Assembly: GCA_001724265.1 (NCBI GenBank)
Contig: MEDY01000170.1
Span: 1-57,196 of the forward strand
Origin: Rhizaria sp. SCN 62-66
Taxonomy: Eukaryota
Length of the DNA: 57,196 bases
Direction: 5' to 3'
Numbering within the stretch: position 1 is the stretch's first letter; every line of letters begins with the position of its first letter. A program made the translations under genes and the position numbers. Below are positions 1 to 57,196 of the stretch, in pieces. The notes beneath the pieces were generated by a model. That model did no database searches, was not told the origin of the DNA, and saw nothing but the letters and a program-made list of their open reading frames with translations.

Positions 1-219
1 GATGGACTATTTCGCTCGTAGTGAAATAGAAAAGTGCGCACCAAGGCGCGAAAATCGCGGAAAACACGTTTTTTCATAAACCTCTACATCAGGGGTACGA
101 TACGTATCACGAATGCGTACGAAACGCACCCACACCTGTTGCTAATATAACAAACTTTCGAATTCTGTGAACTCAGTGTAACAACATCGCACTCAGTCAC
201 ACTCTGAAAGCTTAATCGC

Positions 220-3200
220 TCAGAATAAGTTCTTACCGGCATTGACAGTCGCACCTGCAGAGCCCACGCTCACCTCGACCTCGGGCGTGTCTTGCCCTTG
301 CTCCCCCCACCAGTTGTCAGTCCTGATGCGGTTGTCATTGCCTCGCTCTTTCTGTTGTTGCGCGTGAGACTGTGGCTGCTGCTACTGCTGTTGCTCATGT
401 TGTTGTCCAGCCGCGCGCCTGCGCCGCTGCCGCTCGTTCTCGCGCGCCAGCTTGACAAGCCGCAGCGCCAGCGGCGCGCGCACCCGCTCGTCCACCACGG
501 CCGCGGCCACCATGAAGCCCCCGCCGCAGCCGTGATGTTGCTGTCCACCGTGCTCCTGCGCAAGATCCAGCTCCAGCTCGAGCTCGAGCTCCAGCTCAAG
601 AGCGGCCTCGGCGACTTCCGCGGCCAGCTCGCGCTCGCGCAGCTGCAGCAGCGGGGACGCAGCTAGCCCGTCGGTGCCCTGTCGCTGCTCCTGCTGATTC
701 TGCGTTGGTAACTCTGATGGCAGAGGCAGCTGCTCGACTCTCTGGGAATGCAACTGCGAATGAAACTTGTGGCACGGCAGCGACAGAGGGGCAAGCGGGC
801 GCGACAGCACATCTTGCAGGTGGTAAGACAACGCCAGCGCATGCGCCACGTGGTCCCCCGTCTCTTCACTATGAGCCCCCGCCTCAGCGCTTTGCCTCAC
901 AGTGCGCAGCAGCGGGGCGGCGGCGCGCTGTTGCGCCGCGAGCGCGAGCCCCGCGGTGACAGCGCGGAGGCGGCGCGTGAGATCCAGCAGCTCACGGTCA
1001 CTGCGGACCACTGCGCACAGCGGGTCGCTGCTGCTGTCACCACTGTCGTCACTGGCTTCGTCACCAGCATCAGGGTCATCATCGTCATCATCACTGTCGA
1101 CCTCGTCGGTGACGTCGTTGCCGAGATCGCCACCGGACTCGCCGTCAGCGACGTTGGCGGCCTTCGGAACAGCGTTCCTGACCGCGGTGTCATGCGTGTA
1201 CGTGCGTCCCACTGCGCGCGCACCCTGCACCGCGGTGTAGCGGCGCGTGCGCGCGTGGCGCTCGCCCTCGCTCTGCGGCTCGCTCTCGCCTTCAGCCAAG
1301 GACTGCGCCGCCGCGTCGCTCTGCGCTACACTGCTGTCCGCCGCGCCACTCTTACGCACGTCAGCGGAGGGGCGTGCAGGGACCGTGGGAGCGTCGTCAT
1401 CGAGCACCGCGTTGTCGGTGCCGCCGTGCGCCACCGGCCGATACGACCGCGCACCAGCGCCCTTGCCCGCGCGCCCCTGATTGGAGCCGCCGCTGCAGCT
1501 TGCGGCGTCGTGGTGAGTCACAGCGGCAAAGCGGGTGGCACGCGGGAGACACGCGAGCAGGCGCGCCGCGGTAGCGGCCGATAGAGAGGATAACACAACC
1601 GGGGCATTCGCCGCAGCGTTTGCAGTCCGCACAGAGGCATTAGCAACAACAGTATCTGTCGCAGTTGCAGGAGGTACAGTGCTGTCGCTTGAATCGTAGT
1701 CAGGAGCAACCGACTCAATCTTAGCCCCAGTCTCTTCACCTGCTGTCACAGCGTCTGTGCGTGTCTCCGCCTCAGACTCCGTGTCGCTCTCCGCAAAAGT
1801 CGCCATGGCACCCGAGGTGACTCGAGCGCCGACGCCATCAGCAGCGGATGAGACCGCATTATAGCTCAGGACAACGGGACGCGAAGCCCGGCCGTCGGTG
1901 TTGACACTGACTGCCACTTGCACAGGCACAGGCGCAGGCGCAGGGGTGTTGCTTTGATTGTTGCTGATGTTGCTGCCGGCGCCGGCGCTGCCGCCACCAA
2001 GCAGGATGAGCACCGTGGCGACGGCCGCGTACCCCCACAGCACGGGCTGCGAGTTGGACCGGCTCACCGCGTAGCGCACGTCGGCCGCCACGGCCAGCAG
2101 CAGCCATAGACACCAGCGCAGGAAGCCTGTCAGCGTGGCTGCTGCAGACCGCGCCGCCGCCGACAGCGACAGCGGCGCGCCGCCGCCAAAGCCGTCGCCC
2201 GCGCCGTCCCGATCCCCGGCGCCCAGGCCGTAGGCGTCGCCGTGGCCGTGGCCACCGCCGCTGGGGCCGGCGTGGAGGCCGCCGGGCGCGGCGTCGGCGA
2301 AGGGGCCGTGCCCGTACCCGGCGCTCTAGCTGTGGCTGCGGCCGTGGCCGTAGGTGCCGGCGTGCGCGTACGGGCCGTAGGGGTTCACTGGCGCGGGTGG
2401 CGTGACCAGGTCCAGGAACCAGGCCGCGAGCCCGCCGCCCACGCCGACGGCGGGGGAGCTGGCGACTCCACGCTCCGGCGGGCTGACGCCGTCGACGGCA
2501 CCGCCGGCGCCCGCCGCTGCGGCTGGGGCTGCTGCGGCAGCGGCGCGGCGGCGGCGCTGCGCGCGGCGCGCCTTGCGGCTTGTGATCTGCGCCACGATCC
2601 CCTCAGTCTCGCTGTCGAAGCCCTCCGCCGTAGCGCTGCTAGGCTTGCGCTGGCGCGGGCTGCCGCTGTCAGAGCCAGCGTTGCTGCTGTGAATGTTGTT
2701 ATTTCTGTCCGGGGTGGAGCCGTTGGCGTCGTTGCCGCCCCCATAGTAGAGAGGCGGGGGTAAGTGACGGCGGCGCATGGCGCGCAATAACGTCGCCTCC
2801 TCGTCCTGTTCAGCTGCAGTGGCAGAGTGACTGTGGGAGCTGGCGCGACTGCGAGCGCGGCCGCCATCGAGGTCTAAGCCATCGTCGTCGTAGTCGTCGT
2901 CGTCCTCGTCGTATTCTCTAAAATCGCTGTCATCTCCGTCGTCCTCGTCGTCCTCATCTTCGTCGTCAAGGTCGTCGAGACCATAGGCGGCCCTGCTGCT
3001 GGGTCCAGCGTTGCTGTTGCTAGGACTTCTTTGAACCGCTCCAGCACTCGCGCCCGCGCCACGCAGCCACCGGTCTTGCGCCCCGTTGTGCATGTTGCCG
3101 CCCAAGCCAAGATGCTGTTGCTGCTGCTGTTGCGCGTGTTGATGCGCCAACGCAGGCTGCACCCCTTGCGCGTGCGCAGCGTGCGTAGCGTGCGGGGAGT

Positions 3201-4689
3201 GCGTCGACTGCGGCGCGTGCTGCGCAGAAAGCGTGCCCTGCGCCTGCGCCTGTGTGTGTGCGGAGGGCGTGAGCGGGCGCGGCGGCACGGCCACGTCTGT
3301 GAACCACTCCCAGCACTCGTTCAGCGGCCCCGCCCAGCCCGCGGGCGCGACAGAGACGGCGCGCGGCATCGGCATGCGCAGCGCCAGCAGCCCCTCGAGC
3401 GCCTGCCCGCCGCGCGCGCGCAGCTCAGAGAGCTTATCACTCAGCGCCAACGACGCGGCCGCCGCCGCGGCGGACGCGGAGGCAGCGGCGGCGGCGGCGG
3501 CGGCGGACGCGGACGTCAGCGAGGGGCCGCCGACGCCGGTCGCGCTCGGGCTCGGCGTCGCAGCTGTCGCGCCGCCGTCCGTTCTCGCCGCAGCGCTGTC
3601 ACCCGCCGCCACCGCTGCTGCTGCTGCCGCTGCCGCTGCGGCGAGCGCGGCAGTGGTGGTGTGCGGCGGCGGCGAGGGCAGCATCAGCGCCAGCTGCTGC
3701 TGCGTGTAGCTCACCCACGGCGACTGGAGCGGCCGCGGGGCGGGAGCACACTGTAGCTGCAACTGTGGCCGCGTGTGGCTGCCGCAGTACAGGGGCAGCG
3801 CGGCGGCGAGCGCGCGTTGTCGCCGTTGTTCACGGTCGCTCCGGCGCTCAAGCGCGCTCTTGCGCTGACTGTTCCTGCTGTTGCTGACATTGCTGTTGAT
3901 GCTGTCAGTGTTGCGCTCAAGATCGCAGTCATTGTTGCTCAGGGTGACCGTATCAGTGATGTTTCGAGCAGTGGCCGGGGACTGCGACGCTCCCGTTGCC
4001 GTCGCCAGTACCGTCGCATGTAATGCTGCTGTTCTAGCGGCAGTCGCAGTTGCGGCAGTCGTGATCGAGCTTGCACGGCCACTGCGCGTCCCGGTCCCAG
4101 GCCCAGTCCCAGCCGCGTTCCCGCTCGCAGCCGCAGCCGCAGTTGTAGTCGCAGTCGGGGTCAGGGTTTTTACATTCGTGTTCGAAGTTGTGCTTGTGTT
4201 GGAAGGAGATTGTGTAGAGGCGCTTGACGTCGCCTGCTGCTGCTGTTGCTGTTGCTGTTGCAGCGGCGGCGGCGGTGGCGGGCCGAGCGTGGGCAGCAAC
4301 GGCCCCGAGAGGGCGAAAGCGATCTGGCTTAGCCCGCAGCTCTCATGACCACCAGCGGCGGCCCCCGCAGCAGAGTCGGGGCCGGAGACCGCCGCGCCAA
4401 AGCCGTGCGCGGCGCCGTGCGGGAGGCCCAACCCCGCGCCCGCGGCGGCAAGAACGGGGTTGTTGGAGTGCGCCGCGGAGTGCGCCGAGTGCTGCTGCAG
4501 CAGCGGCTGCAGCGGGCGCGGAGGCGAGGCGGCCGCTGCGGAGGCCTGCTGGGCCGCCGCCGAGGACACGCCGCCAAAGGGGAAGGACGGAAGGAAGCTG
4601 AGCGGGGAGGAGGCAGCAGCAGCAGCCTCGTCGCGGCGCTTTTGCGCCTGCTTCGAGTGCTTTTGCAGCTGCTTCCAATTGCGCTTCAT
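220..4689 (-). CDS. Uncharacterised ~1489-aa low-complexity protein with a probable central transmembrane hairpin; two in-frame TAG codons (2326-2328, 382-384) read as sense
   Basis: ORF-track entries 2326..5052 and 382..2091 share one frame and are separated only by TAG. Reading through gives MKRNWKQLQK...GHGRSHS[TAG]SAGYGHG...GFLRWCLWLLLAVAADVRYAVSRSNSQPVLWGYAAVATVLILLGGG...QQHEQQQ[TAG]QQPQSHAQQQ...NAGKNLF-TGA(220-222), where composition turns AT-rich. Start taken at ATG 4687-4689, at the edge of the GC-rich block. No family recognised. Confidence 0.7.
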
Positions 4690-5222
4690 GTGCCACCAAG
4701 CAGGAACAGACGCCTGCGGAAGTGGGGAGAGCAACTGAGAAGAAAAAAGAAAGGTACTACGTCGCGTGCAAAGAGTATAACAAGGCATGTCAGCAGGTAT
4801 ACGTGAGAGTGGCTTTGAGCACGAGCTTGGACAACAGAAAATGAGAAAGGAGCAGAACTGCCTGTCGCTGGCCACATGGTTTGCACCTTTGGACAGCACG
4901 TTATATAAACATTTGTAGGAAAAAATAAAATGATGTTCATAAATAAGCGCCATATCAAAGCTAGAATTCAAACGTGAACATGCACTGACGTTGTATATGT
5001 GGTGTATGAGACTGTCTTTGCTACTTTGTCTCGGAGTTGATTTCGAGCCCACGGTCGCTGACGGCGATGGGTCAAATCATCTTCGCCGCAATTGAATTCA
5101 CGCATGATCGAACCTTGCAGTTACATTTTAACATGTTTGAATAGCTTTAATGAACTGATTTCTCAAATATATTTCACTCACATTTTATCAACTTCTCTCC
5201 TTTTCCCACAGGCGCACCCCCG

Positions 5223-8200
5223 ATGAAGCGCGGTCCCTCGAAGCAAGTGGGCACCACCGCTCCGTCGGCCGATCGCCGCCCCTCTCGGCGCACCGACGCT
5301 CTCAAGCACAAGAAGGAGCGTTCTTCCGGCGCGAGCGGTCCTCTCACCGTCGCTGATCTGCTTGAAGGTACGTTTGCTCTTTATCTTCCCTGTCACCCAA
5401 CGAATTCCCGTCCCCAACGGTTCTTTCGCTCCCACCATCCTCCAACTCACTTTTCCTCCTGCTCACCCCCGCATTCTTTACTGGTCCTTTCTGCAGACGA
5501 GCTGACCCCTGTGGCGAACCGTTTCTGGGCGCCCGGCCGCACCGCGCAGGCTCCGTTCGATCCCGCTCTGATCGAGGCGCTGTACTACGGCGAGCTTATC
5601 GAGTGCAACGTCGGCGCCCCGCGCGTCGTCATGCTCGAACTCTCGTCGTACCTGGAGAACTACCTCTGGCGCCACTTCGACCCCGCCACGGCTTCGTACG
5701 CGCACGTCATGTCGATCATTGTGCTCATCAACGAGAAGTTCCGCGAGAACCTGCTGCAGATCTGGTCCTCGCTGCGCGCCGCGCGCGACGACGCCACGCT
5801 CGCCGCCTTCCTCCAGTGCGTCCTAACGCTCCGCGCGCGCTTCAGCGCCGCCGCCGCCGCCGCCGCCGCCGGCAGCAGCAGCGCCAGCAGTGAGGGCGCC
5901 GCGGCGCCGCTGCCCCCGCGCAACCCAACGCTGCGGCCGATGGAGCGTGCACAGTACCTGCTCTTCGCCACGCACGCCTTCTCCTCGCTCGAGGACCCCG
6001 TGGTGCGCGGCGCCGTGCTGGGCTCCGTCTCGCTGCCGCTGTGGCGCGCGCTCTCGGCGCCCGCGCGCGAGGAGCAGCTGGCGCTCTTCTCGGAGCTGGC
6101 GCCGCAGTGGCGCAAGCTGTCTTCGGCCAAGCACGCCACCAAGCACGTCACCGAGACCGTGTTCCTCCCCGCGCTGCTCGAGGACCTCGCCGCAGTCGCC
6201 GCGCTGCTCGGCGGCAACACGCCCGCCGCCGCCGCCGCTGCCACTGCCACAGCCGCTATGACCGACGCGACCGAGGCTGAGGCTGCGGCTGAGGCTGCGG
6301 CTGAGGCTGAGCCGTCGCCGCTGCTGCTGGGCTACACCAAGCTCCGCGCCGCCACAGCCAACGACACCGCGATCGCGAGCAGCAGCAACAGCGCGAGCGC
6401 ACAGGCCGGTGAGGAGAAGGACGGCGACGGCGCCGACGCCGAGGACTCCGAGGCCGCCGTGAGCTCCGCGGCCGCCGCGGCTGCCGTGGCTGCCGTGGCC
6501 TCATCGCGCGCGCTGGCCCGTTCCCTCGCAGTCGGCAGCGCCGGCGGCCGCGCGGGCGCCTTGGTGTCCGCCGCGGCTGCCGCCGCCACGGCGCTGCCCG
6601 TGTGGGCTCCCGCCGTCGCCACCGTCGAGCGCATCACCTTCCCCGTATCCAGCAGCAGCAGCAGTTCGAGCGCGGACGGCGCCAAGGGCGGCAAGGGCGG
6701 CAAGAGCGGCGGCGGTAAGACGCGCACGCTGGTGCTGTCCCGCGCGCACGACTTCTACGCCGCGCGCTCGCCCGTCGCGGCGGCCGCGCACGATGCTGGA
6801 GTCCTCACGCTTGCGCTGGAGCGTGGCCTGGAGCTGCTGTTGGATCTGGTCTCGCAGCTGCCCACGCGCCGCTTCGTGCGGCCGCTGCTGCTCGACGCTC
6901 ACGCCGTCGTCGTGCTCCGCCTCTGCCCCTTTGTGCGCGGGACGGGTGCCGCGCTAGCGGTCGCACTGACGCCAGGGCAGCAGCAGCAGCTCGCCGCCTC
7001 CGCTGGCGCTGGCGCTGGCGCTGGCGCTGTGTCCGCGAAGGGCGACGCTGACGCTGGGTCTGGCTCCGATGACGACGCCAGCAGTAGCAGCAGCGGCAGC
7101 GACAGTGACAGTAGCAGCAGCAGCAGCAATGACAGCGATGATAACGACAACGACGACGGAAATAAGGGCAAGAGTGCTAGCAAGTCCAAGAAGTCCGCTG
7201 CGTCCGCGACCGCGACTGCGGCTGCCAAGCCCGCGCGCGCCCGCCGCGCCGCGCGCCCGCCGGCGCACGTGTCGCCATCGGCATTCTCGCCCGCGCGCCA
7301 CCCCAGCTCGCCGCGACTGGCGCTGCGCCTACTGGCCTCGCTCGACTTTTACCTGGCCTTCCCGGTCGACGACAAGTCCGGCGCCGCGCTCTCCGACGCC
7401 GCCGCCGACGCCGACTGCCTCGCGCGCTTCCACCGGCTCCAGGCCGCGGCGTTCCGCGCCTTCCCGGCCGCGCTGGAGCCGCTCGCGCTGGCGACCGCGC
7501 GCGACGTCCTCGTCCCCGGCCGCGAGGCGGCGCTGCGCGACCTGCTCGCCGCGCTCTCGGACGGCGACCTGGCCGAGCTGGCGCGCGCCGTAGGCGTGCG
7601 GCCCGACTTCGGGCTGCTGCACCCACTCGCCGCCAGTGCGGGCGCGTTCCCCGCGCGCGCGCGCCGGGCGCTGCTGCTGGCCGCGCTCGTCGCGCACCAC
7701 GCGCCGCGCCCGCGGCCCTCCGCCGTGGCCGCCGCGCTGCCGCTGTACCCGACCGAGGCCGAGCTCTGGGACGCGCACCTGGTCCCCGAGGAAGGCTACG
7801 CGGGCGCGGCGCCGCTGGCGCTGCCGAAGCTGTCTCTGCAGTTCCTCACGCTGTTCGACTACCTGTGGCGCAACTTCCACCTGTACCGCCAGGAGAGCGC
7901 GGGACAGGTCCGCGCAGAGTTGCTGACCGTCGTCGACCGCATGCTGCCCACGCGTCTGCCCCCCGCCTCGCACGTGCAGTCCAACACCAGCATCAGCAGC
8001 AGCAGCAGTAGCAGTAATGCGGGCAGCAGCGTCAACTTCGCCGTCGCACTGCGGGCTGCCGCCGCGTACAACAACTCCGCGATGTCCGCCTCCAACACCG
8101 ATACCAACAACAACAGCGGCGGCGGCGAGAGCAACGTGTCCGCGGCCCGCGCCAACGCGCGCGCGGACGCCGCGGCGTATTCTGCAGCGCTGCCCGCGAC

Positions 8201-11200
8201 GGCGGACGCGGCGCCGACGGTCTTCACGGGCCGGTCGCCGCTGGCGCTGCCGCTGCGCGGGTTCCGCATCGCGGGCGTGCGCAAGCCCGCGCTGGGCGCC
8301 GCGGTCCCCGAGTCTGTCCGCGCCGAGGTGACCGTGGACCTGGCCGCGCTGCCGCCGCCCGTGCGCGCCGAGTGGGAGGCGCTGGGCGAGCACTCGGTCT
8401 TCTTCCTGCTCGCCGTGCGCGCGCCTGCCCCCGAGCCGGTCGACGAGGGCGGCGTCGCGGGGAACGGCGACGTCGCCGTGCTTGGTGCGCCGAGCAGCGC
8501 TGCGGGCGCTGTGGTGGCGGCTGCTTCGAGCGCCGGTGCCAGTGGCGGCAGCCGCAAGCGCGCGCATGAGTCGTCGTCGTCGAATGCAAGTGACGCGACT
8601 TCTGCTGCTTCCGCTGATAATGTCACCGACAGTAGTGAGTCTGCTGTGGCTGGTCGTAAGACCCGCCCTGCTCCGGGTAACACCAACGGCGCGGGCGCTG
8701 CCGCGTCTGACAAGAAGGGCTACGGTAACAACACCAACAACAACAAGGGCCCGCGCAAGGGCCGCAAGAGCAACTTGCCCCGCGGCGCGCCGACTTCTGC
8801 TGCCGCAGCTGCCGCGCTGGGCATCGCCTACGTGCGCGGCTGCGAGGTGGTCACGGTGCTGGACGAGGCAGGCACGCAGGTGGGTTCACGCGCCGACGAC
8901 GGCCGCCCGCGTCCCGCCGTGGGCTCGCTGCGCACGTTTGTGGTGGCTCTGGACCCCGCGCAGTACCAGGCCGACTCGGACCGCCTCGCCGCTGGGCTCC
9001 CGGCCGCGGCCGCGGGCGCTGCGACGGCCGCGGCTGCCGTGGGCGGCGCGGGCGTGCTGCACGCGCTGCCCGCCACTGTGGGACTGCCAACGGGCGACGG
9101 CAGCGCGGTCGCCGTCGCCGCCGCCGCCGCGGGGCTTGTTCCTCTGGCCGCCGGCGGCGCGGGGCCGTCCGGGGCTGCGGGCGAGGGCGAGTGCGAGGAC
9201 GTCTACACGACGTTCAACCTTCTGGTGCGGCGGCGGCCCGAGGAGGGCAACTTCCGCGCCGTGCTGGGCTCGCTGCAGGACCTGCTGCGTGAACAGCAGC
9301 AGCAGGCCGCCGCGCTTGCCGCGGGCGCCACGGCCACCACCGTCCCGCGCTGGCTCCACGACGTCTTCCTCGGCTACGGCGACCCCGGGGCGGCGAGCTA
9401 CTCCGCGCTCGCGCAGTCCAGCTCTGACTCGGAGCACAAGGAACCCTTTGCTGTGAAATTCGCCGACACATTTCTCTCGGAGGAGCACCTCAAGGACTCG
9501 TTCCTCACCCCGGTCGCATACACGCACAACGCCAGCTCTCCCGCAAGCGCGAGCGCGAGTGATGCGCAGACCGCGGAGGGCGAGGTAGGCCGGCCTGTTG
9601 CGCTGTCGTTCCCCGCCGACGTGCTGAGCGCGCGCCCCGAGCTTTCTGCGCTGGCGGCGCTGCTGCGGCGCAACCTGCGCAAGTATTCGCGCGCCTCGGC
9701 CTGGGGCGGCGTGCCCGAGGCCGAGTGGGCCGCCGCCACGGGCGAACCGCTCTGCGCCGCCAACGGTGAGGAGGACAAGGGCAAGGACGAGAGCAAGGAC
9801 GCGTCGCGCGGCGTGATCAGCGCGCGCCCGTACGCGTGGATCCAGGCGCGGGACACAGTGCCGCGCCGCAACACCGTGCGCTTCACGCCGACGCAGGTCG
9901 AGGCCATTAAGTCTGGCGTCCAGCGCGGCCTGACCCTGATTGTCGGTCCCCCCGGCACGGGCAAGACGGATACGGCGGTGCAGATCCTGTCGGAGCTGTT
10001 CCATAACCACCCGCAGCAGCGCATCCTGCTCGTGACGCACTCGAACCACGCGCTCAATGACCTCTTCGCGAAGCTCGCGCAGCGCGACGTCGACGAGCGC
10101 TACCTTCTGCGTCTCGGCCACGGCCACACGCAGCTGGGGCTCGACAAGGACTACTCCAAGTTCGGCCGCGTCAACCACATGCTGCAGCGCCGCCTCGCGC
10201 TGCTCGACACCGTCGGCCGCCTCGCGCTCGCGCTGGGCGCTGTGGCGGACCCCGCCGCGGCGGCCGCGTACACGTGCGAGACGGCCGGGCTCTTTTACGC
10301 GCACCACGTGCTGCGCCGCTGGCGGGTCTTCGCCGCTGCGCTCGCCGCCGCGGAGAAGGCTGCGGGCGGCGCCGCGCTCACCGCCGCGCTCGCGGCCGAC
10401 GCGGCCGACGACGCCGACGCCGACTCGGCCGCCGCCGCCGCCGCCGCCGCGGGCGGGGCGCTCGGCGGCTCCGCGGCCGCGACCGTGGCCGCCGGCGCCG
10501 CGAAGCTAGCCGAGGACGCCGTCGTGCGCGCCTGCGAACGCCCCGTCTCTGGCTCCGACTTGACTGCGGGGACCGTGGGCGCGCTGCTGACGGGCTCGGC
10601 GGCGCACACGCTGCTCACGACCGAGTTCCCCTTCGCCGCCTTCTTCCCCAATCTTTTCTTCAGCGCCGCGAACAGTGGTGACGAGAGTGGAGACAAGACT
10701 GCTGCTGCGGCGGCGAATAACGACAGCTACGCCGCGCACAAGCGCGCCGCGCTGTCTGCGTTCGAGTCGCTGCGGCTTACTTTCTTGCACCTGGAGGAGA
10801 CGCGTCCGTTCGAGATCCTGCGCTCGTTCCGCGACCGCGGCGACTTCCTGCTGAGTCAGCACGCGCGCGTGATCGCGCTGACATGCACGCACGCCGCGAT
10901 CCGCCGCCGCGAGTTCCTTGCGCTGGGGCTGCGCTACGACTCGATCGTGGTCGAGGAAGCGGCGCAGGTGCTCGATGTCGAGACGCTCATCCCGCTGCTG
11001 CTGCAGCGCCCCGACGCGGACCTGGGCAACCGGCTGCAGCGCGTGGTGCTGCTGGGCGACCACCACCAGCTGCCGCCTATCGTGCAGAACCAGGCCTTCC
11101 AGCGCTACTCGCGCTTCGACCAGTCGCTCTTCACACGCCTCGTGCGCCTGGGCGTGCCCGCCGTGCAGCTCAACGCGCAGGGCCGCATGCGCCCCGAACT

Positions 11201-12602
11201 CGCTGCGCTGTGGGCCTGGCGCTACCCGGGGCTCGTGTCGCTGCCGCTCGCGCTCGGCGACCAGCGCTTCGCGCTCGGCAACTGCGGGCTGGCCCACGAG
11301 ACGCAACTCATCGACGTCGGGGCCGAGTCGGGCGCGGCCGAGGCGACGCCGCAGCCGCACTTTTTCCAGAACCTCGCTGAAGCCGAGTACGTGGTGCACA
11401 TGTACATGTACCTGCGTCTCATGGGCCACCCCGCGTCGTCCATCTCGCTGCTGACGACCTACAATGGCCAGAAGGCGCTGCTCAACGACGTGGTGGCCGC
11501 GCGCTGCGCTGCGCACCCGCTCTACGGCGCGCCCGCGCACATCGCGACGGTGGACGAGTTCCAGGGCCAGCAGAACGACTTCGTGCTGCTCTCGCTCGTG
11601 CGCACGCGCGCCGTGGGCCACATCCGCGACATCCGCCGCCTCGTCGTCGCCGTGTCGCGCGCGCGCCTCGGGCTCTACGTCTTTGCGCACGCGCCGCTGT
11701 TCCGCAACTGCCTCGAGTTCGCGCCCGTGATGCGCTCGTGGGCCGCCAAGCCCGCGCAGCTGCAGGTGTGCCCGCAGGAGCGCAACGCCTACGGCTGGAC
11801 GCAGCGGCCCTCGTGGACGCACCGCGCCGAGCCCTTCAAGGGCATTGCGCAGTTGCCGCCGCGCGCGCCTGCCGGCTCTACCTCCGCCTCAGTCTCCGCT
11901 GAGGCCGCCTCTGCCCCTTCCACTGCTGCTGCCGATAAGAAGGCGGCTAGCGGCGGTCGCGGCGGGGGTCGCGGCGGGCGCGGCGGCCGGGGCGGAGGCC
12001 GCGGCGGGCGCGGCGGCCGCAGCAATGGCCGCGACGCGATGCCTGCCTCGCTGGAGGAATACGAGGCGCTGATTGTGGCCAACGGCGACGCCGTCGTCGC
12101 AGCTATGTCCAAGGCCCAGCAGCAGCAGCAACAGCAGGAGCAGCAGGAGCAGGAGAGCTCCAGCGCTGACTCTGCCGCTGCCGGCGCCGCCGCTAAGGAG
12201 GGCGAGGCCGGCTCTGCCATGGACGACGCCGACAACAGCGGCGGCAGCAGCAGCAAGAGCGAGAGCAAGTCCGAGAGCGACAAGTCCGACAAGTCAGCCG
12301 CTAACGACAGCTCTGCGAGCGATGTTGACGTGGCGAACCCGCAGGTGTTCACGATCGCGCACGTGACGCACTTTGCAAGCGTGGTGGCCGCGATCGAAGG
12401 CATCGCGATGGGCGAGTACGCGGCGCACGTGGCCTACTTCCGCGAGCAGGAGCGGGCCGCAAGCGAGGCGACGGCGCGCGCGCAGTGGGAGGTTCAGCGC
12501 CGGCGCAGCGAGGAGGAGGAGCTGGTGCGCGAGGACGCCGCGCGCGAGCGCAGGACCGAGATGCTTATGGAGGAGGAGCCCGTGGACATGCAGCAGCGCT
12601 GA
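5223..12602 (+). CDS. AQR: Aquarius / IBP160 intron-binding spliceosomal SF1 RNA helicase (~2416 aa after splicing; exons 5223-5367, 5497-12602)
   Basis: Family motifs [83 protein letters not shown], Walker A [58 protein letters not shown]. C-terminal RGG box. Stop TGA. Confidence 0.96.
   Translation: [2459 protein letters not shown]
5368..5496 (+). other. Spliceosomal intron in AQR (129 nt)
   Basis: GAAG|GTACGT donor, pyrimidine-rich body, CTTTCTGCAG acceptor. Removal gives [14 protein letters not shown], like the AQR N-terminus. Length is a multiple of 3, so it is hidden in the ORF track. Confidence 0.85.
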
Positions 12603-13159
12603 AGTGCGCGGGACGAGGGAAGACACTGACTGAAGACTGAGGTTGTTGCAGGACTCCTGTGCATCGATGTAAGTGTATGTTTAACGTGTAGAAGATAAAT
12701 GGCCATTTCTATGGATACGTATTTTAAGCTGTAGTATAATAAACATGTATAACTATTGGATATCTCAATCTGAAGCTGGTAAGGTAGTATTAATCATTGC
12801 TTGCAACTGTTTTAGTAGTGCGCATAACGTAGCAAAATCGCAAGGTCGCCAGCGGTGACTGGGCTCGCAAAAAGGAGAGGAGGTTGGCTTGAATTAATGG
12901 AGTTATTCTCGATATTTCCGTCGTCATTAACGCACTTTACAGTAGATTTTTGTTAGAACAGCTAAGACATGTTTGATACCAATTTAAAATGCACGCTTGC
13001 TTGCGACATTCTACATGAATATCTACATTCTTACGACCACTCAAATTCGCTGTACTTGCGTTTCCATTGCCTCTCCTTTAGCCTCCGGTTCCTTCGTTCC
13101 CCCGCGCCTCCGAGACTTTCCGAAGCAGTTTTCCTTTTCTACGTTTATTTGCGCTTAAC

Positions 13160-13954
13160 ATGCGCGTGCTGCAGACCCCTCTTCTGCTCGCGAGCCTGGC
13201 ATTTTCGGGCCTGCTCGCCACGGCCGCGCCGAGCTCTCGCGCTGCCCCTGCGTCTGCCGCGGCCTCCGCCGCTGCTGCCCCGCACTTCGCCGCCGCTGCG
13301 ACGGACTCCACCCACGTCTCGATGTGCCCGCTGACCGCGGCCGAGCTGTCGCTGGTGCCACACTCGGTGGCCGCCGAGCCGATCGTGATCACGTTCCTGG
13401 CCTCGTACACCAACATCGAGGCCGTGAAGACTTTGTTCCGCAAGGACGTGGCGACCGCGGTCAACGTCGGCACCTCGCGCATCTGCGTCGCCAACGTCGC
13501 GCAAGCCTCCGGCGAGCCCATTACGGCGAGCATCTTCGTGCTGCCCGACTTCATGTCCGAGGGCGCGGGGCTGCCGTCTATCGTGCGCTCGGCCGTGCTG
13601 ATGCAGGCGTCGCAGTCCTTCGCCACCAGCGCGCTGTCCACGACGGACACGGGCGCGTACATCAACCCCGACAAGACGGACAACTCCGTCGCCGGACAGA
13701 TCCTCTACTCGTGCGAGTCCACGTCGGCGCTCGAGGCGGCCGACTTCGTCTGCCCCTCAGCGCCCGCGACCGACGACGTGCCCACCGACAACGAGAGCGG
13801 CTCTGGCCTCGGCTGGGGACTCGCCGCCGTGTCGGTCGCCGTGACCGCGCTCTCCACCTTTGCCTTTGCCTGGGGCTACTCCAGGTACGAGCGCGAGGCC
13901 GAGGAGAAGCAGAACGAGAAGATCGAGATTGCCGACAAGGCGCGGGCGCAGTAA
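13160..13954 (+). CDS. Uncharacterised 264-aa type-I membrane/surface protein (signal peptide, extracellular domain, C-terminal TM helix, short charged tail)
   Basis: ATG-led GC-rich ORF bounded by AT-rich DNA. Hydrophobic N-terminus MRVLQTPLLLASLAFSGLLATAA; TM GLGWGLAAVSVAVTALSTFAFAWGY followed by SRYEREAEEK. Stop TAA. Confidence 0.8.
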   Translation: MRVLQTPLLLASLAFSGLLATAAPSSRAAPASAAASAAAAPHFAAAATDSTHVSMCPLTAAELSLVPHSVAAEPIVITFLASYTNIEAVKTLFRKDVATAVNVGTSRICVANVAQASGEPITASIFVLPDFMSEGAGLPSIVRSAVLMQASQSFATSALSTTDTGAYINPDKTDNSVAGQILYSCESTSALEAADFVCPSAPATDDVPTDNESGSGLGWGLAAVSVAVTALSTFAFAWGYSRYEREAEEKQNEKIEIADKARAQ

Positions 13955-14505
13955 GTCAGCAAGCAAGCGCTGTTTACCACACAGCCACATGTTACTGTTA
14001 TAGCGGGTGTCGCCCGAGGGGCTCGACGTGAGTGCTCGAAGAAACTTAACCATATCCTTTGTTTGTTTTTAATACATCATATTTTGTTTTCTGTTCTTCC
14101 TTGCCTCTGACCTTGGCCGTCATGTCGCTGGTTTTCAGGTTTTAGGCAACCAAAGAGTCAACAAGTGTCTGCTTGGTAACGAAGAAGACATTTGACTTTG
14201 CACAACAAGAGCTCTGAATTCTGATCGTCATTGTCAACTTTGACAGTTTGTATACATTTAATATGCAGATTGCCTTATGTCATTTAAATAATGTTTCACT
14301 TGAAGGCGTATACCTTTAAGGAATTCGTTTTTGAATCGCCTCGTGCTGTCCGAGTTCCTGCATCTCTCACAACTCTCTTTTTCACACTGCTCAACGTCGT
14401 TGGATTCTATGCAGAGCTAGGGTTACCGCCTAGCTGTTTAATACTACCACAGGAATTAGTTTGCATTGGCTTTGGACATAAGCTTGCTAGTCTTATTGCA
14501 GAAAA

Positions 14506-17500
14506 ATGTCCGCGGAGGCCCGTCGTTTCGGCCCTCCCGCCCCGCTACCCGCGTCGCCCCCCGCGACCGCGTCTATGCTCCAGCCCTCTGATGCCTCGCG
14601 CCCGCACCCTGCGCCGCATCCGCGCGGAACGTTTTTGCTGCCTTCAGTCGCTGTTGCAGCCGAGCCCGCAGTCCCCGCGGCCCGCCGCGCGCGCCCGCCC
14701 TCGCAGCGCCCCGCTGCTGGTCCTGGCTCTGTACCCGCCTCTGCACCTGTGCATGCGTCTGCGACTGCCCATGATGTTGCGTCAGCACCCGATATCAACT
14801 CGATACTGACCCGCGGACGCTTTGGCGGCAGCGCAATGGTTAAGCTCCACGCGTCTTCGACAACGACGACGACTGCGAACAAGGCCCAACACTTCGGCGC
14901 AGCTTCTGCTGCGTTGTCGTACAGCGCTGCGACGCTGCCGTACACTACAATGCACACACATGCAAGCAGTAGCGCGCTTAACGCTGCTCCAGCACCCTCT
15001 CCGACCCACGGCCACTTGCAGACTCTCAGTTAGGGTCACGGTCCGACACTGCGGCAGCAGTCGGAGCGTTACCCACAGCCACAGGCGCAGGCACAGGGAC
15101 AGGGGCCGGGGCTGGGGCTGTCGGCGCAGGCGCGGCCGCAGTCGCGCCCGTCGTCGCTGCAGCTGCTGCGCGCCTCCCTTCTGCACTCGCCTCCAGTGCC
15201 GGCCGCAGCGACAGCAACAACACCGCCTGCGACTGTTGCGTTCGCGTCGTCCGCGCTGTCCCCCTCGGCAGCCCCCGCGGCGGCCCCCGCGGACCCGGCG
15301 CTACAGGCGCTCGTGTCCGAGGCCGCCGCAATCGCCGCCGCGGTCGCCGCCGCGCGCCCTGGCCGCCGCCGCGACGCCCCTGGTGGGGCCGCTGCGGCTG
15401 CTACTGGAAGTGGTGGCGGTGTGGACGCAGAGGGTGCGCTGGCGGCGCTGGAGAACACTGCCGCGCAGCACCGGCTGCTGATGATGCAGAACTCGCTGCG
15501 TTCTCCGCAGAACAACGGCAGTGCGAATACCACGTCTCCGCATAGCAGCACTGCACTGACACAACCGGCTGCTGCCGGCGTCGCGTCCCGCCCGTCCACT
15601 GCGGCAGCCCCTGTTCCAGTGACAGCGGCCGCCGCGGCGACGTTTCCCACGAACGCCGCGAATACTGCCTCTGCGAACGCTGTTACCGTTGCTGCTGCTG
15701 GGGCTATTGCTGCAGGGAACAGCGTCCGCGGGCACCGCCGTGGTGAGAGCGTCGGCATGTGGCCGCTGCGCGCCGGCGACAGCGCCGGCAGCGTCCTCGG
15801 TGATGACCACAGCTACGGTCACGGCTACGACGGCGACGACGGCGACGCTGACGGCGACGGCGGCGCGGACGCGCGCGACTTCGCGCTGAACCACGCGCAA
15901 AACCAGGCGCGCGCACACAGCCTCACGCGCGCGCACGCGCACCTGGGCGGGGGCTCCTTCTCGCTTGCCCCCGGCCGGGGCCTGGCGCGCGGGCACACGC
16001 GCGGACTGAGTTTCGGCCACCAACAACACCAACAGCTGCTGCAGAGCCAGCAGCAGCAACGCGCGCAGACTGCCACATATAACAACAGCGCCGGCGACGC
16101 TGTCGACGGCGCTGCCAATAACAGCATTGGTGACGGTACCGGCGACGCTGGCGACGGCGGCGACGCGTTGTTAGGCCGGTCCACGCTGGCGTACCTCTCG
16201 ATGCGGGACCCGCTGCTTCGCAAGGCCAACGCTGACGCCGCGGTCCGGCGTGCGCGCGCTGAGGCCGTCGCCGCCCGCTCTGCGGCCGCCGCGGACTCGA
16301 TTCTGCACTCATGGCAGGCGACAGAGAACCGCAAACAGCAGCAGCAACAACAACGTCGACAAAATACGGATGTCAGTGGTACTGAGAATGCAACTGGCGC
16401 AAGCGCTGGTATGAAGACTGCAGAGAGCGGGTGGCGTGAGCGCAGGCCAAGCCTCGGGCCAGGCTCAATGCCACAGTCGCTTGCCGCCGCTGCTGCCGCT
16501 GCCGCTGCCGCCGCCCCTCATGTCACTGCAACTGCAGCTGCACCAGCTGCTGGCGTCGCGCCGAATGCTGCGCTGCATGTGGCAAACACCGCGTCGCTGT
16601 CGCTGTTACGGCGACCGTCGCTCTCGTCCGCGCACGCACTCGCGCACCCGCCTGAGAACCAAACCCATACGCAGCCCCAGCCTCATATTCAGACTGAGAC
16701 GCAGAGTCCTACCGAAGCCTTGGCAGCTGACAGAGCAGAGAAGTCGCCGCTACCGCCCGTGCCGGCTCGTTTGCCCAATCAGTTGGGTCCCTCTACGCCC
16801 TCTGCGGCGCTTGCATCGACGAGAGCTGCCGCTTCGAGAGACGTTACCGCGACCGCGACCGCGGTCGCTGCCGCCGCCGCTACAGCCGCGGCGGCGCTGC
16901 CGTTCGCAGCCGCCGTTGCGTACCCCACCGTGTCGCAGCTCGTGCTTGCCGCCTCCGCCGCCAACGCCGCGACAGCAGGTGCTGGCGCCGCGTCGGCCGC
17001 GCTCGCGGCCGGGCCGGGGACGCCGCTGGGGCCCGGGCGCGCGCTTGGCTCACCGCTTGCGCCGTCACAGACACAGGCCCAGTCGCAGTTGCAGACACAG
17101 GGCCTGCGGTCTCCGGGCGCCGCGCGCCGGTCTCTGGCGTCCGCTTCCGCCCTTGCTTCTGCGCACCCGATCTCCGGCTCTGGCGCGAACGCCTCCACAC
17201 CGAATGCGAGCGCGTTTAACAGCGGTGCCGGCGCCGGCGCTGGCGGCAGTGCTACGATGACGCTGTCGCAGCCGGTAACGCACTCGTCCTTCACTCAGCG
17301 CCCGCAGCGGCCGCCGCCCGCCACAGACGCAAACGCAGCGACGGGTGTTGCTGTAGAGACAGAGTGTGAAGCTCGCACGAATGACACTTTCGTAGCTGAC
17401 GCTCCAGTGAAGGATAGCCCTGAGAAAGCTGTTCTATCCACTCCCAACAGCACCGCCACCGCCACTGCTGCTGCTGCTGCTGCCCCTGCGGCCCCAACTG

Positions 17501-20500
17501 CCCCTGCGGCCCCAACTGCCCCTGCGGCCGCTGCCGGCGGCACCCGCGTGGAGGCGACGTGGCTGTTCCCCGACAGCGACCGCAGCAGCGACCCAGGCGG
17601 CAGCAGCGACCGCGGCGGCAGCGGTCGGCACGGCGGCGCGGGCGCGCTCATGTCTGCGACCTTCACGCGCGGACACACTCCGCTGCCTGCAGCTGCCTCC
17701 GCCATAGCCGCTGCGGCCCATGCAGCGCCACACGCTGCGTCCGCGGCTGGCGCCGGCTCGGTGTCATCGATGCCGCGCCGCAGCACGCTGTCGTCCGCCG
17801 GCGCATTTACCACCGACGTCGCGGACTACTCGTTCGGCAGCACCAGCGGCAGCAGCAGAGACGACGGCGGGTCTGTCGACGGGAACAACGTCGAGGCGCT
17901 GCTGTCGGGGCCGCGCATGAGCATCGCGGCGTTCATGAGCATGGTCAACGACGACGGCGACGCGAGCACTAAGAGCGACAACGGCAACAAAGTGGCCACT
18001 GCCAACGCGAAGCAGAATGTTGACACTGGGAGCATTAGGCCCGCAGTAGCGACATCTGCAGCAACAGCAATAATTCCCGCTGCGCAGGACAAAACCGACG
18101 ACAACGACGACGGTGGTCGCAGCGTTTCAGCCAGCGCGAGCGAGGAGGCGGAGCCCGAGGACGAAGAGCTGCGCAGTGCGGCGCGCGCGTGGGAGGCGTA
18201 CCTCGCCCGCGCCGCCGCCGCTGTGGCCGCCGCAGCGTCCTCGGTCACTGGGACCAACACCACGGGCGACTCGCTCAGTGGCTCAAATAGCGCAAGTAGT
18301 GACAGCCGTCGTTGCGGTAGCGCTGTTGGCCTGGAGTCGTTGTTCAATCAGCAGCAGCCACAACAACCATCTCAGCAACAACAGGTTGCGGGCTCTCTGC
18401 GCACCAACGCGGCTGTTGCAGCAATCGTTGAGCCAAGTATTGCTGCTGCTGGGTCAGCTGCTGTCGCGACTGCTGCCACGAGCGCAGTGAACGCAGCACA
18501 ACCGGAGGCCAGCGTGTCTACCGGCGCGATGGCCGCTAATTCGCTCACGCCCGTGTCCATCTCCGCTGGCTCCCTAGGCACGCTCACTGCGGGCGTGCTG
18601 ACTTCGTCTGCTGAGGGCGGCAGCTTGAGCGCTGGCGGCGCGGGGAGTGCGGCGCACACGCTGACGGGGGGCTATCTCGAGACGATGCGCGGCAGTCTCC
18701 GCAACAGCAACGGCGGTGCTCTCGGGCTGCATGGACTCAGCTTCAACCCTGTGGCTGCTGCAAACAACAGCATAGCCGCTGGTGTGAGCGGCGGCTGCGT
18801 GGCGTTGAGCCCGTACCAGCCCCCCGCGCCGGGGCCGGGGACTCGCTCGCGCTCCGGCTCAGTCGCGTCCTGGGGCTCGCTCTCTTCATCCGCAGCCTCC
18901 GGCACAACCTCGAGTGCCTCTTCTGCAGCCGCTGCTGCCGCCGCATTCGCCGCCGCCGCGGCCGCGGGGATTGCCGCCGCGACCGGCTCTCCCGCCGCGA
19001 GCCCGCCGGACATGATGCGCATGATCTCAACCGCGAGCGGCAACGCGCTCAGTGGCGTCGGCGCCGGCGCTGTGGCCGGGCTGGGCACCGCGATGCACGC
19101 GCCGGCGAGCTACACCGAGCTGCCGCACGCACCCGTGCTCGGCAGGGACCCCGTCGACATCGTCGTCCGCGCGCGCGCTGCCGCAGCCACGGCCGCGGCC
19201 ACCGTGACGGCACAAGCGCACTCGCAGAGCGACTTAGATGCGTCCGGCGCCGGCGCTAGCCCTCGGGGCCCCGAATCTGAATCGACCGCGGAGAGCGCTG
19301 ATCTTGCTGCGTCACCAGTCGTGGGCACAGGCGCTGACGCTGCCGCAGCTTCGGCTGCCGCAGCTGCTGCCGCTGCTGCCGCTGCTGCGGCAACTGCGGC
19401 GCGGCGCGCGGCGCGTGCGTCTGTGCGCGCGTCGCTGCGCGCGGGGCTGCGCGACTACACCCGCGAGCTGAGTCATCGCACACAACTTCTCACTGCAGCG
19501 GCCCCCGCTAACAACGGTGTGACTGCACAGGGGCAGGAGCAGGGCCAAGATCAGCCGCTGTTGCCGCCGCCGCTGTGGCCAAGCCTCTCTTTGACCACGG
19601 ACCCTGCTCCGGCGCACGCGAATGGGGTATTTGAGTCGAACATGAACACTTACGCTCTCGCATCGAGCGTGGACGACGCTACTGCGACGAACGCGTTTGC
19701 GCTTGAGTTAGATGCCGCGGCTGCCGATGGCGCTGCGGCTGCAGTTGCTGCGGCAACTGCTAGCGGCAGCAGCGGCGATTTCAGCAGCGAAGTCAATAGC
19801 GGCAACACCGACGGCGATCGTCGCGGCAGTGGCAGCGGCAGCGACGACAACGGCATATCCGTGCACGTGACCGGATCCGAGGCTATTGACACACTAGCAT
19901 TATCTTTCCCCGCCCCGCCGTTGCCGCCGCCGCTGCTCGCTGCGCGCAGTAGTGACCCGAATGCGGCGTCTGCGCTAGGCGCAGGACTGCGCAGACCGTC
20001 GCTGCCACGCATCTCCTCTCTCTCTGGCGGCCCCGCTGCAGCGTCAGCAGGCAACAACAGCGGCAGGGGCCCCCGAGGTCGCTCGTCGGCGGCCTTTGCT
20101 CCCGCAGCGAACGCGGGTGGCGCTGGGGAGCACGGCAACTCGCCGTTACCGTCGCCGCTGCAGCGCCGTGAACGCTCCACGACGGCTGCGGCGGCGCGCG
20201 AGAGCCCGATGCTGGGCGGTGTTTCAGCGCAGCTGTTGCTACTGCCGGCCTCACCGCACGCCGGCGCTGGCTCCGTCTCAGGATCGGGCTACGGCTCTGT
20301 ATCGGGCTCGATCCCGTTGTCGCCGACGTCACCGGCGGCCGCTTCGGACTACGTGTCCGAGCCCTCTACGATTACACCGATCGCGGCAAGAAACGCCGCA
20401 GCTAAGGCCGCTGCTGATGCTGCTGTCAGTCGGAATACTGATATCTCGCCGGCACAACAGTCACCACCACAGTCCCAGTCGCGGTCTCGTACACGGTTGG

Positions 20501-23500
20501 CCGAGAGTCCGCTGACTGCCGACAGTCATGCGCGCGCTGGCGGCCGCAGCTTTGGCGATGATGATAGCGATAATGACATTGACAACACTGGCGGGGACGA
20601 CAACAAAGAGAACGACAACGAAGTTGTTGCTCACAGCCGCGTTCATGCCAGCGTTCGAAGCGATGACAAAAACACTACCGGCGGCGAGAATGATGACGAC
20701 GATGACGACGGCGCTGGCGGCCTGAAGGAGGATGTGCGCGCCGCGCTCAACGCCTGGCAGAGCTACCTTAAGGCCGCCGCCGCGCGGGCCGCCGCGGAGT
20801 CTTCTTTGGCGACCACGGCGTCCGTCGCGTCGATGCTGTCGCTGACCTCGGACGCGCAGACCGCGCGCTCACTCGCGGACTCGGCCGACGCAGACACGCC
20901 GCGCGACACCGCTGCGAACGCAGGCGTCGCTGCGGGGGCTACGCTGTCATTGAGTGTCGGCGGCGCTGCCTCCGGCGCCGGCTCGGGCGCCGGCTCGGGC
21001 CCTGCCTCCGGCGCTGACTCTGGCCCCGGCTCTGCTCCTGGTGCTGGCGCGAGCGACTTTGGTGGCCTTGCGTCCCCGGTGATGTCTGCCGGTGGCGGCG
21101 AAAGCGGCGGCAGCCCAATGCTCGACCGCTCGCGCGGCGACCCGCTGCTGAGCTCAATGCGGCGCCGCCGCGGCCGGCGCAGCGACGCCCGGCTGGCCGC
21201 CGCGGGGGGCTCGCACTCGCACCTGCTGCCGTTGGAGGATGCCTCGCCCGCGGGCTCGCCACCACAGCCGCTCGCGCACGCGTCGCTGAGGCCCCGCGCG
21301 CGCGGCTCGGCGCTGGGCGCGCCCGCGCTTGCGTCCGGGCCCGGCTCTGGGACTTCACTCGCGCCAGGTGCAGCGAGCAGCTCGGCTGGGGCCGGGCACG
21401 GCAGCGACGCGATCTCGGCCGCGCACGCGTACATCAGCGAGCGCGCGACGCAGATGATGCGGCGCGCCAGCAGCACCGCGATGCTCGGCCTGGCCGTGCT
21501 CGACCGCGCAGGTTCCGGCGGGTTCGCCAGCAGCTTCGACGACTCCAGCGACAACCCGAATGCTAACAGCAACAATGCTGTCTCCGCACGGAGCGGCAGC
21601 GGTAGTGTCGACGGCAGCAGCAACGGCTCGCTGCCTGACGCTTCCGGCTTCGCGCCTCTGACGTTGCCGCGGCAGATGCCAGGCCGGCTCCAAGCGGGCA
21701 CCCCCGTGTCGATCGGTGCCGACTCGACCGAGGAGGACAACGATCACGACGACGACGGCTCTACCGCGCTTGCAAGCGAAAACAGCGACGGGGTGGCGCT
21801 GTCGGCCGTGGTGCCGCCGCTGCCGCTGCCGCTGCCGCTCGCGCTGCTCAGTCTGTCCGAGTCATCGGGACCCGTTGTCCCGCTGCTGTCGGCGCGCGGC
21901 GCAAAGCCGCCCGAGTCAGGCACGCTGCGGCGCCAGCAGCCGCCCGCAGCCGCCACGGCAGAGCTCTTTGCGCGGCCCTCCGCAGCCACGGCAACGAGCG
22001 CCAAGGGCGCCGCCGCACCAACGGCCGCCGGTGCAACAGCTGCTCCGACCGCTGTTTCCGGTGGCGTTGCTGCCAGCGGCGGCGCGGAAAGCGGCGGCAC
22101 TCCCCGCACGCCATCGCGGCCGCCATCGCGCGCGTTCTCTCAGCAGCAGCAGCAGTCGCCGCACGCGGGCTCGCGCGGCAGTCTGCTCGCGCACTCGAGC
22201 TCGCGCGCGTCGTCGCGCACGTCGCTGCGCGGCGCAGTGTCGCCGGCGCTCGCGCCCGCGCAGCTCGGGGGCCATGGCCACAGCAACGGGCATCACGGTC
22301 ATGGCCACGGTCACGGTCACGGGGGACAGAGTGTGCGCGGACGGTCGCGCACGCGCAGCAGCGGCTCCGGTCGCCTCCTCCCGGGCTCTGATACACAACA
22401 AGACACGGCTGCTGGCTCCGCAGCTGCGGCCGAGGCCGTGGAAGAAGAAGAGCAGGACGCAGAGGTGCTGATGGCGATGGCTGCGTGGGAGCAGTACATG
22501 CGCTCACTAGTCAACGCTTCCGTTGCCGCGGCCTCCTCCGACGCCGGCTCAGGCTCAGTCTACGGCTCCGTTTCCGGCTCGCACTCGGGCTCGGTCCGCG
22601 CGCCCTCGCTCGGCCGCAGTCTCGCCGGCTCGCGCGCCTCGCTTGGCTCCAGGGCCAGCACGCGCGCGCGCCGCCGCGAGAGCGCGAGCCCCGGCGGGAT
22701 CGGCACCGCGCCCTCCGCCGCGACGTCCGGGTCCGGCTCCGGCTCCAACCCCGCTGCTGCCCAGCGCGGCGCCACCGGGTCCTCAACCTCAGGCGCTGCG
22801 GGCGCGGGACCGATGGATACTACGACTAGACACGGCCCTTTGAGCGACGATGAGTCGTCCGACGACGACGCCCGCGGTCGGCGCCGCCGCGGCCGTGCCC
22901 GTGGTGTCGACAACAACTCCGGCGGCGACGGCGAAGGCTTCGTGACCGGCTACTCAGATCCCGACCACGAGACGGACTCGAACGGGGACTCGAACGCTGA
23001 CGGCCACGGCTACGACGGCCGTGAACACAGCCGTGAGCACTCGCGCTCGCGTTCGCGCCGCCGCAGGGTCACCGCAGCGCCCCGGCTCGCGCGCCTGACG
23101 TCGGCCGGGACCGGCCCGGGCCACGATCTCGGCCACGGCCACGGCGATGGGCACGACGGGCACGAACACGGCCACGCGCACGGACACCCGCGCGGCGGCG
23201 CCGCCGCGCCGGGCCAGTCGCCGGGCCGCAACCGGGCGCGCTCACCGCGGCCCGCGCGCAGCTCCCGCGAGGGCGGTATTGGTATTGTCGGTGCTGAGGA
23301 TGCTGCTGAGACCACGACAACGCCTCAGCAGCCGCGCCACCGCGGCCGCAGCGTGCGCGGCCCCAGCTCCACCTCCGGCGCCGCGCTTGCCTCTGCAGCG
23401 GACGCGCTGCTTGCTGCGGGCGGCTCCATGCGCAGCGGGCGCCGCGCCGCGCACGGTGGCGCTGCCAGCAGCGTCGGCGGCTCCGGTGGCCCCGCGCACG

Positions 23501-26500
23501 GCGGCAGCATGCGCGGCGCGCCATGGACGGACTCGCAGCACCGCCGCACGCGCCCGCGGCGCCAACGCACCGCGGCCGCGCCCACGGCGGCCGTGAGCAC
23601 TGCCACGGCACCCAGCGAGGGCAAGGCTTCCGGCGGCGGCGCCACGGCACATTCGGTGTTGGCACAATCTGCGGCGCCCGCGACGACGACGATCACGACG
23701 CCGCCCGCGCCGGAAGTCTCTGCGTCGTCCGCGACTCTCGCAACGGCGCCGGCCTCCGCATCTGTCTCCGCAGTTGTCGCCGTTGACAGTGCTGGCGCAT
23801 GCGCTGCCGGTGATGTTAGTGACGACGACTCGTTTGCGGCCGAGGCGCAGCATGAGTGGGCAGCCTACTTTAGCGCGTTGCTGCCCGCGGGCTCTGATGC
23901 AGACTCCGCGTCTGGCTCCGACGATAACGACGATGATGATAGCAAGGATGCCGATGATGAAAACGCCAAGACGCAACCTGCTGCTGTGTTTGTCATCAGC
24001 AGTGACGCCTCGCTCGCGGGCATAGCGCTTGAGGAAGAGGCCGCTGCGGCCGAGACGAAGGCCGCTGCTGCTGCTGCCGCAGCAACTGCCAAGTCCCCTA
24101 CGTCTGCAAAGGCTGAGGCTGTTACAACGGCAAGTCTCGGTGACGATGCTGAAGCCGCTGCAGCTGCAGGCACGGACAACGCTGACGCACTCGCCGGCGA
24201 TGATGACGAAGACGACGAGGATGACGAGGAGGACGGCAGCTACGACACTGACGACGAAGAGGATGCTTCCTTTACAGCAAGTCTCAGCAGTGGCAGCAGC
24301 GGCGACGACCTCGACGACGACTCCACAGGCTGGACTGGCTCCGGCTCCGGCACTGGCAGCATGAGCGACTCTTCCTCCGGCAGCGGCAGTGACGAGGACG
24401 GCGAGCACGACGAACGCTACGCCACGACTACCGACGACACGGACTCGCATTCCGGCCACAGCGAAGACGAGGACGAGGACGAAGACGAGGACGAGGCCGG
24501 CGAGCACCCCGCGCCGCTGACGGCTACGCGTGACCGGTTCTCGGCCGCGCAAAGCTTCTCCGCTCTCGGTGCCCTGGCCTTCCGCGGCAGCGCCGGTGCT
24601 GACACAGCGTTTCCCGCGATGCGGCCCCACGCCGGCAGCGGCCCCGCGGGCCCGGACTCGCCGCGCGTGGGGCTTAGCGGCGCGCGCGGACACCGGCGCA
24701 GCGCAAGCGCGGGCGCCTTTGCTGGGCTCGATGATGAAGTCAACCGTGCTGCGGCGAATGCCGACAGCGGCAGCGGAGGTGCCTCAGGCGCCGCGTCCGC
24801 TGCAGCGCCGTCGAGCAACAGCGCGGGGAGCAGTGCGAGCAGCAGCGGCTCGCGCCAGTCGCGTCGCGAGCGGGAGCGTGAGCGCGAGCGCGAGCGCGAG
24901 TTGGCCGTACGCCAGCGCCGTTATCGCCGCGCGCTCGAGCGTTCACAACGCTTCCGCGAGTACATGCACAACTCGCAGCGTTTCGACTCGATTCTGGAGC
25001 TGTCCGAGCCAGAAGCCGAGGACGGTGCCGCCGCGGGCGAGGGCGGGGGCGACGGCGACGGCTCTGGCGCTGCGGCCGGTGACGGCGACACTGGCACCGG
25101 CGCTGGAACGCGCGGCAGCACACGCAGGTCGGTTCGTAGCACGTGGGGTCGGCTGATGGCCACCGCTGCGCAGGCGGCGGCAGACGCTGCAGCGTCGCGC
25201 GGGCTCGGTCTGGCGCGCGCGCGACGGAGCTCGGTCGAGGGCCGCACAGTCGTCGGTGCCCCACCTGCGGACACTGCGGAGGTCGACGGCGTTGGGCTGC
25301 GCAGCGTTGGCGTCGGCTCACCCGGCGCAAGTTCACGCTCGCTCACCCACTCGCACTCGCAGTCATATTCGCAATCGCATGGCCACCCGCGCTCACCAGA
25401 GTCCGTGCAACGATCTCTCTCAAGCAGCTCCGCTTCCGCGTCGGCAGCGGCGGCGGCGGGCCACGGGCTGGGGCTCTCGCTCTCCGCCACAACTGGCAGC
25501 AGCAGCGGCAGCCTTGTCGGTGGTGAGGGCGTGGTCAGTCCGCGTCGCTCGCCACACCGCAGCCCCGCACTGCCCACGCGCTCGCGTCTCGCCACGAGCG
25601 CTTCTGTTGCTAGCTCCGCCTCCGGCTCTCTTAGTCCCACGCCCTCGGCTAGCGGCGCAAATGCTGCAGGCACTGCGTCCACGGGCGCAGATGCGGGCTC
25701 CGGCTCCGGCTCTGAAGTCGGCGCTGCGACCACTGCTGCATCCGCTGCAGCGTCTTCATTTGGCGCTGCTGGCGCAAACACCCACGAAGGCGCAGGCGAT
25801 GCGGAGCTCAGCGGGAGCGAGCGCTCTGGCACTGGCTCCGCCGCGGCGCGCAGCAGGCCCGACAGCGGTGCCACCGCCGGCGGCGGCGCGAGCAGCGGCG
25901 AAGGCGACGACGCCGTGTTCGCTCGGCGCCGCACGACCGCGCGGCGGCGCAGCGTGCTGCTCGAGGAAGACCTGGACGAAATGGACCGGCTCATGCGGTC
26001 GGCGCCCTTCCACGCGTTGATGCGGCGCCAGTCGATCCCGCACGCGCTGCGCGAGCGCCTGGAGGCCGAAGCTGCGCTGCAGGACGACCGCGCGCGCAGG
26101 AAGGAGCAGCGGCACGCCGAGCGCAAGCGCAAGCGCGCTGCAAACGCAGTGGCCGCGGCCGGGGACAAGGGCGTGCGCGCTATTCTGCATCAGCAGCAAC
26201 AGCAGTTGCCGCCTCAGACACAGCCGGACGAGCCGGACGAGCCTGACGAGGTGCGACGCGAGCACCGACGGCGGCGCAGGCTGCAGCGGCGTGACCGGCG
26301 TGCGCGCCAGGCCGAGGCCGGGGCTGACGCTGGCGCGGGGTCGGAGACGCTGGCAGCGTCTTTGTCGTCGCAGCGCCGGCGTTCGAATAGCAGTAGTGCG
26401 GAGCTTCGCGGGTCCGAACGCGATAATGATGAAGATGATGATGACGAAGACGACAGCGACGACGATGACGACGACGACGACAATTATGATGACGACGATC

Positions 26501-29500
26501 GGCTGTCCGGAACATCGTCCTCACTTACTTCAACCAACAGCACACTCACAACGACCACGACGACGACGCTCACCTCAGTGGCCACGCCACTCACAGGCAC
26601 TTCCGCCTCGACCGCGCTGTCAATTTCAGCGGACACACTCACGGGCACGCTTTCCGGCACGCAAGACCACGGTGCCCGCGCGCTGAGCCGCTTCTACGCC
26701 TCCGCGGGGCCTTCGCTGGGCCGCCGGCCTTCGCGCGCCTTGCTCGCCGAGTCCGGGCGCGAGGGCGTGCTTGCTCACACGCGCGCAGCGGAGGCGCAGC
26801 AGAGCCACGGCCAGGGCCGCGCGCGCGGACACTCGCACAGCCGCAGCATCTCCAGCGACGGTCTCAGCGGCGGGGCTGACGGCGCTAGCGTCAGTGCACA
26901 GTCCCCGCGCTCGCGCTCACACGCGCGGTCGCATTCGCACTCGCACGTGCCGTCGCCGCTCACCTCGCCCACCGCCGCCTCTGGCTCTGTTGGCGACCGC
27001 TCGCGCCGCCGCGGCCGCTCATCCCGCTCCCACGCCACCTCCGCGGCCGCCGACGGCGACGGCGAGGCCGACGTGGGCGTGGAGCGGCGGCGCCGACGCG
27101 CGGGCCGCGCGCGGCGCTCGCGCGGACACACCGCGGCCGGCGCTCGCGGCGACGGCGACAGAGACGGCACGCCGTCCGCGGGCGGGGACACGTCCCGCGG
27201 CCGCAACAGGGGCGTCGGCAACGGCAGCGGCGACGACGCCGACGGCACGACGTCGCGTGGCCCGCGGCTCGACTTCCTGTACCCCGTGGTGCCGTGGCCC
27301 GGCCCGCTGTCGCGCGAGGCGGCGCGGCACGGCCCGCTTCTGCCGCTGCTGCCTCGGCTGTGCGAGGCCGGCAGCGACGAGGAGTCCGCCGCCGTGGCTG
27401 CTGCGGCGACTGCGACGCCGACTGCGGCGGCCGCCGGCGTGAGCGGCGCGGCTGCGGAGTTCGAGGCCCCCGTGCGGCAGCGCGCACAAGAAGCCCCCGC
27501 CAACTCGATGCTCACGGTGGCCACCAGCGACGCGTTTACCACCTCCCCCGCCGCCGCCGTCAGGGCAATCGCGCTGCTGCCGGCCGCGGCCGCGGCGCGC
27601 GGCGCGGCGCACGCGACCGGCGTGGTGCCTGGCGTCTCGCTGGGCGTGCTTGCGGCGCCCGTCGACCGCTGGCCCATGCCGCAGGCCTCGCGGACCGCGG
27701 ACGCGGCGACCGCGGCGACCGACGGGCCGCGGGGCGCGCCGCTGCAGGCGCGCTGGGGCGCCGAGGCGCTTGCCGCGGGCGCCCCGGCATTGACGCCCGC
27801 GGCCGCCGCCGCCGCGGGGGCGGACCCGCTGCGCTCGCCCGCCGCAGATCTGCCGACGGGCGCGGGCGCCGTCGTCGTGGTTGCTGCCGCGGTCGAGGCG
27901 TCTGCGACGGCGAGGGAGCAGCGCGCTGCTGTAGTGATGGCGCAGACGGCGCGCGAGCCTGCACCCGCGATGCCGCCGCCGGTCGCCGTCGTCTGTAACA
28001 GCGGCGCGGCCCGCGGCGCGCGCTCGAACACCGGCGCCGGCCACATCGGCGATGTTGCCGGTCTTTCGCTCGCCCTCGCGCCCGTCTCCAGCACGTCTTC
28101 GGCGTCGCCTGCCGCGATTGGCGGCGCGAGCGTGACTGTGGGGGCGCTCCAGCGCAGCCACCGGCCCGGCGCGCTGCCCACCTCGGGCACCGCGGGGCCC
28201 GGCGCGGCGGCGGCGACGGCGCTGGCGACCGCGGCCGCCGTCGCTGCCGCCGCAGGGCATATCCGTACCGGCGCTGGCGCGAGCGCTGCCGCTGCCGACG
28301 CACTGCCCCACAACAGCCATTCTGCTGGACGCGGTAATAGTCACGGATACGGCCGCCAGGGACAGCAGAGCGAGGGCGGGCTGGCCGCGAGCGATCCGCT
28401 GTGGCTGCTGCGGCCTGAGGCTGAGGTGACGGCCGAGGCGGAGCGCAGGCTGCGGCGCGCGCTGGCGTGGCAAGACTTCTGCCGTCCCGGCGAAGCCGCC
28501 GCCAACGCGTCCGCTGCCGCTGCCGCTGCGGCTTCGCTGGCGGCAACCCCTGCGGCCGCAATGACTGTAGTTGCGACGAAGCGCACTACGCCCGTCGCAG
28601 CTGCTGCTGCTGCGGATGCGGCACAGCAGCTGCCGGGCACCGTGCCCCTGAGCAGCGCCGAGCGGGGCGCCGAGATCGAGGTGCACGGCGGCGGCCCCCC
28701 GTCGCCGCCGTCGTCGCGCACGTCCCCGTCCTCCGCGTCTGCCGCAGCGGCGGCAGCGGCCGCACTCTCACCCGCCGCGGGGTCCTATGAAGCCACCCAG
28801 CACGCGAACTCAGGCCATAGTACCACGGGCGCTGGCGTTGACGGGGCCCGTCGCCGGGTCACGCAGGTCACGCACGCGCCCTTCTCCGCCACGAGCGCAA
28901 CCGCCAGCGCCAGCGCCGCTGTTATTACGGCCACGGGCGGCCGCGCTGCGCCGCGCACCGCGCCCGCGCGCTCCGGGCTATCGGCCTTCACACCAGCGAC
29001 CCACATCGGCGGCGCTGGCAACGGAGACGCCGTGGGCGCTGTAGCGAGCCCTGTTGGCGAGGCTGAGGAGGCCGACGCGGCGGCGGCGGCGGCGATCACG
29101 GCGGCCGCGCAACGGCCCATGACCGCGCAGCACCGGCGCGCGGTGGCCGTGGCCGCGGCGGCACTCGGCACTGGCACACCGGCGCACGCGCACTTACTGT
29201 CGCAGTCGCAATCGCTCTCGTACGATTACCCATCAACCAGCGCAGGTGTCACTACTGTGCCTCATGCTGTCGCTGTCAGATCTGCTGCGAGTGGGCCGCA
29301 TGTGACGCTGCGGCCGCGTCCTCCCAGCACGCCGCCCCCGCCGCAGACGCAGACACTGGCGCCGACACAATCTCAGTCGCATCTGCCGTTGCAGTTTGAG
29401 CTCCAGGCTCAGCAGGCGCAGCGCACCGCAACGGGCGCTGCGGGGCGCGCTGCCTTGGCGCGGCCGCGCACGGCCAGCACGGGCAGTCTAGCGGGCGCGA

Positions 29501-29757
29501 GCGCTGGCGATGCCGCTAGCGCCGTGTCTGCCACGGCGGCCGCAGTGGTCGCGGCAGTGACGCGCAGCGCATCGGTCACTGCCGCGGCCTCCGCTCCTGT
29601 TCCTGCTCCTGCTCCTGCTCCCGCTCCGACAGTGCGTCAGTCCGCCGCTGCGACGCAGTCTGCAAGCGACAGCGCCGTGGCTGCCGAGGCGGCGGAGGCT
29701 GAGGAGAAAGCGAGGCTGCTAGCCGAGCTTGGAAGGCTGATTCCTGGCTTTGATTAA
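14506..29757 (+). CDS. Giant (~5083 aa) predicted intrinsically disordered Ala/Ser/Gly-rich protein; one in-frame TAG at 15031-15033
   Basis: ORF 14506..15033 (ATG start) and ORF 15196..29757 (GTG start in the track) are in the same frame with only a TAG between them. About 14.7 kb is stop-free after the TAG. Ends LIPGFD-TAA at the switch to AT-rich DNA. No globular domain recognised. Confidence 0.75.
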
Positions 29758-30074
29758 CTGCGGCTCTGGGAAGAACATAATATCTTATATTATCTGTAAC
29801 ATTGACTCTTTGTCATCAGAGACATCATTTACATAGGAAGTTCGTTATATACGCAATCTAAAAGAAAATATATTAGTATATTGTAACAAAGAACTTGAGA
29901 TTGAATAAAATCTACTTTGTATTTTTATCATTATCGCTTTCCGCTTGATCAAATACCCCAAAAGAAACTTAGTGGGTACAAAATGAGTTCTACCAGGCCC
30001 CAGAGTTCTATATCTCGCCAAACAGGCGTTGTCATCGCATATGCATGCATGTGTTCGCATGGGTGTCGCCGCGC

Positions 30075-30719
30075 TCATGGGGGCGTGGAGGTGACGTCGG
30101 CGAAGCGCTCGATCTGGTACTTGTGGCCCGTAATGTAGACGATGGGCACGCCGGGGATCTTGCGGATGCGGCGCTTGAGCTCGCGGTCGCACGTCGCCAC
30201 CATGAAGCACTTGTGGTTCGTCACGCGGTCGATAAGGCAGTCGTCGGCGTACACGCCCTTGTGCGAGCAGGGGTAGCGCTCGAAGCGCTCGTCCTTGGAG
30301 AGGCGCAGCGCGACGCGGTACTGCAGCCCCAGCTTCTCCAGCTCGGCGACGACGCAGTCAGTCAGGATGGGGATCACCTTAGCGAGCAGGCAGTCCATCA
30401 GCGAAGTGAAGATGTCGAGCTTGTGCTGGATGGAGAAGTTGATAAAGTTAGTGTCGATGAGCACGCGGTACGGCGGGCCCAGCTGCGTGTTGTACTTGAG
30501 GAACATGGCCGCAGAGATGCGCGACGCGTGCACCACGGCGTCGCCGTCCACCTTGCGCACGTTGGCGCCATTCTTGGCCGCCACGGCCTTGCCACCCTCC
30601 TTGGCGATCTGCTTGTGCTTCGCCTCGGACGTCTGGTGGACTTTGAGTCGGTTGTCGTTGGCCTTGATGCGCTTAATGTCGCGAACTTGCTTCGTCTTGC
30701 GGCTGGTAGATTTGCCCAT
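30075..30719 (-). CDS. FCF1: rRNA-processing PIN-domain protein FCF1/UTP24 (214 aa)
   Basis: MGK...[39 protein letters not shown]...[12 protein letters not shown]...[12 protein letters not shown]...[20 protein letters not shown], the FCF1 signature. ATG at 30717-30719, stop TGA. Confidence 0.96.
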
Positions 30720-31120
30720 TTTGGGAGTGCAGGTTGAGAGCTGGAGAGCTGTCAAAATAAAAGAAAGAAGTTGTGTCGGGGTTCTTCGCGGGGAAGAAAG
30801 GCAGAAGCGCGGTTACGGTTCGGTTGTCGCAAGCGATCAAGGAAGCGTAGCGCTCGTTTCAGGAGCTCTCGAACTTGGCTTGCTTGCTGGTTGCTATGGT
30901 GGCCAAGGGGGGACTGGCTGGGAGGTTCAGTAACAGCTGGCAACTTCCTCAGACTGCAAAACCATAGCTAGTCCGTCAACGCGGGTGCTGGTTGATATAC
31001 ATGTGTTATCTAGTTGTCTAAAATATGTTCTATAAATATAGTTCCTCGAAACGTTGATCTTCCGCCTCACCATATCTCTGCCTCTTCCCCTTGTCCTCGT
31101 CTACTCAACGGTCAGATCAG

Positions 31121-31841
31121 ATGTCTTCCAAGGACGGCAACAAGAGTCCCCGCAAGAATGCGAACTCGTCCGTCCGCCGCAACGCCAAAGGTGGCGTGTT
31201 TGTTAACCCCAACGAGCTTAAGCTGGTCCGTCCCCTCATCTCTCATCCCTTGTCATCCCTTTCTTCGGCATGCTTTATCGCCTTACGACAACGCTCACTC
31301 ACCTCCTCTCCTCTCTTTTGCTTTCACCCGTCTCATCTCTTCCGCTCTTAGGCCTTTGAGTTCCTTGATACAGGCAAGAAGGGCTACATTACGGCACAGG
31401 ACCTGCGCGAGAAGCTCGGCATCTTCTACAAGAACCTGACCTCGCGCGACTACAAGCTCCTCATGCAGGGCCGCGTACGTATCTCGCGCTCGCTGCGCTA
31501 TACTGTCGCCATAATGTTGCATGTCTCTAAATTAACTCACGTTTCTGTGTTTATTAGCTTATCTACTTATGTGTAATCCCGCTAATTACTTCTATATCGC
31601 GCGAACCTTCTCCATATATTGCCCTCGGATCAAACTCTCATGTTGTCATTCGAACAACCCCCCGCTCACACACACCCCCACGCCCTCCCACGCACACACT
31701 TTGCTTTCCACGCTTCCTCCCTCCGCCGCTCAGACTGAGCTGACGGAGCAGGACCTCTACGCGCTGCTCGCGCATAACGAGTTGACAGACTTCGATCCCG
31801 TCAAGGAAGCCTTTAAGGTCTACGCCCCCACCTCGGGCAAT

Positions 31842-31874
<33 letters not shown>

Positions 31875-32225
31875 TCCAACGCCTCTAGCGGCGACGCGGC
31901 GGGCGGCGCGGTGATGGACCGCGCGGTGCTGCGCAGTATCCTTGCAGCGTCCGGCTTCCAGGGCATCTCGGAGCCGGACATCGACACGCTGGTGCAGGCG
32001 CTCGACTTAGACGGCGACGGCGAGGTCGGGCTCGCCGACTTCGCAGACTTGGTCCGCGAGGCCGGCCGCGCGCGCTCGCAGGCGCAGCTCGTGCAGCAGC
32101 AGCATGCGCTGCACCAGCAGCGGCAGCAGCAGCGTGCGCACGGTCCTCCGCCCGCCGCCGCGCAGGGCAGAGCGCAGGGCCAGCAGCAGGGGCAGGGGTA
32201 TCAGGGCCAGGGTCAGGGCCAGTGA
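31121..32225 (+). CDS. Calmodulin/centrin-like EF-hand protein (~239 aa; exons 31121-31225, 31352-31474, 31734-32225)
   Basis: Spliced product GVFVNPNELKL|AFEFLDTGKKGYITAQDLREKLGIFYKNL...MQGR|TELTEQDLYALLAHNELTDFDPVKEAFKVY...LDLDGDGEVGLADF, with EF-hand loops DTGKKGYITAQD and DLDGDGEVGLAD. Gln-rich tail. Stop TGA. Confidence 0.85.
31226..31351 (+). other. Intron 1 of EF-hand gene (126 nt)
   Basis: GTCCGT donor, long C/T tract, CTCTTAG acceptor; phase 0 join restores the EF-hand. Confidence 0.8.
31475..31733 (+). other. Intron 2 of EF-hand gene (259 nt)
   Basis: GTACGT donor, AT-rich body, C/T tract and GCTCAG acceptor; phase 0 join. Confidence 0.8.
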
Positions 32226-32632
32226 GGGGCGATGCGAGGGCGACTGCTCGGGTTCGAGTGACGCTGGACTCAGTCAAGCCGGTCTGGCGTGCAGCGGAGA
32301 GCCGCGAGCGCGCCGAGGGAAAGAAATACCGGGCCAGAGCAGCGCGGCGAGTGGTGCCATATTGCCGCTCGCTGCGACGGCAGCTGACAACTGTCCACAC
32401 AGCGTTTGTGCGACGTCGTCTGTCTGTATGCTGGTTATTTAGTCGATCTTATCATCTTTGCATCAAACATCTCTTTTTCTATTAGCACGACAATAAGAAT
32501 AAAATTCAAATGTCATATGTATTCATGGAACTACTTAAACAATAAACTACGTAACTAAGTTGTGACTTTTCGCCTCCACCACAGTTGTCTTAAGTTCAAC
32601 GTGAGCGATATAACGTGTTACTATATGTCCGC

Positions 32633-35600
32633 TCACTGTTTCTCGCTCTTCCGCCCCCTAGTCGATCCCCTCGTGACTGGAGCCGCGGCATGCGCAGCTC
32701 TCTCCAGCGTCGCCGCGTCCGCGCTCCACCCATGCTCCCAGCGCGTCCACACGCGCCGTTCGCGGGGCCAGCGCTTGAACCCGGCCGGCGCGCGCGCGCC
32801 CCACGCAACGCCCGAGGCCAGCAGCCGCGTTAGCACGGCGTGCTCCGCCAGCCGCGCGCCGTACACGCGTGCGCCGGGCGCCGCCAGGGCCGTGCAGCGC
32901 GCCAGCAGCGCAGAGGCGGCGGCGGCGGCCGCGGGCGACGGCGCGGGCCGGCCCACCCTGCGCACAACAAGGCTCGAGTTCGCGCTAGCGGCCGCACCAG
33001 AGCTAGAGTCGACACCGATCGCAAGGCTGGAGTCTGAAGCCGCCGACTCAGTGCTTGCGGCGCCGTTCCCGTCGCTACGGGTGGAGGACGTGGAGCTGGG
33101 GCGGGCGCGGATGCGGAGGCAGGGCACGCCGGCGACGGCCTGGGCTTGCGACAGCAGCGCTGCGGGCAGCAGCAGCGAGGGCAATGCGGCGCCGGACTCG
33201 TGCGGCTGCAAGTGCGACGACCACCGCATTGGGGCCCGCAAAAGCGAGTGGGGCTGCGTGAGTGCGCCGTAAGGCTGCGACCGGGACTGGGACTGCGAGT
33301 CGAAGCGCGAGAGCGACAACGCGTGCGGGGGTGGCGAGGCAAACACGGTGGGCGACGACGACAGCGACAGCACTGGCGCAAAAGCAGGAGAGCCGTCGAC
33401 GGTGTCAGCGTCAGCTCCAGCGTTACCGGCCGTCGTCGTAGGCGCAATCCCGCGTGCACTGGCGCAGTCGGCGCTCGCGCTATTGAGATCATCGCGTGCG
33501 GTGCACAGCGCGGCGACAAACGCACCCCACTCCGCATAAGCGCCACGCCTGCGACGGTGGGCAGCGACACTGTTGCTATTGCGGCCATGAGCACGGTGAT
33601 CGGCATCGTTGTCGCGCATATCGTCGCCGATATCGTTGTTCTCGGCACCGCAGTCGCTGTCATCGCCACTGTCACCACTGCCGTCTTCGTCTTCTTCCCC
33701 GTTGAAGGAGACATACGGCAGCCCCAGCTGCGTGTCGTCGGTTGCCAGGAGCACCAGCCCCAGCGCGCGCGCCGCCCGCACGTCTCTGGGCCCGAGCCCC
33801 AGCCCCAGCCGCGCCACGGCCGCGGCCGCCGCAGTCGCCGCAGTCGCCGCATCCGCGCCCGCAGCGGCGTCAGCGGCGGAGAGCTCGAACGCGGAGGCCA
33901 CGGCTCGCGCGAGCTCGGCGCCGCGGCCGTGAAGCGTGTGTGGCAGCGGCAGCGCGCGCGCGGGCCGCGGCGGCGGCGCCAGCGCGGGCGGCGGCGGTGA
34001 CCGCAGGCCGAGACCCGCGGCCGCTGTCGGGCCCGCCCCCGCGGCGCTGGACGGCGAGAGCGCGAAGGAGTGCGACTGGGGGGAGGCGGCGCGGGGCACG
34101 GCTAGCGAGAGCGCGAGCGCGGGCGCTGCGGGTGACTGGCGGCCGCTGTGCTGCTGATGTTGCTGGTGCTGGTGCTGGACGTGGCTGGCGTTGCTGTTGC
34201 TGTTGACGTTGCTGCTGTTGTTGTTCGCGTGCATGTGTGGCGGAGGCGAACGGAGAGCAAAAGCCGAGTTTGGGGAGCCGATGCTGGTCCTGCTGTTGCC
34301 ATTGTATGCGCTGACACCCGTCTGCAACTGATACTGAGGCGGCGCTTGCGACTGCTATTGGGACATCGGCTGAGACCGCATGGCTGCTTGTGCCTGCAGC
34401 TGCTGCGCGCGCGCCGCGAATGGCGAAAGCATCGGCCGGGTCGCGCCGTGCGCGCCGTGCCTCGCTGCCGTCGCCGTCGCCGTCGCAGAGACGTGGGCGA
34501 GAGAGGACGCCGACGCAGAGAGCGGGAGCGCGGAGGACGACGTCGACGACGCAGCGACGGCGGCTAACATCAGCGCCGCAGCGCTGCGGCCCGTCGTCGT
34601 CGACGGCCGGGCCGGCACTTGCACTGGTGCCGCAGTCGCCCACTTCTGACTCTGGTTGTAGCTATGATTTATCTGTTGTTGATGCTGCGGCAAAACATGT
34701 CCATGCTTTTCCCGTTGATTTTGATGCGCATGCTGCGATAGTATTGTCTGACTCTGATGCTGATGGTGCTGATACAATGTCTCTTGCTGCACTTGTTGCT
34801 GCTGCTGCTGCAAGATGAGCTGTTGCTGCTGATGATGATGCTTTTGCTCCTGCTCTTGCTGTTGCTGTTGCCTTTGAGCCACCTGCGCCATGTGGTGCAG
34901 CTGCACGCTCTGCGGGAGACCGAGGGACTGCCGCAGCCGCTGCTGCCGCTCCTCCTCCAGCCGCTCCAGCTGCTCCGGCGTCGGCGGCGCCGCTGCGTTG
35001 TTGCGCGCTTTGGGGTCCGAGGCCTGCTGCGGGGAGCGCATGCTTGAGCGTCTTGTGCGCATATTCGTCGGGGATTGCGTTTTTGAATAAATGATTGATG
35101 ATACTGGCGATGTTGCCGTTACTGTGGATGCTATCGCGGGCGATACTGCTGATTCCTCGTGTGGACCAGAGGTGGTGCGAGCGTCACGAGTCTCGCTAAC
35201 ACCGTCGTACTTGGTGGAAATGTCATCATCGTGCACAACAGCACTGCTGCAAACCGAGCCATCGTTGCTGCGCACACCAGCAACAGCGCAACTCGATAGC
35301 GCTGACTTAGCGTTTTCTGGGTTTGCGTCAAGCGAAAGAGCGTCTGAACGACCTGTAGCAGGCTCAGTATCACGATTCACGCTCTCAACTCTTGCCTCCT
35401 CAGTCGCTGCACTGCTTTTAATGCCGCTACTGTCGTTTGGCACAGCCGCTGATTCAGTCGCCTCCGTGAGCAGAGGCACAAGTGGCGCAGCCCGCCTCGG
35501 ACTCGCATAAACGCCGCTATGACTGGAATTCGCAGCTGAAGTCGCAGCATGCGCAGTCGCAGCATGCGCAGTCGCAGCATGCGCAGTCGCAGCATGCGCA

Positions 35601-38600
35601 GTCGCGGCATGCGCAGTCGCAGGAGTCGCAGTCGCTGCAGGCTCAGCAGCAGTCACAGTCAAAGCATGCGCATGTACATTTGCAGCCGCATTCGCAGTCG
35701 CAGATTGTCCCTGCCGCCACCTCGCAGGCGCGGGTGACCGTGCGGGAGCAGCCGCGGCCTTCGGCTTCGCAGCAGCTGCAGCAGCAACAGGCTTGGCCTT
35801 GGCCGGAGTTCCGTACGCGTCGCCGTCATCGTCGAAAGGGAGGTTGTACAGCTCTGCGCGCGCCTGCTCCAGCATCGCCGCGCGCTCCGCAGCAGACATC
35901 TGCACCGCCTCGGCGGCAGTCGCGCGGCGGCCGCGGACGGCGAACTGCGGCTGCGGCGGCGGCGGCAGCGGCGGCAGCGGCAGCGGCGGCGGCGGCAGCG
36001 GCGGCCCAGGCTGAGGGCGCCGCGGCTGCTCCGCGCACTGAGCGCCGGGGGACGCAAACGCACTGCTGCCTCCGCTCCCAGCAGCAGCAGCAGCGATTGT
36101 GAAGGCGGGCGAGACGGGGCGGCGGCGGGCCGCGGCGCGCGCGCGCGCGGGCGTGTGGCTCTTGGCAGCGGCGCGCGCGAGCGGCGGCAGCGGCAGCGCG
36201 CGCGGGAGCAGCTGCGCGAGCAGCGCGCGCGGCGGCAGCCGGCTCGCCGCGAGCGCGGGCGCGGTGAGGCGCAGGAACGCGCGCGCGCCGGTCTCTGCGC
36301 ACGGCGCCGCCGTCACAAACACCGCTGCGTGAAGCAACGGGGGCCGCTGTAGCGCGGCCGCGTCGCTGCCGCCGCTGCTAATGGTGTGTGATTGAGACAC
36401 AAGCAGGCGGCGCTGTGCGCGCGGTGACAGGCCGAGCGAGCGCGCCGCGGCCGCCAGCGCGCGCGCGAGTGCGCGGCGTAGCGGGCGCGACTCCAACAGC
36501 GCCGACCGCGACCGCGACGACGACGGCGACTGCGAGCGTGAGCACTGTAATGCTGGGAAGAACAGAGGCACGTCAACGAAACCTCCTGAGGCAGACGCGG
36601 CTGCACCTCCGCCCCCACTGTCAGTCAGCGACTGCGCCAACGGCGGCGGCAGGAGCAGCAGCCTCAACGCGCGCGCAGGAGCCACAACGCTGCCAACCTG
36701 CGCACCCAGCTTCGTCGAGCCATCGGTGCCGTCGTGAGACATGTGTGTGCGGGCGTGTGCGTGTGCGCACGAGCGTATGCGTGCGCGTGTAAGCGCGAGA
36801 GAGCGCGGGCGCGCGGCGCGGTGCATGCGCGTGAGGGGGTGCACGTCCACCAGCGCCACGGCGCTGCGCCACCGCAAGTCGTCGCTCTCCGCCGCCGCGC
36901 CGGCATTGGCCGCCGCGCCCGCGGCAGTGCCGCCAGCGCCAGAGGCAACGCTTGCAGCTGCGGCGGTGGGCAGCGCCGCCGCCGTGACGGCGAGCACGCG
37001 GCGCGCGGCGCGGGGGCCCGCGCGTGTGAAGACGGGCTGCGCGTTGAAGCCCAGCACGCAGCGCACCAGCGCCGCCGCCAGCGGCAGCGCGCGCAACGTG
37101 CGAGGCTGCGTCTCCTGCAAACGGCGCTCCTCAGGCGCGGCCAGCTGATGCTGCTGCTGCGGATGTTGCTGTGTGAGAGCGGTGGTATTGGCATCAAAAG
37201 GGGACGCGCCGCTATGCGTCTGCGTAAGCTGCGAAAACTGAAGTGCAGACGCAGACGGAGATGAAGACGCGGTACTAGTGGCGACATGCGTGGTGGAGAT
37301 GAAGGGCGGCGGCTGTGGCAGCCCGGCGCGCGCGGCCTCTCGCGCGATGAGTGCGGTGGCCAGCGGCAGCGCCAGGGTCGCGAGCAGCGCGTGCGACGGC
37401 GGCACCAGCGGCCACAGCACACAGCGACACGCGTCTCCAGCGCTGCGGTCAGTGCTGCGGCCTTTACTGTAGTTGTTGTTGTTACTGTTGCTGCCACCGC
37501 TTTGGTTGCTGCTTTTGCTCTTGATGTTATGAGCGCTCGTCGAGTCGCCGTCGGCGTCGTTCTAGCTGTCGCTGCCGTAATCGCAATCGCTGTTAGTCTC
37601 GTCATCACTGTCGGTGAGCGCGCTCTGATCAACAGCATCGCAGTCGCCACTAGCTCCTGACGCTGCGGCAGCCGCGGCGGCCGCGACGGCTGCAGTGGCC
37701 GCGGTGGCCGCCGCGTCGGCTGTAAGCGCCGCGGTAAGCGCCCAAAGCGGGCAGCCGCGCGGGGCCACGCCCGCGGCGCACGCAGCCTCCGTCTCGGTTT
37801 GCGCCGCGCCCGAATCAACCTCGGCGGCGGCGCCGGAGTCGCCGGCGGCCGCGGTCAGCGCTGGTAAGAGCGAGGGCGGGGGCAGGGACGCGACGCCGTC
37901 AGGCAGCAGCGCGTCGCGCAGGTAGCCCGCCAGCACAGCCACGGCCGTCGCCAGACCGACCTGCGAGCGGGCGCCGTTCGAGCTGCTCCCATTCGCATCC
38001 GCGCTTGCGCTCGCACCAGCATTAGCGCTCGTAGAGGCGGAGGCAGCAGCTGGCGGCGAGAGCATGGGGGAGCTGGCGCGCGAACCGACACCGCCGACGC
38101 CGACGCCGACGCAGCTGCCGCCGCCGGGCGGCTGTAGCGGCCACGTCGCCTGCGACTGAGAGGCGCACTCCGCCTGCGAGTCCTGCTGCTGCTGCGACAG
38201 CGCGGGCGAGTGCGACGGGGACTGTAGGGGAGACTCTGACCCAGTGGCGTTGCTCGTGGCGGCGCCGTTGGAGCCGTTGGACTGCAGGTCGGCGAGCGCC
38301 TGAGACAGGTGCGCAGACCGCGCGGCCAACGGTAGATAGTCGCAGCCGCTGGCCGCGGCGGCAACCTGCAGACACAGCAGCAGTGGAGAGACGCCCCACA
38401 GCGCCGCGTGCGGGTTGCGCCGGCACAGGCACAGGCCGTCGCGAAGGGGCGGGTGCCCGTGCGCAGCAGCAGGGGCGTTAGCGGCGATGTGACTGTGGGT
38501 CGATGCCACGCGCACGCACCAGTCGCGCGGCACATCGCGCGCGGTCTCTGTGTCTACCTCGGTATCCGTGGACTCTAATGTGATCGTCGTGTGACGATTA

Positions 38601-39520
38601 TTGTTGTTGATGTTGTTCGGGTTTGCGCTCAGAAACGCCTCCGACTCCGCACTCGCGCTCGCAGTCGCATTTGCGCCGGGCGCGAGCAGCGGCGTGAGCA
38701 GCGGCGCCAGCAGCGGCGCGCGGTGCAAGTCCGCCGTGTCGTACATGATTGCGGTGCCCGCCGCCAGCGAGGCCCTGGTGAGCAGACGCCGGCAGCCCAC
38801 CACAAGCAAGTCGGAGTCCTCGGCCAGGACCGCCGTGACGGCGCCCGCGCGCGCCAGCCGCGCCAGCTGCCCGTCGGCCTCGAAGGGCGCAACCAGCACG
38901 GGCAGCCCCAACGCGCGCAGGGCGAGCTGCCACGCGCGCGCCAGAGTCGGCGTCACGGGCTGGCTCTGCAGCAGCAGGCGCGCCACGGCCGCGCAGTCGC
39001 CCGCGCTCGGCGCAGCCACGCGCGCGCAACTCGCTGCCGAGGCGCCCGGCGCGCTTGCAGCCGCGCTGCCACTACTGTTATTGCTGTTGCTGTTGCTGTT
39101 GCCGTTGTTGTTGCTGTTTTGAGTTGGATAGAGCAGCGCGGCGGTCTGCTTGTGCGCAGCGGCGTCGCGAGCGGCGCGGAGACGCGCGCGCTCGGCGTCC
39201 GTGGCGGCCTTGAGCGGCTGGTCGGCGCCGTCAAACACAAACAGCGGGCGCACGCCGTAGCGGTCGCGCAGCAGCAGCGCGTCGCGCGTGCACAGGTCCA
39301 CGCAGCTCGCGGCGGCCGCGGCGGCCACGGCAGCGGTCAGCGCGGCCGCCGTCGCGGGCAGCGGCGACGGCAGCAGCGAGGACGCGTCGAGCGCAACCGA
39401 GTGTAGCGCGCGGTGCAGCCACGCGTAGGCGTCAACGGCGACAGTGTGACCGCGGAAGGAGGTCAGAGAGACTGGGCGCGCGACTTCGCGCAGCGCGCGC
39501 AGCAGGCCGGTAACGCCCAT
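32633..39520 (-). CDS. EXO1: Exonuclease 1 (XPG/RAD2 family) with long low-complexity C-terminal region, ~2295 aa; two in-frame TAG codons (37562-37564, 34355-34357)
   Basis: XPG-N: MGVTGLL...VAVDAYAWLHRA...LFVFDG. XPG-I: VLVAPFEADGQLARL...AEDSDLLVVGC. H3TH start SGCDYL. Track ORFs 37562..39520, 34355..37420 and 32633..34327 share one frame and are joined only by TAGs; final stop TGA at 32633-32635. Nuclease identity is strong; the full extent depends on TAG read-through. Confidence 0.85.
35541..35615. repeat. 15-bp tandem repeat (GTCGCAGCATGCGCA)x5, coding (TAHAA repeat in EXO1)
   Basis: Four exact copies plus one with a single substitution; unit length is a multiple of 3. Confidence 0.9.
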
Positions 39521-40284
39521 TGCGCGGGCGGGAAACGCAGGAGACGCGGGCGGCGCGCGAGAAAAGACTGTGAAGAGACAGCGCGCCGGGGCGCAGTACT
39601 ATAACGCGCGGGCTAGATGGCTGTGCAAGCGCAAAAGGAAAGAAAAAGTTCTAAGCTTGCTGTGCAGCGATGGGAGAGAAGAGGGCGGGGTGAAGACAAG
39701 GTGTGGGTACAGCGCGACTAGAAAAAGAGAATAACCAAACAAGGGATTGTCTGGTGGAATATGTATAAAAGAATTTGCGGTATTATCGTGAATTTTATTG
39801 CATGACACCAACAAAGGAAACAACGACGATCGCGTTATGTGACTGGAGGTCGATATATCTCACTGGTACTTGGCGCGGCCGGCGACCTGCGACTGGCAGG
39901 GTCTCGAACATCAAAGTTGGCGTCCTGGACAAGAGATATCATCACTTCATCGTGCGTCAAATAGAGTTGCCGCTGATAAAATATGCGTTTGTTATATGAA
40001 TTTTATATGATCCTAATTTGTCACATTCTCACTCCTTCGTTTTTCCCTCCAATTCCTTCGATAGTTTCGCTGGGGCTTTGACATCATCGCGGCCCGCGAA
40101 CTAAGTACGTTTTCTTCTGCGCTGGTCTTAAATCAGTTTAAGTAGCGTTGAATTTCCCACTTGTGTGGTGCCCATAAAGACTTTGTCCAACGTAGATCTG
40201 TATCGCGCGCATCCTTTGTGTTTAGTGCTGCTTTTACCGCGTGTTTGATAATAGTCGCTTGTTTGGCTGAGAAGAATATCAAAG

Positions 40285-43200
40285 ATGGCCGATATGAACC
40301 CCGATACGGACCCGACGAAGTACTGCGTGTGCGAGCTAACCACCGCTGCGGCCAACGCGCTTGCGCGCCGCGAGCTAGAAATGATTCAATGCGAGCTCTG
40401 TCAGAACTGGTACCATGGCGAGTGCTGCGGCTTTACCATCGCCGACATCGCGCTCGACGAGAACTTCATCTGCGGCCTCTGCACCGGCGCCGGCATAAAG
40501 CCCCCGCTGCCGCGCGCGCCGCTGCTGCTGCTTCAAAAGCGCCGCGCCGCCCCGGCCGCCGGGGCCAAGAACTCCGGCGTGCTGTCCGACAGCGATGTCG
40601 AGGTCGTGTCGGCCTCGCGCGTGCCGAGCAAGCCCAAGCCGCCCAAGTCTTCATCCAAGTCATCACCTAAGTCGTCCTCCAAGTCGTCGGCCAAGACGGC
40701 CGTCATTGTCAGCGACATCGAGCTGTCTGACGCCGACGACGACGCCGCAGGAGACGGCGCGGGCGCGGTGTTTGTGCCGGGCGCGGCGTCGGCGGTCAGT
40801 GGGCGCTCGGGCCGGCGCATCAAGCCCTCGCAGCGCGCGGCCGAGCTGGAGACGCTCTTCAGCGCCGCCAGGAAGGGCCGCGGCAAGCACCGCAGGCAGC
40901 AGCTCCGCGCTACTGCCTCGGACTCCGGCTCCAGCTCCAGCTCTAGCTCATCGGACTCGGACTCGAGCTCTAACTCTAGCTCTAGTTCCAACTCTAGTTC
41001 TGACTCTAGTTCTGACTCAAGCGACGGGTCCGACGTGGAGACAACGGGCGTGGTGCGGCCGCCGCGCATCGCGGGCGGCGTCGCGCACGTGTCGCTGCTC
41101 GACGACAGCGACGGCGACGGCGACAAAGAGGCCGCTGCCGTGAGTGCCGCCAAGAAGAGCAAGAGCGGTACCAAGGGCGGCAACGGTAAAGCGAGCAAGG
41201 GAAGCAAGAGCGAGCACAAGCGCAGTCACGACAAGGGCGACTTTGATAGCGAGAGCGACAGCGACGGCGTCGAACTTGTGTTCACTGCCGGCTCGACCTC
41301 GAGCGACTTCGCAACTCCCCATAAGAACGGCCTCAGCGGCTCAAGTGCGAAGAGCAAGAGCAAGGACGCCGCCGCCTCAGCGCAGTCGCAGGTCAACCCG
41401 CGCAAGCGCCTCGCCCCCGCGCGCCCCAGCGCGGCCGGCAGCAGCAGCAGCATCAGCGGCGGCGGCAGTGACGGCGCGGTGCCCGCCGCCCTGCGCGCGC
41501 GGCTGCGGGCGATGCTCGGTGACGCGCTCGCCTTCCTCGGGCCCGCGGACCGCGACCACGATTACTGGCAGCAGCAGGGACAGCAGACTAACAGTGCGAC
41601 GGCGACGGCGACGGCGGCGGTGAGCGGCGGCGGTGTGTTGACGCTGGCGCAGTGCGCGGGCACGCTGGCGACCGCGATCGACGCGGCCGTGTTCGCGGAC
41701 GCGGTCTCGCCCCCGCAGCTCGCCGCGCAGCTCGCCGCCTCCCCCGCTTCGCCTTCGCACTCCCTCTCTGGCGGTGCTGCTGGCGCTGTGGGCAAGAGCC
41801 CCCCGGGGGTGGTGTTTGTGGGTCTTGCCCCCGCGCCCGCCCCCGCTGCCTCTGTCTCGGCTAGTATGGCTGGGGGGGGCGAGGAGAGCGTGGCGGACCG
41901 CTACCGCGCGCGCGTGCGCACGCTGCTGACGGCGCTGCAGGCCCGAGACGCGGGCCATCTGCGCGCGCCGCTGCGCGTGGGGCTGCTGCGGCGCCAGGGC
42001 GCCATTCCGGCCGACAGCCCGCTCCTCGCACTCAGCAGCGGCAGTAGCAGCAGCGGCGGCAGCAGCAGCGCGAGTGCCAGTGCCAGTGCCAGTGCCGACA
42101 GCGATAAGAATGAAGACACGGCCGCAGACGAGTTCGAGGTGCTGGAACTGGAGGTGGCGGCCTTCTGCCGGCTCGACGAAGTCGGGCTGATGGCGCCCGC
42201 GGCGCGGCGCGCGCTGGCGGCGGCGCACGCCGAGGCCATGCGCGACCGCCTCCGCGGCCAGGACGACGACGGCGACGACGACGGCGGCGCGGGGAAGGGC
42301 AAGGGCAAGAAGGGCCGGGCGGGCGCGGAAAGCACGGCCGACGGCGGTGACGGCGGCGGCGGCAGGGAGAGCGGCGACGAGGCGACCGGGGACAGCAGCG
42401 CGCACGACGACGACAACGACGGCGACGAAAAGGGCGGCGGCGCTGGCCACAACAACGGCGACGAAAACAGCGCCGCCGCCGCTTCCTCCTCGTCTCCCAA
42501 GCCCGCGTCGACGCGCCTGCACAGCCCCAAGCCCGCCGCCAGCGCGTCCGGCTCCGGCTTTGCCACGAGCGCGGGCGCGGGCGGTGCGGCTGTGAGCGCG
42601 TTCGTGCCGCCCGCGGTGAGCGCGGCAGCGGCGGCGAGCGGCAACAGCAACCGCGACCACTTTCTCCGCGACGACGACGACGACGTCGACCTCGACTTCT
42701 TCAACGACGGCGACGAGGACGACGGCGGCAGCCGCAGCCACCGGAGCAAGAGAGGCGGCAAGTCGGCGCGCGCGCGCCCCTTGGCGGTGGCGTACAACGA
42801 GAAGCTCGAGAAGGAGCGCGAACAAGAGCTTGCACACCAACAGCAGCAGCAGAAGAAGAAGGCACACGCGCAGGCACAGATGCAGGCGCAAGCGCCGGGC
42901 GACGGCGCCGACTCTGACGACGAGGCCGTGGCCGCCGCGGCGCGGGGCCGCCAGCTCCTCGCGGGCGCGCTCCCGGCCTCGGCCGCCGCCGCCGCCGCCG
43001 CGTCCGCGTCGGCCTTGTCCGCGGGCGCGCGCGCCGCGGCGACGATGCTCGCCCAGGTCTCCTCGCCCGCCGAGCTCTCGGCCACTGCGGCGGCGGCGGC
43101 GGCGCTGCTGGCGGCCGCGACGGGCGACCCCGCGGCGGCCGTGGTCCCGCCCGCGCGCGCGCTGCGACTTGCACTGTCGACGGGCACGCCGCTGCCGAGC

Positions 43201-45945
43201 CCCGCGCGGCCGCTGGTGGCGTGGCGCGGCGCGCTGCTGTCTCCCTTCGCGCCCTCGTTCCCACTCGCGCTGCACCAGGTCGCCGGCCCCGCGCTCGTGC
43301 CCGAGGCGCTGCTGTCGCCGCTGCTGCCCGCGGGCGCGCCGCAGCGCCTGCTGCCGCCCGGCGCCGTCGAACTCAGCGGCGTGCTGCCGCTGGCCAAGGT
43401 CGAACGCTTCCTGCTCGACCTCAAGGAGTGCCGGTCGCGGCGCGCGATGGCGGCCTTCGACGTGGTTCCGCTGGCGCCCGACGGCAGCTACGGACTGGCG
43501 GCGCTGTCCGCGGCCGAGTTGGCACACGTCGCCGTCGTCTGCGAGCACTTCAACCGCGAGCAGGTCGCCGGCGTCGTCGACCTGCAGGCCAGCTCGGGCG
43601 TGCTGATCTACATCCTCCCCGCGCGGCCCGCGCCCGGCGTCGCGGAGACGCTCTACCGCGCGCGCGCGGCCGCCATCGACGCCAACGACGCTGCGGACGG
43701 CGCGGGCGGTGCTGCGGAGGCCGCGGAGCCGGAGCCGCCGCTGGGCGCGGGCGCCTTTACGGCCTCGTTCGTCGCGCGCGGACTGCAGCTGCGGCGGCCG
43801 TGCCCCGACGACCCCCCGCCCTGCGGCGCAGCCCCGCTGCCGCCGCTGCCCGCCGGCGCCTCCCCGGCTGCACCCCCCGCCCCCGCTACTATGGCGGGGG
43901 CGGGGGCGGACGCGCCCTTGTGGACCGCGCCCGCGGGCGTGACGGGCGCGCGCGCACTGGCGGCCGCGGGGCTGGGCCACGGGCTCTGGGCCGTGGCCGT
44001 GCTACGCGACCGCGCCGCGCGCGACCTCATCTGGGGCGCCAACACCGCTGGCAGCGCGGGTCACTCCGGCGCGCAGCCCGCGTGGGAGCGGTGGCTGGAG
44101 GGCAACGTGCCGGTGCATGAGGCCGCGGTGGCGGCGCTGGCGGACCCGCCGCTGCCTGCACTCGCCGCCGTCGCCGCTGAGGCCGAGACCAAGGCCCGTG
44201 CGCTGAACTCCGGCCTCCCGCAGCAGCAGCAGCAGAAGCCGGGCGTGACGTTCGCCGCCGGGCCCGCCGGGGATCCGCGCCGCCGCGGCAAGCCCACCGC
44301 CGCCTCCGCCGAGCCCGCATCGAGCGCTGCCGCTGCTGCTGCGCCTGCACGGGCTCCGGTCGCTGTCGCGGCCCCAGCGGCTGCTGCAGCGGCTGCTACA
44401 GCGCCGGTGGCTGTGGCGGCGCCTGCACTGCCAGGCTTTGCGCAAGCGCTGGCGCAGGTGCTGCCGACCGCCTTCGGCTCCGCTGCCGCTCCTGCTGCGG
44501 CCCCCGTCCCTGCCCCTGCCCCTGCTTGTGCTGTGCCTGCCGCCCCTGCTCCCGTCAAGAGCGCGGGCGTCTCGGTCGCGAGCGCGATCGCGAGCGCCAA
44601 CGCGAGCTTCGCCTCCGCCTTCGGTCCCATCGCCATGGCCGCCCCTGCCCCTGCCGCTGCCACTGCGCCCCCGTCTGTCGCCAGCGCCGCGACCGCAGCG
44701 CCCGCGCCCTCAGCGGCTGCAAGCACCGCGCCGAGCACGAGCGCAAGCGAACATGTGAATGTGAATGTGAATTCTGGTGCGCCTGCGGGTCCTGCCACTG
44801 TCTCCGGCCCTATAACAACTGGCTCTAGCCAGCAGCTCGGCCCCGGCGCCGCCGCCTCTCCCGCGCCGCCCTACGGCGCCGCCGCCGCGTCCCCTTACAC
44901 CAGCGGTGCGCCGCCTTATAGCAACAACAGCGCGCCGCCCTACGGCAGCAGCGCCGCGCCCCTCTACGGCGCCAGCAGCAACAACAGCAGCTTCGGCGGT
45001 GCGCCGCCCTACGGCGCGAGCTCGTCCCCCTATGGCGCCACCGCCGGCGCCGGCGCCCGTCCGTACGGCGCCGGCGGCGGTGCGCCCTCCTACGGCAGCA
45101 GCGGCCCCCCGTACCGCGCCAGCGCCCCGCCCTACGGCGCTAGCAGCCCGCCGTACGCGAGCGCAGGCAGCGCGCCCCCCTACGGCGCTGCGCCCGGCTA
45201 CCGCGGGCCGCCCTACGGCAACGCATCGCCCCCGCAGCAGCAGCAGGCGTACGGCAGCGCTTCAGGCCATGGCAGCGCTCCAGGCTACGCCGTCTCCGCA
45301 CCCGGCTACAGTGCGCCCGGCTACGCCAGCTCTGCGCCCGGATATGCGCCCGGCTACGGCGGCGGCGCCCCGGGCCACGGCAGCGGCGCCCCGCCGGGCT
45401 ACGGAGCCGCTGCGCCCGGCTATAGCGCCGCCGCGCCCGGCTACAGTCAGGGTCAGGGCGGCCCCAGCTACAGTCAGAGTGGCCCCAGCTACGGCCAAGG
45501 CCAGGGTGGGCCGGGCTACGGCGGCGCGCCCGCGGGCTACGGCGGCGCGCCCGGCGGCTACCGTGATGCGGGCCCTGCTCCTGCCGGCTATAGCGGCGGC
45601 GGCGGCGGTGGCTACAGCGGCAGCAGCTACGCGCCCGCGCCCGCGCCCGCGCAGTCCCAGCAGCCGCGCTACAAGCAGCCTCATCAGCAGCATCCTCATC
45701 AGCAGCAGCAGCCGCAGCACTACGGCGGCGGCCGCCCCCCGTACCCGCCGCAGTCGCACCCGCCGCACCACCACCACCAGCACCAACAGCAGCGGGGCCC
45801 TCAAGGCGGCTCTGGTGGCTACGGTGCTGGCTCTGACCCTGCTGGCGGTGGCGGCGGCGGCGGCGGCGGGGCGAAGGGCGGCGTGCACCCGTCGCGCATG
45901 GGGCAGGTCGGCCGCGGCGATGCTAAGCCGCGCTTCAGGGATTGA
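40285..45945 (+). CDS. PHD finger + TFIIS-M-like + SPOC domain transcription regulator (PHF3/DIDO1/Bye1-like), 1886 aa
   Basis: PHD YCVC...MIQCELCQNWYHGECCG...FICGLC. TFIIS domain II-like LRARLRAMLGDAL...AIDAAVF...YRARVRTLLTAL...LRAPLRVG. SPOC-like VAWRGALL...HQVAG...LPPGAVELSGVLPLAKVERFL...AGVVDL...LIYILP. Tyr/Gly/Pro-rich tail. Stop TGA. Confidence 0.78.
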   Translation: MADMNPDTDPTKYCVCELTTAAANALARRELEMIQCELCQNWYHGECCGFTIADIALDENFICGLCTGAGIKPPLPRAPLLLLQKRRAAPAAGAKNSGVLSDSDVEVVSASRVPSKPKPPKSSSKSSPKSSSKSSAKTAVIVSDIELSDADDDAAGDGAGAVFVPGAASAVSGRSGRRIKPSQRAAELETLFSAARKGRGKHRRQQLRATASDSGSSSSSSSSDSDSSSNSSSSSNSSSDSSSDSSDGSDVETTGVVRPPRIAGGVAHVSLLDDSDGDGDKEAAAVSAAKKSKSGTKGGNGKASKGSKSEHKRSHDKGDFDSESDSDGVELVFTAGSTSSDFATPHKNGLSGSSAKSKSKDAAASAQSQVNPRKRLAPARPSAAGSSSSISGGGSDGAVPAALRARLRAMLGDALAFLGPADRDHDYWQQQGQQTNSATATATAAVSGGGVLTLAQCAGTLATAIDAAVFADAVSPPQLAAQLAASPASPSHSLSGGAAGAVGKSPPGVVFVGLAPAPAPAASVSASMAGGGEESVADRYRARVRTLLTALQARDAGHLRAPLRVGLLRRQGAIPADSPLLALSSGSSSSGGSSSASASASASADSDKNEDTAADEFEVLELEVAAFCRLDEVGLMAPAARRALAAAHAEAMRDRLRGQDDDGDDDGGAGKGKGKKGRAGAESTADGGDGGGGRESGDEATGDSSAHDDDNDGDEKGGGAGHNNGDENSAAAASSSSPKPASTRLHSPKPAASASGSGFATSAGAGGAAVSAFVPPAVSAAAAASGNSNRDHFLRDDDDDVDLDFFNDGDEDDGGSRSHRSKRGGKSARARPLAVAYNEKLEKEREQELAHQQQQQKKKAHAQAQMQAQAPGDGADSDDEAVAAAARGRQLLAGALPASAAAAAAASASALSAGARAAATMLAQVSSPAELSATAAAAAALLAAATGDPAAAVVPPARALRLALSTGTPLPSPARPLVAWRGALLSPFAPSFPLALHQVAGPALVPEALLSPLLPAGAPQRLLPPGAVELSGVLPLAKVERFLLDLKECRSRRAMAAFDVVPLAPDGSYGLAALSAAELAHVAVVCEHFNREQVAGVVDLQASSGVLIYILPARPAPGVAETLYRARAAAIDANDAADGAGGAAEAAEPEPPLGAGAFTASFVARGLQLRRPCPDDPPPCGAAPLPPLPAGASPAAPPAPATMAGAGADAPLWTAPAGVTGARALAAAGLGHGLWAVAVLRDRAARDLIWGANTAGSAGHSGAQPAWERWLEGNVPVHEAAVAALADPPLPALAAVAAEAETKARALNSGLPQQQQQKPGVTFAAGPAGDPRRRGKPTAASAEPASSAAAAAAPARAPVAVAAPAAAAAAATAPVAVAAPALPGFAQALAQVLPTAFGSAAAPAAAPVPAPAPACAVPAAPAPVKSAGVSVASAIASANASFASAFGPIAMAAPAPAAATAPPSVASAATAAPAPSAAASTAPSTSASEHVNVNVNSGAPAGPATVSGPITTGSSQQLGPGAAASPAPPYGAAAASPYTSGAPPYSNNSAPPYGSSAAPLYGASSNNSSFGGAPPYGASSSPYGATAGAGARPYGAGGGAPSYGSSGPPYRASAPPYGASSPPYASAGSAPPYGAAPGYRGPPYGNASPPQQQQAYGSASGHGSAPGYAVSAPGYSAPGYASSAPGYAPGYGGGAPGHGSGAPPGYGAAAPGYSAAAPGYSQGQGGPSYSQSGPSYGQGQGGPGYGGAPAGYGGAPGGYRDAGPAPAGYSGGGGGGYSGSSYAPAPAPAQSQQPRYKQPHQQHPHQQQQPQHYGGGRPPYPPQSHPPHHHHQHQQQRGPQGGSGGYGAGSDPAGGGGGGGGGAKGGVHPSRMGQVGRGDAKPRFRD

Positions 45946-46376
45946 GCGCCGTGCGCGCGCCGTGCAAAGGGGTTATCACGACTTTTAGCCCAAGATATGT
46001 GATAGTAAAATTGTGTATACTCCTGTCTGAATTTGATACTTCTCATATCTGTCGTGTATTATACTGTGTTATGTTGTATTTATGCATTTCTCTTTTAGTT
46101 TCTTTGCTTTTTCAGTGATGTTGTACGAACTCAATCACATATTTATTCAATGCGCTTATCTTCTTGATGAGCAAGCTCTTCATGTGTGCGAATTTGCTTC
46201 GCTTTAGCGTTAACGCTAATGTGGGTGCGATTAAGCACACTGTGTTTAGCATCGCAACCTGCTTGTCCAACACTCATTAGCAATCCTCAGTCAAGTCTTT
46301 TGTGTTGTGCTGTACATGATGTGATATGATATCTTGCTCTCCGATGACGACCGACTTAAGCGCGACTCCTCGCGCC

Positions 46377-46868
46377 TCACTGCATCTGGCGGCGCTTGAG
46401 GCAGTGCCCGATGCAGTCGTAGCACTTGATCTTTGCCCAGAAGCCCATGTCCCGGTCCTTGGGCTTGCACTCGCCCTTGCACTCGACGGCGCGGCACGAC
46501 TTGTCGTCGCCTTCCGCATCCGTTTGCGCGTCGCGCACCGCGCCCGCGCGCGGGACCGCGGGGACGGCGTCGGGGTTGCGCGCCGACAGAGAGCCAGGAT
46601 CAAAGTCAGGACTCGAGGCGGAGGCCGCGTTGTGGGCCTCGTGAGCCCCGTGCTCGCGGTCGGGAGAGGCCGAGAGCGAGGCGGCGGCAGCGGCGGCGGC
46701 GGCAGCGTTTTCGGAGCAGGGCGAGCACGGCGCTGATGCGTACTGGTCCATGACCTCGAGCGAGTTGGCGTCCCACGCCGCGGCGCCGCACGGGGCCAGC
46801 GCGAGCGCGAGAGTGGCCGCGGCGGCCGCGAGCAACAGCGCGCGGGGCAAGCGGGGCAAGAGCAGCAT
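46377..46868 (-). CDS. Small secreted Cys-rich protein (163 aa)
   Basis: Signal-peptide-like MLLLPRLPRALLLAAAAATLALALAPCGAAA; C-terminal CRAVECKGEC...KCYDCIGHC. GC-rich island in AT-rich DNA. Stop TGA. Confidence 0.7.
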   Translation of the reverse strand: MLLLPRLPRALLLAAAAATLALALAPCGAAAWDANSLEVMDQYASAPCSPCSENAAAAAAAAASLSASPDREHGAHEAHNAASASSPDFDPGSLSARNPDAVPAVPRAGAVRDAQTDAEGDDKSCRAVECKGECKPKDRDMGFWAKIKCYDCIGHCLKRRQMQ

Positions 46869-47387
46869 CAAAGCTGAAAACTTGATGTAGATACAGAGGG
46901 GAAATGAATGAGGCGAAGGGACTTAAAAAGGAATTATATAGTTTACGCGTTGGAAGCGTGTCTAAATAGTTATACAAACTTAAAGTTTGAGTTATCACAC
47001 TGAAAAACATGTTTTGTTTCGTCTTGTCGTCACTTGAAAACTTATGCTTCCTTTTCGTCATGTTTTTAACTCGTTCTCCAAGCCAGAAGCACATTCTTGG
47101 CATCAGCATCAAAAATAAAACAATACATAACAGTCATAATGAATCATTATTCCTATAGCCATATCTCTTTGTCAATGCAATAGAACCTAACATACGCTCT
47201 CCAAATGTAACATGTCACTTGACAGCATCACTTGTGGTGGCGAAGGTGACAACGAACAAAAAGCGAAATAGAAAGCGACAAAAACAAATCAGAATACTTT
47301 ATTATAGCAGTAAAAAGAGAAAATACAACTTAGTAGAGACAATACGCATGGTTTTGGTTTCGCAACGCACAGCAGCAGCAGTGTGCC

Positions 47388-48101
47388 TTACCGCGCGTAG
47401 GAGAGCTTGAGCGTGTGCTCGGGGGTGAGCTTGTAGCCCTGGAGCCCGTTGAGCGCCGTGGTCGCGTTCTCGGCCGTGTCGAACTCGACAAACGCAACGC
47501 CGGGCCGTGCGGCGTCCATGCGGACCTGCGCGAAGCCCGCGGCGTTGGCGAAGAAGCGCTCGAGCATGTGGCTGGTGAGCTGCGCGGGAATGCGCTCAGC
47601 GAAGAGCACCTTGTTCGGGGGCGCCTCGACCTCGTCCTCTTCTTCCTCCTCCTCCTCCTGCGCGCCCGGCGCAGCGCCCGCGGCGCGCGCGGACTTGACT
47701 GAGGCGGGGCCCAGCGCGTCGGGCGCGGCGCGCTTGAGGCTGGCGCCGCCCGCGCGCGCGGAGCCGGCGGTGGAGCCCGCTGCGGCGGCGAGCTGAGCGG
47801 GGGTGGGCGCGACGTAGGTCCCGTCGGCCTTGGCGATGAGGTGCGACTTGGTGCGCGCAAACTGCAGCTTGAGCGGCTTGCCGTAGAAGGGCGCGCCGTT
47901 GTAGAGCTGAACGGCCTTGGTGGCGGCGGCGATGTCGTCGAACACGATCCAAGCCTGGCCACGGAACTTCTGCGTCTTGCGAGCGTTGATGTCCAGGATG
48001 GCGCCGCAGGAGGAGAAGAGGCTATAGAGCGTGCGCCGCAGCTCGTCCAGCTTGATCTTGTCGTCCAGGTTCTGGACGTAAATTGTCTGGTTGGAAGACA
48101 T
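47388..48101 (-). CDS. U1A / U2B''-family snRNP protein (two RRMs), 237 aa
   Basis: RRM1 NQTIYVQNLDDKIKLDELRRTLYSLFS...KFRGQAWIVF...PFYGKPLKLQFARTKS...DGTY. RRM2 PPNKVLFAERIP...GVAFVEF...LQGYKLTPEHTLKLSYAR. Stop TAA. U1A versus U2B'' not resolved. Confidence 0.93.
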   Translation of the reverse strand: MSSNQTIYVQNLDDKIKLDELRRTLYSLFSSCGAILDINARKTQKFRGQAWIVFDDIAAATKAVQLYNGAPFYGKPLKLQFARTKSHLIAKADGTYVAPTPAQLAAAAGSTAGSARAGGASLKRAAPDALGPASVKSARAAGAAPGAQEEEEEEEDEVEAPPNKVLFAERIPAQLTSHMLERFFANAAGFAQVRMDAARPGVAFVEFDTAENATTALNGLQGYKLTPEHTLKLSYAR

Positions 48102-48824
48102 CTGTGTGTGTGGAAGACTGGGGAGCTGCGTTAGCTGTTAGCTGTTAGAAGCTGTTGTCTGTTGCTGCTGCCGTCTCGATAGGAGCGGGGGAAGAGCCGG
48201 CGGCTGGGTGCGCGACCGGGGCCGGGCAGAACTGAAGAAAACCCGCGTTAGACAACGCTGGGACGGAGGAAGCAGGAAGAAAGGTCAATGACCTGGGGCT
48301 GGTGGGCGACGGAAAGACTGAGCAGGAACAAGAGCGCGAGAGCCGGTAGAAAGGTGAGTTGAGAGTTGTGGTTCTGAAGCATCGACAAGGATTGACGGTT
48401 GCGAAATAAAGGGGACAAAAGAAAATATAAGGAAATATCCTTACAACGTGCGTAGACAACGATCTTTCACGTCAGTTTCTGGGAATTCAAACTCAAGATA
48501 TTCGACGCAACCCCCCTCGCCGACCTACCGGAGTTCCGAAAAAAAGGGACCTGTGTTGAGTCGTCAAATCACACAATTTCTGCTTCATCCCGAACCTCAC
48601 ATGATTCGTTGTTGCTTTTTTGGTTGTGTCTCTGTGACTTTATATTGAGTAAATTTTGTGTTCTCTTTATTATTCACTCACCAGTTCCTGCCGAACCCGT
48701 TGCCCCGATCCAGAACTGGCAGATCACACGCACTCAAATCGACGAGCGCTAGGACTAACACCAGCGCTGCCCGTCAGCCCAAGTCTGTCAGCAGCGAGTC
48801 CAGTTGCCATCCCCTTATCTGCCG

Positions 48825-51800
48825 ATGTCATCCGTGCGCAGCCCCGGTGAGATCCACCTCTCTTCGCTGCCCCCACGCGGCGGCGGCAGCACTGCCGGCG
48901 GTGGCAGCAACATCGGCGCCGCGTCGCCGTCCCGCCCCACGCGCTCCCATGCCCCGCACTCGCCGCCGCTGGCCCCCGACGCGTCTGCCTCCGCCTCGGC
49001 GTCGTCGCCGCGTGCACATGGCAGCCTGCCGTGGCGCCGGCTGTCCTCCTGCCCCGGCAACGCCATCCTCCGCATCTACGAGTCCTACCGCGCCCCGGCG
49101 AACCCGCTCTCTGCGAACCCGCTCTCCGACGCCGCGGCCCGCGCGCCCGCGTTCCGCACGCTGTCGGGCCTGGAGGAGCTGATCGACCTGTACGAGCACT
49201 CGACGCCACACGGCCCCGCGGGCGACGCTGTCGTGTGGCTCGACGTCGAGCTCCAGGACCCGGTGGCCAAGGGCTTCCGCTGCTGCCGCGGCGCGCTCGA
49301 CGCCATGCTCGCCACGCGCCGCACCTGGGCACAGCAGCAGAAGGCCACGCAGGCGCGGCTGCGCGCCTCGGCGCGCGCGCTGCGGCGGGCGCTGGGCGAC
49401 GCGCGCGCCGCCGCCGACGCGCTGCGGGGCGCGGCCGACGCTGCGCGCGCGGCGGCGGGCCGGCCAGCGCTGACGCTGCGCGAGCTGGAGCCGGAGCCTG
49501 CGGGCGGGGGCTACGGCGACGGCGCGTCCAGTGACAGCGGCGGCGATGGGTCCGACTCTGATGAGGAGGGCTCTCACAGCGTCTCCCGCTCAGTCTCGGC
49601 TCTGGCCGCCAACAACAACAATTACAGCAACACCAATTTCAACAACGATAACCTCGAGGACATCGACGACGCTGACGTTATTGCTGCTGCCCAAAATGTC
49701 TCTCTCGCCGGCGGCGCGGCCCAGCGCTACAGCGCCCGCAGCGGCGGCGTCGGCGGCAGTGGCAGTGGCTTTCCCACTCCGTCTCTGCGACCGCAGCAGT
49801 CGATTCGCCCCCAGCTCTACAACAGCAGCTTTCGCAACGCCAATTACAACAACAACAACAACAACAACAACAACAGCACCAACAACGCGAAGACGCCCAA
49901 AAGCTCCGGTGCGTCGTCCGGCGGCCCCGGCGGCAACAGCGGCTGCTGCACGTCGCTGTTCGCAGCGCTGCGCAGCGAGTACTCAAGCGCGTTCGACAAC
50001 GTCCTGGTCGTCAACAACACCAACAGCCACGTCGTCACCTCGGGCGGCGCGCCCCCGCCCGCGGCCGCCGCGGAGCTCGCCGCCGACGTCGCCGCAGCCG
50101 TGGCCGCCGCGGCCGCAGCCGCAGCCGCCGCGGCCGCCGCAGCCGCGCCCGCGGGCTCCGCCTCTGCGGGCAACGGGCTGAGCGCGCCGGAGCTGGTGCG
50201 TGCGGCCACGCTCGCGCACTCGGCCGCGGCCACGCTCGCGCCGCAGCCGCTGGGCATGGGCTCGCTCTACTCGATGTTCCAGACCCTCATCAAGCCGCCC
50301 TCCGCGAACACTGCCAACGCCATCGCCAGCTCCAGCACCGGCAACGGCAGTAGCACGGGCGAGGCGGCGGCGGGCGCTGCTGCCGAGTGCGGCGAGTGCG
50401 CGGCCGAGGCCGCCGCGGAGGCTGAGGCGGCGTGCCCGCTGGCCCGCGGCCGCGCCGCCGTCGCGCGGCTGCTGCGGAGCCTCGCGCGCGCGCAGCAGGC
50501 CATGGCGGCCTCTGGCGGCCAGGGCGACGCCGGGGCCGCGGCGCAGGCGCGCGCGCTGCGGGCGCTGCGGCGGTGGCGCGTGCTCGCCGCGCGCTGGCCC
50601 CGGGGCTCGGTCGCCGCCGTGGAGGCGGAGGCCGTGGCCGCCGCCGAGGCCGTCGCGGGCGGCGGCAGTACGGTCGGCCGGGGCCACGCTCACGGTCACA
50701 GTCATGCGCACAGCGCGCACGGGCTCGGACAGGGCCGCCGCGCGTCGTCCGCGCGCGGCTACGGCAACCACGCTGCGCACCACAAGCAGCAGCTCGGCCG
50801 CGCCGGGCTCGAGCACGGCCAGCTGCGCCGCGGGCAACAGATTTTCAGCAACGCCGGCACCGGCGCTGCTGCGGCTCACAGTCACTACCAGCTGGGCGAC
50901 CGCGCCCGCTCCAACACCGCCACGGGCTCGGGCGCCGTGGGGAGCGCTCACGGCGGCGGCGGCCACAGCGGTGCGATGCGGTACCGTGTGAGCAGCGAGC
51001 ACGACGTGTTCGGCGGTGTGTGCAAGATGTTCAACGTGCACCCGCTGACGATCGAGGACATCTTGACTGTGAACGACCGCGAGAAGCTCGAGGTGTTCGA
51101 CACGTACTTGTTCCTCGTCGTGCGCGCGATGCCGCCCGAGCACGCGCGCGGCGAGGCCGGCTCCGACTCGAGCTCCTCGTCCTCCTCCGACGGCGACGAT
51201 GACGACAGCGACAGCGTGCTCAAGAGCAGCCGCAGCAAGCGCGGCGGCTCGTTCGCTGCGGCGGCGTCGTCCAGGCAGTCGCCGGCCCGCGCGCGCGCTA
51301 ACAACGCGTACAACTACAATGCGAACAACAATAGCAATTTCAACATGAACATGAACGTCAACAGTCGCGACTACGCGAACCGGCGTGCGGCGTCGATCGA
51401 GCTCGATCTCGACGTCGACGACGACGACGGCGGTGACAACAACAACGTCAACGTCAACAACGCCAATGACGACGACAACGCCGAGGACGAGGAGGAGGAG
51501 GAAGAAGAAGAGGAAGATATGGACGCACTCTACAAGCGCGGCATGTCCGCCGTCTTCGGCGACGTCGAGGCGCAAAAGCGCGCCAAGGCGAAGCGCCGCC
51601 GCCGCCGCCGCCGCGCGCGCCGCCGCGAGCGCCGGTGGATTGCCGCGGCGGCCGCGCGCGAGGCGCTTAAGAGCCGCGATGAGGACGCGGATGACGCCGA
51701 GACGCTGCGGCTGCGCGCGATCGTGGCGGCGCCGCTGGAGAGCACCGAAAGCGAGAGCGAGAGCAGCGACGGCGCTTACACCACCATCGAGGTCACCGAC

Positions 51801-53058
51801 AGCGACGAGGACGCCAACAACATCGCGAACGACGGCGAGTACGACGGCGACGGCAACTATGACGAGAATGTCTCCGATGTTGACGCTGACGGGCAGAGCA
51901 ACGAAGGCAGCGTGACCGACGATGAGAACGACTTCGCCGCTGGACTCAACGATGCCAGCCACGCCAGCCTCGGCCTCGGCCCCAGTTCGTCTCGCGCGCG
52001 CTTTTCGGCCGGCTCTGCCGCCGCTGCCGGTCTCGGCGCTGTCGCTAGTACTGTCGTTCGCGGCGGCAGCGGTGCTTCGCGGGCACGGGCGCCCGCTTCC
52101 ACTGCTGGAGCTGCACAGCCCGCGTCTGGCACGCTGCGGCGCCCCAGCCACGCGCGCAACAACAGCAACTACAACAACAACAGCGGCGTCGGCCTCTACA
52201 AGGCGGCGAGCGGCGACGCCTCGATGCGCGCGCGCTCCAACTCTGCTGCCGCTGGTGGCGGCGCGTTCACTGCTGAGGGCCGCGCGCGGCCGGCGCTGCG
52301 GCGCGTGCGTGTGCGCAAGATTGTCAAGCCGCCGCGCGTGCGCACGCAGGAAGACATGGACAGCGTGTGGACTACCGACGAGAGTACGCAATATGATCAA
52401 AATATCACCATACTTGTTTATAATGTTGAACGTTATCTCTCAAATTATCTTTAACTGTTTGTATCTTATTTTTATCGCATCACTAACCTAAATCATCCAT
52501 TTACCTGCTCCTGCATCTCTTTCTTCCTGCGCACCGCGTGTTACGACAGCGTCTCGGTCCACGCTGGACTTCTTCAGCGAGTCGATCCGTGTGCTGGTGC
52601 TGAACAACCTCGTCATCACGTTCCACGCGCACGGCCTCACGCCCGCCGTGCGCGCGATCCAGCGCCGCCTCAACCAGCAGCTCGAGACTCAGTGGTCGCA
52701 GGTCAGCTCCAACATGGCGTACGTCTTTATAATGTCTCAATATATCAAATTTCAACCTATACTGCTCCTTTAGTATCTTCTCAACTTGTTTTCAACTTGT
52801 TCTCATTCTTTTTTATGTGTTTTGTTTCATGTTCCGTTCTACATCTTCACAGCCAGCACAAGCGCTACACGTTCCACCTCAAGGTGCAGGAGCAGCTCCG
52901 CACACAGCTGCTGCGCCGCTATCTGTCCAACCACGCGCCCACGCCGCAGACTTCCACCGTGGGCGGCAAGCCTGGCCACGGCGCCCGCGCCGGCTTCGGT
53001 GCGGGCGCTGGCGTCGCCCACCACCACAGCGCCCGCAGCGCGCACGGCCACGGCCACC

Positions 53059-53092
<34 letters not shown>

Positions 53093-56000
53093 GCGGCTGC
53101 GGCGCCAGAGCACCGAGACGGCCTCGCTGCCGGGCACCACCGCCGCGGGCACCGTCACCGCCACTAATAACGCCAACGCGGCCGCAGACGCGGTGGGGAC
53201 TGCGCAGGAGCAGGCGCTCGCCGCGGTGCTCGCGGGGGCCAGTCCCGGCGCCAACTCGATTGACGTCGCCGCCATCAGCGTCTACGCGAACACCGGCGCC
53301 GGCGCTGCCGCAGCCGCGGGCCGCGTGCGCGCCGCGGAGACTGCGTCCGCGCCCGGCACGCCACTGCCGCCGGCCGGCGGCGCCACGGGACTCACCGCAC
53401 TGCAGCTGGAGCGTCTGCCGCCTATCTCTGCCGCTGACGCAGCCGCTGAGGCCGCCGCTGCTGCTGACGCCGCGGCCGCGCACGTCTCCGCCGCCGTCTC
53501 GGCCGCGGTCGCCGGCGCCAGCGCTGGCGCGGGGCCCGGGCTGAGCGCCGCGTTGAGCGACTCACCGCCGCTGGGCTCGCCCTTCGGCTCCCCCGGCTTC
53601 GGCCCGCGGCCCGGCTCGCGCGGCCCCGCGTCGCCGCTGCTGGGGCCCGGGGCACTCACCGCAGCCGCCTCCACCAGTGTCGCTGGCGGCGGCGGCGCGG
53701 TGGGCGCGATGGGCGGGGATCTGTACCCGGCGCGAATGGGGCGCGCGCTCAGCATGCTTAACAGCGGCGGCCGCGACCGCGACTGGGATGCTGAACAGCG
53801 CGACCGCGACCGCGAGCGTTCTGGGAGCTTCATTACGAGTCCCGACCGGCTTAACTACGGCCTGGGCCCCGACTACGGCCGCGAGCTCGACCACGAGTTC
53901 GGCCACGGCCATGGCCTCAGCACCGCGAGCAGCGGCGCCGTCTCCAGCGCGACCGCGGCCTCGGGCGCTGGCGCCGGCGGCGGCTTCGAGAGCGCTGTGC
54001 GCGCGGGGTTGCTGCAGCAGATGGAGGCCGAGAACGCGGTGTACGACTCGCTCGCTACGCAGCTTCACGACGCGCACGCGCACGGACACCTGGGGCTCTC
54101 GGGGCTGCCGGGTGGACGCTTCGGGCTGCCCTCGGACGTCATCGCGCCATTCGTACGTTTACGTTCATAACTTGATCATAGTTCGCTAACTCTAAACCGT
54201 TTATCTCTATTGCCTCTTGAAATCTTATCCCTTATCTTCATTTCGTTTTCTTTGATTCGTCTTTTCCGGTGCAGAGCTCCATCCCCAGTCTGGCTGCGTA
54301 CTCGGCGCTCTTCTCGCCGCTGTCTGAGGAGAGCCCGGCCGTGGGGGCTGAGCCCGACTCGGCCGCGGACTCGCGCCCCAACGGCGCCGCCTTCTCGCCC
54401 TGCGACGACAACTGCGGCCACGGCAGCGCTGACGCTCACAGCGCTGTCCCAAACAGCGTTGCCACCGCGCCCGCTGCAGTGCCCGCCACAACCACGAAAA
54501 ACAACGCCAACGTGCGGGGCAACGGCGGCGCGAACGTCGCGACTCCGGGCTCCACCAGCAGCGGCGCATGCGTGACCGCCGACGGCGGCGTTGCGGCCGC
54601 ACTCTCCCCCTTCGGCGCCGCGATCGACAGCCCCGCGGCGAACGGCACCGCTGTCGTCGCCGATGGCCAGACGAGACCCGCTGACCCCGACGCGGCCACG
54701 CTGGGCACTCTGCGCGCGGCGAATGCGGACGGCAGCGACCGCGACGCGACTGGCGGGAGCGTGGCCGCGCTGGCCGCCGCCGCCACCGCCGCGGCCGCCG
54801 CCGTGGCCGCTGAGCGCGTGACCGCGACTGCGCCTTGGCGCGACGGCGACGGCACAGCGGTGGCCACCTCCGCGCCCGCCTCTGTCACGGTTGAGACCGC
54901 CACCGCCGAGGCCGCAAACGCTGTTGCAGCTGCTGCTGCTGCTGGTGCTGCTGCTGCTGGTGGTGGCAGTGCTAGTGCGAACGACGCTCCCACAGGCCGC
55001 GCGGCGCAGCTGGACTCGCTGGCCTTGCCCGCGCTCCCGCGCTCGCTCTACTCCACCACGACGGCGACCGCGGCCGCCGACTCCGCCGCTGCGAACTCCG
55101 GCGCCGGAAGTGCCGACGCCGGCGCACAGCGCGCGCGGGGCGGGGCGCGCGGCGGCCGCAGCGGGCGCGGGCTCGAGGCCTACGTGCTGCCGGACCGTGA
55201 ACGTGACCGTGAGCAGCAGCACATGGGCCACCACACGGGCCGCGAGCGCAGCGGCAGCGCCTCCGCGGGCGGCTGGAGCGACCGGCAGCACGGCTACGGC
55301 TGGGGCGCGGCCGCAGCGGCCATGCTCGGCGCCAGCAGCAGCAGCAGTGGCAGCAACAACAGCAACAGCAACCCCAGCTCTGCCGCGGCGGCCGCGGCGG
55401 CGGCGCTGGCGGCAGCGAGCCTGGGCGGCGCGCGCGAGGCCGAGGCGCAGCGGCGGCGGCGCCTGCTGACGACGGCGAAGCTGACGCATTGCATCCTGGA
55501 CTGGGTGGTGGACTCGTTCCTGCCGGTGATCCGGCACTCATGCGCCGAGGCCGACATCCTGGACGACCTCTCGCGCACGCTCACGCTCGCGTCGCACGAT
55601 GAGCTGCTCAAACGCATTGCGCTGGCGCGGCGGCGCATCGCGTGGATCCGCCAGTGGCTCTGGTCCAAGAACGACATCCTTGGCGCGCTGCTGGGCAAGG
55701 ACTGGAAGGAGTTCGTGTCCGGGATCGAGGCGCCGTACATCCGCGACGTGCTGGATCATAACACGCACATGACGCAGGAGGTCGACATGGCCAGCGAGCT
55801 GCTCACCACCGTCCAGGAAGGCTACGTCACGCGGCTGAACATCGAGGTGTCGCGTGCGTCGCAGGACACCAACACGGTGATGCAGTCACTCACGGGCGTG
55901 GCGACCATCTTCATGCCTCTGAGTTTGATCCCGGGCCTGATGGGCATGAACTGTCCCGTGCCTTTCCAGGAAGGCATCGACGCCTACGGGTGGGAGTATC

Positions 56001-56191
56001 TGCGCGAGATGACGCCCTTCATCGGCATCATCTTTGTCATGACCGTGCTCTCCACGCTCGGATGGATGTTCTTCACGCGGCAAAACGTCATCGGGCGCAT
56101 GTCCGCCGTGTCCACCGACCTCGAGTCGATTCTCGCAAGCAAGCAGAGCGCAAAGCCGCTCCCCGGCCATGGCGGACCCTCAAACATGTGA
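48825..56191 (+). CDS. CorA/ALR1-family Mg2+ transporter, ~2314 aa (exons 48825-52383, 52550-52718, 52853-54152, 54275-56191)
   Basis: VVWLDVE, FNVHPLTIEDIL...REKLEVFDTYLFLVV, IRVLVLNNLVITFH, ILDWVVDSFLP, YIRDVLDH, TNTVMQSLTGVATIFMPLSLIPGLMGMNCPVP (GMN signature) and second TM FIGIIFVMTVLSTLGWMFF. Exon phases join in frame. Stop TGA. Confidence 0.9.
52384..52549 (+). other. CorA intron 1 (166 nt)
   Basis: GTACGC donor, AT-rich body, GACAG acceptor; phase-1 join gives ...TTDETSRSTLDFFSESIRVLV. Confidence 0.8.
52719..52852 (+). other. CorA intron 2 (134 nt)
   Basis: GTACGT donor, T-rich body, TTCACAG acceptor; phase-2 join gives ...SNMAQHKRYTFH. Confidence 0.8.
54153..54274 (+). other. CorA intron 3 (122 nt)
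   Basis: GTACGT donor, internal GCTAAC, T-rich tract, GTGCAG acceptor; phase-0 join. Confidence 0.8.
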
Positions 56192-56712
56192 GTGCGTGAG
56201 TGCGTGCGTGATGATGACACGACGAACAAGTCAAAGTATTTTGTAGAATAGTGTTCGCAGCACCCTTGCTGCATTCGTAGTTTAAGTATGTTTTGTTTGT
56301 TAGTTTTAACGATGTTGTTAACGAACAAGATTCATACGGCACGTAACTTATGATAGGAGATATTAATACACAGTTGCTTTTGTAGGCAATCAGTACGATC
56401 AAACGAACTAGTACGTTGTTGTTGATGTGTAGCTACTGTTACGATGACTGAATTTACGTGTGATGACGATTCTAATCCCGGAAGGCTTAACTACGCGAGC
56501 ATCTATTGATGCAATAAGCCAGGGCGGCACAGCGTCAGTATCACCACTGCATCGGCACTCTGCAGGCACTCGTTACGGCGTATTTCTTGTATACGTACGC
56601 AGCGCAACATAACAAATAGTTCTTCGGCGCGGAAGACGCGCTGGCGGCTGATGAGCAAAAGTATATAACGCCGCACGCGGGTGTGCGAGGCTGGAGCAAG
56701 GCGCGAACGAGC

Positions 56713-56721
56713 AAAAAAAAA
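56713..56721 (-). terminator. RNA polymerase III oligo-T terminator
   Basis: T9 on the minus strand, 2 nt downstream of the tRNA 3' end. Confidence 0.8.
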
Positions 56722-56723
56722 CG

Positions 56724-56795
56724 TGCTCGGTGCGAGGATCGAACTCGCGACCTTGGGATTATGAGACCCACGCTCTACCACTGAGCCAACCGAGC
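56724..56795 (-). tRNA. tRNA-Met (CAT), elongator type
   Basis: Reverse complement GCTCGGTTGGCTCAGTGGTAGAGCGTGGGTCTCATAATCCCAAGGTCGCGAGTTCGATCCTCGCACCGAGCA folds as a cloverleaf: acceptor stem GCTCGGT/ACCGAGC, anticodon loop CTCATAA with U31:U39, T-loop TTCGATC, G1-C72, no encoded CCA. Confidence 0.96.
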
Positions 56796-57196
56796 TTCTA
56801 AGTACGGTACTTAGATGTGCCGTGCGCCCGATTTTAGAGTACTAAATGTGATAATATTTTTGTAAGAAATGACGCTTTTTTGGCACGTTTTCATGCCAAC
56901 AATTATTCAAATATTTTTACCAATCAATTGAATGAAAATAGTGTCAGAAAACTATCAAGATGTACGACTAGGCTATAAGTTGGGGGGGTGGGGGGGGGAA
57001 AACGCAAATAAATGAGGAGAGCAGTCTTTTTTTAACTGGTATTACTGACGCAACTTGTTTGATCTAAGCTGGCGATTCTGTTGCACATTCGGGGTTATAC
57101 TAGTACTACTGCGGGCAAAAATATCCGTAGCTGTGGCTAAAATATCCGTAGTTGACCAAGCAAATTTGTGGTGGAAGTTGATTTTGTAATACAATT

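Follow-up and report, generated by a model that had tools for sequence, protein, structure and literature searches.

In the protist DNA described here, UAG is most likely read as an amino acid, and most plausibly as glutamine, with only UGA and UAA terminating translation, a reading of the sequence that is held with moderate confidence. The stretch of DNA analysed (57,196 nt in its entirety, hereafter the window) is nuclear DNA of an uncultured, intron-poor protist of roughly 70% GC from bioreactor or wastewater communities, in which UAG would be decoded, most plausibly as glutamine, by a UAG-reading tRNA and termination would be left to UGA and UAA alone. Under such a code, gene A, gene D and an EXO1-like gene, all of which contain in-frame TAGs (Table 1), would each form one continuous long ORF, with lengths of about 1489, 5084 and 2295 codons, respectively. 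We infer that ribosomes would insert an amino acid at the TAGs, that this amino acid would be glutamine, and that a tRNA with a CUA anticodon and an altered eRF1 would be involved. The sole tRNA gene in the window is for methionine (anticodon CAT), and the 57,196 nt include no gene for a CUA-anticodon tRNA.

Table 1. In-frame TAG codons, principal genes and introns of the window
Feature	Position	Strand	Description	Gene end
In-frame TAG	382..384	minus	gene A, codon about 1436 of 1489 from ATG 4689; inside Gln run	
In-frame TAG	2326..2328	minus	gene A, codon about 788; context AGC TAG AGC	
In-frame TAG	15031..15033	plus	gene D, 176 codons past first ATG 14503	
In-frame TAG	34355..34357	minus	EXO1-like gene, codon 1722 of 2295; context CAA TAG CAG	
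In-frame TAG	37562..37564	minus	EXO1-like gene, codon 653 of 2295; context AGC TAG AAC	
Gene A	220..4689	minus	about 1489 codons, low-complexity, no Pfam family	TGA 220-222, assuming neither TAG terminates
Aquarius (intron-binding helicase)	5223..12602	plus	2459 codons, no in-frame stop	TGA
Gene D	14503..29757	plus	giant ORF, 5084 codons counted from ATG 14503, without Pfam family	TAA
EXO1-like gene	32633..39520	minus	2295 codons	TGA
CorA-family gene	48825..56191	plus	four exons, three AT-rich introns	TGA
CorA intron	52384-52549		AT-rich; defines the organism's splice signals	
CorA intron	52719-52852		AT-rich; defines the organism's splice signals	
CorA intron	54153-54274		AT-rich; defines the organism's splice signals	

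An initial annotation of this DNA had placed five TAGs in frame within these genes, and direct reading of the sequence found each of them at its position and on its strand, including the two described as lying in glutamine runs (CAA CAG CAG TAG CAG CAG and CAA TAG CAG TCG CAA). The accompanying tallies were reproduced as well: the 16,638 codons in gene models include five in-frame TAGs and no internal TAA or TGA, and the 11 gene ends are made up of eight TGA and three TAA codons, with no TAG. Neither the coding frame nor the codon bias nor the GC level breaks off at the TAGs. The number of codons to the next in-frame stop is 53 (TAG 382), 647 (TAG 2326), 4907 (TAG 15031), 573 (TAG 34355) and 1068 (TAG 37562, where the open run extends up to the next TAG), such that four of the five sites are followed by 573-4907 open codons; at eight accepted stops, the next in-frame stop is already 3-51 codons on. 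The AT-rich spacer said to be missing at the TAGs is indeed absent, as GC over the 162 nt that follow is 0.58-0.83; in the 162 nt after accepted stops it is 0.30-0.46 in seven of eight cases. Nine segments flanking the TAGs were scored with codon usage learned from other genes of the window, and in all nine the continuing frame ranked first of six; a sliding-window frame scan agreed with the segment scoring.

Two of the sites would be less telling if taken singly. TAG 382 is a weak site, as the TGA at 220 follows after only 53 codons, and on its own it could be a true gene end; GC is 0.56-0.69 up to that TGA and then drops to 0.40, and for this 53-codon tail the continuing frame has the best score. 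TAG 15031, at a distance of 176 codons from the first ATG in gene D, could by itself be a codon of the 5'-UTR.

Open frames of this length bear directly on an explanation that retains the standard code, whereby the TAGs are recent nonsense mutations (CAG-to-TAG or similar) that have cut off dispensable low-complexity tails, leaving downstream ORFs that have yet to decay. Several features of the genes are in keeping with such mutations. For instance, every TAG lies in a probably disordered region without homologues, CAG and CAA runs hold two of the five, and termination at TAG 37562 would leave a complete 652-residue EXO1 of normal size with both nuclease domains. In the EXO1-like protein, the XPG_N and XPG_I domains are N-terminal, and low-complexity sequence of about 1900 codons extends beyond them. 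The distribution of two, two and one TAGs over three genes also fits a second stop accumulating behind a first, yet this clustering is not significant (P = 0.23). Against nonsense mutation, signs of decay (frameshifts, mixed stops, loss of codon bias) are absent downstream of the TAGs, where 573-4907 codons contain no frameshift, TAA or TGA, and the coding-frame score and codon bias are fully kept. Long tails are likewise open elsewhere, in gene D (4907 codons) and in a PHD gene (1896 codons with no stop), and such tails are therefore under selection. Nonsense mutation would require fixed and very recent truncations in three of 11 genes, and it leaves the lack of TAG at all 11 gene ends unexplained. 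In addition, one and the same TAG (34355) occurs in assemblies differing in repeat lengths, and the compared runs show no alternative letters. We consider nonsense mutation unlikely, though conceivable in the form of a very recent truncation.

How much weight can be placed on the exclusivity of TAG is a separate matter. The observation in the initial annotation that all breaks in the long frames are TAG holds as fact but is weak as evidence, because 66-70% of the possible single-base nonsense changes in the TAG-bearing genes yield TAG, a share calculated from codon content in a preliminary tally with some segments out of frame and not from the final gene models. Five TAGs out of five would accordingly arise under random nonsense mutation with P = 0.12-0.15, a point in favour of the nonsense mutations described above. 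The lack of TAG at 11 gene ends has P = 0.04-0.17, with low power, if TAG usually ends 15-25% of genes, and P = 0.012 at the TAG usage of L002, the nearest relative with DNA. As to what UAG would encode, glutamine-dense contexts hold two of the five TAGs, as compared to 2.6% of all codons and 26% of glutamine codons; this placement is unexpected for codons at large (P = 0.006) and typical of glutamine codons. From sequence context alone, glutamine would be the likeliest meaning, and a CAG-to-TAG nonsense change would look alike.

TAG is also a very rare codon. The five TAGs compare with 549 CAGs, amounting to 0.9% of CAG plus TAG and 0.03% of all codons, and are more than ten times rarer than the rarer codons of comparable synonymous pairs (TTG/CTG, 12%; AGG/CGG, 17%). 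This rarity suggests that TAG is a young or poorly decoded sense codon. No TAG occurs in 5,204 codons of conserved genes (Aquarius, FCF1, U1A and three modelled CorA exons), and all five are found in low-complexity regions that are probably disordered. An AlphaFold2 model of the 533-residue fragment after TAG 34355 was uninformative (mean pLDDT 41, pTM 0.26). It is possible, if somewhat doubtful, that the window represents the early stage of a young capture of UAG for glutamine in an unsampled lineage of GC-rich wastewater protists, and an independent origin of the UAG-only variant. At such a stage, UAG would have gone from gene ends (none of 11), would make up about 0.9% of CAG plus TAG, and would be confined to unconstrained disordered regions. 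If true, the organism would provide a natural intermediate with which to weigh codon-capture against ambiguous-intermediate models of stop-codon reassignment, and one more case of separate origin, in which TAG is so seldom used, would inform how a stop codon is captured.

The rarity of in-frame TAG, at 0.9% of CAG plus TAG, is also in keeping with a code that is otherwise standard or ambiguous, in which UAG would end some genes elsewhere and be read through, either efficiently or in a context-dependent way, at these five sites by a near-cognate tRNA-Gln to give long isoforms. A C at position +4 after a stop codon favours readthrough, and CAG is the next codon at two of the five sites, so that C occupies +4 there. 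In addition, none of 200 shuffles of the segment downstream of TAG 15031 folds as well as the segment itself (z = -2.84). Readthrough of the tobacco mosaic virus type, in which glutamine or another near-cognate tRNA acts at UAG within a UAG-CAR-YYA context and the code is unchanged, shares with the window the CAG that follows TAG at two sites. However, the full context is present at none of the five sites, and the codons that follow the TAGs (CAG, AGC, GGT, CAG and AAC, with C, A, G, C and A as next bases) reveal no common context. Nor is there a common downstream structure, the 120-nt downstream folding scores being z = -1.82, -0.30, -2.84, +0.67 and -0.55. The extensions in question would be hundreds to thousands of codons long and fall in three unrelated cellular genes, and to our knowledge extensions of 573-4907 codons are unlike those of known programmed readthrough. 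Together with the lack of TAG at any of 11 gene ends, these differences make readthrough in a standard or ambiguous code rather improbable.

A third type of explanation places the cause outside the code, in errors of assembly or base calling, in GC-rich in-frame introns, or in U-to-C editing. With regard to introns, the three in the CorA-family gene and a further one beginning at 31475 define the splice signals of the organism, consisting of a GTACG[TC] donor, a CTAAC branch site and an AG acceptor around an AT-rich body of about 120-170 nt. All four introns read are AT-rich with GTACG[TC], whereas GC around the TAGs is 0.5-0.87, and no GTAYG or GTRAG is found within 600 nt of TAGs 15031, 34355 and 37562. 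At TAG 2326, a GTAYG does occur 43 nt upstream, which speaks for removal at the RNA level, but it lies within GC-rich, coding-like sequence, and GC over the next 162 nt is 0.83. The TAGs do not sit in introns of the organism's own type.

With regard to errors, the TAGs are genuine features of the DNA, present in more than one assembly, and did not arise as slips of assembly. From the source run X1, Logan contigs built by a different assembler cover TAGs 34355 and 37562 with no differences at a depth of about 30, and a contig from another sample (X2/X3, which may be one data set) covers TAG 34355, again with no differences. The X2/X3 pieces listed miss positions 37492-37632, including TAG 37562, a hole that leaves some room for artefact and is not itself a finding. 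Alternative letters were absent from the compared runs, the table that would hold them being empty. In a second ENA assembly (a 50,387-base contig), the corresponding fragment differs by two in-frame changes in repeat length, but its boundaries, a start at the GTG below TAG 37562 and an end at TAG 34355, are unchanged. TAG 34355 is where P0122 and P0245, fragments taken from two assemblies, stop. A fragment bounded by TAG 382 is present on three contigs. At the RNA level, polyA-RNA contigs of run X5 match gene D and the EXO1-like gene with no differences, including positions 37026-37356, which are 3' of TAG 37562. Among the X5 pieces listed, none crosses a TAG, and this is the remaining point in favour of artefact or RNA-level removal, which we regard as very improbable.

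Relatives offer little purchase on the TAG sites themselves. A 1200-residue query around TAG 34355, searched against 1.84 billion representatives, returned two matches, both of them the window's own fragments, and the search around TAG 2326 in gene A returned one match, also the window's own fragment. Aquarius, which serves as the codon-usage reference and as the marker for placing the organism, is about 53-64% identical in the nearest sampled relative. In the Aquarius tree, the organism clusters with Bigelowiella and metagenome proteins, and a rhizarian affinity is suggested as possible solely because Bigelowiella is the one named member of this clade. Searches with the FCF1 and Aquarius proteins found no named close relative, and a search of the ESM Atlas gave generic Aquarius and helicase clusters and no placement. 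Aquarius had no match in the metagenome contig and genome contig collections, and the EXO1 N-terminus had none among viral contigs.

The nearest relative with DNA, L002, still terminates genes with TAG, as seen for two of its six complete long ORFs, and this counts against the case for reassignment. Synteny with L002 is lacking; it has only Aquarius in common with the window, and no TAG site can therefore be aligned there. The central proposal of the initial annotation, UAG as a sense codon with UAA and UGA as stops, thus draws strength from the continuity of frame, codon bias and GC, from the nature of the introns, from the 11 gene ends and from the recurrence of the TAGs across assemblies, and loses some of it to the weakness of TAG exclusivity and to the use of TAG as a stop in this relative.

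Reassignment of UAG with UAA kept as a stop is known from only a few eukaryotic lineages, namely Iotanema, a sainouroid rhizarian and some phyllopharyngean ciliates (PMC5304391, PMC11687900). A full-text literature search did not find a GC-rich or wastewater protist with a UAG-only code. In the nuclear code of Iotanema spirale (Fornicata), UAG is glutamine and the stops are UAA and UGA (Panek et al. 2017, PMC5304391), and the window resembles it in having only UAG as in-frame stops, UAA and UGA as terminators, and glutamine as the likely meaning. The Iotanema UAGs, however, align with conserved glutamines in many orthologues in transcriptome data (PMC5304391), whereas the window holds five TAGs, none of which is alignable. 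Aquarius of the window clusters with Bigelowiella, in a tree that held no metamonad.

The rhizarian exLh (Sainouroidea) uses UAG for leucine, with 384 UAGs in 71 genes, mostly at conserved leucine positions (PMC5304391). As in exLh, all in-frame stops in the window are UAG and gene ends are restricted to UAA and UGA, in numbers of 56 and 15 in exLh (PMC5304391) and of three and eight here. Unlike exLh, the window has five UAGs in 11 genes, two of them in glutamine runs, and leucine is not suggested. For phyllopharyngean ciliates, UAG-only reassignment was found partly from metagenome-derived genomes, and suppressor tRNA genes were detected in two of the three TARA genomes with UAG as leucine (2024, PMC11687900). 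Widespread sense UAG and a preference for UAA as stop are reported there (PMC11687900), in contrast to TGA as the commonest stop in the window. The window's long genes, which are GC-rich and contain introns, lie on a 57-kb contig, a further difference from the ciliates. Ciliate genomes are generally AT-rich.

A practical consequence is that, when genes are called under the standard or bacterial code, those of this organism are broken up at TAG. Database gene calls begin with a GTG that lies 68 codons downstream of TAG 37562 and, in the other case, 83 codons downstream of TAG 2326. The initial annotation describes the downstream fragments as being without a nearby ATG; that description fails at TAG 34355, because the fragment there has a genuine ATG start 41 codons downstream. 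In a public protein collection, the EXO1-like gene and gene A are both stored as separate fragments.

All five TAG codons that the initial annotation had placed within reading frames (382, 2326, 34355 and 37562 on the reverse strand, 15031 on the forward strand, each named by its first coordinate) lie in frame, and its tallies were reproduced, with five TAG and no TAA or TGA in frame among 16,638 modelled codons, and eight TGA, three TAA and no TAG at the 11 gene ends. The continuing frame ranked first of six in all nine TAG-flanking segments when scored with a codon table trained on the other genes of the window, including the 53 codons that follow TAG 382 and the 176 that precede TAG 15031. 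Past TAGs 382, 2326, 15031, 34355 and 37562 the open frame extends a further 53, 647, 4907, 573 and 1068 codons, respectively; past eight accepted stops, the next in-frame stop follows within 3-51 codons. The proposed lack of an AT-rich spacer is borne out by a GC content of 0.58-0.83 past the TAGs, as compared to 0.30-0.46 past seven of the eight accepted stops. The proposed lack of a nearby ATG agrees with the GTG starts of the database fragments past TAGs 37562 and 2326, but fails for TAG 34355, where a real ATG lies 41 codons downstream. Spurious ORFs can be long at such GC; for instance, the conserved U1A/U2B''-like gene is overlapped by an open frame of 266 codons (47330-48130) that runs in a different phase.

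Assembly error was considered as a source of the TAGs, which held up in the probable source sequencing run (X1), where contigs from another assembler, at a depth of ~30, are identical to the window at TAGs 34355 and 37562. A contig from runs of another sample (X2/X3) is identical at TAG 34355; the X2 and X3 pieces are identical to each other and may be one data set, and among those listed the stretch 37492-37632, with TAG 37562 within it, is uncovered. Alternative letters were reported in none of the four runs. In a second ENA assembly, a 50,387-base contig carries the same EXO1-like fragment, in which two repeats are shorter by 11 and 10 residues without loss of frame, and which again ends at TAG 34355 and begins at the same GTG below TAG 37562. 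Aligned over 34358-37357 (reverse strand), the two protein fragments, P0122 versus P0245, differ in the length of a Pro/Leu repeat (shorter by 11 residues) and of an ATAHA repeat (shorter by 10), with no substitutions in 1000 residues; these in-frame changes, the sole difference, may represent either a real polymorphism or repeat collapse in assembly. Database records place the fragment that TAG 382 bounds on three contigs. Contigs of a polyA-RNA run (X5) match gene D and EXO1 perfectly, and among those listed none spans a TAG; in gene D, five stretches are matched by them without differences.

Judged from the sequence, reassignment of UAG to a sense codon is the best-supported reading, with somewhat better than even chances, and translation of UAG in any form, counting in leaky or ambiguous decoding, would be distinctly likelier. 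The likeliest amino acid would be Gln. The TAGs could instead be recent nonsense alleles. Because CAG, TCG and GAG are abundant, TAG is the product of 66-70% of single-base nonsense changes in these genes (a tally with some mis-framed segments), and five TAGs out of five thus have P = 0.12-0.15 under random nonsense mutation. Nonsense alleles leave the missing TAG terminators unexplained: none in 11 gene ends has P = 0.04-0.17 at a normal TAG share of 15-25%, and P = 0.012 at the usage (two of six) of L002, a DNA contig from a relative. They would also demand fixed truncations in three of the 11 genes, each so recent that the 573-4907 downstream codons carry no frameshift, TAA or TGA and retain their codon bias. 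Since other giant low-complexity ORFs of the same genome stay open (4907 and 1896 codons), such tails are not free to decay. Speaking against translation, all five TAGs lie in probably disordered regions without homologues and none within conserved genes, an EXO1 protein ending at TAG 37562 (652 residues) would be a normal nuclease, TAG 382 is possibly a true gene end, and TAG 15031 is possibly a 5'-UTR codon.

Two of the five TAGs occur in Q-dense contexts, as compared to 2.6% of codons overall (P = 0.006) and 26% of those for Gln, so the TAG locations resemble those of Gln codons, a placement equally compatible with UAG as Gln and with CAG-to-TAG mutation. As a Gln codon TAG would be rare, with 5 occurrences versus 549 CAG (0.9%); in comparable pairs, TTG/(CTG+TTG) is 12% and AGG/(CGG+AGG) is 17%.

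Intron signals in the window are unusually uniform (GTACG[TC] donor, CTAAC-like branch site, AG acceptor), and splicing out the three introns of the CorA gene rejoins its exons exactly in frame. Intron bodies are AT-rich and ~120-170 nt long, within exons of 70-85% GC. That the TAGs are intron sequence is ruled against by missing donors at three sites, with no GTAYG or GTRAG within 600 nt of TAGs 15031, 34355 and 37562, and by the GC-rich setting. In the case of TAG 2326, a GTAYG lies 43 nt upstream, within coding-like sequence of 80% GC, a setting unlike the AT-rich introns read in the window. A readthrough motif was likewise rejected, as the codons directly 3' of the TAGs are CAG, AGC, GGT, CAG and AAC, and folding z-scores for the 120 nt downstream (-1.82, -0.30, -2.84, +0.67 and -0.55) differ among the five sites, giving no shared signal. 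The preceding codon is Ser (AGC/AGT) at three of the five (2329-2331, 15028-15030 and 37565-37567) and CAG/CAA at the other two.

The nearest Aquarius matches are P0002 (63% identity, helicase core) and P0003 (59%), all others being ~45-56% identical. These two group with the window protein (SH-aLRT 100), nested in a 13-row clade (100) whose sole named member is Bigelowiella natans, separate from animals plus fungi and from green plants. Most protist groups are absent from this quick maximum-likelihood tree of 38 sequences, so the placement of the organism is provisional. FCF1 likewise has no close relative with a name, its best matches being 73% and 68% identical. Among relatives with DNA, the nearest is L002, a 217-kb JGI metagenome contig (~52% GC) of the P0003 organism, which besides Aquarius shares no genes and no synteny with the window. 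There, TAG ends two of six complete long ORFs, Aquarius among them, and is internal in none of the six; thus reassignment, if real, would postdate the split from this still distant relative. Along positions 1-25700 of L002, the ORFs are long and intron-poor, Aquarius has 1900 residues, and there are genes that end in TAG.

According to PMC5304391, UAG alone is reassigned to Gln in Iotanema spirale and to Leu in the sainouroid rhizarian exLh, with 384 in-frame UAGs in 71 genes and gene ends of 56 UAA and 15 UGA; phyllopharyngean ciliates also have UAG-only reassignment (PMC11687900). The window shows the same kind of pattern, but its UAG is far rarer and its sites lack alignable sequence. Full-text literature searches listed no GC-rich or wastewater protist with a UAG-only code. 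If true, this would be a further case of a known, rare reassignment, possibly at an early stage.

The same DNA recurs across bioreactor, wastewater and activated-sludge runs of several studies, which points to an uncultured protist as the source. The window spans 57,196 bases, and its GC is ~57-77% across 2-kb bins, with GC-rich exons versus AT-rich spacers and introns. Further eukaryotic genes are FCF1/UTP24, an EF-hand protein, a PHD-finger protein and a CorA-family transporter. In the gene of the latter, the CorA-family domain for Mg2+ transport lies at the end, the remainder being a low-complexity N-terminal extension.

Coordinates of genes and introns in the window
Feature	Coordinates	Strand	Remarks
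Aquarius	5223-12602	+	intron-binding helicase
Gene D ORF	14503-29757	+	5084 codons (4907 past TAG); no Pfam family
Intron	begins at 31475
EXO1-like nuclease	32633-39520	-	XPG_N and XPG_I domains
U1A/U2B''-like gene	47388-48137	-	two RRMs; named by eye from translation
CorA-family gene	48825-56191	+	four exons, ~2300 codons
Intron	52384-52549		CorA gene
Intron	52719-52852		CorA gene
Intron	54153-54274		CorA gene
tRNA-Met (CAT)	56723-56795	-	sole tRNA gene of the window; in AT-rich spacer
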